Part shown: positions 1-64,000 of the stretch, one piece after another
Layout of the letters: each line of letters starts with the position of its first letter
Numbering within the stretch: the stretch's first letter is position 1
Virus record (IMG/VR): IMGVR_UViG_3300050120_000230
Location: 186,001-250,000 of that record
DNA length: 64,000 bases
Direction: 5' to 3' (one strand)
Notes under the pieces: generated by a model
Seen by the model: the letters and a program-made list of their open reading frames with translations, nothing else
The model's database searches: none
Told to the model about the DNA's origin: nothing
Position numbers and translations under genes: made by a program

Positions 1-34
1 CCTGAAGCGCCAGTGCGGTGGCCCGGTAAGCGGC

Positions 35-499
35 ATGTCTGCCGAACTGCTCGATCAGTTTCTATTGGCGCCTCGCTTTCGAAACCCACCGTATCAATCC
101 ACGCCGGTGAAGAAAGAGGTTCGCTACCTCGGGGACAATAAGCTGGGATTTCGTTGCAAACGATCCGATGAGATCATGCACGACATCAAAGCCATGTCTA
201 ATCGTGGCCGCGATAGCACTTGGAAAGAACAACACCGCCCATACTTCAATCGGCAGCACAAGTTGTGGGTGATCTCCATCACCGCTGACACCTACCAAAG
301 CGTGGTCAAACTGATCGGCAGTCATGGCTTCGACGCTGACGACGCGGTGATCGAATATCTCGCATTGGCAGACAGCAGTCGAGGCCAAGCCAGCACCTTT
401 GTTCTCGATGATACGACGGGCTCCATTGTCGTCAACATCTGTGACAATCCTGTGCTCGAAAGCTGGGTCAAGCGCGTGATCTTTGGGGAAATCCTGTGA
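35..499 (+). CDS. hypothetical protein
   Basis: 154-aa ORF, translationally coupled (GTGA overlap) to the next gene. Confidence 0.6.
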   Translation: MSAELLDQFLLAPRFRNPPYQSTPVKKEVRYLGDNKLGFRCKRSDEIMHDIKAMSNRGRDSTWKEQHRPYFNRQHKLWVISITADTYQSVVKLIGSHGFDADDAVIEYLALADSSRGQASTFVLDDTTGSIVVNICDNPVLESWVKRVIFGEIL

Positions 500-1284
500 A
501 CCAAGATTTTCTCATCTCTGGTTCACCGGGCATGGCACGCCGTCTTGTGCAATTGGCTTCCGTTTGCACAATCAATCTCGATCCTGCGGTCGTCGCTCTG
601 GCTGGCACTGGCTTCCTGACTGACGAAGATTTCGCGCCATATCCGAAGCTTTCGCTGACCGAACGCTCAGCCGTTCAGCGCATCATCGACTTCGAATTCC
701 GTTGTGTGTTCCCGGCCCAAGGAACAGTCGGTGGCATGGTGCTATTGGCGGCAGCGAAACTCGCCAAGATCGAACCGATCTTCGTGCTCACGCGCCGTGA
801 ACGCTACTGGCAATCCTTCGCCGAAGAGATGAAAATCCCGCCCGAGAATCTCGTGATGATGACGCGCATTGATCGTCGCAAAGGGCCGGACCCCGACCTG
901 ATCCGTGACCGTCGCCATGGTCTATTGATCGTGGACGAGATGATGGACTCACTGGAATCCTCGATCCTCGCCATGGATTTCCAGAAGACGGTTATTCTCT
1001 CCAATCGACGACTCATCACCGATCTCACACAGGCGATCACCGTGCTCTCGCCGGACTCACCGACCGACCTTCTCACCAACATCAATCCGTATTTCAAGAA
1101 AGACTTGGCGGCGGCTGGCTTCAAGACGACACGCCGCGAAGATTTGGCGTTCATGCTGGGTGTCGTCACCGATCTCATGGTGTTCACCTCCGAGCCTGAT
1201 CCCGAAGACATCGAGATCGACCCCGAACTGTTTGCCCGGTTGGAGCGCAATGTGGCGCTCGGCCACCTCCGTTTGGACGGCTGA
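496..1284 (+). CDS. hypothetical protein, possibly a degenerate SF2/SNF2 helicase N-terminal domain
   Basis: 262-aa ORF; LLIVDE Walker-B-like motif but no Walker A. Confidence 0.55.
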   Translation: MNQDFLISGSPGMARRLVQLASVCTINLDPAVVALAGTGFLTDEDFAPYPKLSLTERSAVQRIIDFEFRCVFPAQGTVGGMVLLAAAKLAKIEPIFVLTRRERYWQSFAEEMKIPPENLVMMTRIDRRKGPDPDLIRDRRHGLLIVDEMMDSLESSILAMDFQKTVILSNRRLITDLTQAITVLSPDSPTDLLTNINPYFKKDLAAAGFKTTRREDLAFMLGVVTDLMVFTSEPDPEDIEIDPELFARLERNVALGHLRLDG

Positions 1285-1424
1285 TCTTCATAAATAAGTA
1301 TATGTAAAAGCTCGATATTTTCGAGCAAAGGTCTAGCTAGTATTTCTGACTAGACAGAAGATATTGCATTTCAAGTTCCTCAGCAATTACGCTGAGGCTA
1401 TTCATTTTTACTGGTATATTTTAA

Positions 1425-2882
1425 GTGAAAACTGCTGTTCTCAAGATCAGCGACCAAGTCAACTGCAAGCTAGAGGGCCTAGAGCCTGAAGTTCGCCGCA
1501 AGATTTCGGACGCCTGCAAATATTTCGTGCCCTACGCTCGCCATATGCCCGCTTTCAAGCTCGGGCGGTGGGACGGGAAGATTGCGTTCGCGTCCATCGG
1601 CGGCAGCACGTTCATCAATATGCTTGATCGCATCCTGCCGTTGGTGATCGAAGCGGGTTACGACATTCAGGTTGATGATCGTCGTCCGAGCTACAGTTTT
1701 GAGTTCCCTGAGATCACGGAAGACATGCTGGCCGAAAAGGTCTGGCCGGAAGGTCACCCTATTGCTGGGCAGTCGATCATGCTGCGCGACTATCAGGTGC
1801 AGGCGATCAAGACCTATCTCGACAACCTGCAATCCATTCAGTCGATCTCTACCGGCGCCGGTAAGACGCTGCTGACGGCCACGCTGTCGTCGCTGATTGA
1901 GCCCTACGGCCGCTCCATTGTCATTGTGCCGAACAAGAGCCTCGTCGAGCAAACCGAGGAAGATTACCTGAACCTTGGCCTCGACGTGGGCGTGTTCTAC
2001 GGCGACCGCAAGGAATGGGGCAAGACCCACACCATCTGCACATGGCAGAGCCTCGGAGCGTTTTCCAAGAAGACCAAAGCAGGCGAAGCCGACATTCCGA
2101 TTCACGACTTCCTTGACGGTGTGGTCTGCGTAATGGTGGATGAAGTGCACTCGGCCAAGGCTGACGTGCTGAAAGACCTGTTGACTGGGCCGATGGCTCA
2201 CATCCCGATCCGGTGGGGCCTTACCGGCACCATCCCGAAGGAAGACTTCGAATATATGTCGCTGGCGGTTTCGCTCGGCCCGGTGGTCGGTGAAATCAAG
2301 GCATCGGACCTGCAAGCGCAGGGTGTCCTTGCACAGTGTCAGGTTGAAGTGCTTCAACTTCAGGACGAGGGTGAGTTCGGGACCTACCCAGACGAATACG
2401 AGTTTCTCACGTCTGACAAGACGCGTCTCGATTACATCGCCGCCCAGTGCAAGAAATTTGCGCTCGAAGGCAACACCCTGATCCTCGTGGATCGTATCGA
2501 GTGCGGAAAATATCTGCGCGACGCAATTGGCGATGAAGCGGTGTTCGTCTCTGGCGAAGTGAAGACCAAAGATCGTCGCAAGGAATACAAGGAAGTCCAG
2601 ACTTCCGAAGGCAAGATCATCATCGCCACTTATGGCGTTGCGGCGGTCGGTATCAACATCCCGCGCATCTTCAATCTCGTGCTGATCGAGGCTGGAAAGA
2701 GTTTTGTCCGCGTCATCCAATCCATCGGCCGGGGCATCCGTAAGGCAGAGGACAAGGACTTCGTCCAAATCTACGACATCACGTCGTCGATGAAGTTCTC
2801 GGCACGTCACCTCACCAAGCGGAAGGGTTTCTACAAAGACGCCAACTATCCGTATCACGTCACGAAGGTGAACTACCGGTGA
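1425..2882 (+). CDS. uvsW: UvsW-like SF2 DNA helicase
   Basis: LRDYQ Q-motif, TGAGKT, DEVH, LTGT, YGVAAVGINIPRI and QSIGRGIR motifs. Confidence 0.92.
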   Translation: MKTAVLKISDQVNCKLEGLEPEVRRKISDACKYFVPYARHMPAFKLGRWDGKIAFASIGGSTFINMLDRILPLVIEAGYDIQVDDRRPSYSFEFPEITEDMLAEKVWPEGHPIAGQSIMLRDYQVQAIKTYLDNLQSIQSISTGAGKTLLTATLSSLIEPYGRSIVIVPNKSLVEQTEEDYLNLGLDVGVFYGDRKEWGKTHTICTWQSLGAFSKKTKAGEADIPIHDFLDGVVCVMVDEVHSAKADVLKDLLTGPMAHIPIRWGLTGTIPKEDFEYMSLAVSLGPVVGEIKASDLQAQGVLAQCQVEVLQLQDEGEFGTYPDEYEFLTSDKTRLDYIAAQCKKFALEGNTLILVDRIECGKYLRDAIGDEAVFVSGEVKTKDRRKEYKEVQTSEGKIIIATYGVAAVGINIPRIFNLVLIEAGKSFVRVIQSIGRGIRKAEDKDFVQIYDITSSMKFSARHLTKRKGFYKDANYPYHVTKVNYR

Positions 2883-3301
2883 CCATTGATCTAAGCAAAC
2901 TGGCTTTGAAACCCGGAAGCCCTCCCGTCCACTTGTGGCGTGATCCGAACCCAGTTCCTTTTCCAAGAAAAACAACGCCCGTGACTCGAAAGGCTCCGGC
3001 TTTCGTCATAAGCACAAAATCATATTCCGACGATGATCTTGTGCGAGATGAGATGGGATTGAGGCAAGTATATGCATCCGCCGTGATTTTGGTTTTCGAT
3101 CACGAAGGAAATGGCAAATACGTTTTTCGGTTCGTGAAAAACAGACATGCGTCCGATTTTGTAGAGACGGAGTATTACGAAAGACTTCGATCTACTATCA
3201 CCGGAAATTTGACGTTTTATCCAACCTCTGCGGAATACGAGTTTGGGTCCTTGGTAATGGACGTGGTTGCGTTCATTGACATGAGGGCAAAATATCCATG
3301 A
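2879..3301 (+). CDS. hypothetical protein
   Basis: 140-aa ORF coupled to both neighbours; more AT-rich than surroundings. Confidence 0.6.
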   Translation: MTIDLSKLALKPGSPPVHLWRDPNPVPFPRKTTPVTRKAPAFVISTKSYSDDDLVRDEMGLRQVYASAVILVFDHEGNGKYVFRFVKNRHASDFVETEYYERLRSTITGNLTFYPTSAEYEFGSLVMDVVAFIDMRAKYP

Positions 3302-3678
3302 CCCGTGAAAACTCAGTCGAACGTCTGCTTGCCCGCGTAGATGAGATCGTGGACTTCACGCCGTATTTTCCGAACACGATTGTTGTCGTGCCGCACAGCG
3401 ATTTTCGTGGAGTGGTGGCCAATGCGTTGATCGATGCATACACCAAAGCCGGGCAATATCTGAAGTGGGCCAGAATTGGCACCGTGGGCAACTACGATTT
3501 CTTGACCCAGATTTTCACCGTCTCCACGAATGCACTGCGCGGGCGGACGGTCGATACTCTCTACATGCCACCGCCGGATGGACTGACAAAAAATCAACTT
3601 CATCACTACAATGAGATGATGAACTCCATGTATCCCGTCATATCGTCGATGCGCTTCTCAAGACTATACGTGTATTAA
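3298..3678 (+). CDS. hypothetical protein
   Basis: 126-aa ORF with ATGA overlap. Confidence 0.6.
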   Translation: MTRENSVERLLARVDEIVDFTPYFPNTIVVVPHSDFRGVVANALIDAYTKAGQYLKWARIGTVGNYDFLTQIFTVSTNALRGRTVDTLYMPPPDGLTKNQLHHYNEMMNSMYPVISSMRFSRLYVY

Positions 3679-3750
3679 ATTGCACCGGAGTCAACGACTT
3701 AGTATAGTCAACTCTTGTTCGGGCAATATTCCGCCCTTTCTAGGAGTAAC

Positions 3751-4254
3751 ATGAGAATCCTTCTTCCTGATAACATCTCCTTCAACATGGAAGAGGTGCC
3801 TAACCAAGTAGACGATCTTCGGTATTGTGTCCTTGATTACTCAAACCAAGCCGATGTTGATTTCTACTTCATTCCGTTGATTTTCTTGGACCAGTTCCCT
3901 CGTCCGGCGGCCGATCTTCAGATTGGAAATTATCGAATCCAAATGCCACTCGATTGGTCGATCATCATCGCGGACAAACATCTTGGCGCCATGGAGATCG
4001 TGGAACTCAAGCACCTCAACGACCGTGACTTCGACGCTTTCGTGCTCAATCCGATCAATGGCTACATGCCGCAGTTCCTTGAGATCACGATACAAAACGT
4101 CTTTCCAGACGTGACGTGGAATATCCCGAAGTTGAAGCGCGGCCACATTCTAGCTGTCCCACTGTCAGACACGCCGGGAGCACCCTGTGCTTTCTTCGTG
4201 AAAGACACCAACAAGTTGCCCGATGGGCTCGACATCTCAAAGGTCTTCGCATGA
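3751..4254 (+). CDS. conserved-looking phage hypothetical protein
   Basis: ATG at 3751 preceded by AGGAG; beta-rich 167-aa ORF. Confidence 0.75.
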   Translation: MRILLPDNISFNMEEVPNQVDDLRYCVLDYSNQADVDFYFIPLIFLDQFPRPAADLQIGNYRIQMPLDWSIIIADKHLGAMEIVELKHLNDRDFDAFVLNPINGYMPQFLEITIQNVFPDVTWNIPKLKRGHILAVPLSDTPGAPCAFFVKDTNKLPDGLDISKVFA

Positions 4255-4442
4255 CGAACTCTGACATCACCTTCCAACAGTGGCTTGCTGAAATCGACAA
4301 GCTTGCCGCCGCCGAAGGTTGCACCACTCCCTACACTCAACAGACCGGTTACGAATGCTGGGCAGACGCTTACGCCGATGGTGTCAGCGCAGCCGAAGCA
4401 TGGTCCGAAGAGAAGGCGTGCGGCGCCTACGACGTAGCTTAA
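4251..4442 (+). CDS. small acidic hypothetical protein
   Basis: ATGA overlap; 63 aa; phage-like codon usage. Confidence 0.65.
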   Translation: MTNSDITFQQWLAEIDKLAAAEGCTTPYTQQTGYECWADAYADGVSAAEAWSEEKACGAYDVA

Positions 4443-4464
4443 CCTCCAACCCCGAAAGCAAGAC

Positions 4465-4953
4465 ATGACACGCACTGAACTCGAAACGCTCATCACCCAA
4501 TACGAAAACCAAGTCGGTCGGGGCAAGATGGACAACGCGGCGCTGACACTCGCCGAAATCATCCGCAGTCTTGCGGATGTGATCCTCCCCCAAGAGGCCA
4601 AGCTGAACCCGCCGCCGTGCGCGCCGTGTGACGTGTCGATCCCGAACAATCCGGTCTTGATCGATCAGTTCAAGTCCACGATCAGCGTGGACGTGCCTGA
4701 AGCCGAACCTGTCGTTGAACCGGTGGTTGAGCCCGAACCTGTGATCGAACCGGTCATTGAAGCACCGGCCGAACCCGTTGTCGAAGTTGAGACAGTGATC
4801 GAAGCGCCGGTCGAAGAGACGGCTGACTCGACAGTCGATGCAGCGGACGAAGAGCCCACTGAAGAAGCGGCGGCTGAAGAGCCTGCCGCTGAGGTCACTG
4901 CCGAAGACGGCGTCGATCCCGCACCCAAGACGCCGAAAAAGCCGAAAGCCTAA
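4465..4953 (+). CDS. acidic low-complexity protein (EPV/EPA repeats)
   Basis: 162 aa; Glu/Pro/Val/Ala-rich C-terminal half with basic tail. Confidence 0.7.
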   Translation: MTRTELETLITQYENQVGRGKMDNAALTLAEIIRSLADVILPQEAKLNPPPCAPCDVSIPNNPVLIDQFKSTISVDVPEAEPVVEPVVEPEPVIEPVIEAPAEPVVEVETVIEAPVEETADSTVDAADEEPTEEAAAEEPAAEVTAEDGVDPAPKTPKKPKA

Positions 4954-4966
4954 CCCGGTTGGAAAA

Positions 4967-5005
4967 CATCTCCCCGCGAGAAAGAATGATCCTCGCGGGG
5001 AGATG
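4967..5005. repeat. perfect 14-bp inverted repeat (hairpin, possible terminator)
   Basis: CATCTCCCCGCGAG-N11-CTCGCGGGGAGATG; no U-tract. Confidence 0.7.
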
Positions 5006-5105
5006 GAGCAACCAAACAGCGGGAGACTGTCGGAAAAATTGACACTGGCGTCTACCGGTATTTATGCTGATATGGTAAACGAGTTTCGATAAGGCGTATT
5101 TTCCC

Positions 5106-5636
5106 GTGGCAGCCCACAAGCTAGACATCTTCGAAACGCTCGCAGCTATCGATAAGCGAGACGGGGAGTTCTACGCCCGCCTGCCTGAAGAAATGCAAAA
5201 AGGTTTCGCGCCACCGGTGGTGCTTCGCTGGGCAAGCGCCGCTGAAGGCCCGGCCGCCGAGCATTACATTTGGCTGGTCAACGACCGGGCCAATGTGAAC
5301 TTCCACGACATTTGGGAACACCCCGAGCTTCAATATAAGCTCTTGGCCTCCTGCGGCTATGGCCGGGGTCAGCGCCACCAGTGGATTCCGATGGTCGGAA
5401 AAAATGCTAAATCCGATCAGGTGAGGGAGTTCCTCTGGCAGTTTTGGCCCGATGCGAACGCCATGGAATTGGACATCCTGTTCAAGCAATTCACTGACGA
5501 AACGTTTGAAGATTTTGTGCTGTCGAGCGGATGCGCGCCAGACGAAGCCAAGGAGATTTTGAAAGCATATGGGCGTCTCACAGGTAAGACCGCAGCTAAA
5601 CCCAAAGGCAAAAAAGGCAAGTCCGCCATCGCCTGA
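5106..5636 (+). CDS. probable clamp-loader small subunit (T4 gp62-like)
   Basis: FAPPVVLRW...HPELQYKLL...G.G..HQWIP pattern resembles gp62-like proteins; upstream TTGACA at 5039. Confidence 0.55.
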   Translation: MAAHKLDIFETLAAIDKRDGEFYARLPEEMQKGFAPPVVLRWASAAEGPAAEHYIWLVNDRANVNFHDIWEHPELQYKLLASCGYGRGQRHQWIPMVGKNAKSDQVREFLWQFWPDANAMELDILFKQFTDETFEDFVLSSGCAPDEAKEILKAYGRLTGKTAAKPKGKKGKSAIA

Positions 5637-6306
5637 GTTTACCTGTGACTACTGTAAGAAGTCCTACGTGAATGAGAGGACGTTTCTCGTTCATATGTGC
5701 GAACCCAAGCGCCGTTGGCTCGATCAAGACGCCAAGCATGTGAAGCTCGGGTTCTTCGTTTTCCAACGGTTCCACGAGGTGAACTACAAGGGTCGCCGAG
5801 AGAAGACATTCGACGATTTCATGCAGAGCCAATTCTACACATCGTTCACAAAATTTGGACGATATCTGCTGAACGTCAATGCCATCAATCCCAAGGGGTT
5901 CATCGACTTCCTAATCAGGACGGAAGTGAAGCTCAACAAGTGGGAAAGCCCTCTCGTCTACGAAACCTACGTGAGGGAGTTGAACAAGAAAGAAACGCCT
6001 GACGCGGCCATCGAGCGGAACTTCCTCTTGATGCAGCAGTGGGCGAATGACACCGGCGAACCTTGGACGGATTTCTTTCGCAAGATCGAACCGGCCTTGG
6101 CCACCAATTGGATCAGATCGGGCCGTATCAGCCCGTGGATTTTGTTCACTGCGTCGAGCGCGAAAGACCTGTTCGCTCGGCTGTCGGATGAGCAATTGGC
6201 TCTGGTCCAGAAAAACATCGATCCAGACTTTTGGAGCTTCAAGCTCGAAAAGGCCGGAGACGATGTGGGATTCATCCGCGAGCAGCTAGACGCAGCGGGT
6301 CTGTAA
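5569..6306 (+). CDS. zinc-finger protein of unknown function
   Basis: FTCDYCKKSYVNERTFLVHMC (C2H-C type finger); overlaps the upstream gene by 68 nt. Confidence 0.7.
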   Translation: MGVSQVRPQLNPKAKKASPPSPEFTCDYCKKSYVNERTFLVHMCEPKRRWLDQDAKHVKLGFFVFQRFHEVNYKGRREKTFDDFMQSQFYTSFTKFGRYLLNVNAINPKGFIDFLIRTEVKLNKWESPLVYETYVRELNKKETPDAAIERNFLLMQQWANDTGEPWTDFFRKIEPALATNWIRSGRISPWILFTASSAKDLFARLSDEQLALVQKNIDPDFWSFKLEKAGDDVGFIREQLDAAGL

Positions 6307-6316
6307 GGGGACGACT

Positions 6317-6724
6317 TTGACACCGGAAGAGAAGGCCGCGCTGCTGGCCATGATGTATGAGCAGCCGGACGAAACCGAAAATACGGAAGACGGTCTGGAC
6401 ATTTTGAAGCGAGTGCGGCCGGACGTGGATTACGATGATCCCAATCCTCCACCACTGGCGAGGCCGTTGACTGAGCCTCCCGGTGTCCGATTCGAAACGG
6501 ATGGTCGATACGTCACATTGACGGTCGATGGTAAGAAGGTGAGCGTCGCCAGCGGGACCTATTGCAAGTCGCTCGAAAAGCGCATCGAGCAACAGGATCG
6601 ATTGTTTCTGCAAATGAAATCGCAGGTTAAGGCAATGCGGCAATTGGTGAACCAGCACGTCGGTGAATTGAGCGACGTGTGGCGGGAACTGGATCGCAAG
6701 ATCAACCTGCGTGATTTGCCATGA
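6317..6724 (+). CDS. hypothetical protein with C-terminal coiled coil
   Basis: 135-aa ORF with heptad-like C-terminus. Confidence 0.65.
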   Translation: MTPEEKAALLAMMYEQPDETENTEDGLDILKRVRPDVDYDDPNPPPLARPLTEPPGVRFETDGRYVTLTVDGKKVSVASGTYCKSLEKRIEQQDRLFLQMKSQVKAMRQLVNQHVGELSDVWRELDRKINLRDLP

Positions 6725-7185
6725 CCACGGTCATCTTGAACGATTTCGTTACGGATAGCCGAACGGCTATCCTGTTCAACTACCCGCAGGACTTCCAGCG
6801 GGTGAACACTTTTTGGGAGACGGAGGATCAGCTTCTCACCAACCTGCAAGGTAACGAAGCGTTCAAGGATCGAACGCGATGGTGTGATCTGTCGCCGACC
6901 CATTTTCGTTTCCTCATCATGTCGAACCTGAACAAGGTTTCGGCTCTGAACGACGACGAACGTGGCGACCCGAACAACATCATCATGGCCAGCCTGACGT
7001 TCCTGCTGACGGGCTTCATCAAGTGCCTTGAGACGCGGACGGAGAGCACGCTCGAACTCATGCGTATCAATCGTCTTGGCGATCATGAGGTGCTCTACGA
7101 CTATGCCGGGAGCATCAACATGAGCCTCGAATCACTTCGCCCAAAATCCGGCCTTCGGGTCATCGTGGACAATACCGGGGCCTAA
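6721..7185 (+). CDS. hypothetical protein
   Basis: 154 aa; ATGA overlap. Confidence 0.7.
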   Translation: MTTVILNDFVTDSRTAILFNYPQDFQRVNTFWETEDQLLTNLQGNEAFKDRTRWCDLSPTHFRFLIMSNLNKVSALNDDERGDPNNIIMASLTFLLTGFIKCLETRTESTLELMRINRLGDHEVLYDYAGSINMSLESLRPKSGLRVIVDNTGA

Positions 7186-7569
7186 ATGTCGATCAAAGAT
7201 ATGCCGATGGGTGGCAACGTTAAGATTTTCACGATGACGAAAATCCCACCCAAGGTTGGCGTCCGCAGCCCCATGAATCGCGTGGGCAAGCCGTTCTACG
7301 ACACGACGAAGGGCCACGACACGATCACTGACATCACCAAAGAAATGTTCGAGAATTATTGGGGCGCCTCGATGCTTCGCAATGTGGGGTTCGAAGTTGT
7401 CCGAGTTTTTTCTATCCCGAATGGTGAGCGCGACAATCAAGAAACGATCATCAAGACCGTGAGAGCAGCGTGCAAAGGTAAGCTCGCTGCACTCGTGACC
7501 GATACCACCTTGAAAATCGCTCTCGAAAAAGAAGAGGACTCTGTCCTCCTGAAGATGTTCCTTGGATGA
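7186..7569 (+). CDS. hypothetical protein, FKL-motif family
   Basis: ends IALEKEEDSVLLKMFLG. Confidence 0.65.
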   Translation: MSIKDMPMGGNVKIFTMTKIPPKVGVRSPMNRVGKPFYDTTKGHDTITDITKEMFENYWGASMLRNVGFEVVRVFSIPNGERDNQETIIKTVRAACKGKLAALVTDTTLKIALEKEEDSVLLKMFLG

Positions 7570-8000
7570 CCTACGCCGTCAGCATCGCTGGCAACCAAGA
7601 CAGCGTCCATTGGGATAGCATCACCCGATGGGTCGAAGCCGTCGCTGGTCCACCCGGCGAACGCTGGTGTCTCTCCAACGACGACGAAGCCTCCATCTAC
7701 ATTTTCAAGCACCGAGCCCACGCCGAGCATTTCAAGCGAGTGTGGTCCTTCACGCCGCTGATTTTGGGTTACGAAGTGTGGGAAGAATTTTGCAATAGCC
7801 GTCTCAGCCGTGCAAGAGTGGATGATTATTGGAGGCATCGAAAGTGGCTCCCGAAAGTGGTCTTGTTTTTCGACCGACCAAAGGCGGTAAGTTCGACATT
7901 CGGCGGACAGAGACATTTTTCGATGCGGCATAAGTGTTGGTTCTTCGAAAACTACACCGATGCATGGCTATTCTGGATTGAGCATTACGAGGGCAAATAG
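7566..8000 (+). CDS. hypothetical protein, two FKL-like modules
   Basis: YIFKHRAHAEHFKRVW and FFENYTDAWLFW. Confidence 0.6.
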   Translation: MTYAVSIAGNQDSVHWDSITRWVEAVAGPPGERWCLSNDDEASIYIFKHRAHAEHFKRVWSFTPLILGYEVWEEFCNSRLSRARVDDYWRHRKWLPKVVLFFDRPKAVSSTFGGQRHFSMRHKCWFFENYTDAWLFWIEHYEGK

Positions 8001-8596
8001 TGCGCGTTACGACCGACATCGACATCGATTTTGCCGACCGCGATATGGCGCTGGTTGGTCTGATGCATGTCGCCGCCAGCATGGAGCAGAAAGGTCAGCT
8101 TTCTCGTCACCCGACTGGGGTCTACTTCCAGAACATCCCCACCGATCCGATCACGGGCTACTCGTCATTCAACTACGAGCAGGCGGCCGACAACGGCTAT
8201 TTCAAGATCGACTTCCTCAACAACTCGATCTACGGCGACGTGCGCGACGAAGAGCACCTCATTGCGTTGATGGCCGATCCCGACTGGGAAATGTTGGAGG
8301 TCGAAGAGATCGTGTCGATGCTCGCACACATCCACAACAGTTTCGGGTTGGTGAGCCAAATCCGACCCAAGAGCGTTGACGATCTGGCCGTTATCCTCGC
8401 GCTGATGCGGCCGGGCAAACGCCACCTGATGAGTCGTTCACGCGAAGAAATCGCCGCCGAAATCTGGAAGACCGGACAAGATGGTTTCGTCTTCAAGCGT
8501 GCCCACGCGATTGCATATGCGGTTAGCATTGTCGTGCAACTCAATTTGCTTTGCGAAAAAACCGCCGCAGCAATCGATGAGGCTGCTGGCCAATGA
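8000..8596 (+). CDS. miniature DnaE (Pol III alpha, family C) catalytic-core-like protein
   Basis: DIDID, HPTGVY, FKIDFL, LMRPG and FKRAHAIAYA correspond to DnaE palm/finger motifs; only 198 aa. Confidence 0.75.
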   Translation: MRVTTDIDIDFADRDMALVGLMHVAASMEQKGQLSRHPTGVYFQNIPTDPITGYSSFNYEQAADNGYFKIDFLNNSIYGDVRDEEHLIALMADPDWEMLEVEEIVSMLAHIHNSFGLVSQIRPKSVDDLAVILALMRPGKRHLMSRSREEIAAEIWKTGQDGFVFKRAHAIAYAVSIVVQLNLLCEKTAAAIDEAAGQ

Positions 8597-8955
8597 ACAC
8601 TTGCTACGTCGAGAATACCACTAGACGCCCGATGACACTCTGTTATGACGTGATGAAGGGATGGCATCACCTCTACACAATGGAGATGATGAAACTCCAA
8701 AGTGGTGAACTCACACTCAACGCGGGGCGCTTTGCTTCGTTCGTCAGAGATGAGCAACCGCACACTGTCACTTTGCGCGTGGATGGCAATGGCGATCAAA
8801 TGCAACGCCGTCTCGCGGAACTCATCACATGGATCGCGGGCCAGCCGGGACTATGGTCTTTCACGTTGAACGCCGAAAGTGTCGGCCGCACGTCGATCAC
8901 GTTTAGCTTCAATCACGTCACGACCGCCGTGACGTTCAAACTGGTCTGGTTTTGA
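8593..8955 (+). CDS. hypothetical protein, FKL-motif family
   Basis: ends FSFNHVTTAVTFKLVWF. Confidence 0.65.
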   Translation: MNTCYVENTTRRPMTLCYDVMKGWHHLYTMEMMKLQSGELTLNAGRFASFVRDEQPHTVTLRVDGNGDQMQRRLAELITWIAGQPGLWSFTLNAESVGRTSITFSFNHVTTAVTFKLVWF

Positions 8956-9674
8956 TGGGCAAAGTCATTCTCGTCCCCGCGATGTCGCGATTTGAAATCC
9001 CTGTCCCGGCCAATGGTGGCCAGTTCACCGGAATGTCGCACGTCTATCCAGTTCAGATGAACATGACATCGGGCTACAACGACGTGGTCGCTGGCGTGCA
9101 GTCGCATGTTCTGGCAGCGTCGGTGACGATTCAAGACCCGAAGACTGAATACCACTACCATGATCCAATGCTCAGCTATGCTGCGTTCTACAGCTTTTCA
9201 GGGTCTTCGGGCGGCACCAACATAACCAGTCGAGCACTCGGCGGCGCCTCGCCGCTGATTCACCGGGTTGATGCGACCATGGTCCCGCGCATGTTCTGGG
9301 ATCACACCGAAATTGAAGACATCGTCCACGAACGGTTCCATGGTCATTTGCTGGTTCAAATCAACAACCAGTCATCCGATTACCGTGAGCCATCGACTTG
9401 GAATTTCTGTGCGGCCGATGGTCGAGATAACGCGGCCTTGTCTGATATGTTGACCCGCCGCAAATCGAACAAGCTGGAATCGCACAAGGGACTGAGAACT
9501 GAGGTCGCCGCGTGGCTTCGAGCTAATGCGACCGACTACGATCTCTTCGATGCGGCCCATTTCGCCGAGCCGAATGACGAGGTTTACATTCGCAACGCGA
9601 CCGAAGCGATCCACTTCAAAATGAAGTGGCACAAACAAGAGCCGGACCCCGAGGAAATCGAGGTTCCGTTCTAG
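8955..9674 (+). CDS. hypothetical protein, FKL-motif family
   Basis: C-terminal YIRNATEAIHFKMKW. Confidence 0.65.
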   Translation: MGKVILVPAMSRFEIPVPANGGQFTGMSHVYPVQMNMTSGYNDVVAGVQSHVLAASVTIQDPKTEYHYHDPMLSYAAFYSFSGSSGGTNITSRALGGASPLIHRVDATMVPRMFWDHTEIEDIVHERFHGHLLVQINNQSSDYREPSTWNFCAADGRDNAALSDMLTRRKSNKLESHKGLRTEVAAWLRANATDYDLFDAAHFAEPNDEVYIRNATEAIHFKMKWHKQEPDPEEIEVPF

Positions 9675-9737
9675 CGATTTTGGTTGACCAAAATCATAAT
9701 TGTGAGAAACTGATCCTTCAATCGCAGGAGGGATCGC

Positions 9738-9992
9738 ATGGCCGTTTTCGCAGAGAAGATCGCGCGTCCCATCGGCCCGGCCGACATGGAATTCTACTAT
9801 GGCGGCATTGTTTTACGGATGGCGCTGTTGCTTTCCGGCTACGACGACGCTGGATGGGTCGCTGCGAGCGTCAGGACGCGCATACGCTGGCTTAATCGTG
9901 CAGCACGGGCAACGTGCAGCCTTTTCAATGATTCGGCTGTAGCGGCTCGCCTGCCCCTTCTGGCGCGTAACCTTCAAGAGCGTTCGAAGTGA
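9738..9992 (+). CDS. hypothetical protein
   Basis: AGGAGG RBS; TTGACC promoter-like element at 9684. Confidence 0.65.
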   Translation: MAVFAEKIARPIGPADMEFYYGGIVLRMALLLSGYDDAGWVAASVRTRIRWLNRAARATCSLFNDSAVAARLPLLARNLQERSK

Positions 9993-10528
9993 TCGACTAC
10001 GAAGACGGCATGGACGACGATGATGTGCGGCAGGCCGAAGACGAACGCCTCCGAGTCATGCGCGCAAGGCAAGCCGAGGTGGATTTCTGCGAGACCCTCT
10101 GTGGGATCGCCCCGTCAGAAGTCATGGGCCTGTTGGCCAAGATGATGCGGCAGGAGTTCTATCTCTTCCGCACGTCCACCGGCGGCAAGCGGGTTCGCAA
10201 ATGGAAAGGCGAGCTTCTCGGCATCAACGTCGAAGTGACCGAGGTGGATACCGGCAGTATGCCCCTCATGGGCTTTGATAACCGCATGTCGTCCGTGGAC
10301 TACCACGTCGAAAACGTCGAGTGGGAGTTTCGAGTTTGCGTGGGCGGCTCCGACAGCTATGTTCGTGACGACGTTCCGCAAGGCAACGCGAAACTGGGTA
10401 AGCATCGCGTCAAGGTATCCTATCCGTGGTTCGAGGGCGATGAAGACACCTATCGCAGCGACATGTCGTTGATCCGACTCATGGGTCTGAACAACGATGA
10501 CGAGGATTCGAAGGAAGTCATGATTTGA
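9989..10528 (+). CDS. hypothetical protein
   Basis: 179 aa; GTGA overlap. Confidence 0.65.
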   Translation: MIDYEDGMDDDDVRQAEDERLRVMRARQAEVDFCETLCGIAPSEVMGLLAKMMRQEFYLFRTSTGGKRVRKWKGELLGINVEVTEVDTGSMPLMGFDNRMSSVDYHVENVEWEFRVCVGGSDSYVRDDVPQGNAKLGKHRVKVSYPWFEGDEDTYRSDMSLIRLMGLNNDDEDSKEVMI

Positions 10529-10773
10529 AGCCGACTAAGCCGCTTCCGACACACGCAGTTCGCCTGAATCCAATCGACCACGGTTATGCTCTCCGATCCG
10601 TTGCCGCAAGCTGGCGAGGCGTTCGGTATGACATTCGACCGGAAATCAGAACTTGGATGAGGGCCAATTTCAAGCACTTCCGCTACGACCGCGTTCATCG
10701 ACGGTATGGCGAAGTCATCATCCGTTTCGATGACCCCAGAGACGCGGTGCTGTTCAAGCTCTTCATGTCCTAA
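10525..10773 (+). CDS. hypothetical protein, FKL-motif family
   Basis: ends IRFDDPRDAVLFKLFMS. Confidence 0.7.
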   Translation: MKPTKPLPTHAVRLNPIDHGYALRSVAASWRGVRYDIRPEIRTWMRANFKHFRYDRVHRRYGEVIIRFDDPRDAVLFKLFMS

Positions 10774-10780
10774 ATATGGG

Positions 10781-11185
10781 ATGCGCGCGCGAGAAATCTT
10801 CGAGGCCCCGGAACAACTGCGTCTCTCGATAGAGCGCACCAGCGACACTGCATGGCTCATCACGGCGACCATGGGAGATGAACTGGCGGGAACACTGAGC
10901 ATTGCCCCATCCCGCTCTGGCTACGGCCTGCCGGGCAGCTATTCTGTCATGAACGTCGGCGTGAACCCGCAATATCAGCGCAAGGGCATCGCCACGGCCA
11001 TGTATGATTTCGCCTACAAGAAGGGTTTCGCGCCCTTGACGCCTGATCCGAAGCAATCGCCGGACGGGCAGGCATTCTGGGCGAGGGCATACGAGAAAAA
11101 GCTGAGACTCGGTAAACCGCGTCCGACCCATGAGTGGGGCAAACTTCGTGGTTTCCGCAAGCCTCGCAATGGGCCGCCGGAATGA
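10781..11185 (+). CDS. GNAT-family acetyltransferase with capsid-targeting-like N-terminus
   Basis: VGVNPQYQRKGIATAMY (GNAT motif A, QRKGIA); starts MRAREIFE; TAAATA 4 nt upstream. Confidence 0.8.
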   Translation: MRAREIFEAPEQLRLSIERTSDTAWLITATMGDELAGTLSIAPSRSGYGLPGSYSVMNVGVNPQYQRKGIATAMYDFAYKKGFAPLTPDPKQSPDGQAFWARAYEKKLRLGKPRPTHEWGKLRGFRKPRNGPPE

Positions 11186-12228
11186 AGCTCTTCGAAGTCC
11201 ACAAGCAGGGCCAGACGTTCTACGAGACGGATCACCGGTATCTCTACCACCTGACCGATCATCACGGGTTCGCTTACACCGTGGATCAAAACGCGTTGCG
11301 CGCAATGCGACAGGGCTACGTCAGCACGACGTATGATGCCAACAAGAACGGCGTTTTCGGTTACTCGCATTACGACTTCAAGTTCGTGCTCGACGGCAAG
11401 GCGCTCGTGTCAGAATACGGCGGTTTCAACTACGACCACCACATCATGGTCGGCGACGCAAAGAACATCGAGTCGTTGGATGAACGCGAGATCGGTATCG
11501 AGACGGGCGAGATTGAACCGTTCAGCCAATACCTTCTCGGCACCCAACTTCTGTTCCCGATTTTCAGTCAGAAATCTATCCAATGGCTGCTCTACGACAA
11601 CAAGGAAATGTCGGGATGGGGCACGAAGCGGACGCAGGCTCCGCGCACCATCGAGACGCTCTACAAGGTCATGGTCGAGTGGAAGAAACCGATCTGGGTC
11701 TACGACACCAAACCGCGCAAAATGAACGCCCACGAGATGCAATTCATCGAAGATGTCCTGAAGCTCCACAACGCCGGTGCGAACTTCGACGAGGGGATGC
11801 GAGAGCTTTCCGCGAAATACCCGATCAAGGATCACTGGGACAAAGATTTGGATCGCCGGATGGTGGAACGCCGCCAGCAATCCGAGGTGATCTACAAGGC
11901 CCTGAACAAATATTATCAGGGGCGCCCATACCAGAAGGTGGACACGAGCGTCGTTCGCAATCTCATCACCAAAGCGATCAATGTGCTCGGGCTCGGGAAC
12001 AACATCGAATCTGTTGTGCTTGGAGCAATTGAAGAGCAGGGCTTGTTCCACCAGATGATGGCCCCTGTGGATTGGGGAATTATCCTCAAGCCGCTCATGG
12101 ATGGCGATGTCGAGGACGCTCTAGAGCATATCCAGTGGACCGGCCGTGAGAAGGCCAGCCACAAGCGTCGATATGATGCCGACCCGGAACAATTTGCCTA
12201 TTCGAACCACGTTGGAACGCGTTTCTAA
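11182..12228 (+). CDS. ADP-ribosyltransferase-like protein (putative)
   Basis: YLYHLT, YVSTTYD and DEREI resemble the H-S-ExE ART triad; starts MKLFE. Confidence 0.5.
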   Translation: MKLFEVHKQGQTFYETDHRYLYHLTDHHGFAYTVDQNALRAMRQGYVSTTYDANKNGVFGYSHYDFKFVLDGKALVSEYGGFNYDHHIMVGDAKNIESLDEREIGIETGEIEPFSQYLLGTQLLFPIFSQKSIQWLLYDNKEMSGWGTKRTQAPRTIETLYKVMVEWKKPIWVYDTKPRKMNAHEMQFIEDVLKLHNAGANFDEGMRELSAKYPIKDHWDKDLDRRMVERRQQSEVIYKALNKYYQGRPYQKVDTSVVRNLITKAINVLGLGNNIESVVLGAIEEQGLFHQMMAPVDWGIILKPLMDGDVEDALEHIQWTGREKASHKRRYDADPEQFAYSNHVGTRF

Positions 12229-12246
12229 TTTTTGGTTAACGAGATT

Positions 12247-12275
12247 TTGACTTCAGTGCGATACCTGCCTATTGT
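12247..12275 (+). promoter_or_regulatory. sigma70-type promoter of the OMP gene
   Basis: TTGACT-N17-TATTGT. Confidence 0.6.
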
Positions 12276-12327
12276 GCGGAGATCGGGCGGTGACGCCTGA
12301 ATTTCACTGAAGGAAGACAAAAAAACT

Positions 12328-12867
12328 ATGAAGCAATTTATTGCGACTTTGGCCGCTGTGGCGGCTTTCGCGGTTGCCGGTTCGGCTGCTGCGGCTTCTC
12401 CGGTTGCGGGCTATTACGTCCAAGGCTCCGGTGGTCAGAACTACCAATCCGACCGTGACAGCGGCACTGCCCTGTCCGCGTCGTTCGGCAAGGACTTCGG
12501 CAAGGTCCGGGTTGAAGGCGAATACCTCGCGACTCGCGGCACCAACTCCGCGACGCTCGGCGACACTGCCGCCAACCTCGTGAACGCCAACGTGTTCTAT
12601 CAGCCGATCACGTTCGCGAACATCACCCCGTTCATCGGAGCGGGCGTCGGTTACGGCGAACTGTTCCGCAGCGGCGTGGTGGGTGACCAAAATGGCGTCG
12701 TGTTCAACGGCACCGTGGGCGTCTCCTATCCGATCAGCGGCAAGCTGAGCGCGGTTCTGCAATATCGTGAGTTCCTCGCGAACTCGATCCAGTTCCGCAA
12801 GGCTCCGGGCAACACCGACAACTACAAGGCGTCGGTTGCCACCATGGGTCTGCGCTACACCTTCTAA
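12328..12867 (+). CDS. 8-stranded outer-membrane beta-barrel protein (Omp25/RopB/opacity-like)
   Basis: signal peptide ending AAA; amphipathic strands RVEGEY, PFIGAGVGY; C-terminal GLRYTF BAM signal. Confidence 0.85.
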   Translation: MKQFIATLAAVAAFAVAGSAAAASPVAGYYVQGSGGQNYQSDRDSGTALSASFGKDFGKVRVEGEYLATRGTNSATLGDTAANLVNANVFYQPITFANITPFIGAGVGYGELFRSGVVGDQNGVVFNGTVGVSYPISGKLSAVLQYREFLANSIQFRKAPGNTDNYKASVATMGLRYTF

Positions 12868-12894
12868 GGTTAACGCCCCATTGAAGTAGTTATG

Positions 12895-12929
12895 AGGGGC
12901 GGGGGCAAGTTCTCCCGCCCCTTTTTCTT
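12895..12929 (+). terminator. intrinsic terminator
   Basis: AGGGGCGGG.../...CCCGCCCCT stem followed by TTTTCTT. Confidence 0.8.
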
Positions 12930-12937
12930 GACACGAC

Positions 12938-14155
12938 ATGGAACTCTTCTATGGTGTGTCGTATACAGTCTCGGAGGCTCACTTGCCAGAACCGCTCTTG
13001 TTCGGGATCATTTTGATCCCCGTCGCGATTTCGTTGTTCTGCAAGTATGCCTTGCGGTTCGAGATTTCGTGGCTCGAATTCGCCGCGCAACTGGTGATTG
13101 GTTTCTGCGTCTTCAGCCTGATTTGGGCTGTCGGTCGCTACTCGGCCGCCGGAGACACCGAAATCCTCAATGGCACGGTGCAGTCGAAGAACGCATGGCG
13201 TTTCTCCTGTCCGACCAACACCAGCAATCCGTGCCGCAACGGCTATTCCTGCCACTCGCACCAAGTCTGCTCGACCGTTGGTAGTGGCAAGGACGCCCAT
13301 GAGTCGTGCCATGAAGAGCACGATACCTGCTACGAATACGACTGGGAGCAGAACTGGTATGTGAAGTCGAACGTGCCGACCGCTTCCGAGATCGAGATCA
13401 AGCGCGTGGACGCGCAGGGCGCCTATATGCCGCCGCGCTACGACAAGGTTCAGGTCGGCGACCCGGTCTCCGGCACACATGCCTACAAGAACTGGGTGAA
13501 GGCTTCGGTCAACTCGCTCTTCAAGGAAGATGCGGGCAAGGACGAGACCTACAAGGCGCTGATGAAGCCCTATCCCATCGGCATCGTCGATTACTACAAC
13601 ATCGACCGGATCGTGACGCCCAATTTCCCGCTCGCCAACAAGCAAGCTTGGAACTGGGAACTGTCCAAGATGCTGGGCAAGCTCGGCCCGAGCCGTCAGA
13701 TGAACATGGTGGTGGTCATCGCCAACAACGTTCCGCGCGACTACGCCTATGGCGTTCGTCGTAGCTGGCAGGGGTTCAAAAAGAACGACGCGATCATCGT
13801 GATCGGCCTGCAAAATGGCAAGGTGTCGTGGGGCGAAACGATGTCGTGGTCGAAAAACTCGATCTTCAACATCGAAATGCGTAATATGGTGACCGATCTG
13901 CAAGGGACGGACATCAATGCGGTGAACCCCGCGACGTTCTTCGCCAACGTTCAGACGATCTCCACCAAGGACTTCGTCCGCCGCCCGATGAAAGAATTCG
14001 AGTACCTCAAGGGGGACATCCCGCCGCCGGTTTGGTTGATCGTCCTCTCCGTCATTCTCGCCATCCTGTTTGGCGTGGGAACCAGCGTGCTTTTCAACAA
14101 CGTCGATCTTGACGCCGCGATCTTCTCCGGCCGTCGCAACCAGAATTGGAGCTAA
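12938..14155 (+). CDS. membrane protein with TPM-like domain
   Basis: two N-terminal and one C-terminal TM helix; Cys-rich loop; SWQGFKKNDAIIVIG resembles the TPM W-x-G-K...N-G-hydrophobic motif. Confidence 0.6.
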   Translation: MELFYGVSYTVSEAHLPEPLLFGIILIPVAISLFCKYALRFEISWLEFAAQLVIGFCVFSLIWAVGRYSAAGDTEILNGTVQSKNAWRFSCPTNTSNPCRNGYSCHSHQVCSTVGSGKDAHESCHEEHDTCYEYDWEQNWYVKSNVPTASEIEIKRVDAQGAYMPPRYDKVQVGDPVSGTHAYKNWVKASVNSLFKEDAGKDETYKALMKPYPIGIVDYYNIDRIVTPNFPLANKQAWNWELSKMLGKLGPSRQMNMVVVIANNVPRDYAYGVRRSWQGFKKNDAIIVIGLQNGKVSWGETMSWSKNSIFNIEMRNMVTDLQGTDINAVNPATFFANVQTISTKDFVRRPMKEFEYLKGDIPPPVWLIVLSVILAILFGVGTSVLFNNVDLDAAIFSGRRNQNWS

Positions 14156-14157
14156 CT

Positions 14158-14784
14158 TTGTCCGACACCACCGCAACTCGTTCGGGGCCGAACGGCCTCA
14201 TCATCGGCCTCTGCGTCGCCGCAGCCGTCGTGGCCGTGCTCTTCGTCATGCTGTTCAGCAGCTACACCGGCGCCGTCGCCTATGGTGCTCAGTCCGAGCA
14301 GCAGATCAACGCGACGTGGGAGAACAACAAGCAAATCCTCGGGACCTACACGACCAAGATCGGCGAAATGGCCCAAGTCCCCGGCATGGCTCGCGGCGAC
14401 CTTCAGAAGGTCATCCAGACCAGCATGTCGGCGCGCTACGGCGAGGATGGGTCCAAGGCCACCGTGCAGTGGATTCACGAGAACTATCCGGGCTCCGTTG
14501 ACCCCGCGCTTTATCGCAACATCCAGACCGCTATCGACGCGGGCCGTACCGACTTCTCGGAGAACCAGAAGCGCCTTCTGGACCAGAAGCGTGAATACCA
14601 GACCCACCTCGCCTACGTGGTGCAGGGGTTCTGGCTGCACGCCGCTGGCTATCCGAAGATGGACCTGAACAAGTTCAACGTGGTCACCTCGACTTCGGCC
14701 GAACACTCGTTCACCACCGGCGTCGATGACGGCGTGAAGCTGCCGAGTTCCGACCCGGCGCCTGCGGCTCCGGCCAGCAAGTAA
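14158..14784 (+). CDS. LemA-like membrane-anchored helical protein
   Basis: TTG start 6 nt after GGAG; single N-terminal TM then helical EQQINATWENNKQIL segment; adjacent to the TPM-like gene. Confidence 0.55.
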   Translation: MSDTTATRSGPNGLIIGLCVAAAVVAVLFVMLFSSYTGAVAYGAQSEQQINATWENNKQILGTYTTKIGEMAQVPGMARGDLQKVIQTSMSARYGEDGSKATVQWIHENYPGSVDPALYRNIQTAIDAGRTDFSENQKRLLDQKREYQTHLAYVVQGFWLHAAGYPKMDLNKFNVVTSTSAEHSFTTGVDDGVKLPSSDPAPAAPASK

Positions 14785-14811
14785 GCGTTCACCCATCGGC
14801 AATACTGGGAG

Positions 14812-14836
14812 AGGCGGGGCATGTCCCCGCCTTTTC
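14812..14836 (+). terminator. intrinsic terminator
   Basis: AGGCGGGG-N5-CCCCGCCT followed by TTTCT. Confidence 0.8.
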
Positions 14837-14843
14837 TATTTGG

Positions 14844-14871
14844 TTGACGAGAATCACTTCTGGGGTAAACT
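14844..14871 (+). promoter_or_regulatory. early/host-type promoter
   Basis: TTGACG-N16-TAAACT. Confidence 0.65.
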
Positions 14872-14904
14872 GTAGGCATAAGGGAACAACCCGGAGGCAC
14901 AACT

Positions 14905-15342
14905 ATGACCGAGCGCATGACTTTCACCACCGTCAATGGCTACAAGGCTTCCGCTGCGGATCAGGTCGATACCATCCGCAAGCTTCTCGAAGGCTTCGGC
15001 TCCATCGCCTACATGTCCGGCACGCGCGGCATCGAAATGAAGCTCGGCGCCGAAATCAACATGCGTCTGGCCATCCTTCACAATCTGTTCGCCCGCATGA
15101 CGGTCGCTGACCAGATCGACGAAGAAGAACTCGAAGGGAAGGGCGCGCGCATCGACCGCCTCGACAAGCAAGGCCGCGAAGTTCTCCGCGAAGAACTGGC
15201 CTTCATCGCCGGGACCGTCAACGACCCCTATCTCTACGCCTCGGAACCGGTCAACTACCAGCAGGCCGCCGTCATCAACCTCCACAAGGCCCGCGACATC
15301 CTCGCCTATCGTGTGGAACGCAACACGCGCGACCCGGCCTGA
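14905..15342 (+). CDS. hypothetical protein
   Basis: GGAGG RBS; 145 aa; strong codon bias. Confidence 0.75.
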   Translation: MTERMTFTTVNGYKASAADQVDTIRKLLEGFGSIAYMSGTRGIEMKLGAEINMRLAILHNLFARMTVADQIDEEELEGKGARIDRLDKQGREVLREELAFIAGTVNDPYLYASEPVNYQQAAVINLHKARDILAYRVERNTRDPA

Positions 15343-15524
15343 TGCGTCGCGAAGTCGTAACCGTGGGGGCGCTTTTGCGTCGTGGCTTCCGGCGAATGCT
15401 GGACCAAGAGGGTGTTTCCTATTCGGAAGACAGGGGGTTCCTCGACAGCCAGTTCATCGTCAAGGGTGAACCCGAGGCGATGGCCCGCGTCGAAAAGCGC
15501 ATCAAGGACACGCTCGGGAAATGA
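15342..15524 (+). CDS. small hypothetical protein
   Basis: TGATG coupling; 60 aa. Confidence 0.65.
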   Translation: MRREVVTVGALLRRGFRRMLDQEGVSYSEDRGFLDSQFIVKGEPEAMARVEKRIKDTLGK

Positions 15525-16090
15525 AGGCCATTTCCAAAGCCATCAAACGCGTTGAGGTAAAGGCCACCATCGAACGCAAGTATGAGGTGGTTCTCACGAA
15601 CAGCGAGAACCAGACCATTTGCGCGCTGCTGACCAATTCGCTCCGCGAGGCCCTCACCGAGGCAGCGGAGTGGGCCGACTTCTGTGGCATCGTTCTAACG
15701 CCGTATCGCGTCATGGGTAAGATCGTAGAGCCGGTCACCAAGGACACCTACAAGCAAACCACGCTCAAGACGTTCGCGCAGCTTCATGCGGAATATCGGA
15801 CGAGCGGTGGCGAACTGAATTGGAACAAGCTGATGCATTGGGAGTGGCAACGCTTCCGGGGCACCTACAAGGACAAGGAAGCCATGAAGTTGTGGCTCCT
15901 GCCGCATTTCATGGAGAGCAAGCCGCCGACGTTTGATGAGGCGGTGGCCCGTGCAGGGACCAAAGACTCCCCGGCCGTCGAATGGCTGAGCGCCAACGCC
16001 ACGGGCTCGTGGATGCCTTCCAAGGGCGGCTATCGGTTCTCCGATGATCGAGATGCCGCTCTGTTCAAACTGTTTTTCGCTGGAAACTAG
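15521..16090 (+). CDS. hypothetical protein, FKL-motif family
   Basis: ends YRFSDDRDAALFKLFFAGN. Confidence 0.7.
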   Translation: MKAISKAIKRVEVKATIERKYEVVLTNSENQTICALLTNSLREALTEAAEWADFCGIVLTPYRVMGKIVEPVTKDTYKQTTLKTFAQLHAEYRTSGGELNWNKLMHWEWQRFRGTYKDKEAMKLWLLPHFMESKPPTFDEAVARAGTKDSPAVEWLSANATGSWMPSKGGYRFSDDRDAALFKLFFAGN

Positions 16091-16099
16091 GAGGATCGC

Positions 16100-16489
16100 A
16101 TGTTCGAGATTCACGGCGAGGCCGATTCGAAAGTTCTCTACGATCTGTGCACCGAGCTTGGCGCGGATTACCGCAAGACCGCCGTCGTGCCGCTGGCGAG
16201 CGACATTGACACACGCATCGCCGCCGCACTGGCCGTGCCTGTGGCGCCCTACGCCAACTCCTTGGAAGCGGCTTTCGCGTTGAGGGACATCGTTTTCCCG
16301 AACGTCGAATATCTGAACGTGGATTTTCGCGAATATTTCTATGCGGATCACGGCATGTCCTATCATTGTGACGTGCGACATGAATACGGAGAAGGCTGCG
16401 GCCGGGGCTCCACCCGCGCCCGCGCGCTGGTGTGCGCTATCCTGATGCACGTCATCTATGCGTTGGATGAGCAACGGACTTCACGCTGA
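16100..16489 (+). CDS. hypothetical protein
   Basis: AGGAGG RBS; 129 aa. Confidence 0.7.
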   Translation: MFEIHGEADSKVLYDLCTELGADYRKTAVVPLASDIDTRIAAALAVPVAPYANSLEAAFALRDIVFPNVEYLNVDFREYFYADHGMSYHCDVRHEYGEGCGRGSTRARALVCAILMHVIYALDEQRTSR

Positions 16490-16911
16490 TGTTCTACGAG
16501 AAGGCCCTGCGTGGCCTCTCCATCGATGAGATGCAAAAGCTCATCAACATCATCGTAGCCGAAGGTCAGCGAAGCCAACCCCTCCTGACCGACTACGGGA
16601 AGATTACCAACGACGTTGTGTGGCTGCATAGCATCATGGGTATCGCGTTGCAGTTCACCTACCACAAGGGCAACGTGAACGTGCCGTCGTTCCGTCTAGA
16701 GGGTTCAGAGTGGGCGATCACTTTCAAAGGGTCGCGAAGCTCATCGCTGATGCCGCGCTTTCACGATTACATCGAAATCAGGATCGGGCCTCTGGAACGT
16801 ACCATGCGTCCGCCGCCCACCGCGACTAAGTTTTTCGCGCACCAATTTCGGCGGCGTGGTAAACTGTCGGACTTCAAGCACGACCTGACTTTGCTGAGGC
16901 TGACCCTGTGA
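16489..16911 (+). CDS. hypothetical protein
   Basis: TGATG coupling; ends SDFKHDLTLLRL, similar to the end of 9989..10528. Confidence 0.65.
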   Translation: MFYEKALRGLSIDEMQKLINIIVAEGQRSQPLLTDYGKITNDVVWLHSIMGIALQFTYHKGNVNVPSFRLEGSEWAITFKGSRSSSLMPRFHDYIEIRIGPLERTMRPPPTATKFFAHQFRRRGKLSDFKHDLTLLRLTL

Positions 16912-17207
16912 CCAGATATCGATTGAACATCGAAAGCGTAGCTCGTGTCGGCGGCTTCGTTGCGATGCTGTCTGTGTTTTTTATTTTGATGGGAACAACA
17001 CCGGAAGATAGTGTGCCGCCGTGGTGGGCCATCGCTCCCATGATCGTGTTGTTTTTGATGAGCGTCATCTATCTCTCTGGCGGCAACGCAGGCATGAAGT
17101 ATTTCGGAGACTGCCTCGCCAAGTTCTTCCTCATCAAGATCGAACCCGCCGATGAGATTTCCGAGATCGACGAGGATCGCTGCAAGGGCCGAGAGGTTCC
17201 AGATTGA
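16908..17207 (+). CDS. small membrane protein
   Basis: two hydrophobic helices. Confidence 0.6.
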   Translation: MTRYRLNIESVARVGGFVAMLSVFFILMGTTPEDSVPPWWAIAPMIVLFLMSVIYLSGGNAGMKYFGDCLAKFFLIKIEPADEISEIDEDRCKGREVPD

Positions 17208-17512
17208 AGCTCTTCCTCGACGATGAACGGTTTCCTCCGAACGATGGTGCGTTCTGGATCATCGTCAGAGACGTGGGCGAAGCCGTGACGTTGATGGAGC
17301 AGACCGGCTGTCCGGGTTTCCTGTCGTTCGATCATGATCTCGGGAAGAACGTCCCCACGGGTTATGATCTGGCTCACTGGATGGTTGAGCGAGACATGGA
17401 CCAAGATGGCAAGTTCATCCCCGCCAATTTTGAATACTACGTTCACAGTCAAAACCCACCGGGGGCCGCGAACATCAAGGCTTTGCTCGACAATTACTTG
17501 AAACAGCGGTAA
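17204..17512 (+). CDS. cyclic-phosphate-processing receiver-domain protein (cREC-like)
   Basis: KLFLDDER, LSFDHDLG, TGYD and VHSQNPPG motifs. Confidence 0.75.
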   Translation: MKLFLDDERFPPNDGAFWIIVRDVGEAVTLMEQTGCPGFLSFDHDLGKNVPTGYDLAHWMVERDMDQDGKFIPANFEYYVHSQNPPGAANIKALLDNYLKQR

Positions 17513-17538
17513 ATAGGGTCTCCACCAACGGAGAACCC
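17510..17538 (+). promoter_or_regulatory. TAAATA late promoter overlapping an RBS-sequestering hairpin
   Basis: TAAATA at 17510-17515; GGGTCTCC (17516-23) pairs with GGAGAACCC (17530-38). Confidence 0.6.
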
Positions 17539-17540
17539 CG

Positions 17541-17753
17541 ATGAAACAGAAGCAGCCGCGCAAGGCGCGGAACATGGTGGCGAAGGCAATGCACGAGTGC
17601 AAGCTGTTCGCCCCGAAAGCCATCCCCTCCAAAAAGGGCAAGGGCACCATCTACAACCGTAAGAGCCGGAACGCCAAAGAGCCTTCCGGCTCTTATTATT
17701 TTGGACTACTGGTTCGCTCCGACATATACTTTGGGCATGGCGTTTGCATTTAG
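17541..17753 (+). CDS. arfA: ArfA-like alternative ribosome-rescue factor
   Basis: RNMVAKAMH...LF...KKGKGTIYNRK aligns by eye with E. coli ArfA NAIEALLHDPLF...KKGKGSYMRK; 70 aa with hydrophobic tail. Confidence 0.7.
   Translation: MKQKQPRKARNMVAKAMHECKLFAPKAIPSKKGKGTIYNRKSRNAKEPSGSYYFGLLVRSDIYFGHGVCI
17660..17702 (+). terminator. intragenic intrinsic terminator within the arfA-like ORF
   Basis: AAGAGCC-TTCC-GGCTCTT plus ATTATTTT; alternative stem 17660-70/17685-95. Confidence 0.7.
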
Positions 17754-17916
17754 AAACTTCGTGATTGCTATCGGTTGCTTGGGCGTTGTGCTCGGCTTCG
17801 GCGGCATGATCGTGGATTGTTTCTTCAATGCCGTCTGGCCGGTCACCGCAGTGGGGTTCTTGCTTTGGTGGATCGCTGGCGAAACGCTCTGCAAAATAGA
17901 CGGAGACGAGGATTAA
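17737..17916 (+). CDS. small membrane protein, probably leaderless
   Basis: two TM helices; TTGGAC-N18-TATACT ends 6 nt before the ATG. Confidence 0.6.
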   Translation: MAFAFRNFVIAIGCLGVVLGFGGMIVDCFFNAVWPVTAVGFLLWWIAGETLCKIDGDED

Positions 17917-17917
17917 C

Positions 17918-18190
17918 ATGCCATCCATGGAACTAGATGCATCTGACATTCAATTGCTGGCCAAGGCCAAGCAAGGCCCCGTATATCGCGGGCTGTTCGG
18001 CTGGCCGATCAACTCGATGATCGGCCCCATGCGAATCCAACACATGGTAGACTACGGCTACCTGCAATTCATTTACGACTGGGGTAAGGATCGCCCGGCC
18101 GTCCGCATCACGTCGCTGGGAGACTGTCGCCTGCGAGAAGAGTTGGAGCGCGACGTGCAGATCGTTCGGGGCGTCGATATTCGCGTCTAA
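17918..18190 (+). CDS. hypothetical protein
   Basis: 90 aa; follows GAGGA. Confidence 0.65.
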   Translation: MPSMELDASDIQLLAKAKQGPVYRGLFGWPINSMIGPMRIQHMVDYGYLQFIYDWGKDRPAVRITSLGDCRLREELERDVQIVRGVDIRV

Positions 18191-18238
18191 GCGAAGAAAA
18201 ATATTGCAGCCCAATCTCGTATACCATATATTCAAATC

Positions 18239-18502
18239 TCGGGTCGGCCAAACGTGCACGTTCGGCTTTTCCGAGTTACGCCCGTCCAAGCGACCGCATG
18301 AGGACGTTAAACTAAAGGGTGGTGGCTTTTAGCCCGGTTGGGTCGAAACCGGCTCTTGTTTAGGGGACCAAGTTCAACATCCTCTGCGCTCGCTTGTGGC
18401 GCGATGGCGCTAGTCATCATTACAGGTCGGCCCCGCTCTGGGCCGCATTATGGGGTAAGCTACCCCTTGAAAGGCCCCGGCGTATGGCATCGCCGGGGCT
18501 TT
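18239..18502 (+). ncRNA. candidate structured non-coding RNA (~260 nt)
   Basis: TTGCAG-N17-TATATT promoter (18204-32), several hairpins, terminator 18474-18502, no credible ORF. Confidence 0.5.
18474..18502. terminator. probable bidirectional terminator
   Basis: AAAG-GCCCCGGCG-N8-CGCCGGGGC-TTT between convergent units. Confidence 0.7.
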
Positions 18503-18508
18503 GGCATG

Positions 18509-18757
18509 TCAGGGCGGATAATCCACCCAGAACCCCAGTTTGAACATCACGCCGTGTTCCGCTTCCGTGAAGAACATGAACGTGTTGTTCCATTCGGCAT
18601 CATAGCCACTGTGATCCGCCCAACGCAGAGCGCGCCCAATTTCTTCGGTAGTCGCCCTTCGACAGAGTATGTCGAAAAATGCGACGCGAAACGGATACTT
18701 CTCCGCGAACTCGCCCGTCGCTTCAGCCGTCCAAGAGACTTTGTAGGACGGAATCAC
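18509..18757 (-). CDS. hypothetical protein, FKL-motif family
   Basis: GTG start overlapping the upstream stop; ends FFTEAEHGVMFKLGFW. Confidence 0.6.
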   Translation of the reverse strand: MIPSYKVSWTAEATGEFAEKYPFRVAFFDILCRRATTEEIGRALRWADHSGYDAEWNNTFMFFTEAEHGVMFKLGFWVDYPP

Positions 18758-19152
18758 GCGGCCAGTTCCAACAGATCGTCTTTCAGATCGTTCATGAACT
18801 GGTTGGCCAACCGCACGGCATGATCGGAGTTGGCTTTCACGCCATCCGCCCAAACCTGCTGAAGCTTCGCATCGGTGAACACCTCGTCGGCACACGATGC
18901 ATGTAGCGCGTCTCGGCGTTTCTGAATGATCGCGACGGCCTGCCGCACGTCGCTCATCGTAAACTGGCTGGTGGCGATTTTGCCGAACAGTTTTGCTTCC
19001 AAAGCGGCCGGGCCAAGTTCATCTCGGCGGCGAGACTGCGCTTCGTGCTTGGCGCCATGGCGATTACCTCCCACGAGGTTCCACGCGTTCGACAGGTGGC
19101 TCAGGCGAGCCCGGTCGGAACTGGACAAGGTGATGACGGTTTCGATCTTCAT
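18754..19152 (-). CDS. hypothetical protein
   Basis: GGAGG RBS before the ATG at 19152. Confidence 0.7.
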   Translation of the reverse strand: MKIETVITLSSSDRARLSHLSNAWNLVGGNRHGAKHEAQSRRRDELGPAALEAKLFGKIATSQFTMSDVRQAVAIIQKRRDALHASCADEVFTDAKLQQVWADGVKANSDHAVRLANQFMNDLKDDLLELAA

Positions 19153-19203
19153 GGCGGCCTCCTTCATTTCCAGTATACCCCACATTCTGGAAATGATGAC
19201 CGC

Positions 19204-19536
19204 CTAGTAGGATTTTAATTTCGGAGGGTTTTCCATACCGGGCCAATGTGTCGGCTCCGGCATGGACTCGTCACTGAAGAACAGCCTGAACATCGCGCGG
19301 TCACGTTCGTCTCTAAAGGAGAACGATCCGTAGCGATTGCTCCACACCATATGGCTCTTCAAGTTGCGGTCGCACCAGTCGAGCATCTCGTTCATTTTCA
19401 CGCGACTGTAGGGCTGAGCCATCGACATCTTGTCCGTCGATGTCCAATATTCACAGGCCGGATAGAGACCGAACTCAAGCGAACCTTTGCGCTGCTGAAG
19501 TTCGTTGATCGGTTCGAGATACCAGAACTTGGCCAT
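19204..19536 (-). CDS. hypothetical protein, FKL-motif family
   Basis: FSFRDERDRAMFRLFF. Confidence 0.7.
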   Translation of the reverse strand: MAKFWYLEPINELQQRKGSLEFGLYPACEYWTSTDKMSMAQPYSRVKMNEMLDWCDRNLKSHMVWSNRYGSFSFRDERDRAMFRLFFSDESMPEPTHWPGMENPPKLKSY

Positions 19537-20186
19537 CAGGCTGCTTCCGGCTGTCTGAAGTCGAACGTCAGCCTGAACTCGACCATGTCGGTCAGGTTCT
19601 CGAACATGAAGCGATACGGTTGTTTCGCCTTGGAGTCCTCAATCTCGTCTTCATCGGGAAGCCAGACGGTCCACCGCCCGCCGTGACGGGTCCTGCCCCA
19701 AATATCGCGCGCGACTTGCCCGGCCGTGGCATGGCCGACCAAGAATACGGCGGTGTGGAACTCGACACCCGCCTTGATGGCGTCCTTGAGATGATCTTCA
19801 GGGATGAAGCCCGAATGTGGGTCCGTCCAGAACGGCGTCTTGAAGTCGTTGAAAACTGGCGGCAGGCCGCTGTTGAAACGTATGATCCGAACAGTCTGCA
19901 AGCGGTTCCTCGTGCGTTTCTTCAAATCCACCATCGGATCATGCCCTTTGGCGATCAACGCTTTGTCTATCTGCCGGTCGCGAGAGATGTCATTGAACAT
20001 ACCGAACGCACTGTCGCGCATGGTCTTTTCCAAGACCATCGTCTTGATGTATCTCTTGATCTCCTGCTTTTGAGCATGGAGATTGTTGATGCCGGGCGAG
20101 CGCCCGTATTCCATCAGTTCCGCGATCTCACGACCGCGAGTAGCCTTGCCTCTATACCATTCGAGGATTTCTTTGCGGTAAGGCAT
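19536..20186 (-). CDS. hypothetical protein, FKL-motif family
   Basis: TAATG coupling; ends FMFENLTDMVEFRLTF. Confidence 0.7.
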   Translation of the reverse strand: MPYRKEILEWYRGKATRGREIAELMEYGRSPGINNLHAQKQEIKRYIKTMVLEKTMRDSAFGMFNDISRDRQIDKALIAKGHDPMVDLKKRTRNRLQTVRIIRFNSGLPPVFNDFKTPFWTDPHSGFIPEDHLKDAIKAGVEFHTAVFLVGHATAGQVARDIWGRTRHGGRWTVWLPDEDEIEDSKAKQPYRFMFENLTDMVEFRLTFDFRQPEAA

Positions 20187-20788
20187 TAGGGGAACATCGA
20201 GACGGAAATGCCGTTCGCGGTCGCGATGTCCGCAGCATCTTTGAATTCGATTTTCTGCGACCAATACTCCCCACGATTGAACGACCACCCCACGCGGTTC
20301 CAGATCGCTTCACAGACCTCGGAGTCGGTGATGCCGGGGAACTTGTCTTCGAGGGGCGCCAGCTTGTCACGGGCCACGACGTAGGCCACCGTGGCTCGGG
20401 CTTCATCGTCCAACGCGACGGTGATGCCCTTGGCGGCACTCACGGCGTCTTTGACGATGGCGGCCACGGCCTTATCACCGGCGGGGCTACCGGCCGAGAA
20501 ACGGGTGGCTGACGGCGCGCGGTAGACCGGCGCGGGCGCTTCCATCAATTCGGCGACCCGGCCCGGCAGGCGGTCGATGGTCGTGGTCATAAGCCCCGAC
20601 ACGTCGAACTGTCCGGTCCTGCCATCAGGGAGAGTCCATTCGACGATGCCCTTCAGGCTGTAGGGCCGGATATATTCGATGGGGAACACGTCTTCGCCGA
20701 TGGTGAAGGTGATCTTCTCGCCGTCTACGAGCAGGATGATGGGAATGACGGTTTGACCGATGACCGCTTGGGTCTTCCACTCTCGCAT
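20186..20788 (-). CDS. hypothetical protein
   Basis: GGAG RBS; TTGACG-N16-TATCTT promoter at 20854-20827. Confidence 0.7.
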   Translation of the reverse strand: MREWKTQAVIGQTVIPIILLVDGEKITFTIGEDVFPIEYIRPYSLKGIVEWTLPDGRTGQFDVSGLMTTTIDRLPGRVAELMEAPAPVYRAPSATRFSAGSPAGDKAVAAIVKDAVSAAKGITVALDDEARATVAYVVARDKLAPLEDKFPGITDSEVCEAIWNRVGWSFNRGEYWSQKIEFKDAADIATANGISVSMFP

Positions 20789-20874
20789 TGTTTGCTCCTA
20801 GTTGGGCCGGACGTGCTTCAACGATCAAGATACCATTCTTCCTATTTCCGTCAACGAAAACGCTAAATAGGTAT

Positions 20875-21465
20875 ATGCGTGCTTTTGAAGTCCTGTGTGA
20901 AGGTTATCGATACGTCGGCAATTGCACAGACCGATCTACGGCTCCCCATCTTCAAGACATGATGGACAAGGCTCGACAAATCACCTACCGAACTTTTGTA
21001 AAGGCCGTGGGGCTGGACAGCCTGCGCGGTATCTTTGCTGACTATTCGTGGGGTCATCATCGCGGTGACCTTCGCATGAAGAACGATCCCTACGTCACGT
21101 ATTTCCGTAGTGTCTTCAACGGCGAGCAATGCTATTATGTCCGGCATTCGGGCATCGAATACATCTTCATCGACGACAAAGATGAGGTTGAGGACGCCGA
21201 TGCACCGGCCGCCATGCCGGTCTCGGCCAACGACTGGTCGATCACGGGCGATGGCCAACTTCATCGCGGTTTGGGACGTGCTCCGACATTCTACGGCACG
21301 AAGACCCCCACCTCGTTGACGATCAACAGCACAGAGCAGCCGAGCAAGAATGCGTCGCTGACCATGATGCGGATGATTAAGCAGTCGAAACTTGAAACGG
21401 TGACCTTCGCGGACGACGAAGAGCCCGCCAAAGAGACCCTACGCTGGCTCAACCAGTTCGTCTGA
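20875..21465 (+). CDS. late protein with capsid-targeting-like N-terminus
   Basis: TAAATA 20864-69, 5 nt before the ATG; starts MRAFEVLCEG. Confidence 0.7.
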   Translation: MRAFEVLCEGYRYVGNCTDRSTAPHLQDMMDKARQITYRTFVKAVGLDSLRGIFADYSWGHHRGDLRMKNDPYVTYFRSVFNGEQCYYVRHSGIEYIFIDDKDEVEDADAPAAMPVSANDWSITGDGQLHRGLGRAPTFYGTKTPTSLTINSTEQPSKNASLTMMRMIKQSKLETVTFADDEEPAKETLRWLNQFV

Positions 21466-21747
21466 GTCTTTCATCTTCTCGAAAATAAAGCTCGACAGGA
21501 GCCGTCCCTCAAAATTGGGGATGTGACGGTTCATCTCGGCTGTCGATTTTTGATGGATCGAGATTTCTTGAGTGCGCTGCATGTTCTTCAGCGCCGCAGT
21601 CTCGTTGCGATGACAGAACCACTTCAGGCTCAGTTTGTCGCCATCGGGGCGCCACTTGCCGAAATATTCCCAAATTTGCCCGTCAACTCTACCCCAGCCC
21701 CAAACGGTAGCGGTTTCGCGATCATATAGATGAAAATGCCAGTCCAT
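21439..21747 (-). CDS. hypothetical protein
   Basis: 102 aa; GGAG upstream. Confidence 0.55.
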   Translation of the reverse strand: MDWHFHLYDRETATVWGWGRVDGQIWEYFGKWRPDGDKLSLKWFCHRNETAALKNMQRTQEISIHQKSTAEMNRHIPNFEGRLLSSFIFEKMKDSDELVEPA

Positions 21748-21794
21748 TAGACTCCCCTTGCGGCAAAACTACAGCAAAGATTGTGCCAAGCAAG

Positions 21795-22172
21795 TTAGTC
21801 TGGACGGCGGACCAATGTCACCTGACGCTTGCGAACCCGGCGAGCGATAGTTTCTTGGAGGCTGACACATGGGCCAGCTTGGAGATCGAAGTTCTTACGG
21901 TCGAAATGCTTCAGGTAGGGGCGGAACGGTTTGAAGCGATCCTTCAGGAAAATGTTGATAGGAATTTGGCGGTTGCTACCCCACCACCATTCGAGCCCGT
22001 AGTTGAGGAATTGACGACGCAGTTTCTCGTCAGGAATCGAATCCAGCACATACATCGAGAGAAGTTGGTTATCCGAGTTCTGAATGATCCCAAGGTAGGG
22101 TGTGTCCAACAGCACACCATAGCTCAAGAATGGGAACTTCGTCAGGATAAGGGCGATGCGCTCGTCTTCCAT
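21795..22172 (-). CDS. conserved-looking phage protein
   Basis: start reassigned to the ATG at 22172; minus-strand TAAATA at 22201-06; KFPFLSYG...YLGIIQN. Confidence 0.65.
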   Translation of the reverse strand: MEDERIALILTKFPFLSYGVLLDTPYLGIIQNSDNQLLSMYVLDSIPDEKLRRQFLNYGLEWWWGSNRQIPINIFLKDRFKPFRPYLKHFDRKNFDLQAGPCVSLQETIARRVRKRQVTLVRRPD

Positions 22173-22249
22173 AAGACCAATACTGAAAGCTTTGTGGGGG
22201 TATTTATACTCGCACAAAACCACAACCTTTCGTCTCAAATAAATATCGG

Positions 22250-22846
22250 ATGCGCTATCACGAGATCATCAGAGAAGACACCGCCGTAGACGGCTTGATG
22301 AGCTATTGGGACCTCGTGGATTACTATGATTTGAAGGACGCTGCCGACAAACTACACGACGCATCGCTTCCATGGATTAATCGTAATGCGACTTCAGCAA
22401 TCGCCCGGCTCGCCACCAACAAAAAGATGCGTCTGCTCTCAAAGTTGAAACTATTTTGCTCCCTAGAAGGTCCGCGCAGCTATAGCGACAAATGGACGAC
22501 CCCCGAGGTGTTCGAGCACGTCTTGCACCAGCCCGTGACCATGTGGCGCGGCGGTGGTGGGGTCTACGATCCCAATTATGCCTACCCTCTGCCGTGGACG
22601 AGTTTCACGGTGAAGGAAGCCCGTTCGGAAACATTTTCGAAATATGACGGCACCCGCGCAACGCGAACTTTCAGGCTGCCACTCCGCGATCAATATTGGA
22701 TAATCAAGCTGACGATTCCCCTCGACAGCATTTTGCTTTATCTGCCCCACGGCTCGGATGAAGAAGTGATCGTCAGCACAGAGATCGCACGCGCCGCCGA
22801 ACTCGTTACCCAGACCAATACCGGGATGGCCAATGAGGTATCGTGA
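22250..22846 (+). CDS. ADP-ribosyltransferase-like protein (R-S-E type)
   Basis: MWRG, WTSFT, SDEEVIV; starts MRYHEIIRED; TAAATA 4 nt upstream. Confidence 0.6.
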   Translation: MRYHEIIREDTAVDGLMSYWDLVDYYDLKDAADKLHDASLPWINRNATSAIARLATNKKMRLLSKLKLFCSLEGPRSYSDKWTTPEVFEHVLHQPVTMWRGGGGVYDPNYAYPLPWTSFTVKEARSETFSKYDGTRATRTFRLPLRDQYWIIKLTIPLDSILLYLPHGSDEEVIVSTEIARAAELVTQTNTGMANEVS

Positions 22847-24071
22847 ACTCGTTGAGAGCCGCTCGGCTCCGCTCTACCACATCATGGAGTTCAAGAAGGC
22901 GATCAGCGTTTTCGAAGCAGATATGATGCCCGCCCGCTGGGAGCACTTGGTGCCGAAGATCGGCAAGCTGCTCGGGAACAGTTTCACCCGCAACAAAGAA
23001 TTCAAGAACCGGCTCGTGCGGATCACCGTTGACCAAGCCAGACTGGCACATACCCATCGCATCATCCCGGTCGATGGCGAACGCATTTTCATGCACACCA
23101 CGAAGAGCGCCGAAGACCCGACACCGGAGCGTGGTGAACTTTCTCTCGGCCGCCGAGGTGACCGCGATATGAACACCACACCACTCGCCGAAGAGTTCGT
23201 GGTCGGCGACATCAAGCAGCTTCACCGGTTCATCACCAAGATTGAAATCGGCACACCCAATTTCTCGGTTATCTCCGGCGCCAACGCCATTCACTTGTTG
23301 GAAACCACACAGGCATATGCCGCAAAATACGGTATCGAACTGGTCGTTTCCCAGCGGTTCATCGACAACGTGGAAGAGATCAAGCAACGGTGGGCCGATG
23401 AGGCTGCCGAAGACGAACTTGATGAGATGGCGCCGACCGATCAAATGCGCTCGACCACGTTCTACCATGGCACTGGCGGGACTGTGAACGCCAAGGCTAT
23501 CATGAAGCAGGGCCTCAAAGGGCGTGAGACGCAGGGCAAGAGTCACTTGGCCCCGGTCGCAGGTAAAGCCTATCTGTCGCAAGACCTACGCTATGCGATC
23601 ATCTATGCGCTCGGTGGAGACTATCTAGGCCATGCCACACCGAAGTTCGCCACCGAAAGCGGCGATCCGTATGGCTATCTGTTCGTGGTCAAGGGTGACA
23701 GCTTGGAGACGGCCCAGCCGGATGAAGACTCTGTCGGACAGTTCCTCTACGATTTCTATCACAAGTCCAAGGATGAGCAGATGGCTGATCCGCACGGCGT
23801 CTCAGTGGCGACTTTCATCGCCCAGTCTGTCACGGACGGCCAGCGCCGCGCCATTCGCGATGGAGAATACTCCTACTTTGCGGCCGGTGGGAAACGTGCT
23901 CTCAAGAAAATGCCAGATTGGATCAAAGAGTATCTGATAAAGCACGGCGCGCATGTTGCGGCGACTGGCAAGCTCATGCCGTCAGAAGTCTGGCGGATCG
24001 ACCGTCGCAAATCGGACAAGCTGGCCAAGGATGGTTCCAATTTCTTCGAGATCGCCAAACGAGTGAAGTGA
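22833..24071 (+). CDS. tandem ADP-ribosyltransferase-like domains
   Basis: domain 1 PLYH/NSFTR/AEEFV; domain 2 FYHGT/AYLS/YAIIYA; starts MRYRELVES; internal LDE-M junction. Confidence 0.6.
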   Translation: MRYRELVESRSAPLYHIMEFKKAISVFEADMMPARWEHLVPKIGKLLGNSFTRNKEFKNRLVRITVDQARLAHTHRIIPVDGERIFMHTTKSAEDPTPERGELSLGRRGDRDMNTTPLAEEFVVGDIKQLHRFITKIEIGTPNFSVISGANAIHLLETTQAYAAKYGIELVVSQRFIDNVEEIKQRWADEAAEDELDEMAPTDQMRSTTFYHGTGGTVNAKAIMKQGLKGRETQGKSHLAPVAGKAYLSQDLRYAIIYALGGDYLGHATPKFATESGDPYGYLFVVKGDSLETAQPDEDSVGQFLYDFYHKSKDEQMADPHGVSVATFIAQSVTDGQRRAIRDGEYSYFAAGGKRALKKMPDWIKEYLIKHGAHVAATGKLMPSEVWRIDRRKSDKLAKDGSNFFEIAKRVK

Positions 24072-24110
24072 CTTACATATCAGTCACAACGGCCTCTTAT
24101 GACTGATATG

Positions 24111-24404
24111 TCAGTCAGCGAAAAAATAGTGCCGGTTGGTGTCCTGATCGTAGATGATGTAGACACCATCGGCTTCTAGAAACTCGCACTCATGGCCGTC
24201 GATTTCTTGCTCAATATGTTCGTCCGGTGGGACGTTGGCATAGAACTCGTTCTCGGTGATGTGCTCTGCCTGTTGATCCGCGTATTGGAAGTCTTCTTCC
24301 GTAGCCCACGGCAGTTCGGGAACAATGCACCGTCCGGCATCGTCGAATGACGTAACGCACGTTCCAACGCAGTGATAGCCTTCTGCGATGATGACCGTCC
24401 TCAT
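24111..24404 (-). CDS. acidic hypothetical protein
   Basis: 97 aa; TAATG coupling. Confidence 0.65.
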   Translation of the reverse strand: MRTVIIAEGYHCVGTCVTSFDDAGRCIVPELPWATEEDFQYADQQAEHITENEFYANVPPDEHIEQEIDGHECEFLEADGVYIIYDQDTNRHYFFAD

Positions 24405-26188
24405 TAGAGCATGGTCATCAGCTTACGCCAGTTGTCCGTCAGACGCAGATCGAAGCACTGCTGGACAAGGCGGAAGTTGACCTGACGCTTGAGCTTGCCG
24501 GTCGTGTAGAGTTCGCGCAGATAGTCCATGACTTCCTGCTTCATTTCGTCGGTCAGACCGGGCGTCTTGATGTGTCCCTTGATCTTGTCGATGTAGTCCA
24601 ACATGTCAGCCGACGAGAAGTTCATGTTGATCGAGAAGGCGCGCGTCAGAATCGCGCTGTCCCACTCGGACTCATCCATGTTGGAAATGAAAATGATCCG
24701 GCCACGGAAGTCGATCTTGTTCGGAAGGTGACGTTCCAGATAGGCTTGTGTCTTCAGCAACAGGTTGTAGCTGTAGCGATACTTGCCGGTGCCGCCTTCG
24801 GCCTCGTCACCTTCCGGGGTTTCATCGTCATCGGGGATGTCGTCGAAGTCATCTTCATTCTTGCTGTTGATGACGTAGCGTTCGAACGTTTCCAGATCGC
24901 CTTCTTCGGGCTTGCCGCGCAGGATGCGGGAAATCTTCTCGACGTAGATGTCACGTTCTTTGGGTTCGAGAACGCCAGTGTTGATGGTGCCGCGAACGTC
25001 ATATGAGATTTCGCGAACAGGATCGGTGTCAAGCGCGCCCTTGAGCATGTTGACGGCGTTCTTGTCGTCCACGACGCTGTCGCAGTCATCGAAGATGACC
25101 ATGCCGTCGATCTGTTCGATCAGCGTGCGATAGAGGGCGACCGTGGTGATACGGCCCTTCTTGACGATGTAATTGACGCCGGGCTTCAGACCAAGTTCGT
25201 TGATCGTCTTCATGACGACGAACGTCTTACCCGATGACGGGGCGCCGGTGATGAGCAGGGACTTGATGAAGTTCGATTCGCCACCGGCGACCAGCTTCAC
25301 CTTGTCGTGCAGCATGTCATATTGTTCATCCATGCTGTCGCCCTTGCCACCGGTGGTTTCAAGTTCACGACCCAACATGCGCTCAAGCTGAGCAGAATAG
25401 TCTTCGAGACCGGGGATGCGGAACCACGCGCCCTTGGGTTTGCGGCCCATCAGATAGATTTTGCCCTGACCGGCAAGGCGGCGGACGGTCTTGGCCTTGG
25501 CCAGCGCCAAAGCATCTTGATAGGCCGGATCGACGGATGCGTCAGGCGCCTCGACCGGACCACCCATGGCTTTGCCAAGTTCGGTGTCGGTCTGATCGGG
25601 TTCACCAGCACCGTGACCGGAAAGGTTCCAGTGGTGGGCGTCCACTTTGTATTCGTTGCCCATGCGAACGTCGCCGGGAATTTGCACTTCGTTTTCGGCC
25701 GCCAGAGCCATCATCTGAGGCATCGTGATCTTGGACGCGCCAGCGTCGCCGAACTTGGCGACGGCCATACGCATGAACTCTTGGGCGTTCGAACGTCTCG
25801 CCATTTCATCGAGTTCGACGCTTTCGTTCACTTCGCCCTCTTTGCCAACGCTGGGATGATTGATCCATTCAGCGACTTGATCTGCCATTTGCAGGAAAGA
25901 ACCTGTCACAGGAATATCCAGAACATAGTCCGGTTCACGGCTGATGTCGAACTGTTCCCAGACATAAATGCTGTCAACTCCAATGGCGCCAGTCGAACGC
26001 GACCAAGCAAGACCAATGGCCTTGGTAGAGTTGCCGAGAACGTAAACAACACCAAGATGATCTTCGCCAAGTTCGTAGACGCGCTTCGGACCACCGACGC
26101 GTTCAAGTTGACCCAGCTTGTTTTGCAGGATGTTAGCCACGCTAAGCGGGAGACGAGAACTGTCACCTTGGAATTCAACTAGACGCAT
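24404..26188 (-). CDS. AAA+ ATPase with long N-terminal extension
   Basis: GAPSSGKT, VIFDDCD, IIFISN sensor 1, LTRA arginine finger; starts MRLVE; TAAATA at 26220-25 (minus). Confidence 0.85.
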   Translation of the reverse strand: MRLVEFQGDSSRLPLSVANILQNKLGQLERVGGPKRVYELGEDHLGVVYVLGNSTKAIGLAWSRSTGAIGVDSIYVWEQFDISREPDYVLDIPVTGSFLQMADQVAEWINHPSVGKEGEVNESVELDEMARRSNAQEFMRMAVAKFGDAGASKITMPQMMALAAENEVQIPGDVRMGNEYKVDAHHWNLSGHGAGEPDQTDTELGKAMGGPVEAPDASVDPAYQDALALAKAKTVRRLAGQGKIYLMGRKPKGAWFRIPGLEDYSAQLERMLGRELETTGGKGDSMDEQYDMLHDKVKLVAGGESNFIKSLLITGAPSSGKTFVVMKTINELGLKPGVNYIVKKGRITTVALYRTLIEQIDGMVIFDDCDSVVDDKNAVNMLKGALDTDPVREISYDVRGTINTGVLEPKERDIYVEKISRILRGKPEEGDLETFERYVINSKNEDDFDDIPDDDETPEGDEAEGGTGKYRYSYNLLLKTQAYLERHLPNKIDFRGRIIFISNMDESEWDSAILTRAFSINMNFSSADMLDYIDKIKGHIKTPGLTDEMKQEVMDYLRELYTTGKLKRQVNFRLVQQCFDLRLTDNWRKLMTML

Positions 26189-26212
26189 GTTTTGCCCTTG
26201 ACAGAAGTATAG

Positions 26213-26443
26213 ATGGTGATATTTATGTTAGATTGGAGGGATACAAACGTGTCCAGCTTCGAAAACTGCTCGCCGGAAGAAATCGCGGTCTTTGCGAAGA
26301 TCGCCGATGGGGAACCTGTGGAAAAACAGGACCCCGAGATCGTTCAACGACTGTTAGAACGAAATCTTCTGACCCACATCACATCGACAGACCTGACGGT
26401 CCCAGCCATGGTCTGGAACCAGTGGAATCACTTCAAGGGATGA
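26213..26443 (+). CDS. small hypothetical protein
   Basis: 76-aa ORF; TTGACA at 26198; exact start uncertain. Confidence 0.55.
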   Translation: MVIFMLDWRDTNVSSFENCSPEEIAVFAKIADGEPVEKQDPEIVQRLLERNLLTHITSTDLTVPAMVWNQWNHFKG

Positions 26444-26515
26444 CGTTCCAGAGGCGCTGCCCAAGGCCGCCTCCGTAGAAGTCTCTCAAGCCGTCTCCCT
26501 AGTCTAAATAAGGGC

Positions 26516-28276
26516 ATGACGGCCACCATCAACGTTTTCAACATGCCTCAAGTCGTGACGTTGACTCTGGGTGGCGACACCGGAGCCACACTCATGAACT
26601 ACCCGGTCAATAGGACTGACTTCAAGCTCGCCAAGGGCGTCACGACCGAGATCATGTTCTTCGTGAAGGACACGGATCGGCATCCGATTACTGTCTCCGG
26701 TCTGGCAAATGCTGGAATCGTTGGTCTGCGTTTGATTGTCACCGACATCGACGACAACGTTTTGCTACTTGGTAGCCAGAACTCGACCACGACGACGTAC
26801 ACCATTTCGCAGGGCGAGACGGTGACGACATATTCGAACAGTGCGATGTTCACGTCGAACACGGTCACCATTTCCTCGACTTCCAATTCTTCTGGTTCGA
26901 ACTCGATTGTCAGCAACACGACGATGACCACGGTTTTGACCGTCTCTCCGGGCGCTGGTGATTACGTGGTCCCCGACTTCGTCAATGCCATTGTGGTTGA
27001 GACATGGGGTCCGGGCGGCGCGGGTGTGCTTTCTCCCGAAACTGGCGCCGGTGGCGGCGCCTACGCGCTCAAGAACTTCACGGTCACGTCCGGCGAAACG
27101 TTCCCGTTTTTCGTCGGCAATTCGTCTGCACCTGAAAAGGCGACGTTCTGGGGCAACTCGACTGACCACAACGCCGCGACTTTTGGTGCGTTCGGTGGTG
27201 CTTGGGTCGCGAACAATGTCACCGACGTTTCAGCCCAACTCGGTTCCCCGTTCGGCGCTTACGACGTGGGCTACTACGGCGCCCCGCCGATCACCGGGCA
27301 ACTGGACGGCCGCGCATCGGCGTGGTCGGGCGGCAACGCTTCTACCAATCCGGCTGGGGTCAATGTAAGCACAATCGAAGGCGGCGGCCAGAGTAACGGC
27401 GTTGTGGGCACCTCGCCCGGCGGCGGCGCCCCGGCATCTATCAGCAACAGCACGATGTATGGCGGCAATGGCCAGCTTCGCATCACGGAATACTACGATC
27501 AAGAGGCTATCGCGAACGCAATTGCGAACGCGCAGTCGAACTCCAATTCGATCTCGAACACCGTGACTTCCAATTCGAACGTGACGACCAATTCGGTGAC
27601 GATCACGAACACCGTCACTACCTCGGTTACTTACTTCAGCAACGTCGTGACCCTCGACCCGAGCGTCTTGGTCCCGGCTCCGGGTATCGACCCCGCCAAG
27701 GGCGTTTGGATGCTTCGTCTAAAGGCCACCGACATCGTCGATTGGCCGCTGGGCTTCCTGCGTTACTCGGTGATTGCCGACCGGATCGGTGGAGATCAGG
27801 TGATGCTCTACACCGACCGTGGCTACGGACCTTATAGTTCGCTGCTAGTGATCGATGGGCCGTTCCCGATGCCAAACGAAGCCACGAACGTTACGGCCAA
27901 CAGTATGGTCATGCTCGGCCAAAGTCTACAGAGCGGCGCCTACGCGGGTCCTGCCCAAGTCCGCAATTTGAGTGGACTGTCGAGCGTTGTCTATCACATG
28001 GGTGGCGTTGGTGACGGGTTCACTGGCTCGGTTACAATTCAAGGTTCATTGGATAATTCCATTTCGCAAAACGACGCGGACTGGATGCCAGTGGAGATTA
28101 CCGATTCCACCGGTCAAGGCACCATTTCTGGCGGGACGATCACCTTCAATACCCCACCGACTCTAACGGATTTTAACGTTACTGTGCGTGGCAACTACAT
28201 GTGGCTCCGTTTCATCGTCACTGAAATGACCATTGGCGCCAAAGCGTTCACCAGCCTTGACTTCCGAGCAGACTGA
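26516..28276 (+). CDS. probable virion structural protein with Ser/Thr/Asn-rich linkers and a Gly-rich insert
   Basis: TAAATA 5 nt upstream; WGPGGAG...GAGGGAY Gly-rich fibre-like segment. Confidence 0.7.
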   Translation: MTATINVFNMPQVVTLTLGGDTGATLMNYPVNRTDFKLAKGVTTEIMFFVKDTDRHPITVSGLANAGIVGLRLIVTDIDDNVLLLGSQNSTTTTYTISQGETVTTYSNSAMFTSNTVTISSTSNSSGSNSIVSNTTMTTVLTVSPGAGDYVVPDFVNAIVVETWGPGGAGVLSPETGAGGGAYALKNFTVTSGETFPFFVGNSSAPEKATFWGNSTDHNAATFGAFGGAWVANNVTDVSAQLGSPFGAYDVGYYGAPPITGQLDGRASAWSGGNASTNPAGVNVSTIEGGGQSNGVVGTSPGGGAPASISNSTMYGGNGQLRITEYYDQEAIANAIANAQSNSNSISNTVTSNSNVTTNSVTITNTVTTSVTYFSNVVTLDPSVLVPAPGIDPAKGVWMLRLKATDIVDWPLGFLRYSVIADRIGGDQVMLYTDRGYGPYSSLLVIDGPFPMPNEATNVTANSMVMLGQSLQSGAYAGPAQVRNLSGLSSVVYHMGGVGDGFTGSVTIQGSLDNSISQNDADWMPVEITDSTGQGTISGGTITFNTPPTLTDFNVTVRGNYMWLRFIVTEMTIGAKAFTSLDFRAD

Positions 28277-28545
28277 TGAGGCAATATATCGACATCGTTT
28301 CTGAAGAGAATTCGCAATTGGACGAACGTTCGTTGTCAAATCGGACGGTAAAAATACGTTATGTTGTCGAGAGTTACAACAAAACGACGGGTGAAGTCAT
28401 CTCTTCCAAGGACTGCGAAGACAACAAGGATTTCGCATGGGAAGTCGGTCATTCCTTCAAGCGCCTCGCGCACGCTCATATCGGAGTCCGGGTGGTTGAA
28501 TTTCAGACCGTTAGTGTAACCGAGCGCAAGGTTCGTAACTTCTGA
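28276..28545 (+). CDS. small late protein with capsid-targeting-like N-terminus
   Basis: starts MRQYIDIVSEE...LDE. Confidence 0.65.
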   Translation: MRQYIDIVSEENSQLDERSLSNRTVKIRYVVESYNKTTGEVISSKDCEDNKDFAWEVGHSFKRLAHAHIGVRVVEFQTVSVTERKVRNF

Positions 28546-28587
28546 ATCTGGTTGACGAAACGCACAGTTTCGTGCCAGAGGTAGATC

Positions 28588-29004
28588 ATGAATTATGATC
28601 TCATCATCTCCCGTCTCAAAGACGCCTCTGGCTATTATGACGCCAATCGTGAGGCGATGTATGTCGTTCGGTCGGACGAAGATCAATATAGTTTTCGTCG
28701 ATACAACGACTCCGCAGAACGATTGGCGTTGACTGCCAAATGCGATGCGGTCTTTGCATTGTTGGTTGAGGCGAAGGTGGACATTACACTCGCCGAGGTT
28801 CCGACACCGCTCGAACAACTCGCAGTCGATTTGTTTGATCCGACGATATTGCGCGAACAAAAAGAAGCCGTCACCGCCATTTCTATTGCCCGATTCATGA
28901 TGGACACCAAATACGGTGGTCTCGGGCTTCCCATGGTGACTACCGAAATGGAACATTTCGTGACGTTCGCCGATAAGTTCAAGAATTTGGTCCTCCCGAA
29001 ATAA
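28588..29004 (+). CDS. hypothetical protein
   Basis: GAGGT RBS; GTTGACGAAA element at 28551. Confidence 0.7.
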   Translation: MNYDLIISRLKDASGYYDANREAMYVVRSDEDQYSFRRYNDSAERLALTAKCDAVFALLVEAKVDITLAEVPTPLEQLAVDLFDPTILREQKEAVTAISIARFMMDTKYGGLGLPMVTTEMEHFVTFADKFKNLVLPK

Positions 29005-29056
29005 TTTCGTAAACCAAATTTGGACTGCGAGACGCCCTGCATGATAAACAGGGTTA

Positions 29057-29812
29057 ATGCGTATCCATTTGCTTTCCGACCTTCATTTCGAATTCGCCAA
29101 AATGCCCCGAACTTACACACCGCCTGAGTGCGACGTTGTGGTGCTGTCCGGTGATATTTCGGCTGGGCTGCCCGGCGTGATGTGGGCTGTCGATACGTTC
29201 ACCGTGCCCGTCATCTATATCCCCGGCAATCACGAATATTACGTGCGGCGGCCGTGGCGGGATCATCTGGCAAAGATGAAGGCGAAGGTTGCTGGCACAA
29301 ACGTTCATGTCCTCCATAACGAAACGGTGGACATCGACGGCGTGCGTTTCATCGGCGCCACCATGTGGGCGGATTTCGATCTCTTCGGCCAAAACTTCTT
29401 CCACCAGCAAGTCGCGCAGCGCGGCATGAACGACTATGCCTGCATTTTCACGGATGACAGAGGCACGAACTTCACGGCAGATGAGTCTTTGGCCGAGCAC
29501 CAGTTCAGTCGTCAGTTCATCACCGATGAGTTGGTCAAGCCGTTTGAGGGCAAGAAGGTGGTCTGCACGCATCATGGGCCGACTGAGTTATCGGTGGCCC
29601 CACGTTGGCAGAACCACCCGCTGACGCCTGCTTACACTTCGCGTATGGCGAACCTATTGCTCGACCACGGGCCGGTTCTGTGGACGCATGGGCATGTGCA
29701 CGACACGTTCGATTACGTGATCGGCGAGACGCGAGTCAGGACAAACCCTCGTGGCTACGAAGGCCACGAGATCAACCCTGCCTACGATATGCATCTTGTG
29801 CTCGATGTTTGA
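29057..29812 (+). CDS. calcineurin-like metallophosphoesterase
   Basis: SDLH, SGDI, GNHE, THH and HGHVH motifs. Confidence 0.92.
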   Translation: MRIHLLSDLHFEFAKMPRTYTPPECDVVVLSGDISAGLPGVMWAVDTFTVPVIYIPGNHEYYVRRPWRDHLAKMKAKVAGTNVHVLHNETVDIDGVRFIGATMWADFDLFGQNFFHQQVAQRGMNDYACIFTDDRGTNFTADESLAEHQFSRQFITDELVKPFEGKKVVCTHHGPTELSVAPRWQNHPLTPAYTSRMANLLLDHGPVLWTHGHVHDTFDYVIGETRVRTNPRGYEGHEINPAYDMHLVLDV

Positions 29813-30065
29813 AATCTATGTTCCCTTGGAAGTCGTTTTGGTTGATGGGGACGAGGAAGAATTTTTGAACGCCGCGTTGAGAGAAGTATGGGACGATGTG
29901 CGGTGGCGTTTCGTCGTAGACGAAAATTGGGAAAATAAAGGTGTGGTATTCAAAATACCCACAGAGAGTTGCGCGATCAAGCTGTTGTTGGTCGGTGGTA
30001 TGCGTGACGTTCCCAATGGGATGATAGTCGAAGAAACAATCCACGACTTGTCTACGAAAGATTAG
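29805..30065 (+). CDS. hypothetical protein (degenerate FKL-like)
   Basis: ATG at 29805 overlapping the upstream stop; VVFKIPTESCAIKLLL. Confidence 0.5.
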   Translation: MFEIYVPLEVVLVDGDEEEFLNAALREVWDDVRWRFVVDENWENKGVVFKIPTESCAIKLLLVGGMRDVPNGMIVEETIHDLSTKD

Positions 30066-30724
30066 ACGCTCTTGACGTGGGCTCGTCGGATCATCGCGTA
30101 GGTATCGGACACTTCTTTCATGTCTTTGTCGTCGTCGATGATGTGATATTCTTGGCGCTCGGGGTTACCGTATTTGTCGCCACGACGGCCGTCGTATCCA
30201 CCGCAAGAGATGTTGAAGCCGATACCTCGATCATCCCAGTTGTTCAGATGGGTGGTTCGCAGGCCACTGCGGCTAGGCTGATAGGCTCCGAGCGGAGAGT
30301 CTTCGCGCCCGGCGAAGAGTTCCTTGGCGGTGTTCAGGTCGATCACTTTACGAGCGAACGGACCCAGTGGGTCTTGTCTCGGGTTCTCTTTAGGCTCGTG
30401 GCCCTTGGCCCACTTCGTATAGGTGACTTGGAACTTTTGTTTGCGGAGTTCTGCGATCAACTGTCGCGCATCGGGTGCGGGTCGGAAGTCTCGAAAGTTT
30501 ACGTCCAAGATCAGTTCAGGGGCGTATTCCTTGTCAAAATCGTGGGCAATGTAGCTTTGCGCGAAGGGGGAGAACTTCCCACTTGCAAAAAACGCCTGTT
30601 CGCCTTGCAGAATGCCGCCAATTGCGTCGGCGTAGCTGTTCATCGCCTTCTCTGTTTTGTGCGCGCCGAGGCTCACTACGTCACCTTCGACGAGAAGCTT
30701 AACGATGTCGATCAGATCACGCAT
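30062..30724 (-). CDS. late protein with capsid-targeting-like N-terminus
   Basis: minus-strand TAAATA 30729-34, 4 nt upstream; starts MRDLIDIVKLLVEG. Confidence 0.75.
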   Translation of the reverse strand: MRDLIDIVKLLVEGDVVSLGAHKTEKAMNSYADAIGGILQGEQAFFASGKFSPFAQSYIAHDFDKEYAPELILDVNFRDFRPAPDARQLIAELRKQKFQVTYTKWAKGHEPKENPRQDPLGPFARKVIDLNTAKELFAGREDSPLGAYQPSRSGLRTTHLNNWDDRGIGFNISCGGYDGRRGDKYGNPERQEYHIIDDDKDMKEVSDTYAMIRRAHVKSV

Positions 30725-30804
30725 CCAGTATTTAGGCGTAAATTGACACTGTGGCGCCCGGTCGTCATATTGAGTTTGGTTAACGAGATTTCCGGGGACG
30801 ATCC

Positions 30805-31884
30805 TTGAGCAATATGCTGTCCAAAGTGGTGCATGACGACTTCGTGTGGTCAGCCATCACGGGCGCGCTCTCGGGCAAGCGCCGCGTGTCTAACACGCAA
30901 TTCATCAACATCAATTGCCCTATGTGCGTTCTGCGTGGGGAAAGCGCCGACCGCAAGCAGCGGTGCGGCATCAAGCACAATCCCGATGGAGTGGGTGTGT
31001 CATGCTTCAACTGCGGGTTCGCCAGTCGCTTCAAGACCGGCGAGACCCTCAGCAAGAACATGAAGCTGTTTCTGGGCGCCATCGGGGTGCCGTCTCGTGA
31101 AGTCCAGCACATCAATCACAAGGCGCTGCAATATCGCCGCCTGATCGCCAACAGTCCAGAAGCTATGGCGATCATACCCACGATCAACAGGCCACAGTTC
31201 CAACCATCCAGCTTGCCGCCGGGCGCGAAGACCTTGTCGCAGTGGGCATCGGACGGCGTAACAGACCCGGATTTCTTCGCGGTGGTCGAATATCTGTTCG
31301 GGCGCGGCGAGGCCATTTCCGAGGCTATGGACTACTATTGGACGCCGGACACCGACAACGCCATGAACCGGCGTATCCTGATCCCGTTCAAGTTCAACGG
31401 CCAGATCGTCGGTTGGACCGGGCGCCTTGTGGATCGGGCGACAGAGAAAATGCCGAAATATTGGAGCAGTGTGCCGTCGAACTTTTTGTTCAACCACGAG
31501 ATGCTCGAATCCGACTGCAAGTTCATCATCCTCGAAGAAGGTCCATTCGACGCCATTGCGACAGATGGGGTCGCGACGTTGGGAGCCAAGCTGACAGATG
31601 AGCAAGCCCACTGGCTGAACACCACCGGCAAGACGATCATCGTGCTCGCCGACCGTGACAAGGGCGGCCAGAGGCATATCGATCATGCCTTGCAGCACAA
31701 TTGGATGGTGAGTTTCCCGAAATTGAAAGATGGCCACGGTTTTCAGAACTGGTGGCACAGCGATGTAAAGGATGCGGCCGAAGCTTCGAAGCGTTATGGT
31801 AAGCTCTACACCGTGCGTTCCATCATCGAGAGCGCCACTTCGTCGAAGATCGAGATCGGCGTGAAGCGAAGGATGCTGTTCTGA
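30805..31884 (+). CDS. DNA primase (T4 gp61-like)
   Basis: CPMC...CFNC zinc ribbon; TOPRIM EEGPFDA and ADRD. Confidence 0.88.
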   Translation: MSNMLSKVVHDDFVWSAITGALSGKRRVSNTQFININCPMCVLRGESADRKQRCGIKHNPDGVGVSCFNCGFASRFKTGETLSKNMKLFLGAIGVPSREVQHINHKALQYRRLIANSPEAMAIIPTINRPQFQPSSLPPGAKTLSQWASDGVTDPDFFAVVEYLFGRGEAISEAMDYYWTPDTDNAMNRRILIPFKFNGQIVGWTGRLVDRATEKMPKYWSSVPSNFLFNHEMLESDCKFIILEEGPFDAIATDGVATLGAKLTDEQAHWLNTTGKTIIVLADRDKGGQRHIDHALQHNWMVSFPKLKDGHGFQNWWHSDVKDAAEASKRYGKLYTVRSIIESATSSKIEIGVKRRMLF

Positions 31885-32147
31885 TGAACGACGACGGTTT
31901 TGATTACAATGATGCGCTCGAATATATGTTGGCTTCTTCCTTCCTGTCGAAGAAGTTCAAGATTAAGTTCATGTCCACTGCGGACATGGAAAACGATGGA
32001 AAATGGGCCGCGCGGCAACGCGCAGACCAACGCGATAGTGATTGGACTATCTACGTTGCAGGTTGTCGAAAAATTGCATTCGCGGCCAGTCTTTTCGTCG
32101 CCGTATCAATTTTGACTTCGGTCGTTTTGATGCGTTACGTTCACTAA
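31884..32147 (+). CDS. small membrane protein
   Basis: C-terminal hydrophobic helix. Confidence 0.5.
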   Translation: MNDDGFDYNDALEYMLASSFLSKKFKIKFMSTADMENDGKWAARQRADQRDSDWTIYVAGCRKIAFAASLFVAVSILTSVVLMRYVH

Positions 32148-32151
32148 TTCT

Positions 32152-32343
32152 ATGAGCCAAACTTTCAGTCATATTCGACACAAGCTTGGATTAAAACCCG
32201 CCAACGTGACTGACCACTACAACAAGCAGAGAGACAACGACTGGAATGAATATCGCAGGAAATGGGAGATATTTCTCTTCCTGACCTTCGAGGCAATTTT
32301 CTGTTCATACATACTTCTTCACGTCATTTTTCACGCCATTTGA
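32152..32343 (+). CDS. small membrane protein
   Basis: C-terminal hydrophobic helix; AT-rich. Confidence 0.5.
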   Translation: MSQTFSHIRHKLGLKPANVTDHYNKQRDNDWNEYRRKWEIFLFLTFEAIFCSYILLHVIFHAI

Positions 32344-32417
32344 TTGCATAACTAAGAAGCCGAAAAGTTCAAGAGAGGTGGTAATTCGGCCACCCGGTAT
32401 ATTTTAAGAGATTTTAC

Positions 32418-33875
32418 ATGAGCGATTCTAACGAGGAATTCGGTTCCGAATTCCAACAACTGATGCTTGCTTTCATGATTAGCGACCCGGAAGCGTTCGC
32501 ACAGAGCCAAGACATCATCAAGGCCGAGTATTTTGACGACAGGTTGCGTCCGGCTGCCCGGTTCATTCTTGAATACGCTGACCAATATCGTCAGCTTCCG
32601 AGCCCTGAACAAGTTCAGGCGATGTCCAAGGTCACCGTCATGGCCTATCCGCAAGCCATGACCCAGAGCAAGTGGTATCTGGATCGCATCGAAGCATTCT
32701 GCAAATACCGTGCTCTTGAGTCCGCTATTCTCGAAGGCGTCACCCTGCTCGAAAAAGGTGAAGGTGCCAAGCTGCAAGAGTTGGTCAAGGAGGCGATGGA
32801 AATCAGCCTCGTGAAAGACCTTGGAACGTCTTACTTCCACGATCCAGTCACCCGGCTCGAACGCCTGAAAGACAACTCCAATTTCGTCCCGACCGGTTGG
32901 AAGGTTCTCGACGACAAGCTCTACGGCGGTTTCACCCGTGGCTCTCTGAACATCTTCGCCGGTGGCTCCGGTTCCGGCAAGTCACTGTTCCTTCAGAACC
33001 TCGCGAAGAAGTGGGCGCTCACTGGTCTGAACGTGATCTACATCACGCTCGAACTGTCAGAAGACCTCGTCAATTTGCGTCTCGACGCCATGGTCACCGG
33101 CAAGGGGACCAAGGACGTTCTGCGGAATGTGCGTGACACGGCCAATCAGATTGGCGTGATCGTCAAAACGAAGAAGCCGGGCGACCTGAAGGTCAAGAAG
33201 TTCCCCGAAGCCGGGACGACTTGCAACACCGTCCGCGCCTACCTCAAGGAATACGAAATCCAAGAGGGCCGCAAGCCCGACGTGCTGCTCATCGACTACC
33301 TCGACCTGATGCACCCGAACAATGCAAAAATCGACGTGTCCAGCATGTTCACCAAGGACAAGTATGTCTCGGAAGAGATGCGCGCCATCGGCTCGGATTG
33401 GAACATCCCGGTAGTGTCCGCTTCCCAGTTGAACCGCCAGTCCGTGGAAGCTCAGGAGTTCGATCACAGCCACATCGCGGGCGGTATTTCGAAGATCAAC
33501 ACCGCCGACAACGTGTTCGGTATTTTCACCTCCATGTCGATGAAGGATCGCGGCGTCTATCAACTCCAATTCCTGAAGACCCGTTCGTCGTCGGCAACCG
33601 GTCACAAAATCGAGCTTTCCTACAACCCGGTTTCCATGGCAATCGAAGACCCGGATGAGGGAGATGCCGCAGTCCGGCCGAGCACCATGGACGAGATCAG
33701 GCAACAGTTCAAAAACAACCCGACCGCGACGCGGGGGGACGGAGAAGTCAAGATGACCGCTCCTGCGGAGGTTCCTGCTGGCCGAAAGATCAGCGAAATG
33801 GCCACACCGCAGGCCGGGCCGCTGCGTGCCGATCTGTCAAGCTTGATCGCTCGAACGCGTAAGAGTGAAAACTGA
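32418..33875 (+). CDS. replicative DnaB-family helicase (T4 gp41-like)
   Basis: GGSGSGKS, ITLELSE, IDYLDLM, SQLNR and KTR motifs. Confidence 0.92.
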   Translation: MSDSNEEFGSEFQQLMLAFMISDPEAFAQSQDIIKAEYFDDRLRPAARFILEYADQYRQLPSPEQVQAMSKVTVMAYPQAMTQSKWYLDRIEAFCKYRALESAILEGVTLLEKGEGAKLQELVKEAMEISLVKDLGTSYFHDPVTRLERLKDNSNFVPTGWKVLDDKLYGGFTRGSLNIFAGGSGSGKSLFLQNLAKKWALTGLNVIYITLELSEDLVNLRLDAMVTGKGTKDVLRNVRDTANQIGVIVKTKKPGDLKVKKFPEAGTTCNTVRAYLKEYEIQEGRKPDVLLIDYLDLMHPNNAKIDVSSMFTKDKYVSEEMRAIGSDWNIPVVSASQLNRQSVEAQEFDHSHIAGGISKINTADNVFGIFTSMSMKDRGVYQLQFLKTRSSSATGHKIELSYNPVSMAIEDPDEGDAAVRPSTMDEIRQQFKNNPTATRGDGEVKMTAPAEVPAGRKISEMATPQAGPLRADLSSLIARTRKSEN

Positions 33876-34162
33876 TGTCGTCTCTAAGCATGGTTCTCTT
33901 CAACAAGCTCATTCTGGACGTGGCCGTCTGCCAACTGGCGGTGGATGATTTCGAAGTGATCGCCGGGCAAGACAACCCGGCGGCTTTCGCTGCGGCCAAT
34001 TTGGAACTCGACACCGTCAAGCTTGCACTGATTCGGCATGTGCTTCGGGAAGGCAATCTCCTGACACTCAACATTGTCGCCGAACAGTTGGAGAGGGCGA
34101 TAAAACCGCCATCGCTCCCAACTTCCTCTGGCAAAGCAGGGATTTGGAAGTCCCAACTCTGA
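33875..34162 (+). CDS. hypothetical protein
   Basis: TGATG coupling; 95 aa. Confidence 0.5.
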   Translation: MSSLSMVLFNKLILDVAVCQLAVDDFEVIAGQDNPAAFAAANLELDTVKLALIRHVLREGNLLTLNIVAEQLERAIKPPSLPTSSGKAGIWKSQL

Positions 34163-34503
34163 TCTGCGAAATTGCTCGTCGGCTAAATATGTCAATGGAC
34201 GAGCTTGGCGAAGATCAGCTTCAGATGAGAGGCTTCATCGAGATCACGGAACAGTTGCTCTGTGCGTATGCGCGGGTGACTCGACCGGAGACGATGCTTG
34301 TAGAGAGCGTCCTAGAAGAAAGCGTTGAAACTACGGAGCATCCAATTGTCTCGGAAGCCCGTGACCTCGTTTTCAAACTGCGGGCCTTCATGGAAGATTC
34401 GTCAGGAGAATACGCGCTTGGTGTCGAAAACGGGATGCAGCGCGCCGCCGATATGATCGAGAACCTCATTCGGCGGCACGAGAAAGGTGACGGACTTGGA
34501 TAA
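34144..34503 (+). CDS. hypothetical protein
   Basis: 119 aa, acidic and helical; start uncertain. Confidence 0.65.
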   Translation: MEVPTLICEIARRLNMSMDELGEDQLQMRGFIEITEQLLCAYARVTRPETMLVESVLEESVETTEHPIVSEARDLVFKLRAFMEDSSGEYALGVENGMQRAADMIENLIRRHEKGDGLG

Positions 34504-34750
34504 AAAATTTCGCAGCTTGATTGAGGAACTATCGGACTATGCCCCGACCCACAATCGCGATCTCTTCATTGAAGGTCGTGCTGAGATGGTCATGGCCAGC
34601 GTCAAGCATCTGATGCACCTGATCCGTGAAAACTACGACGAGGCCACGGCAGACGATTTGACGAAGCGCCTCGTGAACTCAATCAAAACGGAAGACGAAA
34701 ACAAGTTTCGCCGACGCATCCGTCAAATCAGGGAGTCTCGGGGGAAATGA
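34487..34750 (+). CDS. conserved-looking phage helical protein
   Basis: 87 aa; AAAGG RBS. Confidence 0.7.
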   Translation: MTDLDKKFRSLIEELSDYAPTHNRDLFIEGRAEMVMASVKHLMHLIRENYDEATADDLTKRLVNSIKTEDENKFRRRIRQIRESRGK

Positions 34751-35886
34751 GCACGATCTTGAACGAAGCAATGTTCGCCGAAGGTCTCGGCGATATGGTC
34801 AAAAACGGTGTGGCGAACGCTGCTGACCGCGTGCGTTGGGCGTTCAAGGACGATAAAGCGCGCGGCCGTCTTGGTCTGCGTGCTGCCACGAAGCACATCT
34901 ACAAGGACTGGAACGCCTACATCGGCCGCAAGCAGCTTGCCGGTTCGGGCGCCAAGAACACGCTCGGCAATCTAGCCCAATTTTTGGAATTCCAATACGG
35001 CATCGAAATCGGCCAAGACGTTCTGGATCGCATCGCGGGCGCGCAAGCTGCCCCGGAAGCTGAACCGCAAGGCGGCAACACTGCTGACGGTCGAGCCAAG
35101 GCAGCCATCGGCCAGATGTCTCAATCGGAAATCGACGCTCTGCGGAAGAAGAAAACTGAAAGCATCAACGAGTCCGCCGAAACCACTTTCGATCCTAGGA
35201 AGCTGTTCCCTCGTCTTGCCGACGTGCTGATCGATCACGGTCTGATGGCTGTGTCTCGCAACGGTGAAGTCATGGGCGGCAATCGTCGTTCTCCGGCATC
35301 TAGCAAGTCTGAGCCTGCCAACCCGGATGGTTCCGCACCGGCTGATCCCAACTCCATGTCGTCAAAAATTACCAGCGATGGTCATTCCATTGACGCCAAG
35401 AAAATGTCGGAACTGCTCGAACAGGATCGTGTGACCAAAGAGCAGATGGACGAACTCCGTACTATCCTGCAACTGGGACAAAATGCGCTGGCCGGGCGTG
35501 TTCGCCGCAACGCGAAAATCGCAGCCCTGATCGCATCCGTCGTGAACGCCACGCTGAAATCGATCAGTTCGGATAACGATCCGGCGAAAGTCATCAGCAG
35601 CAACATCACCGCGAGCGGCAACACCATCAGCATCTCGAAGATGAAAGAGTTGCTTGAAAAAGATGGCATCTCTGGGTCCAAGATGAATGCAGTTCGTTCG
35701 GAACTCGATGCCGGTGGCGAAGGCGCCATCAGCAAAATCCTTCAGAATGGTGGCGACGGAGCAAAAACCGTCATCGCCATCACCAACGCCGTCATCAACG
35801 CGACGACTAATGTCGGAGCCAAGAAGAGGCCAGTGGGCCGCCCGGCCGCTGCTGCCGCCGCCCCGGCTGCTGAACCGACTGCGTAA
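34747..35886 (+). CDS. probable head-internal protein with internal duplication
   Basis: starts MSTILNEA; repeated SxITxxGxxIxxxKMxELLE module. Confidence 0.65.
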   Translation: MSTILNEAMFAEGLGDMVKNGVANAADRVRWAFKDDKARGRLGLRAATKHIYKDWNAYIGRKQLAGSGAKNTLGNLAQFLEFQYGIEIGQDVLDRIAGAQAAPEAEPQGGNTADGRAKAAIGQMSQSEIDALRKKKTESINESAETTFDPRKLFPRLADVLIDHGLMAVSRNGEVMGGNRRSPASSKSEPANPDGSAPADPNSMSSKITSDGHSIDAKKMSELLEQDRVTKEQMDELRTILQLGQNALAGRVRRNAKIAALIASVVNATLKSISSDNDPAKVISSNITASGNTISISKMKELLEKDGISGSKMNAVRSELDAGGEGAISKILQNGGDGAKTVIAITNAVINATTNVGAKKRPVGRPAAAAAAPAAEPTA

Positions 35887-35889
35887 GTC

Positions 35890-36651
35890 ATGTCGTTCGA
35901 GTTCATGAGCACATTGGCCGAGAGCAAGCTCATTCCGGCCGAAGACATGACGCGCCGTTGGCGTGCCCATGAACTTGCCGATCTCGTGGTGCTCTATGTC
36001 AGCGCGCTCTACATTCTCTACTCCTACCCCGAAAGCCAGAAATTTGCCGTCACATACGCCCGTAGGACGGTGCAGTATGGGGTGAAGTTCGAGAAATGGC
36101 AGTCGGGTGGCACAGACATCTATGTCCTGCTCTACGGCCTTAAATCCGGCCATGCTTCGCTTAAGGATCAGGCCGAGAGTGACAAGTTCAAGAAGCAAAT
36201 GCCGTTCGGAGAGCCGCTACTCGTTAAATGGCTCCGCGAGATGTCCGGCGGGCGCGTCTTCGCGCCGACGCACCGTTCACTGTTCAGCCGTCTGGATTTC
36301 AACTTCAAGATCAACACTTCCTCGATCCGTGCCGTGCGTCGCATGGCCATGGATTGGGACAGTCTGGAAAATCACGACAAACGCCTGACGATGACGCGCC
36401 TTCTTCAGCTTTTGAAGAACCGTGCACCGAAGTGTGAACTCCTGACCGAGCTTCACAAAGTCGCCGATACTCATGATTTGGAGATCGACGGCGTGTGCGA
36501 CCGAGAGTCGGGCGAAGGCTGTCAGTCTGCTGCCGACGTGCTGCGCGCATCGACCAAGGACAAACCGTCCAAGACGGGTAAGTTCCTCGTTGCCCTAGCA
36601 GGCATTGCGGCCGGGGTCGCCGTTTCCAACGCCCTAGATCGGAAGAAATAA
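35890..36651 (+). CDS. probable virion/head protein
   Basis: starts MSFEFMSTLAES; hydrophobic C-terminus. Confidence 0.65.
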   Translation: MSFEFMSTLAESKLIPAEDMTRRWRAHELADLVVLYVSALYILYSYPESQKFAVTYARRTVQYGVKFEKWQSGGTDIYVLLYGLKSGHASLKDQAESDKFKKQMPFGEPLLVKWLREMSGGRVFAPTHRSLFSRLDFNFKINTSSIRAVRRMAMDWDSLENHDKRLTMTRLLQLLKNRAPKCELLTELHKVADTHDLEIDGVCDRESGEGCQSAADVLRASTKDKPSKTGKFLVALAGIAAGVAVSNALDRKK

Positions 36652-36652
36652 C

Positions 36653-36829
36653 ATGCGCTGGAAAGAGATCATCGCAAACGAAAGTGCATCCTGCGGCGCT
36701 ACTTGCTCCGCAAGCATTGCCACGGCTCCGACCGCTCTAGGCGGCATTGGTGTTGGTTTTGACCCCAACGGCGACAAGGGTATCTATCAAGCAGCCAAGA
36801 AGAAAAAACCCGTTATACTTCGACGTTGA
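36653..36829 (+). CDS. 58-aa late protein absent from the ORF track
   Basis: MRWKEIIANESASCGATCSASIAT...KKKKPVILRR; same N-terminal motif class. Confidence 0.7.
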   Translation: MRWKEIIANESASCGATCSASIATAPTALGGIGVGFDPNGDKGIYQAAKKKKPVILRR

Positions 36830-36913
36830 AGATCATTAAATTGGCTTTGTGCACCGTCCACGAGTTATGTTGATAAATACTTCTATCAACCTCCTCTTGG
36901 AAGGATCATTTCT

Positions 36914-37288
36914 ATGACTTACAATGCAAACAAGGTCAACGGCCACGTCGCTTCGGGCGAACACCTGACCTCCGCAATCGACTACTTCACCGTGACCACC
37001 CCGATCAACCTCGGCGACACGGCGAACACCACGGTTTCCGGTCTGTCCGCTCTGGACAAGCTGGTCGAAATCGTTGCTCAGCGTGGCCAGCCGGTCATTC
37101 AGGGCGCCGTCACCGGCACCGGTCCATACGCCCTGAAGTTCGCAACCGAACACAAGGGTTCGTGGAACGTCACCGGCAACGCCGTCACTGACAACTCCGC
37201 AGCCGACCTGAAGGCCGCAATCCTCGCCGCTGGCGTTGACTACGGCTTCGACGCGAACACCTCCGTCACGGTTTCGGCTTCGCTGTAA
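36914..37288 (+). CDS. probable abundant virion structural protein
   Basis: TAAATA at 36874-79; extreme codon bias; own terminator. Confidence 0.7.
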   Translation: MTYNANKVNGHVASGEHLTSAIDYFTVTTPINLGDTANTTVSGLSALDKLVEIVAQRGQPVIQGAVTGTGPYALKFATEHKGSWNVTGNAVTDNSAADLKAAILAAGVDYGFDANTSVTVSASL

Positions 37289-37328
37289 TGCGACGCCTGT
37301 AGGCTTCTACCCTACAGCACACAAGTTT

Positions 37329-37363
37329 AAGGCCCCGAGGGAAACTTCGGGGCCTTTTCTTTT
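37329..37363 (+). terminator. intrinsic terminator
   Basis: AAGGCCCCGAGG-GAAA-CTTCGGGGCCTT followed by TTCTTTT. Confidence 0.85.
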
Positions 37364-37418
37364 GGACAACGAGAAATATTACCGGCTACTGTGGGCTATT
37401 CATCCAAGTGATTGACCC

Positions 37419-38105
37419 ATGTTCCTGCTGCTCATCGTCGCTCTATTCGCCACCGCGTTCAGTCAGCCAATCGTAACCACGATTCCGAGCGAACGTTTCA
37501 TCGCCGTGCAGGAAATCACTTGCCCGGTTGGCAAGCACGGCATGTCTCAGGGTACGGCCGTAGTCGTTGGCGATGGCGTTATCATGACGGATGCCCATGT
37601 CGTCGAGCATCGATCCGGCGCGTGTGGGTTCAATGGCGATGAAACCACGGTCGTTTACGAAGACCCCGTCCAAGACATCGCATTCGTCGAGGCCGACACC
37701 ACAGACATCACGCCGATGACGATCTCTTGCGAAGGAATCAAGGCAGGAAAATCGTATGTGGCAATTGGTTTCCCCGGCTTTTTGAATAACAAGTCGGAAA
37801 TCAAGATCGTCCTACCGCACAGTGATTTCCCGAACTTCATCTTCACGATTGAAACGGAAGACAATCCGCAACCTGTCAAAATCGCCGAAGTGCTGAGTGG
37901 AACTGGCGAATATCGAGATTTCAAAGAAGGGCCAGATCACCATTTCCCCTCTCCGCATCTCGCGATCATGCGAGGTTCGCTCTATCAAGGAATGTCGGGT
38001 GGGCCGATTATCAATGAAGCGGGAGAAATCGTCGGCCTGAACACGTCGATCTATGGCGTGGACTTGGCCAATCGGGATTTGAAAGACACTCCGCTTTGCC
38101 GCTGA
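37419..38105 (+). CDS. exported trypsin-like serine protease
   Basis: signal peptide; triad TDAHVV, QDIAF and GMSGGP. Confidence 0.85.
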   Translation: MFLLLIVALFATAFSQPIVTTIPSERFIAVQEITCPVGKHGMSQGTAVVVGDGVIMTDAHVVEHRSGACGFNGDETTVVYEDPVQDIAFVEADTTDITPMTISCEGIKAGKSYVAIGFPGFLNNKSEIKIVLPHSDFPNFIFTIETEDNPQPVKIAEVLSGTGEYRDFKEGPDHHFPSPHLAIMRGSLYQGMSGGPIINEAGEIVGLNTSIYGVDLANRDLKDTPLCR

Positions 38106-38163
38106 AAGTCTCTGTCCCCGCATAAATACTCAAATAGTGCGTAGGGATACAGGCTTAGCCACC

Positions 38164-38316
38164 ATGACGGTAGATCAAATCTTCGAAAATGCGGGCACAC
38201 GAAAGACAGTGTGGACCAAGCGCGGGGACACTGTGTCGAAGCGTGATGTCTCGGCTGTCTCATCTGTGAAACCCCGCGTCAAGATCGAAACCGTGAAGGA
38301 GGGACGCAAGTCATGA
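38164..38316 (+). CDS. 50-aa late protein absent from the ORF track
   Basis: MTVDQIFENAG...; TAAATA at 38123-28; ATGA overlap with the next gene. Confidence 0.55.
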   Translation: MTVDQIFENAGTRKTVWTKRGDTVSKRDVSAVSSVKPRVKIETVKEGRKS

Positions 38317-39914
38317 GCCTTTACGAAGATGAGATGTCCGCCATGGACTTCGATTTCACATCCACTCTCACCAAGCTGCTCGGCATCAGCGAAGACGAAG
38401 TCTCCGATTTGATCGAAAAGTTGGATGTGGATGACCTCACCGATCTGGTGGATGCGTGCGTCAAAGGCAATGCCGACGAAGCTCGTAAGATCATCGGTTC
38501 TGAGACCGAAGAACTCGAACCGGCTGCGGACAAAGACGAGGGTGAGGAAGAGAAATCAGACGAACCCGAGATCGGCGATCTCATCGCGCCCAAGGAAAAA
38601 CTGCGAGCGCAACGTAACAAAAAGAAGGCTCGTATCCTTCGCAAATCAGAAACCGAACTTGGCGAGGACACCGCCCCCGACGTGATTTTCAACATTGGCG
38701 ACCCTGTCGCCGTCGATGGTGAAGAAGCAACGGTCAAGGTGCCTTCTGGCCCCGGAGACACTGTCGGTGTCCTCATCAATGGAGAACTCAAAATGGTCAA
38801 TAAAAATAGCGTGCACCCGATCACTGAAGGTGTCCTCGGAATGACTCCGATGCCGGGCCTTAAGCCGTCTGGCGATCTGCAACGCATCCGTGAACTCGCC
38901 GGTCTACCGAGCGATTACGAAACTGATTCGATGGATCAACCGCCGATGACGCCTCCGCTGGAAGCAGGCGAACCCGAAGTCGGTTTGCCCGATGCGATGG
39001 CCGATGAGCCCGCAATGGACGAGCCTGCAATGGATGGTGGCATGGACGACGGCATGGATGGCATGGGCGATGTCGCCGACGTGCATCATAGCACCGGTAT
39101 GGAACCGGACGTAGACGCAGGTATGGAGCCCCCGGCTCCGATGGGCGGCCCTGACATGGCGGCTCTCCCGGCTCCCGAAGCTGAACCTGCCCTGCCCGGT
39201 TCTCTGGAAGATGCGGCTGCACTCGACGCGGCGATCACCAACATCGAAGACATGATCCCCAACGTCAAGATCAGCGAATACAAGACGCTGGTCGCCCGTC
39301 TGGAAGCCCTCGTTGCCATGGCCAAGTCGGCTGGTAAGACGGCCCTCGCCGAGTCGTCCCTGAAAGTGAAGCCGGAGATGAAGGCCAAAATCGCGGCATT
39401 CGCTGCTGGTCGCAAGCCGAAGACCGAAGACAAGATCGCTCCGAAGCCGGAATTCTCCAAGCCTGCTCCGCTTGCCAAGATCGATGGTCCGAAGCCGCAG
39501 TCTGCTCCGAAGGTGGCTGATGCCGGGGTTGGCGAGAACACTCGCAAGACCCTGATGGACTATGTTCGCGAGGCTGACGGTGATGGTTCGGAAACTCTCG
39601 GCGCCAACCGCATCGAGGCTATGAAGAACCTGCAAACCCGCATGGGTCCGGGCACCACGCCGCAAGCTGCTTCGGCCGCTTTCGATGCGATGATGAAGGA
39701 TGGCGGCGTGAAGCAAATGGGTTCTGCGTTCACGATGGCTCCGATGAGCGACGACAATCTGAAGACCAATGTCGCTGCGATGAAGAAGCCGACGCAGACG
39801 CCGACACAATCTGACGCCAGCACCACCGACACCACCACTTCAACCGGGTCCACCACCACGAACCCCGGCGCGAACGTTCAAGGTGCACCGAACTCGTCTT
39901 ACCAAGGCGGCTAA
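38313..39914 (+). CDS. acidic prohead core/scaffold-like protein
   Basis: 533 aa, D/E/P/M-rich; multiple [LIV]xE-[GSDA] sites. Confidence 0.6.
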   Translation: MSLYEDEMSAMDFDFTSTLTKLLGISEDEVSDLIEKLDVDDLTDLVDACVKGNADEARKIIGSETEELEPAADKDEGEEEKSDEPEIGDLIAPKEKLRAQRNKKKARILRKSETELGEDTAPDVIFNIGDPVAVDGEEATVKVPSGPGDTVGVLINGELKMVNKNSVHPITEGVLGMTPMPGLKPSGDLQRIRELAGLPSDYETDSMDQPPMTPPLEAGEPEVGLPDAMADEPAMDEPAMDGGMDDGMDGMGDVADVHHSTGMEPDVDAGMEPPAPMGGPDMAALPAPEAEPALPGSLEDAAALDAAITNIEDMIPNVKISEYKTLVARLEALVAMAKSAGKTALAESSLKVKPEMKAKIAAFAAGRKPKTEDKIAPKPEFSKPAPLAKIDGPKPQSAPKVADAGVGENTRKTLMDYVREADGDGSETLGANRIEAMKNLQTRMGPGTTPQAASAAFDAMMKDGGVKQMGSAFTMAPMSDDNLKTNVAAMKKPTQTPTQSDASTTDTTTSTGSTTTNPGANVQGAPNSSYQGG

Positions 39915-39917
39915 GTC

Positions 39918-40196
39918 ATGGCGTCGATCAGAGAACACATTGATCTCGTGGAATCGGTCCACGGGAACGCTACACCGAAAGTCATTCGACTGGTATTCCG
40001 TGAAGACGGAAGTGGTTCCGATGGCTTGATTCTTACGGGCGTGCCGGTGCAACTCATCGACGGCGGCCGGTCACTCAAGCTCTTCCTCATCAGCAGCACG
40101 TTCGAAGATGGTTCGGAAGAATATGACTACGCAGAGAAAGCCGGACAGATTGTGATGATCGGCGGCGAACTCTCCCAATGGTATGTGATCCCCTAA
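39918..40196 (+). CDS. small late protein
   Basis: starts MASIREHIDLVES. Confidence 0.65.
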   Translation: MASIREHIDLVESVHGNATPKVIRLVFREDGSGSDGLILTGVPVQLIDGGRSLKLFLISSTFEDGSEEYDYAEKAGQIVMIGGELSQWYVIP

Positions 40197-40199
40197 ACG

Positions 40200-40634
40200 A
40201 TGTCAGACCATATTCTACTCGGCGATACGAGGCGTGAAGCCATCAACCGTGTTCAAGAACGTCTTGGACCGGCGACTTCACGTCCGCTCGCCGAGCAGAC
40301 TTTCTGGGCTCTGGCGAAACGCGGCCAGATCACCATGGACCCGTCTGATGGGACCTATTTGATTGAGGCTGAACTCGAAGACGAGTCGATCAAGGACGTA
40401 GCCACTGCTGTTCAAAAGACCCAGACTCAGCAACGTGGCGTTCAATACAACGTCAACCGCAACCACTTCCATCGTGCCCGCGTGGCATACAAATGGAGCG
40501 CCAAGGCATCTTCGGTGATGAGCCCTTCGCTCCAAGGTTCCGAGGGGTATCATCATCCGTCAGCAGCCGGTCAATCGGAAGAGGACTTGAATATCATCCT
40601 CGATCCACCGCCCCCTCCAACAAGCACGGATTAA
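40200..40634 (+). CDS. hypothetical protein
   Basis: 144-aa ORF. Confidence 0.6.
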   Translation: MSDHILLGDTRREAINRVQERLGPATSRPLAEQTFWALAKRGQITMDPSDGTYLIEAELEDESIKDVATAVQKTQTQQRGVQYNVNRNHFHRARVAYKWSAKASSVMSPSLQGSEGYHHPSAAGQSEEDLNIILDPPPPPTSTD

Positions 40635-40684
40635 TATTGCAACGAGTGACCGCTAAATAGATAATTGGTCATCAAAGCAGCATC

Positions 40685-40912
40685 ATGCGTTTTTTCGAAA
40701 TTTCAAGTGGACTCCGTATCCCGGTGTCAGAAGAAGAGCAAGAAATTCTCGATCTGATCTCTCCTGAGAATCGGATCGCGAAATCGAAGCTCGACGAACG
40801 ACAGAAGGAAGTCGCCCGAAATATGGTGACGAGGGGTCTCCTTGTGCGCGAGCGCGAGGACGATGTTACGTTCCTCCGCACGAATAGCGCAGCCGACATT
40901 TGGAGATTTTGA
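40685..40912 (+). CDS. small late protein, possibly winged-helix
   Basis: TAAATA at 40654-59; starts MRFFEIS. Confidence 0.7.
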   Translation: MRFFEISSGLRIPVSEEEQEILDLISPENRIAKSKLDERQKEVARNMVTRGLLVREREDDVTFLRTNSAADIWRF

Positions 40913-40914
40913 CT

Positions 40915-41577
40915 ATGAATCCGCCGAACCCCCAAGACGTTGGCGAAATGGCTCGCCTTATTCGAATGATGAACGAAGGCGTTACCTTCGAAGACGACGC
41001 ACCGGAACAGCCGCAGTCGCGGTCACGCGCATCGATCATCGAAGGCGTCGTGGACTCATCTCCTACCAGCCTCGATCCGTCTGTCGCCGCCATGAAGTCT
41101 ATCTTGGAAGCGTTCAACGGCACCGGCAGCCCGGCCGATGCACTGGCAGATCGTTCCGTCATCGACCGCGAGTTGCGCGAAGCCCTGATTACCGAAGCGA
41201 CCCAGACAGGCACGCGCATCGGTAGCTGGGAGATCATCGTCAACGAAAACGATCAAGGTCTCAAGAGTTTCGACGTGACGAATGTCCACACCGGCGAACC
41301 CATCGCCACCGACCTGAGTCTCTATGACGCCGCCCACGGTATCGTGCGTGCGCTCAACGAAGGTCTGATGATTAACAGCAGCCGCGTGCGCGACATCCTG
41401 TCGGCTGAATCTGAATACGAACGTGCCCGTCAGAATGCAGCCGAGTTCCGCGAACGTGGCCGCGTCCTCGAAAGCCGTGGAGATCAACGTGCCGCCGTGA
41501 TGGAAGATCGTTTCGACGTGGCGCTCAGCCAAGCCAAGGATGCTCGCTCGCGTCTGATGAGACTAGCTAAGCTCTAA
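40915..41577 (+). CDS. probable head-assembly protein with C-terminal coiled coil
   Basis: GGAG RBS; acidic N-terminal half; helical C-terminus. Confidence 0.65.
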   Translation: MNPPNPQDVGEMARLIRMMNEGVTFEDDAPEQPQSRSRASIIEGVVDSSPTSLDPSVAAMKSILEAFNGTGSPADALADRSVIDRELREALITEATQTGTRIGSWEIIVNENDQGLKSFDVTNVHTGEPIATDLSLYDAAHGIVRALNEGLMINSSRVRDILSAESEYERARQNAAEFRERGRVLESRGDQRAAVMEDRFDVALSQAKDARSRLMRLAKL

Positions 41578-41841
41578 GTCTTCGGTCTCGCCGACCCACC
41601 GCATTTTGAAATGCAGTCTGTCCGTTTCGGACCTGAACCACATCACGAACCGCCCGGTTTCACCCGGCGGCAACGCATACCGAATATGCAGTTTCCAGTC
41701 GTCCTTTGGGATGGTGTCGTTGCACCACGCCTCGATCTGCGGCTTGAGCATCGGGTCATGATGTAGGTCTTCTGGCTGGAAGACAAACGATCCATCAATC
41801 GCCATCCGATGCGGATAGTAGGCGCCGATCCTATGCGGCAC
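41563..41841 (-). CDS. hypothetical protein, FKL-motif family
   Basis: MWFRSETDRLHFKMRW. Confidence 0.65.
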   Translation of the reverse strand: MPHRIGAYYPHRMAIDGSFVFQPEDLHHDPMLKPQIEAWCNDTIPKDDWKLHIRYALPPGETGRFVMWFRSETDRLHFKMRWVGETEDLELS

Positions 41842-42181
41842 CGAATTGTTCTTTCAGCGCCGCGTCAATGACAATATCACCAAGAGCTTCGAGTTCGCGC
41901 GCGTGACCAAAGTAGTTGATCTCCCGCAGAATGTCGTTGATCGACCCAACCCGGTGCTTATAGAATCGGGACACGGTGCGGAGGTACTTGCCCTTGTGGT
42001 CCCAGTTTCCCGCCCCGTTGTTGTAGATGTCGTAGTAGGCGTTGGAATACTGTCGGAACAATTCGAGGTGCATGTTGGCCGGATTGAACACCACTTCGCC
42101 AGTCGCGGGAACCCGCGCGTCCAGCACGATCAGGTCGGCCTTCCGGCGATCACCCCACAGGGAGTTGTCATACTTACCCAC
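41831..42181 (-). CDS. hypothetical protein
   Basis: 116 aa; YYDIYNNG motif. Confidence 0.65.
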   Translation of the reverse strand: MGKYDNSLWGDRRKADLIVLDARVPATGEVVFNPANMHLELFRQYSNAYYDIYNNGAGNWDHKGKYLRTVSRFYKHRVGSINDILREINYFGHARELEALGDIVIDAALKEQFGAA

Positions 42182-42485
42182 TGACCTTCACTCCGATCAT
42201 TTTGAACGCCGCCTTGATCGCAGTGCGAGCATCCGGCGCGGTTTCGAAGAACTTCACCTCGGTTTCCTTGAGGCCGAAACGCGCGGCGCCGTGGCCGGGG
42301 ATCGTTTCGAACTTGAAGCCGACGATCTTGACGAACCAGCCTTGGGCGTTTCCTGCCCGCCGCATAGAACCAACCATCTTGCCGCCCTTCATGATCGAAT
42401 ACGCACGATAGGGCCTGCCCGCCAAGACGACATCACCTTGGGGAAGCAGACCTACCGAGCGTTCGTTCCAGTGGCCCAGCATCAA
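42174..42485 (-). CDS. hypothetical protein
   Basis: 103 aa, coupled operon. Confidence 0.6.
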   Translation of the reverse strand: MMLGHWNERSVGLLPQGDVVLAGRPYRAYSIMKGGKMVGSMRRAGNAQGWFVKIVGFKFETIPGHGAARFGLKETEVKFFETAPDARTAIKAAFKMIGVKVSG

Positions 42486-42718
42486 GATACCCAGATCGGT
42501 TTATTGGGGCGAAGACGATAGGCGATGCAACCGATCACAAGGACAGTATTGATGATCGGGCAAACGGAGAGCCCGGCGAGTCCAACCGCCAAACTGCCCT
42601 CGGGCCATGGGCTGCGATAGTAATCTACGCGGGCGTGCCAGTGGATCATGCGGGCAATAATGACCCAACACGAAATTACCGAAACCGCCCAGACGATCAG
42701 CAGCAGGCCGCCCATCAC
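42482..42718 (-). CDS. small membrane protein
   Basis: two TM helices. Confidence 0.6.
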   Translation of the reverse strand: MMGGLLLIVWAVSVISCWVIIARMIHWHARVDYYRSPWPEGSLAVGLAGLSVCPIINTVLVIGCIAYRLRPNKPIWVS

Positions 42719-43128
42719 GCGTCGGCCATGTCGGCGACGAGGGCGTCATAGTCCGTGTGATAGTGGAAGTTCAGGGCCACGTCGCGGACCAGTTCCCCAC
42801 GCCGAATCGCGCGCTGTTGGATGAACTGGGATTCCTGAAGCGACAGGCCGCAAAGCTTGGTCAGCGTCAGATCGATGGCGATCTGTTCGGCGCTGATACC
42901 ATCGGCGGTGCGTTGATCGATCAGAGCGAGGTTGTTCAGGACCATGCTGGTCGCATGAGCGGTTTCGAGGCGGCCGACATCGCAGAGTTGTTCACGAACG
43001 TCCAGTTGGACCGGAGTCGGCTGATGATAGCGACGAACCGGCACATAATCGGCGGCGACATCGGCTTGGTGGGCCGCTTCAGCTTGGCTGTTGGCGATGC
43101 TGTCGGCGTGGGCGGTGAGAGCGATCAT
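42715..43128 (-). CDS. hypothetical protein
   Basis: GGAGG RBS; TTGACG-N16-TAATTT promoter at 43186-43159. Confidence 0.75.
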   Translation of the reverse strand: MIALTAHADSIANSQAEAAHQADVAADYVPVRRYHQPTPVQLDVREQLCDVGRLETAHATSMVLNNLALIDQRTADGISAEQIAIDLTLTKLCGLSLQESQFIQQRAIRRGELVRDVALNFHYHTDYDALVADMADA

Positions 43129-43226
43129 GTGTGTGCCTCCGGTTTCCGGTGTTGACTTAAATTACCACCGATCAGCATCTCGTCAACAATATTGCGCTCC
43201 GAATCAGCATCCATCAGAATACAATT

Positions 43227-43352
43227 GCTGCGCGAAAAAGGCACTGTAGTAGGCCGGATGTCGAGTGTGCCCGAAATACCCTCAGCCGAAAGGTCGTTGA
43301 AGCTCTAGCTCCGGTATGCAGCAGGCCCCCGGTCGAATGGTCGGGGGCTCTT
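43227..43352 (+). ncRNA. candidate small structured RNA (~125 nt)
   Basis: TTGCGC-N17-CAGAAT promoter; GGCAC/GTGCC and CC-GAAA-GG stems; terminator 43325-52. Confidence 0.4.
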
Positions 43353-43400
43353 CTGCTTGGAATAAATACCTAATACAGCGTTTGTTGCCCGGAGTGCCTA

Positions 43401-43682
43401 ATGAAAATTCGCGAGACCCGCGACCTCGCCATTCGAAAACTGACACCACTGAACGAGCGTCTGTCTCGTCAGTATGGGGTCAGCATCGACTTGGCGTCGG
43501 ACGAGGATCATCTCCGACATATTCTTGAGCACTACAATTCGAAGCGGGAGATCATGATCTTCCAACAGGGTGAAATGGCAACGAGCGATCCAGATTACGC
43601 GAAAGCGGTCCTGATTAGCGAAACTGTCAGGCTGCTGCTGCGCGAAATCGCACCGAAGCGTTCGCGCAGAAAGAAACACTAA
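43401..43682 (+). CDS. small late protein
   Basis: TAAATA at 43363-68; GGAG RBS; starts MKIRE. Confidence 0.7.
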   Translation: MKIRETRDLAIRKLTPLNERLSRQYGVSIDLASDEDHLRHILEHYNSKREIMIFQQGEMATSDPDYAKAVLISETVRLLLREIAPKRSRRKKH

Positions 43683-43683
43683 G

Positions 43684-45708
43684 ATGGCAATCGGTTACGT
43701 TGTTTATATGGGGAAAGGCGATCCAGTCGGAGACACTATCAAAGTGCCGCTCCGTCCTCATGCTGACCTTGCCTCTGCTCAGGCAGCGGCCGGAGATCAT
43801 TCTCGCGTTTTCGAAGTGAATGTCGAAAATCCCGATGAAACGGGCAAGGGAACGTGCACCATCATCAAGCAAATCGATGGAAACATCGAAGAGGGCTTGC
43901 GTGCATGGCCCGACATGACTTTCGATGACACCGAAGACGCACAAAGTGCTCTGGATTGGCATGACCGTCATGCGAAAATCCATGCGGGCAAAATGAAATC
44001 CGAGCCGGGTCGTAGAACCAGCCACGCAGATTTCGTCAATATTCACAAACGCAAGGCCAAGGCCGCCAAAGAATGGCTTGCCAAGAACGGAGCCGCGAAG
44101 GAGCCCATGAAAGAAGACGCAAACGCCGAACACTATCACGGTCTTACTGGCTGGGTTTCTGATTACAAAGCCCAGCGCAAAGCTGGCAACGTTGCGGACG
44201 CCAAGCAGACTCGCGACAACATCAAAGCCGTCATCAAGAAACACAATCTCGATGCAACCAAAGTCTGGGGCGAAGACCCCGATCAACCGAAGGAACCCAT
44301 GAAAGAATCCAAAGCAGTGAGCGGCCTCGCCTTTCTCGTCGAGAGCGAACTCGAAAAGGCCCAAGTCGTTATTGCGGCGAAGGGTATTCTGGACAAGCTT
44401 CAGAAAATGGCTGAAGACCTCGCCAAGACCGAAGCCGACGATATCATGCCCATGCTCGACAGTATGCGTCTGACGTTTGGCCCGGAACTGACGGACAGCT
44501 TCAACGACATCACCACCGCGAAGATTCGCCAGACCATGGAAGCCGTCAAGGGCGCCAAGGAAGCGATCACGCGTGAAGTCGGCCGCCTTGAAAACGAAGT
44601 CAACGGCGACATGACCAATGACATTGGCATGGGCGACCAAGACAACGGCGAAGATATGGATGCAGGCGACATGGGTGCGGAAGCTCCCGAGGGCGAACTG
44701 AACATGGGCGACGACAACATGCCCCCGATGGATGGTGCGGAAGCTCCGATGCCGGGTGACGACGAAGAAGTTCCCGATCCGGCCGCAGATGGTGGTTTGG
44801 ATGCAGCGTTCGACGACGCTGCCGCAGACACCACGGCCGCCGGTCGTGCAAAGAAGGAAAGTGTTCAGCGCAACGTGAAGGCGCTCAGCGAGTCCAAGAA
44901 CCCGGATCGCCTCGTGTTCGAAACCTTCCGCCGCACTCTGAAGGAATCGAAAGACGCCGTTCGTGCTGCTCAAGCTGTGGCACAGGCATTCGCCATCGAT
45001 TTCGCCGACGTGGTCGCCATCGTGAAGGAAGGCAAGACATTCAAGGACGAAAAAGGCAAGACCGACAAGAACAAGGATCGCGCCGAAGACCGCAAGGAAA
45101 AGAAGCGCAATCGTCCCTCCGATCTCGACGAGGATTTCGGCGACAACAAGGCCCCTCCCTTCGGCAAGAAGGCCGATAAGGACGAAGGTGAGGACAAGAA
45201 AGACGACAAGGCCGACAAAAAGCCTGCCGCTTCCAAGAAGCCTTGGGAAAAAGATGACGAGAAAGTCGAAGAAGGTAAGACCTTCAAAGACGAAAAAGGC
45301 AAGACCGACAAGAACAAGGATCGCTCCGGCGAGCGCAAAGACAAGAAGCGCGAACGTGAAGAACTCGGGGAGGGTTCCAAGCGCCCTTTTGACTCTGCCA
45401 GCCCCCCGGACGTGCACCAGAAAAAGATAGCTCTCAAGACTTTGAAGATGTCGGACGTTGGTGCAGATGTCATGGGTGGCATGAGCAAGGTTGAAGCCCG
45501 CTCGTTCCTCAAGAACCGGTGCGGATACAGCGATGCTCGAATCGCAAAACTCGAAGAGGGTGCGATTATGAACATTGGTGAGGCGACTATTGAGCAGTTG
45601 CAACGACGCGAAGAAGACCTCGCTCGTGCAGCCGCCGCCCGCCGCGCCAAGGGCTTCGGCGCCATGGCTGATGCCAAGGAAAAGCAGAAACCCGCCGAGA
45701 AAAAATGA
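43684..45708 (+). CDS. prohead core/scaffold-like polyprotein
   Basis: 674 aa, highly charged; repeated xxE-[GSD] junctions; central coiled coil. Confidence 0.65.
   Translation: MAIGYVVYMGKGDPVGDTIKVPLRPHADLASAQAAAGDHSRVFEVNVENPDETGKGTCTIIKQIDGNIEEGLRAWPDMTFDDTEDAQSALDWHDRHAKIHAGKMKSEPGRRTSHADFVNIHKRKAKAAKEWLAKNGAAKEPMKEDANAEHYHGLTGWVSDYKAQRKAGNVADAKQTRDNIKAVIKKHNLDATKVWGEDPDQPKEPMKESKAVSGLAFLVESELEKAQVVIAAKGILDKLQKMAEDLAKTEADDIMPMLDSMRLTFGPELTDSFNDITTAKIRQTMEAVKGAKEAITREVGRLENEVNGDMTNDIGMGDQDNGEDMDAGDMGAEAPEGELNMGDDNMPPMDGAEAPMPGDDEEVPDPAADGGLDAAFDDAAADTTAAGRAKKESVQRNVKALSESKNPDRLVFETFRRTLKESKDAVRAAQAVAQAFAIDFADVVAIVKEGKTFKDEKGKTDKNKDRAEDRKEKKRNRPSDLDEDFGDNKAPPFGKKADKDEGEDKKDDKADKKPAASKKPWEKDDEKVEEGKTFKDEKGKTDKNKDRSGERKDKKREREELGEGSKRPFDSASPPDVHQKKIALKTLKMSDVGADVMGGMSKVEARSFLKNRCGYSDARIAKLEEGAIMNIGEATIEQLQRREEDLARAAAARRAKGFGAMADAKEKQKPAEKK
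45028..45324 (+). repeat. two near-identical 54-bp direct repeats encoding EGKTFKDEKGKTDKNKDR
   Basis: copies at 45028-45081 and 45271-45324. Confidence 0.9.
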
Positions 45709-45908
45709 CCGAACGAACCTTCAATTTCGACCCCGGCACAGCCAAGGCCATTCATGACCTTAAAGCTGTGTTCGGGGTCGCGTCCGGTCTCGAAGTGATA
45801 CGCAAAGCCGTCGCTCTGGCCCGGATCGCTGAACGCAATTCCACCGATCACACCATCACTATGGTGGACTCGAAGGGGACGGCGACTACAATTTTACTGA
45901 ACGGGTAA
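45705..45908 (+). CDS. small putative DNA-binding protein (ribbon-helix-helix-like)
   Basis: short strand plus two helices, EVIRKAVAL. Confidence 0.5.
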   Translation: MTERTFNFDPGTAKAIHDLKAVFGVASGLEVIRKAVALARIAERNSTDHTITMVDSKGTATTILLNG

Positions 45909-45911
45909 CCG

Positions 45912-46298
45912 ATGAGACTGTTTGAACTTTTTGATGATGATAGTCTCGATGTCACCGACGACATCAAGCAGAGTCTTATGGATATCCTGACACCAATGGT
46001 TGCCTCGCGGGTGCCATTCGTCACGATTCAACAAATCATCGAAAAACTCACGCAGCTTCGCACCGGAGTCATGATCGACAGAAATCTCATCATGACCCTT
46101 CTAGACCCCGACCAGATCAAGATCATCAGCAAGATTGAAGGTGATCGCGTCTATCTCAGCAATCCAAACTCCCCCGACCGAAGCCTCGGCAAAGACGATG
46201 CCGAGAAAGAAGCCGAGCACGTTGATGACATGGCCCAGAAACAGGCTCAGAAAGCCATGGGAGCCGGGAATAAGACCGGTGGGGACGCTCCGCTTTAA
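45912..46298 (+). CDS. late protein with capsid-targeting-like N-terminus
   Basis: starts MRLFELFD. Confidence 0.7.
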   Translation: MRLFELFDDDSLDVTDDIKQSLMDILTPMVASRVPFVTIQQIIEKLTQLRTGVMIDRNLIMTLLDPDQIKIISKIEGDRVYLSNPNSPDRSLGKDDAEKEAEHVDDMAQKQAQKAMGAGNKTGGDAPL

Positions 46299-46696
46299 GC
46301 GGTCGGCCTGATCCACGTATCGATGCCGCTGATCCGGCCATCTTCTGACGTGTTCACGTAGAGTTCGCCCGGCATGGCATTCGGAGCGCCCCTGTTAGGG
46401 TGCAGGAGCAGCACGAACTTCGTAATGGGGTTTCGGGCCGTTTCGAACGGCGAACGCCCCCTGATGGCCTCTGAAGCCTCTTCAGCGGTCATTCCAACGA
46501 GCTTTCCGAAGATCACTTGCGGCCGGGCGTCGAGAATCGCCTGAAGGCCCTGCTGCAAATCATTCGCATCGATCACTTCCATCGTTTCGCTTGAGCGCAT
46601 CCATTCGGCGCCGTGGTCATCTTCACCGAGCGTGATCGTCCGGCGGCACGAGCTAACAAGTTCCATCAGAGCTTCGACTGTGAGCGGCGTGGACAT
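46295..46696 (-). CDS. hypothetical protein
   Basis: GGAGG RBS; TTGACG-N16-TACTCT promoter at 46748-46721. Confidence 0.7.
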   Translation of the reverse strand: MSTPLTVEALMELVSSCRRTITLGEDDHGAEWMRSSETMEVIDANDLQQGLQAILDARPQVIFGKLVGMTAEEASEAIRGRSPFETARNPITKFVLLLHPNRGAPNAMPGELYVNTSEDGRISGIDTWIRPTA

Positions 46697-46810
46697 GCGG
46701 TGCCTCCTGTTGTTGAGCACAGAGTATCTTCGATCTCTATTTCGTCAACGAAAGAAATTGCTGAACAGTCATTAACCAATCTATGCTGACTCATATTTTA
46801 AGCATTTGCA

Positions 46811-47560
46811 TTGGCATTCATAGTGTTCATCAATAAGCTCCACGAGTATCCTACGCTTGACCGCACGACGGCCGCAGACGGAACCCGGTTCTACCTTGAC
46901 CCGAACAATGGTCAGCCGCTTCCCAGCGTGACCACCATCCTCTCGCATACTTCCGACAAGACTTTCTTGATCGAATGGCAAGCCCGCGTCGGTCAACGGA
47001 AAGCGGATGCGATCCGAGATGAGGCGGCGGCGCTTGGCACGCTTCTGCACACGCACATGGAATGCCATATCCAAGGCATTCCGCGCCCCGGTGGCAACAA
47101 CCTCGCCCGCCAGATGGCGACGAGGATGGCAGACACGGTGATCCGCGAAGCTTTCCCCAAGCTCGATGAGGTTTGGGGCTACGAAATCCCCTTGTGGTAT
47201 CCCGGCCTCTATGCCGGGACCACCGATCTCGTGGGTGTCTATGACGGAGCCCCGGCGATCATGGACTACAAAACGACCAAGAAGATGAAATCGCGTGACA
47301 AGATCACCGACTATTTCGATCAAACGGTGGCTTACTCACTAGCACACAACGAAGTGTTCGGAACGAACATCAGACGTGGTGTGATTTTCATGGTTGCTCG
47401 TGACCTTGAATACCAAACTTACGTGCTGGAAGGCGCTGAATATGATCGGCATGAAGCCTCCTTTCTCGACCGTGTCGGCCAATATTATGCGTCCAATCCC
47501 ACGGTGATGGAAGTTTCCGCTGGGTCCAAGACCGAACGAGTCACGCCGTCTGCGTCCTGA
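46811..47560 (+). CDS. PD-(D/E)XK exonuclease
   Basis: LPSVTTIL, GTLLH, E.PLWY, AGTTD, DYKT and Q..AY motifs. Confidence 0.88.
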   Translation: MAFIVFINKLHEYPTLDRTTAADGTRFYLDPNNGQPLPSVTTILSHTSDKTFLIEWQARVGQRKADAIRDEAAALGTLLHTHMECHIQGIPRPGGNNLARQMATRMADTVIREAFPKLDEVWGYEIPLWYPGLYAGTTDLVGVYDGAPAIMDYKTTKKMKSRDKITDYFDQTVAYSLAHNEVFGTNIRRGVIFMVARDLEYQTYVLEGAEYDRHEASFLDRVGQYYASNPTVMEVSAGSKTERVTPSAS

Positions 47561-47601
47561 CCGCATAAATACAGGACAAGATTGCGTAACGGATTTCGAT
47601 C

Positions 47602-48258
47602 ATGATTATCATCGTAGGCAAAGTGCAAGTTCGTCGAGACCCGCAAGCCCTGTTGCCGGGTGCTCCGATCTCGTCGAGCCCGCTTGCCTTCGGCCCCGGT
47701 CTCGACATCGGGGAACTGGGCTATGGTGAAGACACGGCTCGGCTTTTCATTGGCCACAGTCCGCAGACCGGTAATCCGAACTTCAATCGCACGGTCTTCC
47801 CGTATCAGAACGTCGAAGTCCTCACGGAAAACTCGCCGCGCAACGGCGAACTGTTCAGTCAATTCGTGCGCGATCAGGACCGGAATGACTTCTTCGTGCC
47901 GACCGTCATCCCGGCAAGCTATTCCGGCGCTCTGCTCTACACCGAATACGACGGTGGGATGGCGATCCCAACCATGCTGCGCGGTGCGGCCATCTCGGCG
48001 ACCATCGAATATCATGCCTTCCAGAACGACAGCCCGATCAAGCAGGGCATTGTTCGTATTTTCGGTGACGGCAATTTCACTCAAATCAGCGACACCGAAA
48101 ATCTCGTGAAGACCGGCGGGTCTCTGATCGATTTCTCGGTCAACGCTCGCAACACCGATAGCGAAGGCTATTTCTTCCAAATCAATGTGGTCAACCACAC
48201 TTCCACCCCGATCACTCTCTTGATCCGTCGCGCCATTCTCGTCGGACAATCTGCTTAA
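47602..48258 (+). CDS. probable virion (tail/baseplate-associated) protein
   Basis: TAAATA at 47566-71; IGELGYGEDTARLFIG motif typical of fibre/baseplate N-termini. Confidence 0.6.
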   Translation: MIIIVGKVQVRRDPQALLPGAPISSSPLAFGPGLDIGELGYGEDTARLFIGHSPQTGNPNFNRTVFPYQNVEVLTENSPRNGELFSQFVRDQDRNDFFVPTVIPASYSGALLYTEYDGGMAIPTMLRGAAISATIEYHAFQNDSPIKQGIVRIFGDGNFTQISDTENLVKTGGSLIDFSVNARNTDSEGYFFQINVVNHTSTPITLLIRRAILVGQSA

Positions 48259-48286
48259 TTTCCGTCCCTCTTAGCTCGGGCTAAAA

Positions 48287-48736
48287 ATGAACCCGTTCTT
48301 GATGTCGCCCCGACAATTGTTGGCCGACTGGAAGACTTTCCGAACCTCTTTGTCGGCGCTCCCCGAGGCCGAGCAACTTGATTCGGTTGCAGAATACTGG
48401 GCCAAGGCGCCGGTGAAGACGATGGCCTATGATCCCGAGGCGTTGGATACCTACCCCACGCCTTGGGAAATGATGGACGAGAACGACTGGTGCCGGAACT
48501 CCGTGGCCGTGGGCATGGATTTCACCCTGCGTTTGGCTGGCTGGTCCCCGGATCGCCTTCGCATCAAAATGATGCGTGACTACGACATTTCAGACCAAAA
48601 ACTCGTCGTCGAAATTGACGGCAACACCCTTCTTAACTACGATTATGGAATTGCAGTGGGTGTCCCGCAAACACGATTTGATATTCTTCAGACGTGGCGT
48701 TTTACGGGCAAGCATTACGAGAAAGTGGGCGGCTAA
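48287..48736 (+). CDS. conserved-looking phage protein
   Basis: 149 aa; YPTPWEM...WCRNS. Confidence 0.65.
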   Translation: MNPFLMSPRQLLADWKTFRTSLSALPEAEQLDSVAEYWAKAPVKTMAYDPEALDTYPTPWEMMDENDWCRNSVAVGMDFTLRLAGWSPDRLRIKMMRDYDISDQKLVVEIDGNTLLNYDYGIAVGVPQTRFDILQTWRFTGKHYEKVGG

Positions 48737-48771
48737 ATACCTCCCCAAAATCATTTCAGGACGTAAAAAAC

Positions 48772-51246
48772 ATGCAAGTTCGTAAGAGGAACGGCAGCTA
48801 TGAGGCTGTTGACCTAAACAAAATCGTCGGCTCTATTTCTCGTGTTTGTGCCGATCTCGGCGATCTCGACATTTTCAAGGTAGCTACCAAAACGGTTGGT
48901 GGTCTGGTGGACGGAGTTTCCACCCGAGAGCTTGATTTGCTCTCCATCCGTAACGCAGTCGGCCTCATCATCGAAGACCCGGTCTATTCCAAGGTCGCCG
49001 CCCGTCTTCTCTCGAACTTCATCATCAAGGAAATCGACGGACAAGATATCCAGTCGTTCTCTCAATCCATTCAAATTGGATACGAGCAGGGCCTCATCAA
49101 TCAACAGACCTACGATTTGGTCACCGCGAACAAGCGCAAGCTGAATGCCGCCATCCGCAACGAGCGTGATTGGCTGTTCGAGTTCCACGGTATCCAGACG
49201 GTCTACGACCGCTATCTCCTGAAGCACCCCACGCTCGTGCTGCTTGGTGACGATGGTAAGAAGTCCCGTGCGGTCATCGAGACCCCGCAATACTTCCTGA
49301 TGCGCGTGGCTTGCGGTCTGTGCAACGACGCGGCCGAAGCCGTCGAACTCTACAATCTGCTGTCCAGCCTCGAATATATGGCTTCGACGCCGACCCTGTT
49401 CAATTCGGGCACGGTCCACAGCCAAATGTCGTCCTGCTATCTGCTCGATAGCCCGCTCGACAGCCTCGAAGACATCTACAAGCGTTACAGCGACATTGCG
49501 GCGCTCTCGAAGTTCGCCGGTGGTATTGGCGTTGCCGCCAGCCGCATTCGGTCGAAGGGCCGCCACATCAAAGGGACCAACGGCAAGTCCAATGGTCTCG
49601 TGCCGTGGCTGCATACCCTCTCCGGTTCAGTCGCCGCCGTCAATCAAGGTGGCAAGCGCAAGGGCGCGGCCTGCGTCTATCTTGAGACCCATCACCCGGA
49701 CATCATGCAGTTCCTCGAACTGCGAGACAACACCGGTGAGAAGGAGCAGCGCGCCTACAACCTGAACCTCGCGAACTGGGTGCCCGACCTGTTCATGAAG
49801 CGCGTTCAGGAAGATGGCCTGTGGTCTTTGATCGACCCGTCCGTGGCGCCGGAACTCACCGATCTCTACGGCGACGAATATGAAGCCCGAGTGCTTGAGA
49901 TCGAACGTGACGGGTTGTTCGTCGAACAAATCCCCGCCCGGAAACTCTACGGTCGCATGATGCGGACGTTGGCGGAAACCGGCAACGGCTGGATGTGCTT
50001 CAAGGACACGTCCAATCGTCGGGGTAATCAGGTCGGCGAAGGTGGCATGATCCACCTGTCGAACCTCTGCACCGAAATCCTCGAAATTACGTCCTCCGGC
50101 AAGCGCACCAATTTGTCGCGCACGGAAATGCTGGGAACTTCTGCCTCCGATCTGATCGAGAAAAACGTTCGCGTCACCGGGTTCGATCCGAAGTCCGACA
50201 CCTTCGAAGCCATTCAAGGCATGGAGACAGCGGTCTGCAATCTCGGTTCGATCAACGCCGGGCGTGGATACGTGAAGAACGGCAAGCTGAACGTCGAGAA
50301 GCTGCACAAGAACGTCGCCACCGCGATCAAATATCTGGACCGCGTCATCGACCGCAATTTCTACCCGATCCAAGAAGCCGAATCGTCCAACATGCGTTGG
50401 CGGCCGGTGGGTCTGGGCCTGATGGGTCTGGCTGATCTCTTCTTCCAACTGCGTCTGCCGTTCGAGAGCGACGAAGCTATCGAACTGTCGGCCACGATTC
50501 AGGAAGAAATCTACTACCAAGCTCTGAAGACTTCCAACGAACTGGCGAAAGCCTATGGCGCTCACCGTGATTTCAACCTCACGCGCGCCGCCAAGGGCGA
50601 TCTGCAATTTGATCTGGCAGGTGTCAAACCGAAAGACATGACTCGCTGGGACGCTTTGAAGGCGGACATCAAGGAGCACGGTCTTCGAAACTCGCTGGTG
50701 ATCGCCATCGCGCCCACCGCGACTATCGCGCACATCACCGGTGTCGAAGAATGCATTGAGCCGATCAAGTCGAACCTGCTCAAGCGCGAAACCCTCTCGG
50801 GAGAGTTCATCGCGATCAACCGCTATCTGGTTGACGATCTGAAGAAACTCGGCCGATGGGACGCAGAAGCGATCAACCTGCTGAAGCGCGACGAAGGGTC
50901 CATGCAGAAAATTCCGGGCCTGCCGGAAGAATTGTATGCACTCTACAAGACGGTTTGGGAGATCAGTCAAAAGAAGGTGATCGAACACGGCGCCGCCCGT
51001 GGCGCCTTCATCGATCAATCCCAATCGTTGAACACTTTCATCGACTTGAACAAATACCCCGAAGACAAGCGTATCGGAGTCCTTTCCTCTCTCTATATGT
51101 ATGCATGGGAAAAGGGTCTGAAGACCACATACTACTTCCGCAGTCGCTCGGGTTCTCGCATTGAGAAAGTCACCGTCTCTGGCACGACTTCCGTGGTGCC
51201 TGCCATGGCGGCCGAAGAACCGGAAATCTGCGAAAGCTGCACTTAA
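48772..51246 (+). CDS. nrdA: class Ia ribonucleotide reductase alpha subunit with ATP cone
   Basis: VRKRNGS ATP cone, TPTLFN, SSCYL, SNLCTEI, AVCNLGS, APTA, KTTYY and C-terminal CESC. Confidence 0.97.
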   Translation: MQVRKRNGSYEAVDLNKIVGSISRVCADLGDLDIFKVATKTVGGLVDGVSTRELDLLSIRNAVGLIIEDPVYSKVAARLLSNFIIKEIDGQDIQSFSQSIQIGYEQGLINQQTYDLVTANKRKLNAAIRNERDWLFEFHGIQTVYDRYLLKHPTLVLLGDDGKKSRAVIETPQYFLMRVACGLCNDAAEAVELYNLLSSLEYMASTPTLFNSGTVHSQMSSCYLLDSPLDSLEDIYKRYSDIAALSKFAGGIGVAASRIRSKGRHIKGTNGKSNGLVPWLHTLSGSVAAVNQGGKRKGAACVYLETHHPDIMQFLELRDNTGEKEQRAYNLNLANWVPDLFMKRVQEDGLWSLIDPSVAPELTDLYGDEYEARVLEIERDGLFVEQIPARKLYGRMMRTLAETGNGWMCFKDTSNRRGNQVGEGGMIHLSNLCTEILEITSSGKRTNLSRTEMLGTSASDLIEKNVRVTGFDPKSDTFEAIQGMETAVCNLGSINAGRGYVKNGKLNVEKLHKNVATAIKYLDRVIDRNFYPIQEAESSNMRWRPVGLGLMGLADLFFQLRLPFESDEAIELSATIQEEIYYQALKTSNELAKAYGAHRDFNLTRAAKGDLQFDLAGVKPKDMTRWDALKADIKEHGLRNSLVIAIAPTATIAHITGVEECIEPIKSNLLKRETLSGEFIAINRYLVDDLKKLGRWDAEAINLLKRDEGSMQKIPGLPEELYALYKTVWEISQKKVIEHGAARGAFIDQSQSLNTFIDLNKYPEDKRIGVLSSLYMYAWEKGLKTTYYFRSRSGSRIEKVTVSGTTSVVPAMAAEEPEICESCT

Positions 51247-51289
51247 AGGCTCGCTTGACCACCGTGACCCTTGCTCGCATAGTGTGAGG

Positions 51290-51567
51290 GTCACGGCGAC
51301 GTTGACGGTCGGTATTAAGGTTCAGCAGTTCGGGCAGCCCGCCCCCGCTTGAAGCCCAGAAAGCTGAGCACCAAAACTTACCCGAGTCGGGTGGTAGTGT
51401 CTTCTTTAGGCATCGGAAACGGTGTCACCGTAATCGCGAGTCGGCAGGCTGTGGATAATGCTTCCACGGATAAGGGTGAAGGTGCTGTAGGGACCGGGAG
51501 CTAAACCGGGCCGTGATTCGATGGTAGGATCGAAATGGGAAGGGCCGTCCGAAAGGGCGGCCCTTTT
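51290..51567 (+). ncRNA. candidate structured non-coding RNA (~275 nt) between nrdA and nrdB
   Basis: TTGACC-N17-CATAGT promoter (51255-83); multiple stems; GAAA-capped terminator 51540-67. Confidence 0.5.
51540..51567 (+). terminator. intrinsic terminator
   Basis: AAGGGCCGTCC-GAAA-GGGCGGCCCTT followed by TT. Confidence 0.85.
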
Positions 51568-51722
51568 CGTCACAAACATATTGAGATTCATCCGAGGGAT
51601 TCCGTAGGATGCATCATGGTAAACGATAATATCTCGTCCTCCTAAAGCCACTCAACCTGAGCCGTATTACCGGTTCTGGGGCACCTAAATACTCGCTCAT
51701 AATACTGCATTAGGAGAATATT

Positions 51723-52742
51723 TTGTCCGATTCTCAACACAACCTGCTGACGCCGGGTTTCGATCTCACGCTGCGTCCGATGAAATACCCCCAATTTTAC
51801 GATGCCTTCGTCAAGGCCCAAGACAACAACTGGACGGTTCAGGAAATCTCGTTCGGAACCGACATCGCCGATCTTCGTGAAAAGCTTACGCCCGGCGAAC
51901 GACACATCGTGTCCCGCCTCGTGGCATTCTTCGCTACCGGAGACTCCATCGTCGGCAACAATGCCGCGCTCACGCTCTACAAGCATGTGAACAGCCCGGA
52001 AGCCCGCCTCTATTACAGCCGCCAGATTTACGAAGAGGCGCTGCACGTCCAATTTTATCTGACGCTTCTCGACAACTACGTCACCGACCACGCCGAGCGT
52101 GCGGAAATGTTCGACGCCATCAACAACATCCCGAGCGTCAAGGCCAAGGCCGAGTGGACGTTCAAGTGGATGGATCAAATGAACGCCATCGACATCATCG
52201 AGACGGACGAACAGCGCAAGACATTCCTTATGAACCTGTTGGCGTTCACGATGGGCGTCGAGGGTCTCTTCTTCTACGCAGCGTTCGCATACGTCTACTA
52301 CCTGCGCGACCGTGGCCTCCTGCATGGACTGGCATCCGGTACGAACTGGGTGTTCCGCGACGAGTCGTGGCACATGCGATTCGGTTTCATGATCGTGGAT
52401 ACGATCCGCAAAGAGATGCCCCACCTGTGGGACGCGGATATGGAAGCCCGCGTCTACGCGATGGTTGAGGAAGCAATTCGCTGCGAGATGATGTTCGCGG
52501 AAGACGTGCTGTCGGTCGGCGCCATGGGCCTCAGCCTGAAGGACATGGAGGAATATCTTCGTTTCGTGGCCGATGGCCATCTGCGTCGTCTGGGCATGGC
52601 TCCTGCCTACAATGCGACATGCCCCTTCGACTTCATGCTGAAACAGGATGTGCAGGCGCTCACAAGTTTCTTCGAACGCACGGTGGCGGAATACACCGTG
52701 GGGATCGGCGGCGAAGTCGATCTGAAAGTCGAGGATTGGTGA
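51723..52742 (+). CDS. nrdB: class Ia ribonucleotide reductase beta subunit
   Basis: TGD, EALHVQFY (radical Tyr), VEGLFF and DESWH; TTG start with GGAG; TAAATA at 51686. Confidence 0.96.
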   Translation: MSDSQHNLLTPGFDLTLRPMKYPQFYDAFVKAQDNNWTVQEISFGTDIADLREKLTPGERHIVSRLVAFFATGDSIVGNNAALTLYKHVNSPEARLYYSRQIYEEALHVQFYLTLLDNYVTDHAERAEMFDAINNIPSVKAKAEWTFKWMDQMNAIDIIETDEQRKTFLMNLLAFTMGVEGLFFYAAFAYVYYLRDRGLLHGLASGTNWVFRDESWHMRFGFMIVDTIRKEMPHLWDADMEARVYAMVEEAIRCEMMFAEDVLSVGAMGLSLKDMEEYLRFVADGHLRRLGMAPAYNATCPFDFMLKQDVQALTSFFERTVAEYTVGIGGEVDLKVEDW

Positions 52743-53041
52743 TGACGGAAGAATTCGAGATCGATCTCGCAGACATTCCCAACATGGAAATTCCAGATAC
52801 GGAAGCCTTGGGCTGGGTTCTCGATCTCCCTTTGGGAAGCGTGGGCAGTCTGGTTGACAGGGAATTGGTGCTTTCTGAAGACGTGCAAGAATGGATGGAT
52901 ATCAACATCCGTGACCGATATTGGATTTTCAATCGGTTCGCCGCCGCCTTTGTATATCTAAGCACTCTTAACAGTATGCCCATCGAATTTAATTTCACGT
53001 CGGAGCGCGACTACATCGCCTTCAAGATGCGGTGGTCATGA
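52742..53041 (+). CDS. hypothetical protein, FKL-motif family
   Basis: ends FNFTSERDYIAFKMRWS. Confidence 0.7.
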   Translation: MTEEFEIDLADIPNMEIPDTEALGWVLDLPLGSVGSLVDRELVLSEDVQEWMDINIRDRYWIFNRFAAAFVYLSTLNSMPIEFNFTSERDYIAFKMRWS

Positions 53042-53370
53042 TGGACGATGAAATCCCGAAAGACATCGTCGATCTATACGTGGACGGTTTCGGCGCGGAC
53101 ATGGAAGTCCCCGATAGCGAGCCCATCGCCGGGTGGATGCTCATCGTCCCTCCTAATAGCGGGGCATTCGGTTTTTACCCGGTTGGATCGTTCGATAAGA
53201 ACGGCCGCCGCCGCCTTCAGCGTGGCCATGATCTCACCCCTGAAGCCGAGGAATGGGCCGAAATGAACCTACGTCATCGGTATTGGGTGCTTGGTGATGG
53301 GGCATTGGGGATGGAAGTGTATTTCACCGATGAGCATGACTACATCTATTTCAAGATGCGTTACGGCTGA
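53038..53370 (+). CDS. hypothetical protein, FKL-motif family; paralog of the upstream gene
   Basis: MEVPD..P..GW...RYW...VYFTDEHDYIYFKMRYG. Confidence 0.7.
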   Translation: MMDDEIPKDIVDLYVDGFGADMEVPDSEPIAGWMLIVPPNSGAFGFYPVGSFDKNGRRRLQRGHDLTPEAEEWAEMNLRHRYWVLGDGALGMEVYFTDEHDYIYFKMRYG

Positions 53371-53564
53371 GCCGAGTATAGGCAAGTATTTGCCTCCACC
53401 TAGACAGTAATTCCATACCGTCGATCTAATTGTTTACAAACAACAAAATCGAATACTGCAATATCAAAGTTCTGGCGTTGTTCTCTACATGTGATATAAT
53501 AGTCATATGCCGTGGGAACACTCCACGTCTTGATCTTTGATAATTGAAAAGGTATGTGCACACC

Positions 53565-53963
53565 ATGGAAAAACAGTCCAAGCACACCAAACTCATCACC
53601 ATGCGCTTGCTCAAGGGGCTTCTTACCTACGAGCAGGCGCGGGACGCTCTGGACAACCCGGAGAAGTTCAAGGCTGAAGAGAAGCGGAAATCTCTTTTGA
53701 AGAATCGCGCAGATGGACAGGCTTGGCCCGGCCGTTATCGCTGGGCCGGTAAAATCCGCACCGCTCGGATGAACGTTGGCTACTGTTGGATGATGAAACG
53801 CAACAAAGCTGGCTATTTTCTGGGCTGGCGAGAGACCTACGACACCAAAGGCGCTTTGATCGAAAGGGATCAATTTGTCGCACGAAAGTCAAAGAAACGC
53901 CTTTCCTTGCTCCAAAAGCGACGGACTGAGGCGCTAAAGAGCAAAAAATCGGTGGCTACTTAA
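53565..53963 (+). CDS. basic hypothetical protein
   Basis: K/R-rich, 132 aa; start uncertain. Confidence 0.6.
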   Translation: MEKQSKHTKLITMRLLKGLLTYEQARDALDNPEKFKAEEKRKSLLKNRADGQAWPGRYRWAGKIRTARMNVGYCWMMKRNKAGYFLGWRETYDTKGALIERDQFVARKSKKRLSLLQKRRTEALKSKKSVAT

Positions 53964-54119
53964 GCGATCAAGGAAAAGCGGCAACGGGGTTAATTTCCTG
54001 TTGTCGCTTTTTCGCGCTTAGGTTGGAGAAATCTCGTTGACGAAACCATTTTTTTCCTATTTGATCCGGTCATGCGCTCAGTAGTGAGCCGCAAGGACCA
54101 ATTCAGGGGATACGCCAAG

Positions 54120-54869
54120 ATGGCGCCAGCTAAGGGTAAAGGTTTCCTCGGAAACCTCGCAGACAAGATCAGCCACGAACTGCTCGAAGATGACGGTTCG
54201 GCTCCCAAGAGCACATCGGCCGCGACTGCCGCTCCGGCTCCCGCGCCTGCACCGGCTCCCACGAGCTATATGCCCGGCGTCTCCGGTCCCGCACCCACGG
54301 TTGCTTCCGGCACCATGCCCTATACCTTTGGGACGGGCGGCGTGACTGGTGCTCCCGAACCGCTGGACCCCAAGGCTCTCGAAGCCGTGCAAGCTGGTGT
54401 GTTCACCAATATCGGCAACCAGCCCTCTCGCTATCTTCTGTTCATGAAGATGTATGAGAACCTCGGCAAGCCCGCCGACCTCACCGTTCCGCTTCATGCC
54501 CTTCAGGTCATGGACCCGTCGCTGACGGCGGCGGCCATCCTGCAAGACATCCAAGCGCACCTGAAGATGCTGGACGATGTCGAGACCAAGGCGGGCACCG
54601 ATCTCGACGGCGCCGCCTCCGATGTTCTGGGCGGGGCCGACAAGCAGATCGCCGATCTGCAAGCCGCCAACGTCAACGCTCAAAGCGAGATCGAGCGTCA
54701 CCAAAAGGAAATGGCCGAACGGATCGGCCAGATCACGCAACTGCAAACGCAACGTGCGAACGACGACGCCAACATCAGCCGCGCCAAGGCTCACACGGCG
54801 GCGGCGGTCAGCGTCGTGCGGTCGCAACTGCAAAGTATGCAGACCACCTTCTCCAACCTCCCCGCCTAA
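54120..54869 (+). CDS. coiled-coil protein, first gene of the ABC locus
   Basis: AGGGG RBS; Pro/Ala linker then long heptad region. Confidence 0.75.
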   Translation: MAPAKGKGFLGNLADKISHELLEDDGSAPKSTSAATAAPAPAPAPAPTSYMPGVSGPAPTVASGTMPYTFGTGGVTGAPEPLDPKALEAVQAGVFTNIGNQPSRYLLFMKMYENLGKPADLTVPLHALQVMDPSLTAAAILQDIQAHLKMLDDVETKAGTDLDGAASDVLGGADKQIADLQAANVNAQSEIERHQKEMAERIGQITQLQTQRANDDANISRAKAHTAAAVSVVRSQLQSMQTTFSNLPA

Positions 54870-54884
54870 ACCGGACCCACACCC

Positions 54885-55904
54885 ATGCCCCAAGAAGCAA
54901 CTACGTGGCATCCGCCACAGGAAAAGATCGTCTCGCGTCTGTTTACGGGCGCTTCGATTTTCGCAGTCGTCGTCGGCGCCTCGTTGGTCATCAAGACCTT
55001 CGTGCCGACCATCAGTGATGCGTTGGCCCTGCTGCAAAAGCTGCTGGCCAATACGATCACCACGGCGATCACGGCGGGCGCCTTGGCGGCCACCCTATGG
55101 GTTCTCTATGAGACCTTCAGCCCCAAGGGCAAGATCAACGGCCTCTTCGCGCAAGCCTATTCGAGCTTCATCCACAACATCACGCTCGAACTGCTGAATG
55201 TCGATCCGATGTCGCCGCTGAAGGACAGCCTCGCCGCCGTCCAGAAGAAGAAGGCGTACTACGACGAGCAGTTCGCCGTGTTCGACGGTCAGATTTCCAA
55301 GCTGAACGAGTCCATCAACACGTTCACGGACAAGGCGAAGAAGTCGGAAAGCCGCGCCAAGGCCGCGCAAACGCAAGGCAACAAGACGGCCTTCGATCAG
55401 GCCGCCTATGAATCCGGCAGCGCCCGCGAAACCGCCGACGATCTCGCCAAGATGGCGGCCCGTCTGATTACGGTTCGCACCGTGATCGTGCGTCTGCAAG
55501 ACGCGGCCAACGATCTGATCTACAAGCTCGGCATCGACATCGAGTCCACGCAGATTCGCTGGGACACGGCCAAGAGCATGAGCGGCATCGAGGGCGCGGC
55601 GCGCAGCATCATCTCTTCCGGCGGCAAGAGCGATCTGGCCAAGGAAGCGCAAGCCATCGTCCAGTCGAAGTATGCCGTCGCCATCGGCCGCCTCGAAAAC
55701 CTGAACGATACGGCGATGCCCCTGCTGAACAGCATGGACATGGACAAGGCGACCTACAGCCAAGAACTCTTGGACAAGTGGGATGCCGAAGATCATTCGC
55801 CCATCGCGATCCCGATGACCGCTACCATTCTGGCCCCCGGCCAGTTGGCGGCGCCCGCTGCTGCTCAGGGTTCCAATTTCCGCGACCTGATCGGCCGTCA
55901 ATAA
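54885..55904 (+). CDS. 2-TM membrane protein with long coiled coil (PspA/IM30-reminiscent)
   Basis: two N-terminal TM helices; about 200-aa helical region. Confidence 0.7.
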   Translation: MPQEATTWHPPQEKIVSRLFTGASIFAVVVGASLVIKTFVPTISDALALLQKLLANTITTAITAGALAATLWVLYETFSPKGKINGLFAQAYSSFIHNITLELLNVDPMSPLKDSLAAVQKKKAYYDEQFAVFDGQISKLNESINTFTDKAKKSESRAKAAQTQGNKTAFDQAAYESGSARETADDLAKMAARLITVRTVIVRLQDAANDLIYKLGIDIESTQIRWDTAKSMSGIEGAARSIISSGGKSDLAKEAQAIVQSKYAVAIGRLENLNDTAMPLLNSMDMDKATYSQELLDKWDAEDHSPIAIPMTATILAPGQLAAPAAAQGSNFRDLIGRQ

Positions 55905-55964
55905 AACTGCGGAACGTTTTCACCCCGACCTACCATCGGAAAAACAAAGAATAGGAGCAGCCAC

Positions 55965-57749
55965 ATGGCTGGTTTGAAGACTCGATATAAAGTTGTCGGC
56001 ATCGGCATCTTGGCTCTGGGAGGCGTCTTCGGTCTGAAGTCTGCCGTTCAACATGGCCTGATCCCGGCTCCGGCCGCTCTCAAGGCGATGATCCCGCAGA
56101 AGGCTGACATCGCGACGCTGGGTGGCAACATCCAGATCGCGCCGACCCAGACCTATGACCTGTCCGCCGCGCCGGAAGCGAACGCGCCCAAGCGCACGTT
56201 CCTGATGATTCCGTGGCAGGGCGGCGGTGCGCTGACGCTCGCCAACGGCGGCGCCGGTGACGCCAGCGGCACGTTGATGCAGAAGTTCGCGGGTTCGAAC
56301 GTGAACCTTCAGCGGCAGGACGACTACGGCAAGATGCAAGAGCAACTGCTGAAGTTCGCCAGCGGCTTCAAGGCCGGTCAAGCGAACCCGGATGGTGCGG
56401 CCTACGTCCAGATCATGGGCGACGGTGGCCCGGCGTTCTTCGCCGGTGTCGAGCCCCAGATGGAGAAGCTCGGCCTTCACCTGAAGATCGTCGGCGTGAC
56501 CGGCTTCTCGCACGGCGAAGACAAGTGCATGGCGCCGGACGTGAACGGTGACCCGAACAAGGCCCGTGGCGACCTGATCGCCGCCGTGCCGCGCGACGGT
56601 GACTGGAACATCTGCGTCAAGTGGGCGTCGGACAACAACATTCCGATCAACACCGACAACACGGTCTACGATCCGACCGCCATCAACTTCGTCGATACGG
56701 ACAGCTTCACGCAAGCCGACGACAAGTTCATCGCGGGCGCCTACGAAGATCGTGACGAAGCCAAGAACGGCATCAAGACGGGCAAGCGCGTCCACGTCCA
56801 GATCAACGGCGTGGCGACGTGGACTCCCGGCGACGTGACCGTCATGGAGAAGAAGGGTGGCGTCGTTTCGCTGGCCTCGACCAAGGACTACGACCAGCAG
56901 ATGCCCGCCGTCATCATCGGCATCAAGGAAGAAATGGACAAGCACCCGGCGTTCGTCACCGGTATGCTTCGGGCCGTTGACCGCGCATCGTTCCAAGTCC
57001 GCACGACTTCGGATGGTGTGCAGAAGATGTCGGAAACTGAAGCCAAGGTGTTCGGCTCGGCGGGCGGCGACGAAGCGAAGCCGGAATACTGGGCACGCTT
57101 CTTCAACGGCTTCGACAGCCCGGACGGCAAGGTGAAGCTCGGTGGGTCGCGCGTTTCGACGCTGGCCGAAATCCGTGACTTCATGGGCATGGGCACCGGC
57201 ACCCTGAACGTCTACCAAGGCGTCTGGAACGTGTTCGGCGACTACGACAAGACCTTCTACCCGAAGCTGGTCCCCAGCTATCCGAAGTTCGCTGACGTGG
57301 TCGATACGAGCTACATCAAGGCCGCCCTCAACGGCGTCCAGATGACGGCTCCGACTTCGACGGCGTTCTCCACCCAGAAGACGATGTCGGCGACCGTGTC
57401 CAAGAAGGCCGTCTCCATCGAGTTCGACAACGGTAAGGCGACGATCCGCCCGACCAGCCGCGCTCAACTGGTGGACATCGCCAACCAGTCCGGCATGACC
57501 AGCCTGCTGATCCGCATCGAAGGTCACACGGACAACACCGGCAACCCGGATGCGAACGTCGCCCTGTCGCGGGCTCGCGCTCAAGCGGTGGCTACGGCGC
57601 TGACGAACATGGCCCCGGCCACGTTCCCGGCGACCCGTATGGAAGTGCGTGGCTACGGCGACACGAAGCCGGTCAACGATACGGCCGACCAGAACTCGCC
57701 GACCGAGCGCGCGAAGAACCGCCGCGTCGAGGTGATCCTCGGCAACTAA
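55965..57749 (+). CDS. ABC transporter substrate-binding protein (NitT/TauT-like) fused to a C-terminal OmpA-like peptidoglycan-binding domain
   Basis: N-terminal membrane anchor; IEFDNGK, EGHTDNTG, LSRARAQAV, GYG and NRRVEV OmpA motifs. Confidence 0.85.
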   Translation: MAGLKTRYKVVGIGILALGGVFGLKSAVQHGLIPAPAALKAMIPQKADIATLGGNIQIAPTQTYDLSAAPEANAPKRTFLMIPWQGGGALTLANGGAGDASGTLMQKFAGSNVNLQRQDDYGKMQEQLLKFASGFKAGQANPDGAAYVQIMGDGGPAFFAGVEPQMEKLGLHLKIVGVTGFSHGEDKCMAPDVNGDPNKARGDLIAAVPRDGDWNICVKWASDNNIPINTDNTVYDPTAINFVDTDSFTQADDKFIAGAYEDRDEAKNGIKTGKRVHVQINGVATWTPGDVTVMEKKGGVVSLASTKDYDQQMPAVIIGIKEEMDKHPAFVTGMLRAVDRASFQVRTTSDGVQKMSETEAKVFGSAGGDEAKPEYWARFFNGFDSPDGKVKLGGSRVSTLAEIRDFMGMGTGTLNVYQGVWNVFGDYDKTFYPKLVPSYPKFADVVDTSYIKAALNGVQMTAPTSTAFSTQKTMSATVSKKAVSIEFDNGKATIRPTSRAQLVDIANQSGMTSLLIRIEGHTDNTGNPDANVALSRARAQAVATALTNMAPATFPATRMEVRGYGDTKPVNDTADQNSPTERAKNRRVEVILGN

Positions 57750-57757
57750 GACGGCTT

Positions 57758-57790
57758 GGGGTGGGCTTCGGCCCACCCCTTTCCTCTTTC
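57758..57790 (+). terminator. intrinsic terminator between the binding protein and permease genes
   Basis: GGGGTGGGC-TTCG-GCCCACCCC followed by TTTCCTCTTT. Confidence 0.8.
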
Positions 57791-57815
57791 TCAGTAAGAT
57801 TTTCGGAGACCCGTC

Positions 57816-58625
57816 ATGGGCGTCCAATCCCTCCTGCTGCCTAACGAGAAGGTCAACGAGCGCGTTTCGCTGATCCTGACAGGCGGTTGGGTTTTGTTCA
57901 TTCTCGCCTTCTGGTGGGGTGTCCTGCCGCACGCTTCTGCGCTGATCCCCACCCCGCCCGAAGTGGCGAAGGCTGGGTTGATCCAATGGAACCAAGGCGC
58001 GGTCATCGTTGCCGACTCCAACGGTATTCATGCTGGCCAACTCATCATCAGCATTTTCACCAGCCTATCGGCGATCTTTTTCGCTCTTCTGTTGGGCCTA
58101 TCACTGGCCTATCTCTCGACGATCCCGTTGTTCAAAGCGCCGGTGCGCTTCATTGGGAGTGCGAGGGTTCTCAGCCTTACAGGCATGACCTTCATTTTCG
58201 TTCTGGCTACGCCCAATGGCTACTGGCTCAAGGTGTCGGTTCTGATCTTTGCCATCGTGGTTTTCTTCATCAACGCCATGCTTCAAGTGATCGAAGACAT
58301 TCCACAAGGTCGGTTCGACCATGCTCGAACCCTTGGAATGAATCACTGGGAAGTTCTTCGTGAAGTGGTCATCCGGGGAACACTTGCTTCCGCGTTTGAT
58401 ACGCTGCGGATGAATGCCGCCATGGCGTGGATGATGCTGACCATGGTCGAAAGCATGTCGCGTTCCGGCGGTGGGATTGGCATCGTGCTGGTCGAGCTTG
58501 CTCGGACGGCCAACTATGCCGCAATCTTCAGCGTTCAGTTGATGATTTTCGTCGTCGGTATCGCCCAAGACAAACTCGTGCAGTTCGCCAAATTGGCAGC
58601 CTGCCCTTACACGAAGGGTCAATAG
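57816..58625 (+). CDS. ABC transporter permease (SsuC/TauC-like)
   Basis: about six TM helices; EAA-like loop DHARTLGMNHWEVLREVV. Confidence 0.88.
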   Translation: MGVQSLLLPNEKVNERVSLILTGGWVLFILAFWWGVLPHASALIPTPPEVAKAGLIQWNQGAVIVADSNGIHAGQLIISIFTSLSAIFFALLLGLSLAYLSTIPLFKAPVRFIGSARVLSLTGMTFIFVLATPNGYWLKVSVLIFAIVVFFINAMLQVIEDIPQGRFDHARTLGMNHWEVLREVVIRGTLASAFDTLRMNAAMAWMMLTMVESMSRSGGGIGIVLVELARTANYAAIFSVQLMIFVVGIAQDKLVQFAKLAACPYTKGQ

Positions 58626-59510
58626 ATGAGCGGCGTCGTGGGTTACGAATACGAACTCAAAGACACGCTCTTGGACGTGCGCGACGTGAGCATGGTCTAT
58701 GGAGACAATGTCGTCCTGCGTGATGTGAGTTTCCAGATCAAAGATATCGTCCGGCCGGGTAAAACACAGGGTCAGGTCAATGCTTTGCTGGCGCCCTCCG
58801 GCACGGGGAAAACTCAGCTATTTCGATGTATCGCTGGGCTCCAAGTTCCGACCAACGGTGAAGTTTTCTTGAACCGCCATGATTGCACCGCTGATGGCAA
58901 AGCCGTCGTGGATGACAAGGGCCAGCCAATTTTGAAGCCGGTGACAGTTGGGTCAGTCGGCGTGGTTGCACAGGACTATCCGCTGTTCAATCACCTGTCC
59001 GTCTGGGACAATCTGATGATGGCGGCCGAAATCAAGATGAACAAGGCCGCCGCCACAGAAAAAGTCGAAGCGTTGCTTCAACGTTTCGGTCTCTCCGAAC
59101 GACGCACGTTCTATCCGCAGGCGCTTTCTGGCGGCCAGCGGCAACGCGTGGCGATCATCCAGCAAATGGTCTGCAATGGTAAATTGCTGCTGATGGATGA
59201 ACCATTCTCCGGTCTCGATATCATCATGAAGGAAGAGGTGCAGAACCTCATCTCCGACGTGGCCGCGTCCGACGAGTGGAATTCTGTCATCGTCACGACC
59301 CATGACATCCAAAGCGCCATCGCCGTGGCCGACACGATTCTTCTGTTGGGCAAAGAACGCAAGCCCAACGGTGAGATCGTCCCCGGCGCCTACATCAAGC
59401 ACACCTACAATTTGATGGACCTTGGGCTGACTTGGCACCCGGATATCGCTTCTCTTCCGGCATTTGCCGAACTTGAACGCGAAATCAAGGCGCGGTTTAG
59501 GGAACTGTGA
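58626..59510 (+). CDS. ABC transporter ATP-binding protein (SsuB/TauB-like)
   Basis: APSGTGKT, Q-loop VAQD, LSGGQRQR, LLMDEPFSGLD and TTHD. Confidence 0.93.
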   Translation: MSGVVGYEYELKDTLLDVRDVSMVYGDNVVLRDVSFQIKDIVRPGKTQGQVNALLAPSGTGKTQLFRCIAGLQVPTNGEVFLNRHDCTADGKAVVDDKGQPILKPVTVGSVGVVAQDYPLFNHLSVWDNLMMAAEIKMNKAAATEKVEALLQRFGLSERRTFYPQALSGGQRQRVAIIQQMVCNGKLLLMDEPFSGLDIIMKEEVQNLISDVAASDEWNSVIVTTHDIQSAIAVADTILLLGKERKPNGEIVPGAYIKHTYNLMDLGLTWHPDIASLPAFAELEREIKARFREL

Positions 59511-59758
59511 TGGATTACGAAACGGTCGTTCGAGCGAGTTTGGCCGGGACGCTCATTCTCGTCACCATAACGTTGGCCATCATGTTCGCAGATTGGTGGC
59601 GGCGGGGCCGCAGTAGTCATTGGGTTACGGTGGCTCAAATCGACGGCATCGTCTATCAACAACACAAAACGCGCCCCGAATGGCGGCGATGGTATCCGAC
59701 TTTCAGTGGATACCGGGTGCGGATCGACTGGATCAAGGGCAGAACCGACAAGCTCTAA
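59507..59758 (+). CDS. small membrane protein
   Basis: one N-terminal TM helix; GTGA overlap. Confidence 0.55.
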   Translation: MMDYETVVRASLAGTLILVTITLAIMFADWWRRGRSSHWVTVAQIDGIVYQQHKTRPEWRRWYPTFSGYRVRIDWIKGRTDKL

Positions 59759-59827
59759 TCCATTTTCGTTGACGAAATTATAATCTGGGGGCATGATGCT
59801 TGTAACAAAACAAGCACGAGGCACCCC

Positions 59828-60373
59828 ATGACCGACCGTTTCACGCGTCCCCAAACCGAATTGCTTCGTTCTCTCGACGAAGAGCCCGGTGTATGGGCCG
59901 AGTGCAACGAAAGCGAATGGCGGACTGCCGTGTCGCTGCAAAAGCGCGGCCTCGTCGAACTTGATCGCGATCCGAGCGACCATTCGCCTCGTCGTTTCGA
60001 TGCGCGCACCACTTCGGTCAGCCCGAACTACAACAACGGTGTTCGAGACATTCCCTACGACAAGCACGTCTTCGTGCTTGCACGGCCGATCAAGGGCGAC
60101 TGGAAGGAATACGACGGTTCGACCAGTGCACGCGGTCGCCAAGAGTTCCGCCCCTGCATGATCCAAGGCCACGACGGCGGCCAGCGCCTCTATGTGATCG
60201 GCAGCCAATACGCCTACGATCTGACCAAGTTCGAAATCCGCGAATTCGAAGCGTTCTCGGCCAAGCCGGTAAAGGACGATTTGCTGCACAAGCTGCTGGT
60301 CAATGGCGAGGCCGATGCCGAAGAACAGGCGGATGCGGCGAACTGGATTGGCCGTCTGGCGGGACAAGCCTGA
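59828..60373 (+). CDS. hypothetical protein
   Basis: GAGG RBS; TTGACG-N17-CATGAT promoter at 59769. Confidence 0.7.
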   Translation: MTDRFTRPQTELLRSLDEEPGVWAECNESEWRTAVSLQKRGLVELDRDPSDHSPRRFDARTTSVSPNYNNGVRDIPYDKHVFVLARPIKGDWKEYDGSTSARGRQEFRPCMIQGHDGGQRLYVIGSQYAYDLTKFEIREFEAFSAKPVKDDLLHKLLVNGEADAEEQADAANWIGRLAGQA

Positions 60374-60591
60374 TGGCTGGTCTTCGTCGTCTTGCAAAGA
60401 TGTTCGGCGGTCTCACCGCAATCAGCACCAATCCGGTCACCGGGGAAGTGACGAAGGTCGAACACGTTTGGGACTACGTCGCCGATGAACCGACCACTAG
60501 CGACGAGATGCCTGTGGGTTCTGAAAGATGGAAGGCGTCTGAACGCGTGAAATGGGCTAATGTCGGTGGCGGCGAAGACAAATTGATCTGA
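60373..60591 (+). CDS. small hypothetical protein
   Basis: TGATG coupling; 72 aa. Confidence 0.6.
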   Translation: MAGLRRLAKMFGGLTAISTNPVTGEVTKVEHVWDYVADEPTTSDEMPVGSERWKASERVKWANVGGGEDKLI

Positions 60592-60611
60592 GTCGTGAAG
60601 CCGACATTTAC

Positions 60612-60639
60612 TTGACGGAAATTGGTTTGCGAATAAGCT
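60612..60639 (+). promoter_or_regulatory. early/host-type promoter giving a leaderless argS mRNA
   Basis: TTGACG-N16-TAAGCT, ATG 7 nt downstream, no SD. Confidence 0.6.
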
Positions 60640-60646
60640 GCACCGT

Positions 60647-62236
60647 ATGGACATTCTAGAGCAACTTTTGAGTCAGGCATTCGCCGCCGAAGGTTTGGAC
60701 CCCGCACTTGCTGTGGTGTCGCCTTCGGAGCGGCCGGACCTTGCCGATTTTCAATCGAACGGAGTGTTTCTAGCGGCCAAGGCTGCGCGGATAAATCCTC
60801 GGGCTCTGGCCGAGCGGATCGTTGAACGGCTCAAACACCCAGACATCACGTTCGAAGTAGCCGGGCCGGGCTATATCAACATGACGCTGGGTCCGGCTCT
60901 GCTCGAAAAGATGCTGCTGGACAACAGTCCGATCCCACAGGTTTCCGGTCGGATCGTGTTGGATTTCGGTGGACCGAATGTCGCCAAGCCGATGCATGTG
61001 GGTCATATGCGGTCTCTGGTGATCGGTGACGCCCTTCAACGGATTTTGCGGTTCGTGGGCTACGAGGTGCTGTCCGACATCCACCTCGGCGACTGGGGCC
61101 TCCAAATGGGCCTGTTGCTGGCGGCCTTGGAAGGCACACCGCTACATGACTACAATATCGCGCTGTTGGAAAAAACCTATCCACAGGCGGCGGCTCTTGC
61201 CAAAGAGGATGAACCCTTCCGGTTGAAGGCACAGATGTTCACGCGCCTACTGCAACAAGGTGATCCCGAGCTTATGCAGCGGTGGCGGAAAATGGTCTGC
61301 GTGAGCATGACCACCGTCAATCGGGAGCTTGCTGCTCTGAAAGTCAATTTCACTCTCATGAAGGGTGAAAGTGACGTTCAGGACTTGATCCCCGATATGA
61401 TCGCGAGCTTCGTCGCCAAAGGGATCGTAGAGGAAGACAACGGGGCGCTCGTCGTCCGGGTTGGAGAACCTCCACTCATCCTGCGGAAGTCGGATGGTGC
61501 GGCTCTCTATTCCACGACCGATCTCGCGACGATCCTTGATCGGAAGGCAGCCTTCGATCCCGACAAGATCATCTATGTGACCGATGAACGGCAGCAACTT
61601 CACTTCAAGCAGGTTTTCGCGGCGGCCGAGATGGCTGGTTATCTGAACGGCAAGCTCGAACTCGAACACATCTGGTTCGGGACGGTGAACGACGCCAATG
61701 GCAAGCCACTCAAGACGCGGGCTGGTGGTGTGCCGAAGTTGCACGACCTGATCGAAGAAGCGATCACCAAGGCGTCCGAGAAGAATGCTGAATCGGCGAT
61801 CCCGGTGGCTATGGCGGCGTTGAAGTTCGCCGATCTACAAAACCCTCGGACAGGGTCGTATTCTTTCGATCTCGATAAGTTCCTGAGCTTCGAAGGCAAG
61901 ACCGGCCCATATCTGCTCTATCAAGCGGTGCGGATCAAATCCATCCTCGTCAAGTCGGTTGAACCCGGCCCGATTACGCTTGAGACCGCACAGGAGCGGG
62001 CTCTTGCGTTCAAGCTGGTGTTCGGTTTCCGGCAGGCGCTCGATGGCGCCGTGCGGCGATTGTCGCCCAAAGAGATCGCCGATCACGCCTACGATCTCGC
62101 GCAATCCTTCTCGAAGTATTATGCGAACACGCAGATCGGAGAATCACCGTCGAGGGTGGCCCTCTCTGCCAAGGTGTTGGCCCAACTGGAATGCTGCTTG
62201 GGTCTGATGGGTATCGATATCCCCGAGCGGATGTGA
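60647..62236 (+). CDS. argS: arginyl-tRNA synthetase
   Basis: N-terminal add-on domain (ADFQSN, VAGPGYIN), PNVAKPMHVGHMRS HIGH motif, GDWGLQMG, KSDG..LY.TTDLA, EGKTGPYLLY and DALR-type anticodon domain. Confidence 0.95.
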   Translation: MDILEQLLSQAFAAEGLDPALAVVSPSERPDLADFQSNGVFLAAKAARINPRALAERIVERLKHPDITFEVAGPGYINMTLGPALLEKMLLDNSPIPQVSGRIVLDFGGPNVAKPMHVGHMRSLVIGDALQRILRFVGYEVLSDIHLGDWGLQMGLLLAALEGTPLHDYNIALLEKTYPQAAALAKEDEPFRLKAQMFTRLLQQGDPELMQRWRKMVCVSMTTVNRELAALKVNFTLMKGESDVQDLIPDMIASFVAKGIVEEDNGALVVRVGEPPLILRKSDGAALYSTTDLATILDRKAAFDPDKIIYVTDERQQLHFKQVFAAAEMAGYLNGKLELEHIWFGTVNDANGKPLKTRAGGVPKLHDLIEEAITKASEKNAESAIPVAMAALKFADLQNPRTGSYSFDLDKFLSFEGKTGPYLLYQAVRIKSILVKSVEPGPITLETAQERALAFKLVFGFRQALDGAVRRLSPKEIADHAYDLAQSFSKYYANTQIGESPSRVALSAKVLAQLECCLGLMGIDIPERM

Positions 62237-62496
62237 TGCGCTGGTTCTGGGAAATGCTCTATCGCCGCCAAGCGGTAGAGGTTGTCCTTGATCGAGATTG
62301 CATCAGAGTTCTCGGCGGTGATGGTCCCACGACCTTGGCCAGACTACGAGATGTCGAGCGCGAATGGTGTCGTCACAACGTTCGCAGGCCATTCGGTCTA
62401 TATTGCCGATGGCGAGGCGTAGGGGGCGGATACCATGCGTATCTGTGGTTCATTGAGCCGAAAGATGCTGCACTCTTCAAAATGTTTCAAACGTGA
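62236..62496 (+). CDS. hypothetical protein, FKL-motif family
   Basis: ends LWFIEPKDAALFKMFQT. Confidence 0.65.
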   Translation: MRWFWEMLYRRQAVEVVLDRDCIRVLGGDGPTTLARLRDVEREWCRHNVRRPFGLYCRWRGVGGGYHAYLWFIEPKDAALFKMFQT

Positions 62497-62513
62497 CGTG
62501 TCCTAAATAGTGG

Positions 62514-63650
62514 ATGCGTGAGTTCATCAATCTCCTAGAGCAAGCCGACAACGTCACGCTCTATCGCGGCGACAGCGGCCCTGTGGAGAAGTTCGAACTG
62601 GCCAAGACCGATTCAGGAGCTTTGCTCGGCATCGGCATCTATCTCACCGATAGCCCGGAAGTGGCTGGCGACTATACCGTCAAGGGTTCCCAAGACATCG
62701 CCTATCCGTCAGGGCGCCGGGGCGAAGACAATTCGTTCAACGATCCGAAGCAATTGACCGCTGGGTATCTGCGGAAACTCATGAACGATGCTGGTTTCCA
62801 ACAGCAAATGGACGACACGAAAAATCAGTGGCAGGACAAATATTACAGCCTGTCGCGAGATATCGATTGGACCGACCATGAACGTGCTCGTAAGGAGCGC
62901 GACGAAATGCAAGCCAAGTTCCAAGCGGACTATCAGGTCGTCCGATCCAAGATGATCCGCGCCGCCGTGGCCAAGGCCAAGGCACAGTTCAAGGCGATTC
63001 GACCGAACCTACGGATGGTCAAGCTGACCACTGGGGAATACATCTTCACGAAAGTTGGCCGGGCGGCCAGCATCGCGAAGTTTATCGTGCCTACGGCCTA
63101 CCTCGAACGATGCCTTCATGCTGAGCGGCCTCTGCCTGATGATCTTCTTCCGATCATGAAAGCGGCTTTCGCTCGTGTGGCTCATGACAAAAACCCCGAT
63201 CAAAAATGGGACCTACGGGTTCGGAATCCCAAGGGGAACAACGGCGACGAAGACATTGGCCTTTCATTCGATGAGTTCATCGCAGGCTTTCGTAAAGCGG
63301 GCGCTCGCTACGCGTGGACGGACGAAGTTCGTGGCGGCAAGGGTGAGAACCCTTCGCTCGACATCCTCTGGAACGGCACGCACAGCGGCTATCACGTCTT
63401 CCAGAACAAAGAAGCACAAGAGACCCTCATGCATGAACTCATGGCCATGGGCTACGTCGGCTACGCCTACGACGGCGGCGTTCGTCTAGCTGGCACCGGT
63501 GCTCGTGGTGGCGGTGGCATTCGTCACAACGCCTACGTTCTTTGGGACGAAAATGCCGTTCATTCTTTCCGCGTCGAGGGCGGCGGGGTGACTGATGACG
63601 AAGTCGGTGACTTGGAAAAAGGTATCAAGGCAGCAAAAGTCCTGCGTTAA
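62514..63650 (+). CDS. ADP-ribosyltransferase-like (polyvalent-protein ART type) late protein
   Basis: TLYRGD, GIGIYLTD..EVAGDY; starts MREFINLLE; TAAATA 4 nt upstream. Confidence 0.6.
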   Translation: MREFINLLEQADNVTLYRGDSGPVEKFELAKTDSGALLGIGIYLTDSPEVAGDYTVKGSQDIAYPSGRRGEDNSFNDPKQLTAGYLRKLMNDAGFQQQMDDTKNQWQDKYYSLSRDIDWTDHERARKERDEMQAKFQADYQVVRSKMIRAAVAKAKAQFKAIRPNLRMVKLTTGEYIFTKVGRAASIAKFIVPTAYLERCLHAERPLPDDLLPIMKAAFARVAHDKNPDQKWDLRVRNPKGNNGDEDIGLSFDEFIAGFRKAGARYAWTDEVRGGKGENPSLDILWNGTHSGYHVFQNKEAQETLMHELMAMGYVGYAYDGGVRLAGTGARGGGGIRHNAYVLWDENAVHSFRVEGGGVTDDEVGDLEKGIKAAKVLR

Positions 63651-63664
63651 ACACTAAATAGTTC

Positions 63665-64000
63665 ATGTTTTCGATGCGTGAACTGATGTTGATGGTCGAA
63701 ACCGAGCGTCCGAGAGAAGGGCCGCCGGTTCCCGACACGTTGTTCCATGGCACCGGTGAAGAAGCGTGGAATAGCATCCAAGAGAGCGACACCATGTATT
63801 CGTCGGATCACAGAGACGAAGACGCTATTTCCTTCACCACCGATTGGCACACTGCAAATCGCTTCGCACAAGCCGTAGCCAAGCGAGAGGGCGGCGCCGG
63901 AGTCATCATCGAGTTCAACGGTGACGATCTGGCTCGCAAGTTCAACGTCGAGCCATTTTCAGATAGTGGGCTGGTTCACGCCGAACAAGAATGGCTAGTC
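63665..64000 (+). CDS. ADP-ribosyltransferase-like protein, 3'-truncated by the window edge
   Basis: own translation: MFSMRELMLMVE...LFHGT...ISFTTD...AEQEWLV; TAAATA 63655-60; not in the ORF track. Confidence 0.6.
   Translation, partial: MFSMRELMLMVETERPREGPPVPDTLFHGTGEEAWNSIQESDTMYSSDHRDEDAISFTTDWHTANRFAQAVAKREGGAGVIIEFNGDDLARKFNVEPFSDSGLVHAEQEWLV

What the first reader, a model, noticed from the sequence alone, without database searches (positions are those of the whole stretch)
7186..62496. At least 13 dispersed paralogs ending in F-x4-D-A-x2-F-K-[LM]-x-[WF]
Seen in ORFs with left coordinates 7186, 7566, 8593, 8955, 10525, 15521, 18509, 19204, 19536, 41563, 52742, 53038 and 62236 (weakly 29805), on both strands, with divergent N-termini and usually a W-[CMA]-x2-N/H helix ~25 aa upstream. 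Inference: a small conserved domain used as a docking or oligomerisation module for variable payloads, a gene-accordion-like anti-defence or host-interaction family.
Basis: seen in the sequence. Interest (0 to 1): 0.6.

Follow-up and report, generated by a model that had tools for sequence, protein, structure and literature searches.

The report
Huge small-protein family in a megaphage
A giant soil bacteriophage devotes about one gene in eight (some 80 genes, 12 of them in this window) to small proteins that all end in the same undescribed 45-70-residue domain; the family is common in related giant phages, including a cultured one, and nobody knows what it does.

Summary
Twelve of the 13 listed ORFs share a C-terminal module: a helix (W-x3-N), two strands, then a helix (D-A-x2-F-K-[LM]-x-[WF]) that usually stops 0-2 residues before the stop codon. 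ORFs 7566 and 29805 are not members.

The window lies in a 415-kb viral contig, a relative of Sinorhizobium phage Phosso and Agrobacterium phage Atu_ph07. A profile built from the 12 copies finds about 80 copies in the contig and none in shuffled or reversed ORFs. That is about 13% of its genes.

Related megaphages carry 25 to at least 148 copies, Phosso 47, and Pseudomonas phage PA5oct 4. T4 has none, and 300 Rhizobiales-order genomes have none. A metagenome-wide search gives 4,760 cluster representatives.

No Pfam, PHROG, NCBIfam or PADLOC model matches. AlphaFold predicts beta-alpha-beta-beta-alpha, a ferredoxin-like fold without its last strand. No specific structural relative was found.

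Copies are about 26% identical, and their N-terminal parts are unrelated. This is an old, fast-diversifying multigene family, not a recent gene accordion.

Function is unknown. My best guess is a mini-scaffold that carries variable binding surfaces or peptides for host takeover. One conserved member carries the EF-Tu-binding "Gol" segment of the capsid protein.

The parts
7186..7569 (+). Weak family member (127 aa); domain at about 7438-7566
   Evidence: Iterated HMM E 6e-4 and 8e-4. F is replaced by L in the FK[LM] motif.
7566..8000 (+).
   Evidence: HMM E=1.6, not significant. Only a loose F..DA..FW resemblance.
8593..8955 (+). Family member (120 aa); domain 8800-8952
   Evidence: HMM E 1e-6; the domain ends at the stop codon.
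8955..9674 (+). Family member with a long N-terminal part (239 aa); domain 9483-9638, followed by an acidic tail of about 13 aa
   Evidence: HMM E 3e-12. No Pfam or atlas lead for the N-terminal 185 aa.
10525..10773 (+). Family member (82 aa, TTG start overlapping the upstream stop); domain 10624-10770
   Evidence: HMM E 4e-14. AlphaFold model m19ee062d16ef: helix 39-48, strands 52-56 and 64-68, helix 71-81, with block-mean pLDDT 78-94 over residues 31-82.
15521..16090 (+).
   Evidence: E 4e-8.
18509..18895 (-). Weak family member; domain 18521-18652
   Evidence: HMM E 1e-3. Best of six frames by codon usage.
19204..19536 (-). Family member (110 aa); domain 19267-19407, followed by a 22-aa tail
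   Evidence: HMM E 4e-11.
19536..20186 (-). Family member (about 216 aa); domain 19554-19739
   Evidence: HMM E 9e-5. No Pfam hit for the N-terminal part.
41563..41805 (-). Family member (80 aa); domain 41587-41757
   Evidence: HMM E 3e-14. AlphaFold model m2697d6e6bb03, pLDDT 79.5: strand 2-8, helix 22-31, strands 37-43 and 50-57, helix 60-70.
52742..53041 (+). Family member whose ATG overlaps the stop of the RNR beta gene; domain 52862-53038
   Evidence: HMM E 5e-12. The RNR small subunit is read from the translation of 51723-52742; the RNR large subunit upstream is confirmed by Pfam.
53038..53370 (+). Family member whose ATG overlaps the stop of the preceding member; domain 53224-53367
   Evidence: HMM E 5e-13.
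62236..62496 (+). Family member whose ATG overlaps the stop of the arginyl-tRNA synthetase gene; domain 62335-62493
   Evidence: HMM E 6e-12. ArgRS at 60647-62236.

Best explanation
SHOWN. The ORFs belong to a real, undescribed protein family that is almost restricted to phages. Its hallmark is a 45-70-residue alpha+beta domain at the very C-terminus of small cytosolic proteins (median about 105 aa). The predicted order is beta1-alpha1-beta2-beta3-alpha2, a ferredoxin-like sandwich lacking the last strand. This megaphage, at least 415 kb and related to Phosso and Atu_ph07, carries about 80 copies: roughly 13% of its genes and 6.7% of its DNA. They sit as singletons and short, translationally coupled arrays between core genes. 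The copies are old and strongly diverged. Only the buried aromatic and aliphatic positions and the helix caps are kept. The N-terminal extension, the beta2-beta3 loop and overall charge differ from copy to copy. The repertoire turns over quickly between related phages.

INFERRED (mechanism). The domain is a small, stable scaffold. Its variable surfaces and appended N-terminal (occasionally C-terminal) peptides each bind a different host or phage protein. The family would then be a diversified repertoire of accessory binders or modulators for host takeover and counter-defence, rather than a set of enzymes or a module that docks on one shared partner. One conserved member, in which the domain carries just the EF-Tu-binding 'Gol' segment of the major capsid protein, illustrates the 'scaffold plus payload peptide' design.
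For: Family reality:
- The profile finds 80 ORFs and none in shuffled or reversed controls.
- Codon usage is best in frame for 80 of 80.
- Conserved residues use mixed synonymous codons.
- Two independent AlphaFold models give the same topology, with pLDDT 74-80 overall and above 90 in the core.

Distribution:
- 4,760 cluster representatives in 1.84 billion proteins.
- 25 to at least 148 copies in five related 359-608-kb viral contigs.
- Phosso has 44-47 copies, Atu_ph07 4 weak ones, PA5oct 4, T4 and XaC1 none.
- Bacteria: only a Methylobacterium chromosome and a Sphingobium MAG contig, and 0 of 300 other genomes of that order.

Scaffold-plus-variable-part design:
- N-termini are unrelated to one another and to everything else in the genome, yet some are conserved at 40-85% identity in other phage contigs.
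- pI ranges from below 5 to above 9, and there are essentially no membrane segments.
- The conserved columns are W, F, F, [ML], W plus D-A and K.

Fast turnover:
- Only 1 clear ortholog pair between this genome and Phosso, and 65 of 80 members have their best hit inside their own genome.
- Only 5 of 80 members have any Phosso hit at E<1e-5, against 42% of large genes.

Payload example:
- ORF L012:2032-2583:- is the family domain followed by a piece aligning to T4 gp23 residues 90-142 (49% identity, E 7e-17). The same architecture occurs in another megaphage, at L139:1195-1692:+.
- The Gol region of gp23 binds EF-Tu (review PMC3014915).
Against: There is no direct evidence for any binding partner, expression time or phenotype.
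- The claim that conserved residues are buried is read from the sequence pattern and the secondary structure, not from model coordinates.
- Other small genes of this phage turn over almost as fast (13% with a Phosso hit), so rapid turnover is not specific to the family.
- Family genes are not enriched downstream of sigma-70-like promoters (13 of 138 downstream genes, against 13% genome-wide), so early expression is not shown.
- The strict C-terminal position and the near-invariant lysine could equally mark a shared interaction site.
Confidence: 0.42

Rival explanations
1. Common-partner docking module. The conserved C-terminal domain binds one shared hub, such as a phage or host Clp protease, a chaperone or the translation apparatus. 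The variable N-terminus then selects the substrate or target, making the proteins a family of adaptors.
For: - The domain ends 0-2 residues before the stop codon in most copies, and W, F, K and W are nearly invariant.
- ClpP genes have family members next to them in three phages. In this genome, ClpP at 406512-407051 lies between members at 405109-405474 and 407076-407471. In PA5oct, ClpP EST35_0272 is followed by EST35_0274 and EST35_0275. In G004, ClpP at 117553-118128 lies beside a member at 118260-118403.
- The missing fourth strand leaves a sheet edge that a partner strand could complete (inference).
Against: - The conserved positions follow a buried-core periodicity.
- Adjacency to ClpP is expected fairly often by chance when there is about one member per 5 kb, and it is absent in Atu_ph07 and G003.
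- No interaction was tested against any candidate hub.
Confidence: 0.22
2. Nucleic-acid-binding regulators. The domain would be a truncated RRM/ACT/KH-like fold, and each copy would act as a small RNA- or DNA-binding regulator, for example of the operon it is translationally coupled to.
For: - The best fold matches are RRM, ACT, KH and Cas6-type ferredoxin-like domains (VIA Z 4-5.8; Foldseek top rows are RRMs).
- A weak profile match to the UPF3 RRM.
- Several members overlap the stop codon of enzyme genes (RNR beta, ArgRS, ClpP).
Against: - Z values below 6 indicate only a common arrangement.
- No RRM or ACT Pfam model matches any of 110 members.
- There is no conserved basic or exposed aromatic patch, and pI runs from below 5 to above 9.
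- The variable face of the sheet is not conserved.
Confidence: 0.12
3. Virion-packaged or assembly-related proteins. The domain would target small proteins to the prohead or take part in capsid assembly.
For: - Conserved fusions of the domain with fragments of the major capsid protein gp23.
- The nearest ESM-atlas cluster that has any Pfam family carries Gp23 in 13% of its members.
Against: - The three PA5oct members inspected lack the 'ESI-MS/MS' virion note that their neighbours carry. PA5oct has 93 virion proteins by mass spectrometry (PMC7318152).
- Only one or two of 80 copies carry capsid fragments.
Confidence: 0.07
4. Not a functional family: a recurring DNA signal or junk ORFs that happen to translate into a similar peptide.
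For: - Most members are unannotated 'hypothetical' proteins.
- F43 is encoded almost only by TTC (76:1), which hints at some nucleotide-level constraint at that one codon.
Against: - Synonymous variation at the other conserved residues.
- Best-frame codon usage for 80 of 80.
- Confident, concordant fold predictions driven by covariation.
- 0 hits in shuffled or reversed ORFs.
- Thousands of diverged relatives.
Confidence: 0.02

Closest known systems
Lineage-specific expansion of a zinc ribbon in Bacillus phage G (about 35 copies; Iyer et al. 2021, PMC7824862)
   Same: One small domain multiplied many times in a single giant phage genome. Its function is unknown and is suspected to be regulatory or conflict-related.
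   Different: A different fold with no metal ligands. Copy numbers are two- to four-fold higher (80 here, at least 148 in a relative). The expansion is shared by a whole clade of soil megaphages and is attached to unrelated N-terminal parts.
[quoted passage not shown]
   Same: Genome growth by duplication, with some tandem arrays. The largest here has 8 genes, at genome 272822-275054.
   Different: The copies here are not highly similar (median 26%, maximum 58% identity within the domain). Most are dispersed singletons, so the amplification is ancient and diversified, not recent and dosage-driven.
Multigene families of large eukaryotic DNA viruses (ASFV MGF families, poxvirus and giant-virus ankyrin/BTB/F-box expansions; my own knowledge, not tested here)
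   Same: Tens to hundreds of diverged paralogs built on one scaffold. They vary between strains and are generally tied to host interaction.
   Different: A bacterial virus with a much smaller domain. No sequence or fold relationship to those families was found.
Ferredoxin-like alpha+beta domains (ACT, RRM, KH-like)
   Same: The predicted beta-alpha-beta-beta-alpha order, with two helices packed on one face of the sheet. VIA Z up to 5.8 and 5.2.
   Different: The fourth strand is missing and there are no RNP motifs. No Pfam ACT or RRM match. The Z values are in the range of unrelated common arrangements.
T4 gp23 Gol peptide / Lit exclusion system (relevant only to the fusion member outside the window)
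   Same: The fusion ORF contains the segment that aligns to T4 gp23 residues 90-142. This includes the most conserved part of gp23, the Gol region that binds EF-Tu. The exact Gol residue numbers, 93-122, are from my memory.
   Different: Here the segment is a free-standing gene fused to the family domain, separate from the full-length capsid gene seen in related phages. No Lit-like protease or EF-Tu binding was examined.

Membership tests
Lineage-specific expansion of one domain in a giant phage (a kind, not a sequence family) | Many paralogs in one genome, detected by a single profile well above background | tested here: met
   80 ORFs in 415 kb; 0 hits in reversed or shuffled ORFs. 25 to at least 148 copies in related contigs.
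Gene accordion (recent adaptive amplification) | Tandem, near-identical copies | tested here: not met
   Domain identity has a median of 26% and a maximum of 58%. 32 of 49 clusters are singletons. Neighbours are only slightly more alike than distant copies (29% against 26%, p=3e-4).
Any curated protein family (Pfam-A 2025, PHROGs v4, NCBIfam 20, PADLOC 2) | A significant match to a family model | tested here: not met
   0 of 110 members match PHROGs, NCBIfam or PADLOC at E<=1e-3. In Pfam there are only two single spurious hits.
RRM | RNP1/RNP2 motifs, a four-stranded sheet (beta4 present), and a Pfam RRM_1 match | tested here: not met
   No Pfam match. The chain ends after alpha2. Foldseek E is above 1.
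ACT domain | A beta-alpha-beta-beta-alpha-beta fold with a Pfam ACT match | tested here: not met
   VIA Z 5.2-5.4 to the TyrA ACT domain only. No Pfam match. The last strand is absent.
Ferredoxin-like alpha+beta sandwich (fold class) | Strand and helix order beta1-alpha1-beta2-beta3-alpha2(-beta4), with helices on one face | tested here: inconclusive
   Two AlphaFold models agree. These are predictions, beta1 has pLDDT of only 55-70, and the best Z is below 6.
PH-like / Ran-binding domain | A seven-stranded sandwich closed by a C-terminal helix | tested here: not met
   Only the last strand plus helix resembles the RanBP2 RanBD, at E 0.07. Whole proteins of 51-80 aa are too short for that fold.
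Virion or internal head proteins | Detected in purified virions | tested here: inconclusive
   PA5oct members EST35_0247, 0274 and 0275 lack the ESI-MS/MS note. Small proteins can be missed, and there are no data for Phosso.
Anti-defence proteins | Demonstrated inhibition of a bacterial defence system | not testable with these tools

The most novel reading that the evidence does not exclude
This is the largest paralog expansion yet seen in any bacteriophage: 80 to at least 148 copies, about an eighth of all genes. It would be a new minimal scaffold that giant soil phages use as a 'binder library', where each copy presents a different surface or captured peptide (such as the capsid Gol segment) to neutralise or redirect a different host factor or defence sensor. 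Expansion of this family would then be a major route by which these phages reached 0.4-0.6 Mb.
Probability: 0.25. Interest if true: 0.85.

Novelty: new variant of a known kind. Interest (0 to 1): 0.68.

Why it matters
Most genes of giant phages have no known function. This analysis shows that a large share of that unknown fraction in one clade (13% of the genes here) is a single family. It can now be named, modelled and searched: 4,760 clusters already exist in public data.

The family also occurs in cultured, tractable systems. Sinorhizobium phage Phosso has 47 copies and Pseudomonas phage PA5oct has 4, so its function can be tested directly by deletion, expression and pull-down.

If the members are diversified binders of host factors, they would be a rich source of new modulators of bacterial physiology and immunity. 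They would also help explain how phage genomes grow to half a megabase.

Tried and rejected
- The literal regular expression matches only one ORF, so I replaced it with a profile.
- The search for related loci with the alignment failed because no stretch was conserved enough. A degenerate DNA pattern was used instead.
- tblastn of one member against INPHARED phages gave no match at E<=1. The family is too diverged for pairwise search.
- megablast of 20 kb of the window against phages gave no match.
- Homodimer prediction (complex prediction, two copies) gave no verdict. It is no evidence for or against oligomerisation.
- Fold searches (Foldseek against PDB and BFVD, VIA wide twice, ESM atlas by shape and by features) returned only generic ferredoxin-like rows or uncharacterised phage proteins.
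- The N-terminal parts of the longest members gave no Pfam or atlas lead.
- Promoter analysis: sigma-70-like sites are mostly intergenic (35 of 45), but family genes are not enriched behind them. The T4 late motif TATAAATA occurs only 3 times. Expression class therefore stays open.
- The PA5oct paper has no supplement held, so per-gene expression of its members could not be read.
It was re-run from stored references.
- No alternative genetic code was needed.
Full report
CONTEXT. The window is bases 186001-250000 of a 415,409-bp IMG/VR viral contig, rated 72% complete by CheckV, with about 55% G+C. The window encodes a superfamily-2 helicase, a Toprim primase, a DnaB-like helicase and both subunits of ribonucleotide reductase. 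It also encodes an arginyl-tRNA synthetase, an OmpA-domain protein and ABC-transporter parts. The DnaB-like helicase is 51% identical to that of Sinorhizobium phage Phosso (469 kb) and 50% identical to that of Agrobacterium phage Atu_ph07 (490 kb). PA5oct-like Pseudomonas phages are next, at 43%. This is therefore an uncultured megaphage of the T4-related Atu_ph07/Phosso lineage. Its host is probably an alphaproteobacterium; that is an inference from these relatives and from the rare bacterial copies described below.

OBSERVATION. The literal motif matches one ORF only, but the degenerate pattern is real. Twelve of the 13 listed ORFs align over about 48 C-terminal residues. A profile built from these 12 finds 68 ORFs at E<=1e-3 and 81 at E<=1e-2 among the 5,880 stop-to-stop ORFs of the contig. 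After iteration it finds 80. It finds nothing at E<10 in reversed or shuffled copies of the same ORFs. The ORFs at 7566 (E 1.6) and 29805 (E 340) are not members, and 7186 and 18509 are weak members. All 80 ORFs score best in their own frame with a codon model trained on long non-family genes. Conserved residues are written with mixed synonymous codons. The conservation is therefore at protein level.

ANATOMY.
- Members are small: median about 105 aa, range about 52-239 aa.
- The domain ends 0-2 residues before the stop codon in most of them.
- Conserved columns are E/D, W (98%), N (70%), an aromatic (93%), F (88%), D (74%), A (77%), F (96%), K (92%), M/L and W/F (97%).
- The loop between the two strands varies from a few residues to more than 20.
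- The N-terminal parts (4-179 aa) have no BLASTP similarity to each other or to any other ORF in the genome.
- pI runs from below 5 to above 9, as for other small genes, and only one borderline hydrophobic segment exists.
- With my crude gene call of about 600 genes, the family makes up 13% of genes and 6.7% of the DNA. It forms 49 clusters, of which 32 are singletons; the largest array has 8 genes (genome 272822-275054).
- In the window, three members start at an ATG overlapping the stop of RNR beta, of a preceding member and of ArgRS.

FOLD. Two AlphaFold runs on different members and different alignments agree.
- Window 10525-10770: helix 39-48, strands 52-56 and 64-68, helix 71-81, plus a low-confidence N-terminal strand.
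- Window 41566-41805: strand 2-8, helix 22-31, strands 37-43 and 50-57, helix 60-70; mean pLDDT 79.5, pTM 0.64.

This is a beta-alpha-beta-beta-alpha unit, that is, a ferredoxin-like sandwich that stops before the fourth strand. Some relatives are only 51-61 aa long, so the N-terminal strand may be dispensable.

No specific structural relative was found.
- Foldseek against the PDB gives nothing below E=1.
- VIA-align gives Z of at most 5.8 and 5.2, to the Pol II N-terminal domain, ACT, RRM, KH and designed ferredoxin folds. By the tool's own calibration this is a common arrangement only.
- BFVD and the ESM atlas return only uncharacterised phage proteins.
- A profile search of PDB sequences gives a non-significant E of 0.07 to the last strand and helix of the RanBP2 Ran-binding domain and to a UPF3 RRM.

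DISTRIBUTION.
- The word-indexed search found only three outside relatives. One lies in a four-gene array on a Logan contig that is syntenic with genome 173.8-175 kb.
- The exhaustive profile search found 4,760 cluster representatives at E<=1e-3. Nearly all are small proteins with the domain at the C-terminus, and some have two or three copies. None of those looked up has a name.
- A degenerate DNA pattern hit 45 IMG/VR loci. The profile verified 42 of them, with up to 15 members in 7.3 kb, and many lie on contigs of 100-608 kb.
- Whole-record searches gave at least 148 matches in a 561-kb contig, 83 in a 417-kb contig, 66 in a 608-kb contig, 28 in a 519-kb contig with terminal repeats, and 25 in a 359-kb record.
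- Phosso has 44 (47 with my own scan), Atu_ph07 4 weak ones, PA5oct 4, and T4 and Xanthomonas phage XaC1 none.
- In GTDB species representatives, true members appeared only in the Methylobacterium carpenticola chromosome (1-2 copies) and on a Sphingobium MAG contig (3-4 copies). None of 300 other genomes of that order had a match at E<=1e-5.

KNOWN FAMILIES AND LITERATURE.
- No member matches Pfam, PHROGs, NCBIfam or PADLOC.
- In GenBank the Phosso, Atu_ph07 and PA5oct members are all 'hypothetical protein'.
- Iyer et al. 2021 called a roughly 35-copy zinc-ribbon expansion in Bacillus phage G 'unprecedented'.
- The papers on Atu_ph07, the Sinorhizobium jumbo phage AP-J-162 and soil huge phages do not mention paralogs or gene families.

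I found no description of this family in the library searched.

MODE OF EVOLUTION.
- Within the domain, pairwise identity has a median of 26% and a maximum of 58%.
- Copies less than 1.5 kb apart are slightly more alike than distant ones (29% against 26%, Mann-Whitney p=3e-4). This fits old local duplications followed by divergence and dispersal.
- Some paralogs, N-termini included, have orthologs at 40-85% identity on other phage contigs.
- Against Phosso only one clear ortholog pair exists, and 65 of 80 members find their best hit within their own genome.
- Only 5 of 80 members have any Phosso hit at E<1e-5. The figures for other genes are 45 of 334 small genes and 78 of 186 large genes.

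The family is therefore not a recent accordion. It is an ancient and rapidly diversifying repertoire.

FUNCTIONAL CLUES.
(a) One member just outside the window (L012:2032-2583:-, genome 252032-252583) has the domain followed by a segment matching Pfam Gp23 positions 3-45 (E 7.5e-18). That segment aligns to T4 gp23 residues 90-142 at 49% identity. A second megaphage has the same architecture (L139:1195-1692:+). Related phages also have a normal full-length capsid gene. This part of gp23 contains the Gol region, which binds EF-Tu and triggers the Lit protease in E. coli (review PMC3014915). The residue numbers 93-122 are from my memory. In Phosso, another member appears to carry a C-terminal gp23 fragment, but that match is below the Pfam cut-off.
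(b) ClpP genes are flanked by members in this genome, in G004 and in PA5oct, but not in Atu_ph07 or G003.
(c) The three PA5oct members inspected lack the virion mass-spectrometry note that their neighbours carry. They also lie outside the early region named in the PA5oct study.
(d) There is no enrichment behind sigma-70-like promoters.

None of these settles the function.

INTERPRETATION. What is shown is a new, phage-restricted small domain family with extreme copy numbers in one megaphage lineage. What I infer is that the domain is a structural scaffold. Its conserved residues look like core and caps. The variable surfaces and appended peptides would bind diverse targets, which fits a host-takeover or counter-defence repertoire (confidence about 0.4). 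It is favoured by the strict C-terminal position, the invariant lysine and the ClpP neighbourhoods. Nucleic-acid binding (about 0.1) rests only on generic fold resemblance. A virion role (below 0.1) rests on the capsid-fragment fusions. An artefact is excluded for practical purposes.

VERDICT. Novelty is a new variant of a known kind, namely lineage-specific domain expansions in giant viruses. Interest is 0.68, because the scale is surprising, the family is unnamed, and cultured phages make it directly testable.

Noticed in passing
L012:2032-2583:- (genome 252032-252583, just outside the window); also L139:1195-1692:+ in another megaphage: A family domain is fused to a free-standing copy of the capsid-protein segment that aligns to T4 gp23 residues 90-142, the EF-Tu-binding Gol region. 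The architecture is conserved in two megaphages. It might be an EF-Tu binder or a decoy for capsid-sensing defences.
   Followed up: partly
L083:1423-2181:+ (genome about 396.6-397.4 kb): A 252-aa ORF matches only parts of Pfam Gp23 (positions 99-192 and 316-353). No full-length major capsid gene was found in this 72%-complete contig, although relatives have one of 410-420 aa.
   Followed up: partly
window 12894-12955 and 14806-14871 (+): Strong GC-rich terminator hairpins are followed immediately by TTGAC(A/G)-16-TAxxxT promoters. This resembles the promoter-early stem-loop cassettes that shuffle small genes in T4-type phages (my own knowledge). Genome-wide, 35 of 45 sigma-70-like sites are intergenic.
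   Followed up: partly
genome 405109-407471 (L020); PA5oct 180349-182187 (L147); G004 117553-118403: The ClpP protease gene has family members directly beside it in three phages. In this genome the downstream member starts 25 bp after ClpP.
   Followed up: partly
all 80 copies; domain column 43: The near-invariant F of the F-K motif is encoded by TTC 76 times and by TTT once. The other conserved F is TTC 51 / TTT 21. This is an unexplained nucleotide-level bias, perhaps avoidance of TTTAAR.
   Followed up: no
genome 173784-174479 (L011:2787-3377:-) versus L021:521-1032: A two-domain ORF here corresponds to two separate neighbouring genes on a related Logan contig. In this genome the first domain's last helix is replaced, so neighbouring members appear to have fused. 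Multi-domain relatives are common among the top database hits.
   Followed up: partly
window 52742, 53038, 62236: Family members start at ATG codons that overlap the stop codons of RNR beta, a preceding member and arginyl-tRNA synthetase. This implies translational coupling to housekeeping-type phage genes.
   Followed up: no
window 55965-59510 and 60647-62236: The phage carries an OmpA-domain protein (594 aa), an ABC-transporter permease and ATPase pair, and a full arginyl-tRNA synthetase. These are unusual auxiliary genes for a phage.
   Followed up: no
L124 (Methylobacterium carpenticola contig_1, around 220 kb) and L109 (Sphingobium MAG contig): These are rare bacterial copies of the family (1-2 and 3-4, the latter in an array). 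They may mark prophage remnants or mis-binned phage DNA, and they hint at alphaproteobacterial hosts.
   Followed up: partly

Follow-up and report, generated by a model that had tools for sequence, protein, structure and literature searches.

The window analysed here is a stretch of 64,000 nucleotides, positions 186,001 to 250,000 of the IMG/VR virus record IMGVR_UViG_3300050120_000230, which is 415,409 bp long in full; the GC content of the genome is 55%. An open reading frame (ORF) of 198 codons occupies positions 8000-8596 of the window on the + strand, exactly where an earlier note on this DNA had placed a miniature DnaE. Its start codon is GTG, the first after an in-frame stop, and a GAGGG Shine-Dalgarno-like motif lies 6 nt upstream. 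The start shares 1 nt with the TAG stop of the preceding ORF, which encodes 144 aa and has no PHROG or Pfam match. The gene is present as a single copy in the 415-kb record. Scans for promoters and terminators and for tRNA near the ORF were uninformative. The features referred to below are the following, in window coordinates except for the last.

1425..2882, + strand: UvsW-type DEAD/Helicase_C DNA helicase gene (PHROG 16 / 9690 'DNA helicase'), which opens the conserved replication block
3715-4254, + strand: conserved gene, PHROG 11279
5106-5636, + strand: conserved gene, PHROG 11758
5569-6306, + strand: conserved gene, PHROG 11058, with a weak, sub-threshold zinc-finger match near the N-terminus
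8000..8596, + strand: ORF of 198 aa, probably encoding the metal- and template-binding C-terminal subunit of a split minimal Pol III alpha
8012..8032, + strand: TDIDIDF, residues 5-11, the beta-strand bearing two of the three catalytic Asp residues, D6 and D8 (E. coli DnaE D401 and D403); D10 corresponds to D405
8204..8218, + strand: KIDFL, residues 69-73, a strand bearing D71, the last of the three catalytic Asp residues (E. coli D555); K69 corresponds to K553
8408..8416, + strand: RPG, residues 137-139, finger motif (E. coli R639-P640-G641)
8492..8521, + strand: FKRAHAIAYA, residues 165-174, finger helix (E. coli F756-A765, FNKSHSAAYA)
21795-22238, - strand: small convergent gene, PHROG 11637, ~13 kb from the 198-aa ORF
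30805-31884, + strand: DNA primase gene, PHROG 47
32418-33875, + strand: DnaB-like replicative helicase gene, PHROG 19
64422-67223 of the 415-kb record: T4-like family B polymerase (PolB) gene, PHROG 262, E 4.5e-184

The four motifs to which the earlier note drew attention (DIDID, KIDFL, RPG and FKRAHAIAYA) are all present, and short local alignments with E. coli DnaE, the gene being taken from NC_000913.3, assign each of them a counterpart. TDIDIDF aligns with PDFDVDF of the E. coli protein and H169 with H760, while KIDFL was placed by hhalign against a 39-sequence DnaE alignment as well as by local alignment. The 39-sequence alignment was built from genome loci because hhalign against E. coli DnaE alone lacked the power, giving a probability of 3-12% even for the protein studied here. 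The ORF contains the second half of the palm and a reduced finger core. PHP, OB and clamp-binding parts are absent, as had been recognized at the outset, a length of 198 aa leaving no room for them, and the thumb is absent too. The statement that all catalytic motifs are retained was too generous, however, because the GRGS loop of the palm that binds the triphosphate (E. coli G361-S364) is missing from the protein.

The protein matches PHROG 11778 ('DNA polymerase') with an E value of 1.4e-63, residues 3-187 covering positions 5-194 of the 197 in the profile. Homologues with E <= 1e-5 number 1,933, and those with a known source are all viral. Homologues range from 175 to 278 aa and are nearly all 190-227 aa long; all but one of the 120 listed lie between 175 and 227 aa, and the aligned ones all start at the DxD strand, like the ORF. 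These lengths and the common start contradict the suggestion that a sequencing frameshift has separated the ORF from a longer frame. The gene is carried by 96 phage records, one copy in each and all of them jumbo phages, and identity to the ORF is 41-50% at a query coverage of at least 80% among the matches listed (40 of the 96 phage records). The nearest relatives are metagenomic and up to 89% identical, and several relatives of 56-81% identity sit on contigs of 457-608 kb. One homologue of 81% identity is found on an NCBI contig of 569,661 bp. A search of the protein atlas with the ORF returned viral 'hypothetical' clusters only, and a scan of metagenome contigs gave no close relative on a large contig.

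Among 45 homologues of 54-89% identity, T5-D10, H37, K69, D71, R137, P138 and H169 are invariant, and F165, A170, A172, Y173 and A174 nearly so. The dN/dS ratio of the ORF is ~0.11 against two relatives, with dS near saturation. Pfam yields one sub-threshold match, to the finger profile PF17657 (E 0.0096, residues 117-140, 15.7 bits against a cut-off of 22), and the Pfam scan finds no PF07733 match in the ORF. PF17657 and hhalign against E. coli DnaE detect no part of the protein other than the stretch around RPG.

An AlphaFold2 model of the product, computed from the 45-sequence alignment, has a mean pLDDT of 91.7 and a pTM of 0.73. When the model was compared with the PDB by Foldseek, the top 17 matches were all C-family polymerases (Pol III alpha of Taq, E. 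coli and M. tuberculosis, and PolC), with E values from 2e-3 and probabilities up to 1.00. With VIA-align the top 14 were again all C-family (Z 8.8-5.7), the next unrelated chain scoring 3.5. C-family polymerases are therefore the sole significant structural neighbours in the comparison with DnaE that the earlier note had proposed, and its concern that a Pol-beta-like palm might not be predicted at all does not hold for this model.

Model residues 1-198 align to residues 397-784 of E. coli DnaE (PDB 2hnh), and hhalign against the 39-sequence alignment places residues 36-140 on E. coli 510-642. Residues 12-35 stand for E. coli 407-509, so the thumb (433-510) is gone; with residues 140-164 in place of E. 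coli 642-755, much of the fingers, some 110 residues, is gone as well. The model has nothing beyond about E. coli 784. As the ORF begins at the DxD strand (about E. coli 397-400), there is no counterpart in it to E. coli 271-396, the first palm half with the GRGS loop. As modelled, the protein is the second half of a Pol-beta-like palm together with a finger core, DnaE-like from the DxD strand onward.

A protein of this description has a precedent. In a computational study, Iyer, Anantharaman, Krishnan, Burroughs and Aravind (Iyer et al., Viruses 2021;13:63; PMC7824862) described a split minimal Pol III in the group 2.2 jumbo phages, whose genomes have a gene for a T4-like family B polymerase as well, and used the split enzyme in an argument on the origin of this polymerase family. 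Group 2.2 consists of the RaK2 / PA5oct / Atu_ph07-like jumbo phages. The C-terminal piece of their enzyme (the C-piece) belongs to PHROG 11778, with RaK2 ORF124 (YP_007007279), Paride_0017 and Phosso gp437 as examples, and is named 'DnaE-like DNA polymerase III alpha' in some GenBank records. The kind has been known since 2021, and the ORF is a new, divergent member of it from an uncultivated phage. It shares with the group 2.2 C-subunit its length, the start at the DxD strand, a full-length profile match and the catalytic and finger residues, as well as the type of genome (a jumbo phage with a T4-like PolB) and the same block of genes from helicase to primase/DnaB. It differs from the C-subunits of the cultured phages in being only 41-50% identical to them among the listed matches and in the greater distance to the PHROG 11637 and primase/DnaB genes; the N-terminal piece (N-piece), moreover, is absent from the record. 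A literature search found no biochemical or genetic work on any member of the family.

The N-piece was located by way of the whole isolate genomes Paride, RaK2 and Atu_ph07, whose ORF families were compared with the DnaE alignment. The family in question (Paride 58804-59313, 169 aa; RaK2 148852-149370; Atu_ph07 240847-241380) aligns with E. coli DnaE 267-393 at an hhalign probability of 93.9% and an E value of 1.6e-7. Its members are 164-177 aa long in nine related genomes. Four N-pieces scanned with PF07733 score 35-46 bits against a cut-off of 23.9, matching positions 18-95 of the profile only. GxGRGSxVxS is invariant in N-pieces, whereas the counterpart of E. coli R390 is acidic (E or D) in every N-piece of the alignments. 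The C-terminus is always [ED][FY]L[KNER], at times followed by one more residue. In E. coli numbering this end ('EFLK') falls at F-L-N393, only a few residues short of the DxD strand, which is the seam at which the C-piece begins.

Both pieces are encoded by all four isolates examined (Phosso, Paride, RaK2 and Atu_ph07), and the N-piece is likewise found in five of five large IMG/VR contigs that carry the C-piece, making nine genomes out of nine. In these nine the two genes are 33-224 kb apart and never adjacent. Closer kin, with C-pieces 63-69% identical to the ORF, appear to carry both halves too, judging by equal longest-contig sizes and a shared sample: the longest contig is 322,753 bp for C-piece P0022 (69% identical) as well as for N-piece P0276, and Logan sample SRR26457796 contains the two; for C-piece P0045 and N-piece P0286 the longest contig is 457,165 bp. 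The earlier suggestion that the ORF is one piece of a split polymerase thus gains support, the first half of the palm being a separate protein that ends at the seam and co-occurs with the C-piece in nine of nine genomes.

The two pieces were also modelled together. The protein of the ORF was paired with the heterologous N-piece P0276, using alignments of our own making and three controls. The complex scored 0.87 and the best control 0.25, a mark that 58 of 80 solved complexes attain and that 2 of 110 mismatched pairs attain as well. At least 96% of contacts are common to the runs, and the pLDDT of the partner is at least 87. ORF residues 9-11, in the DIDIDF strand, are predicted to contact partner residues 139-140, directly before the GRGS loop, and the predicted partner-binding surface overlaps conserved positions of the ORF. 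This outcome could stem from the model having memorized the intact DnaE palm; the prediction supports the likeness to that palm and the conserved seam rather than binding itself.

The record itself contains no partner gene that could be detected. PF07733 and a three-sequence profile find no N-piece in its 415,409 bp, nor do 3- and 45-sequence HMMs run unfiltered on its six-frame translations; the 45-sequence HMM recovers the isolates' genes at E values of 1e-62 to 1e-67. As the earlier note had stated, there is no other DnaE piece nearby: searches of the window and of the 415-kb record with PF07733, PF02811, PF14579 and PF17657 yield none, the last profile matching this ORF alone. The proposed search of the rest of the genome for PHP pieces was equally negative, neither PHP (PF02811) nor HHH_6 (PF14579) having a match in the 415-kb record. 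PHP is also absent from five relatives, two of which are IMG/VR records rated 100% complete. No second polymerase piece was found by PHROG scans among ~40 conserved ORFs.

The search for a partner covered all six-frame ORFs of the record, and the candidates that it raised were discarded. Two came from a regular expression of the GRGS type: the ORF at record positions 262529-263140(-) has a ferritin-like look with two ExxH motifs, and that at 60946-61773(+) looks like a spurious antisense ORF. The ORF at 61739-62452(-), found by phmmer with E. coli DnaE 260-400 at an E value of 0.014, has an Arg-rich, spurious-looking N-terminus, no RGS motif and no PHROG match. The ORF at 45596-45997(-) gave 3.5% against DnaE and was rejected; its invariant GER..P..G block is what we take to be that of a baseplate protein like gp25. 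An N-piece HMM match of 19 residues (E 0.73) at about 169,747-169,827 of the record lies among tRNA-gene-like sequences with no GRGS nearby and was judged to be due to chance.

The record is described as 'linear' and is ~72% complete by CheckV. Of the 54 ORF families common to the three isolates, 17 (31%) are absent from it, including the conserved neighbours of the N-piece and the block that, in Paride, adjoins the genes found at the left end of the record. The completeness estimate, the larger contigs of kin, the 17 missing families and the kin with both halves suggest that the record is incomplete rather than derived from a lineage without the partner. The genome of the source phage is probably ~570 kb. 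With no N-piece in the record, the case for a heterodimer in this particular phage rests on the relatives and on the ~72% completeness.

The surroundings of the gene are those of its relatives, in a looser arrangement. Paride, RaK2, Atu_ph07 and metagenomic kin likewise have this helicase upstream of their C-piece, and the PHROG 11279, 11758 and 11058 genes precede the C-piece in all compared phages, with synteny over Paride 13533-15224, RaK2 112785-114812 and Atu_ph07 59682-61786. By hhalign none of these three upstream genes is similar to DnaE, and the PHROG 11058 neighbour with the zinc-finger match had no match in a protein atlas search. Three lineage-specific small ORFs intervene here between the PHROG 11058 gene and the C-piece. 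In Phosso, Paride, RaK2 and Atu_ph07 the block is compact: the PHROG 11637 gene abuts the C-piece, and the primase and DnaB genes lie 1.5-3 kb downstream of it, as against ~22 kb in the window. Clamp-loader-type genes are found near PolB.

Taken together, these observations make it probable, and in our view quite probable, that the ORF is the gene for the C-terminal subunit of the minimal DNA polymerase III alpha that group 2.2 jumbo phages encode in two pieces, and that its product forms a heterodimer with the N-piece. The strand before GRGS in the partner would pair with the DIDIDF strand, completing one beta-sheet, so that one active site is restored from the two chains. In it, the N-piece would bind the triphosphate of the incoming nucleotide, and the two-metal centre would come from the C-piece together with the contacts to the template and the nascent base pair. 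The heterodimer of ~370 residues would then extend a 3'-OH by nucleotide addition on a DNA template, using two-metal catalysis. Having neither thumb nor clamp contact, it would be expected to be distributive and to act beside the T4-like PolB, as an auxiliary to it and not as the main replicase. Since the phage has the T4-like PolB, the enzyme may plausibly serve something else than bulk replication; gap filling, repair and primer handling are candidates. The partner gene of this phage would most likely lie in the ~28% of the genome that is missing from the record.

Comparison with full-length C-family polymerases shows what has been kept and what has been given up. With DnaE and PolC (2hnh; Taq 2hpi/3e0d; Geobacillus PolC 3f2b) the ORF shares the palm strands, the Asp triad, a Lys of the K553 type, RPG and F-x-K-S-H-x-A-Y-A. 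Unlike them, it does not hold a complete palm on one chain, the GS loop (E. coli G363-S364) being on another polypeptide; it has no thumb and shortened fingers; and PHP, the clamp-binding motif, the OB fold and the tau-binding domain are all lacking. A C-family polymerase that comes from two distant genes is not in itself peculiar to phages. In cyanobacteria such as Synechocystis, DnaE-n and DnaE-c are encoded by two distant genes with split-intein halves and are trans-spliced to full-length DnaE. The phage pieces differ from these: the end of the one and the start of the other are both palm residues, leaving no space for an intein, the split is inside the catalytic fold, and the two amount to only ~370 residues in total.

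The missing domains could also mean that the activity is something other than DNA-templated synthesis. Deletions have removed the thumb (E. coli 433-510) and, from the fingers, ~110 residues that would separate RPG from the F-x-K-x-H helix, and many Pol-beta-fold enzymes are not templated. On such grounds, the two pieces might form an active enzyme that works as a template-independent terminal transferase, as a primer-modifying or primer-extending enzyme, or as a synthase of signalling or anti-defence nucleotides. The full T4-like PolB that the phage already has, with its clamp-loader-type neighbours, and the exchange of R390 for E or D in N-pieces would fit this. We nevertheless consider it unlikely: the invariant RPG and F-x-[KR]-x-H-x-x-A-Y-A are the conserved finger motifs of true DnaE and PolC, the gene lies between the helicase and primase/DnaB genes in all relatives, and the structural neighbours of the model are replicative C-family polymerases only. 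It is similarly improbable that the heterodimer is a thumb-less nucleotidyltransferase with some other product (a template-independent tail, an anti-defence nucleotide, or a nucleotide linked to a protein or a primer), or that the clade of ~570-kb phages that includes this one pairs the C-piece with a different N-terminal partner.

That the 198-aa protein works by itself, as a minimal nucleotidyltransferase in a lineage devoid of the N-piece, was the other half of the earlier proposal. It accords with the failure to find an N-piece in 415 kb of this phage and with the presence of all three metal-binding Asp residues, and MenT toxins and CD-NTases, the minimal nucleotidyltransferases of the Pol-beta fold, have the same small size, superfamily fold and two-metal Asp chemistry. 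In these enzymes, however, a single chain holds both the GS loop and the Asp triad, and DnaE-type fingers are lacking, which sets them apart from the ORF; MenT4 (E 0.89) and MenT1 (E 1.8) appear among the Foldseek rows for the model at noise level. The protein starts at the DxD strand and is without the GS loop that defines Pol-beta-like transferases; lacking the NTP-binding GRGS half of the palm, it gives no support to this part of the proposal. The N-piece in nine of nine other genomes, and apparently in the kin with C-pieces 63-69% identical, the loss of 17 of 54 shared ORF families, the N-piece's neighbours among them, from a record that is 72% complete, and the overlap of the predicted partner-binding surface with conserved positions all weigh against it, and we regard a stand-alone enzyme as very unlikely. 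Still harder to credit is a decaying or non-catalytic remnant of dnaE, or a fragment of a long dnaE created by frameshift or misassembly, even though DnaE is normally >1,000 aa and the ORF overlaps the stop codon of the one before it. That preceding ORF has no profile match; no PHP, HHH_6 or further finger sequence exists in the record and no PHP in the five relatives. The 1,933 homologues, of similar length among the 120 listed and with the same start strand in those aligned, the dN/dS of ~0.11 with invariant catalytic residues and the confident, compact model exclude such a remnant for practical purposes on grounds of family size, selection and fold.

The preferred reading, a C-subunit of a split minimal Pol III alpha, bears on annotation as well as on enzymology. 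No smaller version of the catalytic core of the bacterial replicase is known than this family, which is split in the middle of the fold that forms the active site. If the pieces reconstitute an active enzyme, they would define the minimal requirements of C-family polymerases and offer a tractable model for the origin of the family. The ORF is best annotated as 'split minimal DNA polymerase III alpha, C-terminal subunit' and not as 'stand-alone mini-DnaE', and the record should be handled as an incomplete genome without the partner gene. The label 'DNA polymerase III alpha subunit' is already in use for the N-piece in some sources. Metagenomes are rich in both halves, the databases searched holding ~1,900 C-pieces and >7,500 N-pieces, the latter of ~170-180 aa.

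Three genes of unknown function precede the gene for the C-piece, the 198-residue C-terminal subunit of the split minimal Pol III alpha:

window 3715-4254, plus strand, PHROG 11279
window 5106-5636, plus strand, PHROG 11758
window 5569-6306, plus strand, PHROG 11058

In the phages compared, these three families always lie between the UvsW-type helicase gene and the C-piece, and their products may be further parts of the replisome. Against Pfam, the PHROG 11058 protein hits a C2H2 zinc finger, close to its N-terminus, and a PD-(D/E)XK nuclease, both weakly and below the threshold. No likeness to DnaE was found by hhalign in any of the three proteins, and a search of the Protein Atlas with the zinc-finger-like PHROG 11058 protein returned no matches.

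Two ORFs overlap the C-piece gene itself:

window 7566-8000, plus strand, 144-aa ORF adjoining the 5' end, with a one-base overlap between its stop and the C-piece start codon (TAGTG)
window 8230-8805, minus strand, 191-aa antisense ORF

The 144-aa ORF has no match in PHROG or Pfam, and closer kin carry other small ORFs (141 aa, 74 aa) in its place. The antisense ORF is in all likelihood not a real gene; this genome of 55% GC has many long antisense ORFs, and they misled gene calling by longest ORF.

Beyond the C-piece, by comparison with the cultured jumbo phages Phosso, Paride, RaK2 and Atu_ph07, a gap of ~22 kb (window 8597-30800), filled mostly with unannotatable genes, extends to the primase and DnaB-like helicase genes. 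Within it, 13 kb downstream of the C-piece, lies one small gene with a counterpart in those isolates:

window 21795-22238, minus strand, PHROG 11637

In all four isolates this gene converges on the C-piece gene and overlaps its 3' end. In close metagenomic kin the gene immediately 3' of the C-piece is likewise on the plus strand.

The record is an incomplete genome, linear, of 415,409 bp and 72% complete according to CheckV; the window covers its positions 186001-250000. Because several C-piece homologues of 56-81% identity are found on contigs of 457-608 kb, membership in a clade of phages with ~570-kb genomes is probable. Of the ORF families common to Paride, RaK2 and Atu_ph07, ~31% are absent from the record. 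The sole match seen to the major head protein family, a partial one of ~50 residues, is to a 183-aa ORF outside the window (record 252032-252583, minus strand); this could reflect an interrupted capsid gene, or one located in the portion of the genome that the record lacks.

ARAGORN, run on the 64-kb window, found no tRNA genes there; outside it, six-frame translations of record positions ~168,500-171,000 resemble a tRNA gene cluster. Elsewhere the record also encodes:

record 64422-67223 (outside the window), 933-aa T4-like family B DNA polymerase
record 67260-67967, HNH/homing-endonuclease-like ORF directly flanking the polymerase gene
record 73310-74317, second HNH endonuclease ORF

A homologue of ribosomal protein S21 (PHROG 21469; 395249-395482) and a ClpP-like protease (406476-407075) are encoded further along the record.

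Follow-up and report, generated by a model that had tools for sequence, protein, structure and literature searches.

In phage T4, the internal proteins IPII and IPIII begin with the capsid targeting sequence (CTS) MKTYQEFIAE (Mullaney and Black, 1996; reviews: PMC9026906, PMC9958956); the T4 record gives this start for both, MKTFKEFTST for IPI, and MELITELFDE for the packaged ADP-ribosyltransferase Alt. Residues 4 and 7 of IPIII drive targeting and residues 8 and 10 drive processing, and gp21, which cuts after L/I-x-E, processes Alt at multiple sites (PMC9026906). CTS-like basic internal proteins occupy variable loci in T-even phages (PMC9026906). In the phiKZ-like giant phages (phiKZ, 201phi2-1, SPN3US), a diverged gp21 homologue cuts head and ejection proteins after Glu, and a role in bringing proteins to the prohead has been proposed for the propeptides (PMC5694885). 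Delivery with the DNA is also predicted for polyvalent proteins and MuF-fused effectors (Iyer, Aravind and colleagues; PMC9503650).

We analysed a window of 64,000 nt from IMGVR_UViG_3300050120_000230, which lies on a 415-kb contig of an uncultured, Atu_ph07-like jumbo phage that, unlike T4, falls outside Straboviridae. One short N-terminal peptide closely resembling the T4 CTS is present on at least a dozen unrelated predicted enzymes of this phage, and we consider it likely that the peptide is a T4-type capsid-targeting propeptide. Such a tag would make probable packaged or injected proteins predictable by sequence alone. All 15 instances listed by the first-pass annotation were located at plausible gene starts, on the plus strand (10781, 11182, 20875, 22250, 22833, 28276, 36653, 39918, 40685, 43401, 45912, 62514 and 63674) and on the minus strand (26188 and 30724); a second assembly of this phage, annotated with an independent gene caller, has identical starts for 10781 and 11182. 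The pattern ^M[RK]x(2,3)[DEN][ILVFM][ILVFM], scanned at all 2238 window ATGs, matched 12, of which 9 are gene starts. The motif is position-specific, being ~85-fold enriched at gene starts (9/85) versus other ATGs (3/2153; Fisher p=2e-11). The tags, which span 8-13 residues, share the consensus M-R-x-(x)-x-[E/D/N]-hydrophobic-hydrophobic-x-E, and the majority finish in the gp21 motif L/I-x-E.

Like the CTS of IPII and IPIII, the tags occupy ~10 N-terminal residues on otherwise unrelated proteins and open with Met and a basic residue, which is Arg in the window and Lys in T4. Positions 4 and 7 are hydrophobic or aromatic, position 8 is hydrophobic and position 10 is Glu, and the tags align with T4 either without gaps (MRQYIDIVSE, MREFINLLE) or, as is often the case, one residue shorter (MRYHEIIRE, MRAREIFE). 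In contrast to T4, the tags also sit on enzymes of 130-600 aa and not just on small basic proteins, and tagged genes are far more numerous in the source phage. The first-pass description of the tagged ORFs as unrelated held up, since no pair reached E<0.5 in an all-vs-all BLASTP after the first 15 residues were removed. This dissimilarity, together with the differing folds and families (GNAT-like, ADP-ribosyltransferase, AAA+, NUDIX, Hydrolase_2) and the complete absence of the leader in some homologues, makes it extremely improbable that the motif is a remnant of common descent from one paralogous family or a shared N-terminal domain, even though Atu_ph07 gp53-63, which start with M[RK]WxQL[TN]E, are paralogs.

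At 10770..10805 (+), CTAAATA, a 4-nt gap and ATG abut the tag MRAREIFE/A (the slash marks the expected cut). The tagged gene (10781..11185, +) encodes a 134-aa GNAT-like cargo (Pfam Acetyltransf_1, 5e-6); its homologues have the leaders MRYHEIVE, MRANEFITE and MHLTDLFE, and its domain is repeated 4-9 times within giant proteins of 2-4.7 thousand aa. This recurrence is shared with polyvalent and MuF effectors, as are the cargo classes (ADP-ribosyltransferase, NUDIX, acetyltransferase-like), but delivery here would depend on individual small proteins that each bear a short, cleavable tag, with neither a structural head-domain fusion nor a single giant polypeptide. Further tags head a 196-aa protein (20863..21465, +; MRAFEVLCE/G; CTAAATA-5 nt-ATG, start 20875) and a 198-aa protein (22240..22846, +; MRYHEIIRE/D; TAAATA-4 nt-ATG, start 22250), the latter ranking first under a position matrix derived from other contigs. 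The tag MRQYIDIVSE/E, which aligns gaplessly to MKTYQEFIAE, heads an 89-aa protein (28276..28545, +) whose start overlaps the stop of the gene at 26516-28276; that gene encodes an untagged 586-aa virion structural protein homologous to Atu_ph07 gp72 (26505..28276, +, including TAAATA-5 nt-ATG). A 220-aa protein begins with MRDLIDIVKLLVE/G (30062..30735, -; CTAAATA-4 nt-ATG, start 30724), and a 92-aa protein with MASIREHIDLVE/S, a tag that lacks Arg2 (39918..40196, +).

Several tagged proteins are candidate ADP-ribosyltransferases: the two-domain, 412-aa protein at 22833..24071 (+; MRYRELVE/S), a 378-aa protein with a weak ART-PolyVal match (62503..63650, +; MREFINLLE/Q; CTAAATA-4 nt-ATG, start 62514), and a 129-aa protein with weak KptA/Tpt1 similarity, in which TAAATA is followed by (MFS)MRELMLMVE/T (63655..64000, +; start 63674) and whose gene extends ~63 nt past the window end. 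T4 Alt likewise combines an ADP-ribosyltransferase with a short propeptide at its N-terminus. The window transferases differ from it in belonging to other clades, 22833 having a DarT/Tpt1-like fold and others matching ART-PolyVal, in occurring several to a single source genome, and in the junction that 22833 carries between its two domains. An untagged ART-PolyVal protein is also present on the contig (L040:7556-8125).

The first-pass figure of at least 15 cargoes was an overcount, as convincing tags in the window number ~10-11 and another 4-5 are weak. Several of the listed motifs are degenerate or no more than a few residues long. The weak group comprises MKLFE/V on a 348-aa protein whose start overlaps the preceding stop as ATGA (11182..12228, +), MRFFEI on a 75-aa protein with TAAATA 25 nt upstream (40685..40912, +), MKIRE on a 93-aa protein (43401..43682, +), and MRWKEIIANE/S on a doubtful 58-aa ORF (36653..36829, +) that begins 1 nt past the preceding stop and aligns to an internal C-terminal segment, the tail, of Atu_ph07 gp53. 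It also includes the 594-aa AAA+ ATPase (24404..26188, -), which had been named as a cargo and is a weak case, its tag consisting of only five residues (MRLVE/F); TAAATA lies 31 nt upstream of its start at 26188, with a Shine-Dalgarno-like AAGGG. Absent from the first-pass list were a 97-aa protein starting MRTVIIAE/G (24111..24404, -) and possibly a 102-aa protein, MDELGEDQLQMRGFIEITE, which may bear a tag with an N-terminal extension (34184..34503, +; TAAATA-5 nt-ATG, start 34195).

The best sequence evidence for a propeptide that is probably cleaved comes from the homologues of 22833 and 30724. A pattern scan of 118 homologues of 22833 (~120 relatives) found the junction in 92, with leaders of 8-27 aa; in ~85 of those, [LIVFM]-x-E precedes a mature domain that begins (M)A-x-P, 11-12 residues ahead of YYHGT. 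Some homologues begin exactly at MAxP, which indicates that the tag is an add-on. In 22833 itself, a second, internal junction (ELDE/MAPT) ends at residue 198 (codon 23424-23426), directly before the YHGT transferase domain, and the internal junction is conserved in 10 of 10 two-domain homologues, where P3 is always L or I, P1 is always E and P2 varies. In a structure model of 22833, whose fold matches DarT and Tpt1 of the ADP-ribosyltransferase superfamily, the tag falls in an N-terminal helix of low confidence (pLDDT 52), and a coil joining two well-folded domains contains the internal junction. For 30724, leaders span 8-20 aa across 17 homologues, and [LIM]-x-E precedes G[DE]VV in 16 of them; in the remaining one the leader ends in F-P-D instead.

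By analogy with T4, we infer that the tag would bind the scaffolding core as the prohead assembles and thereby enclose the protein behind it, that a gp21-family serine protease (Pfam PF03420) would cut after [L/I/V/M]-x-E to free the mature enzyme inside the head, and that the enzyme would then leave the head along with the DNA and enter the next host. The phiKZ-like propeptides often exceed 100 residues and use the motif S/A-x-E, whereas the tags here have T4-like length and L/I-x-E. Probable cargoes would be several ADP-ribosyltransferases, the GNAT-like protein, a NUDIX hydrolase, a cell-wall hydrolase and many small proteins. In ~160 kb of the 415-kb contig, we did not find a gp21-type protease, scaffold or late sigma factor of the source phage, and the top 120 homologues retrieved with Atu_ph07 gp204 did not include its protease. 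A gene for a gp21-family protease is present in both of the closest cultured relatives, Agrobacterium phage Atu_ph07 and Sinorhizobium phage Phosso; gp204 and its homologues are PF03420 members with 31% identity to T4 gp21 and invariant His and Ser.

Atu_ph07 virion mass spectrometry (Table S5 of PMC6102473) detected gp43, gp46, gp47, gp53-63, gp196 and gp199, all of which have tag-like N-termini. When Atu_ph07 proteins were ranked by position matrix, 7 of the top 8 were virion proteins versus a background of 68/235 (p=8e-4). The Atu_ph07 evidence as a whole is dominated by the single paralogous family gp53-63, in a region where 29% of genes encode virion proteins regardless. The 128-aa protein at 45912..46298 (+; MRLFELFD) is the ortholog of the virion protein gp43 (128 aa, MRLIDLLE/SS); it has Asp in place of Glu at the expected P1, a change that in T4 blocks processing and not targeting, and its start resembles that of Alt. 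The 43401 locus corresponds approximately to the position of gp45/gp46, of which gp46 (MKFIDIVGIP) is a virion protein, upstream of the gene for a 674-aa virion structural protein (43684..45708, +) homologous to gp44 (21 mass-spectrometry peptides). The window region 8.6-26 kb has no counterpart in Atu_ph07. Taken with the T4 residue match, the homologue junctions, the relatives' protease and cargo types (ADP-ribosyltransferase, NUDIX, cell-wall hydrolase, GNAT-like) that fit those known or predicted as packaged, these data give good, if indirect, support to the core of the first-pass proposal, a portable T4-type targeting and cleavage peptide on unrelated cargo.

Among the comparative signals, conservation of P3 and P1 at the junction is the strongest, and it speaks for cleavage rather than targeting; many cargoes, ADP-ribosyltransferases among them, are also enzymes that could be toxic. 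The peptide might thus be a cleavable propeptide only, conferring latency or marking substrates for the head protease, with head entry by other means or with proteins that act in the producing cell and are never packaged. We regard this as improbable: the T4 targeting residues 4 and 7 are conserved too, tagged Atu_ph07 proteins are present in virions, and the gp21-type protease is active solely inside the assembled prohead (T4; PMC9958956), so that its substrates must be there as well. Recognition by the Clp-type unfoldases, proteases or adaptors found in this group of phages, or by a chaperone, is very unlikely. A start of Met, a basic residue and hydrophobic residues loosely recalls ClpX N-terminal motifs. 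Atu_ph07 does encode ClpX, ClpA, ClpB, a ClpP-like protein and ClpS (PMC6102473), but such a signal would account for neither the invariant junction Glu, the T4 CTS match, the tagged proteins in virions nor the association with T4-late-like promoters.

TAAATA occurs 20 times versus 5.6 expected, and CTAAATA 10 times versus 1.5. That most listed genes follow TAAATA was borne out, with the element ≤45 nt upstream in 9 of 15. TAAATA-to-ATG spacing is bimodal, with a 4-5 nt gap at 15 of 36 sites (p=8e-14), and 12 of the 15 genes with this gap are tagged versus 3 of 12 genes with a leader. This coupling of TAAATA-ATG abutment to the tags is new, and the usual cassette here is (C)TAAATA-N4/5-ATG-CGY. 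With a T4-late-like -10 element so near the start codon, the transcript would begin at or beside the AUG, implying leaderless mRNA, whereas in T4 an ordinary leader containing a Shine-Dalgarno precedes the ip genes. A strictly late class is not clearly indicated, since TAAATA also precedes ribonucleotide reductase genes (48772, 51723).

The motif could then reflect an RNA or DNA constraint at starts without a Shine-Dalgarno (leaderless or termination-reinitiation), whether through the initial transcribed sequence of TAAATA promoters or through a start region free of structure, rather than a protein signal. No tagged window gene has a canonical Shine-Dalgarno, all promoter-abutting tags have ATG-CGY, and every tagged gene either abuts TAAATA or starts 0-3 nt from, or overlapping, the preceding stop. 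We nevertheless judge a start constraint in either form to be quite unlikely. Arg2 is encoded by CGC, CGT, AGG and AGA (AGG/AGA in 22833, 28276 and 45912), Glu by GAA and GAG, and Ile and Leu codons vary as well, which indicates selection at the peptide level. Moreover, the [LI]-x-E junction is kept ~200 residues inside two-domain homologues, tagged Atu_ph07 genes have ordinary Shine-Dalgarno leaders, and three promoter-abutting genes are untagged.

As in the T-even internal-protein loci, which were reportedly described by Repoila et al. in 1994 and by Comeau and Krisch in 2005, a conserved 5' end bearing expression signals and tag is joined to variable cargo, and the genes cluster in accessory regions, here at 8.6-26 kb of the window. 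DNA conservation is here limited to ~16 nt, (C)TAAATAnnGGATGCGY, a stretch too short to support the shuffling by recombination that has been put forward for T-even phages. The cassette was found again in many uncultured phages: among IMG/VR matches to the DNA pattern CTAAATANNGGATGCG, which at the protein level fixes only M-R, 17 of 33 non-redundant long ORFs went on to carry the tag, against 0 of 34 short ones, and one matching contig encodes the protease and an MRAKEFITE protein together (L025 and L202). Additional tagged genes lie elsewhere on the 415-kb contig, beyond the window.

The first-pass annotation had proposed that a short N-terminal tag loads at least 15 unrelated cargoes into the phage head. 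We found that all of the 15 listed peptides sit at plausible starts, with those of 10781 and 11182 also agreeing with the gene calls of another assembly (genes are named by window start coordinate, with (-) for the minus strand), and that a peptide of 10-19 residues is common to the N-termini of otherwise unrelated proteins. The consensus is M-R-x-(x)-x-[E/D/N]-hydrophobic-hydrophobic-x-E. A simple pattern for the motif matches 12 of the 2238 ATGs in the window, and 9 of these 12 are gene starts (p = 2e-11). When the first 15 residues of the tagged proteins were removed, pairwise BLASTP gave only E values above 0.5, which bears out the claim that the proteins are unrelated. Arg2 is encoded by CGC, CGT, AGG or AGA, and the acidic and hydrophobic positions by synonymous and conservative codons; this variation therefore points to selection at the level of the peptide. 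The idea that the initial Met-Arg is merely a promoter-derived ATGCG was rejected as a sole explanation, given the AGG and AGA arginine codons and the junctions found inside proteins.

On the plus strand, convincing tags head the GNAT-like protein 10781 (Pfam 5e-6), 20875 (196 aa), 22250 (198 aa), the two-domain ADP-ribosyltransferase 22833, 28276 (89 aa), 39918 (92 aa), 45912 (128 aa, the ortholog of a virion protein), 62514 (378 aa, weak ART-PolyVal match) and 63674 (129 aa, weak KptA-like match); on the minus strand they head 30724(-) (220 aa) and 24404(-) (97 aa), the latter missing from the first-pass list. Weak tags are those of 11182 (MKLFE), 40685 and 43401 on the plus strand, of the AAA+ ATPase 26188(-) (MRLVE), and of a plus-strand 58-aa ORF at 36653-36829, which aligns to the last ~50 residues of gp53, a virion protein of the Agrobacterium phage Atu_ph07, and which may have no N-terminal tag at all. 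This ORF starts 1 nt past the stop of 35890-36651 in a different frame, and represents either a small gene of its own or a tail displaced by a frameshift. A position matrix trained solely on ORFs of other contigs also returned false positives, for example 29057 (a metallophosphatase, MRIHLLSDLHFE) and a number of ATGs that are internal or out of frame. The motif score by itself is no basis for counting a weak tag. Elsewhere on the contig, tags were found on an ART-PolyVal protein (MRYREIIGE), a Hydrolase_2 cell-wall hydrolase (MRVDDIFPPEVIDE), a 154-aa protein (MSIRQFMNIIVE), three proteins of ~200 aa (MRDFINLVE, MRSHEIFE and MRAHEIMTE) and a NUDIX hydrolase (MRIHDLFE/A, where the slash marks the putative cleavage point). 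Most tagged proteins, in the window and on other giant contigs alike, had no match in Pfam or PHROG; tblastn against cultured phages gave nothing useful for 62514, 45912 or a protein starting MRAKEFITE, and the ESM Atlas held nothing for 11182.

The cargo 22833 has an ADP-ribosyltransferase fold with a conserved H-Y-E-type motif (YHGT segment), a tblastn match annotated 'ADP-ribosyltransferase exoenzyme toxin' (E = 2e-20), and, as closest solved folds, DarT and Tpt1 of the ADP-ribosyltransferase superfamily (Foldseek probability 1.0). H212 and G213 are invariant. An independent survey argued for frequent packaging of ADP-ribosyltransferases and NUDIX enzymes in the heads of myoviruses (PMC9503650). 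The contig also carries an untagged ART-PolyVal protein (L040:7556-8125, plus strand, at contig ~267.5 kb; Pfam 7e-12) with a TAAATA 44 nt upstream, so not all ADP-ribosyltransferases of this phage have the leader.

We compared the tags with the signals carried by T4's internal head proteins, of which IPII and IPIII start with MKTYQEFIAE, IPI with MKTFKEFTST and Alt with MELITELFDE in the T4 record. The first 10 residues of IPIII are enough for packaging; targeting depends most on residues 4 and 7 and processing on residues 8 and 10, Asp at position 10 blocks processing and leaves targeting intact, and the prohead protease gp21 cleaves after L/I-x-E (PMC9026906). Among the 15 tags of the window, ~10-11 conserve equivalents of IPIII positions 4, 7, 8 and 10, as do another 7 tags on the contig. 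Some tags align to MKTYQEFIAE without gaps (MRQYIDIVSE, MREFINLLE, MRDLIDIV...) and others with one residue fewer (MRYHEIIRE, MRYRELVE, MRAREIFE, MRAFEVLCE), and both alignment classes keep all four key positions.

The predicted cleavage junction is conserved in homologues. The 22833 family comprises ~120 homologues at cluster level, and the junction is present in 92 of the 118 that were pattern-scanned. In ~85, the first residues of the conserved domain read (M)A-x-P and lie 11-12 residues ahead of YYHGT, with [LIVFM]-x-E immediately in front of them, and the leaders preceding the junction are 8-27 residues long, some of them strikingly T4-like (MITFKQFIAE/MAAP, MKTFLQFIKE/MAAV). A few homologues start exactly at MAxP, and the leader is on this account an addition. 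New cargo may be recruited in this way, with a leader placed ahead of an existing start such as the Met of the MAxP junction. In all ten two-domain homologues, 22833 among them, the same junction is found inside the protein (in 22833, ...AAEDELDE/MAPTDQMRSTTFYHGT, residue 198), with L or I always at P3, E always at P1 and P2 variable. Such a pattern of conservation would be expected from selection for a gp21-type site. The tag forms a low-confidence N-terminal helix in the structure model of 22833 (mean pLDDT 89), where two well-folded domains flank a coil that contains the internal junction. The 30724(-) family behaves similarly, with leaders of 8-20 residues that differ by indels and [LIM]-x-E before a conserved G[DE]VV in 16 of 17 homologues; one homologue has F-P-D instead of [LIM]-x-E. 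Relatives of the GNAT-like 10781 carry the leaders MRYHEIVE, MRANEFITE and MHLTDLFE. The GNAT-like domain of 10781-11185 also occurs in 4-9 copies within metagenomic proteins of 2,000-4,700 aa (P0261-P0265), an arrangement that recalls the 'polyvalent' injected proteins of the literature.

By analogy with T4, we consider it probable that the tag operates through a capsid-targeting and cleaved-propeptide mechanism of the T4 type. This core of the earlier proposal is favored by the match to the key T4 residues and by the conserved junctions, whereas its count of at least 15 cargoes was overstated; five of the listed tags are weak.

The window covers positions 186001-250000 of the 415,409-bp IMG/VR contig UViG_3300050120_000230, has a G+C content of 55%, and holds functions typical of jumbo phages, including a class I ribonucleotide reductase (48772-51246), a DnaB-like helicase (32418-33875), an arginyl-tRNA synthetase (60647-62236) and virion structural proteins (26516-28276 and 43684-45708). 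A near-identity DNA search with 20 kb found no near-identical DNA in cultured phages. Among cultured phages, DnaB is most similar in the Sinorhizobium phage Phosso (51% identity) and in Atu_ph07 (50%), with the PA5oct group next. Atu_ph07 is collinear with the window from 63 kb down to 23 kb, except at window 8.6-26 kb, which has no Atu_ph07 counterpart and contains six tagged genes. This accessory island (8600-26200), rich in tagged genes, lies between the gp74 and gp72 homologues and can be compared with the variable loci for internal proteins in T-even phages. Besides the arginyl enzyme, the phage has aminoacyl-tRNA synthetase-like genes for a SerRS and a PheRS-type tRNA-synt_2d (L253:19389-20561; L256:16701-17831), which brings their number to at least three. 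We also observed a 594-aa protein (55965-57749) that bears an OmpA-family peptidoglycan-binding domain at its C-terminus, an outer-membrane beta-barrel-like protein gene (12328-12867), and Bax1-I and Band_7 proteins upstream of the window (L255), an unusual set of membrane-associated genes for a phage.

A T4-type mechanism would call for a gp21-type protease. Atu_ph07 has homologues of T4 gp20, gp21, gp23 and gp55 (PMC6102473), and its protease gp204 and metagenomic relatives are 31% identical to T4 gp21, with His and Ser invariant; they are members of PF03420, a family of more than 7900. Phosso also has a gp21-family protease, and the gp55-like sigma factor is known only from the relative Atu_ph07. 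Within the ~160 kb of the window phage's contig that we read (~87-154, 166-253 and 260-269 kb), we found homologues of sheath, terminase, gp32 and RecA, and no gp21-type protease, scaffold or late sigma factor. The contig was likewise absent from the 44 loci of a gp204 homologue search, from the best 120 homologues of Atu_ph07 gp204, and from the best 80 of more than 600 matches to the protease alignment. Synteny with Atu_ph07 suggests that the protease, scaffold and late sigma genes would lie below contig position 87 kb. Within a 171-aa ORF at contig ~252 kb (L052:8739-9254, minus strand), a stretch of 47 residues shares 51% identity with a portion of the major capsid protein of Atu_ph07 (E = 5e-12).

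The published virion proteome of Atu_ph07 lists 131 proteins (PMC6102473), and several carry tag-like N-termini: gp43 (128 aa, MRLIDLLE/SS), the syntenic ortholog of the 128-aa 45912 (E = 9e-5); gp46 (MKFIDIVGIP); gp47 (MRYKDLKLNE); gp53-63, a single paralogous family (M[RK]WxQL[TN]E); gp196 (MRWQDISS); and gp199 (MKLTELFNPLTE). When the position matrix was applied to Atu_ph07 gp1-235, from 185 kb of the 490-kb genome, virion proteins made up 7 of the 8 best-scoring N-termini against a background of 68 of 235 (p = 8e-4), a value inflated by the paralogy of gp53-63.

The earlier observation that most tags follow a TAAATA was also confirmed, with 9 of 15 having this hexamer within 45 nt upstream. 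The window has 20 copies of TAAATA where 5.6 would be expected, and 10 of CTAAATA where 1.5 would be. Spacings between TAAATA and the next real ATG, taken over 96.7 kb of the contig, are bimodal: the gap is 4-5 nt at 15 sites (chance probability 8e-14), and 12 other sites have a leader, mostly of 25-35 nt. Tagged genes account for 12 of the 15 abutting cases versus 3 of the 12 with a leader, the latter weak cases (p = 0.006). Tagged genes without their own TAAATA start 0-3 nt from, or overlap, an upstream stop codon. The T4 late -10 element TATAAATA spans -13 to -6, and with a gap of 4-5 nt transcription would therefore begin at the A of the ATG or right beside it; we infer by this analogy that the abutting genes would give leaderless mRNAs. 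Systematic leaderless expression of this kind would be unusual, the phage's other genes having ordinary ribosome-binding sites. The hexamer also precedes virion genes (26516, 36914 and 43401) and the ribonucleotide reductase genes, and because of the latter 'late promoter' is an analogy only.

To look beyond this contig, we searched IMG/VR with CTAAATANNGGATGCG, a pattern that fixes Met-Arg only, and obtained at least 120 loci. The tag continues in 17 of 33 non-redundant ORFs of at least 100 aa versus 0 of 34 short ORFs (p = 3e-7), examples being MRAKEFITE, MRLRELNE, MRDLLNILNE, MRNWINLLE and MRFHEILLE. Matches came from giant contigs of 149, 240, 499, 561, 578 and 607 kb and from many smaller T4-like contigs, and a PF03420 protease and the MRAKEFITE protein occur together on one contig (L202, L025). 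Taken jointly, these data allow a more tentative reading, which we hold at somewhat below even chances: (C)TAAATA-N4/5-ATG-CGY plus tag could be a portable cassette that makes cargo of any downstream ORF through Shine-Dalgarno-independent leaderless expression, packaging and protease trimming. In uncultured phages of 140-600 kb, both T4-related and jumbo, such a cassette could be widespread and define a large, mostly uncharacterized set of injected effectors, with multi-domain effectors such as 22833 being polyproteins cut in the head at internal L/I-x-E sites.

The capsid-targeting sequence and CTS-like proteins of T-even phages are already established, and the sequence has been proposed as an evolutionary device to load varied proteins (PMC9026906). 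Other phage systems differ from the one described here. MuF-fused and polyvalent effectors are fused to a MuF or portal-associated domain or lie within a giant polypeptide, whereas the tagged proteins are separate and of 58-594 aa, with no Pfam match to MuF among them; phiKZ-like giant phages use long propeptides with the cleavage motif S/A-x-E (PMC5694885). Full-text literature searches found no description of T4-length, T4-motif tags in Atu_ph07-like or Rak2-related jumbo phages, of a promoter-start-tag cassette, or of internal junctions in two-domain effectors. If the tag acts as in T4, a ten-residue motif would serve as a sequence-only predictor of head-carried proteins injected ahead of gene expression, the class in which host-takeover and anti-defence proteins are expected and whose members identified here mostly lack a known function. 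Atu_ph07-like jumbo phages and many uncultured lineages would then share a mechanism otherwise known only in T-even phages, and ready-made tags would be at hand for loading proteins into large-capsid phages.

Separately from TAAATA, the element ATATTTTAA, in TATATTTTAA-like sequence, occurs three times in the window (1416-1424, 32399-32407 and 46793-46801) against 0.13 expected. The copies lie 0-10 nt upstream of the starts of a UvsW-like helicase (1425), DnaB (32418) and an exonuclease (46811), and may represent a second promoter or start-site class.
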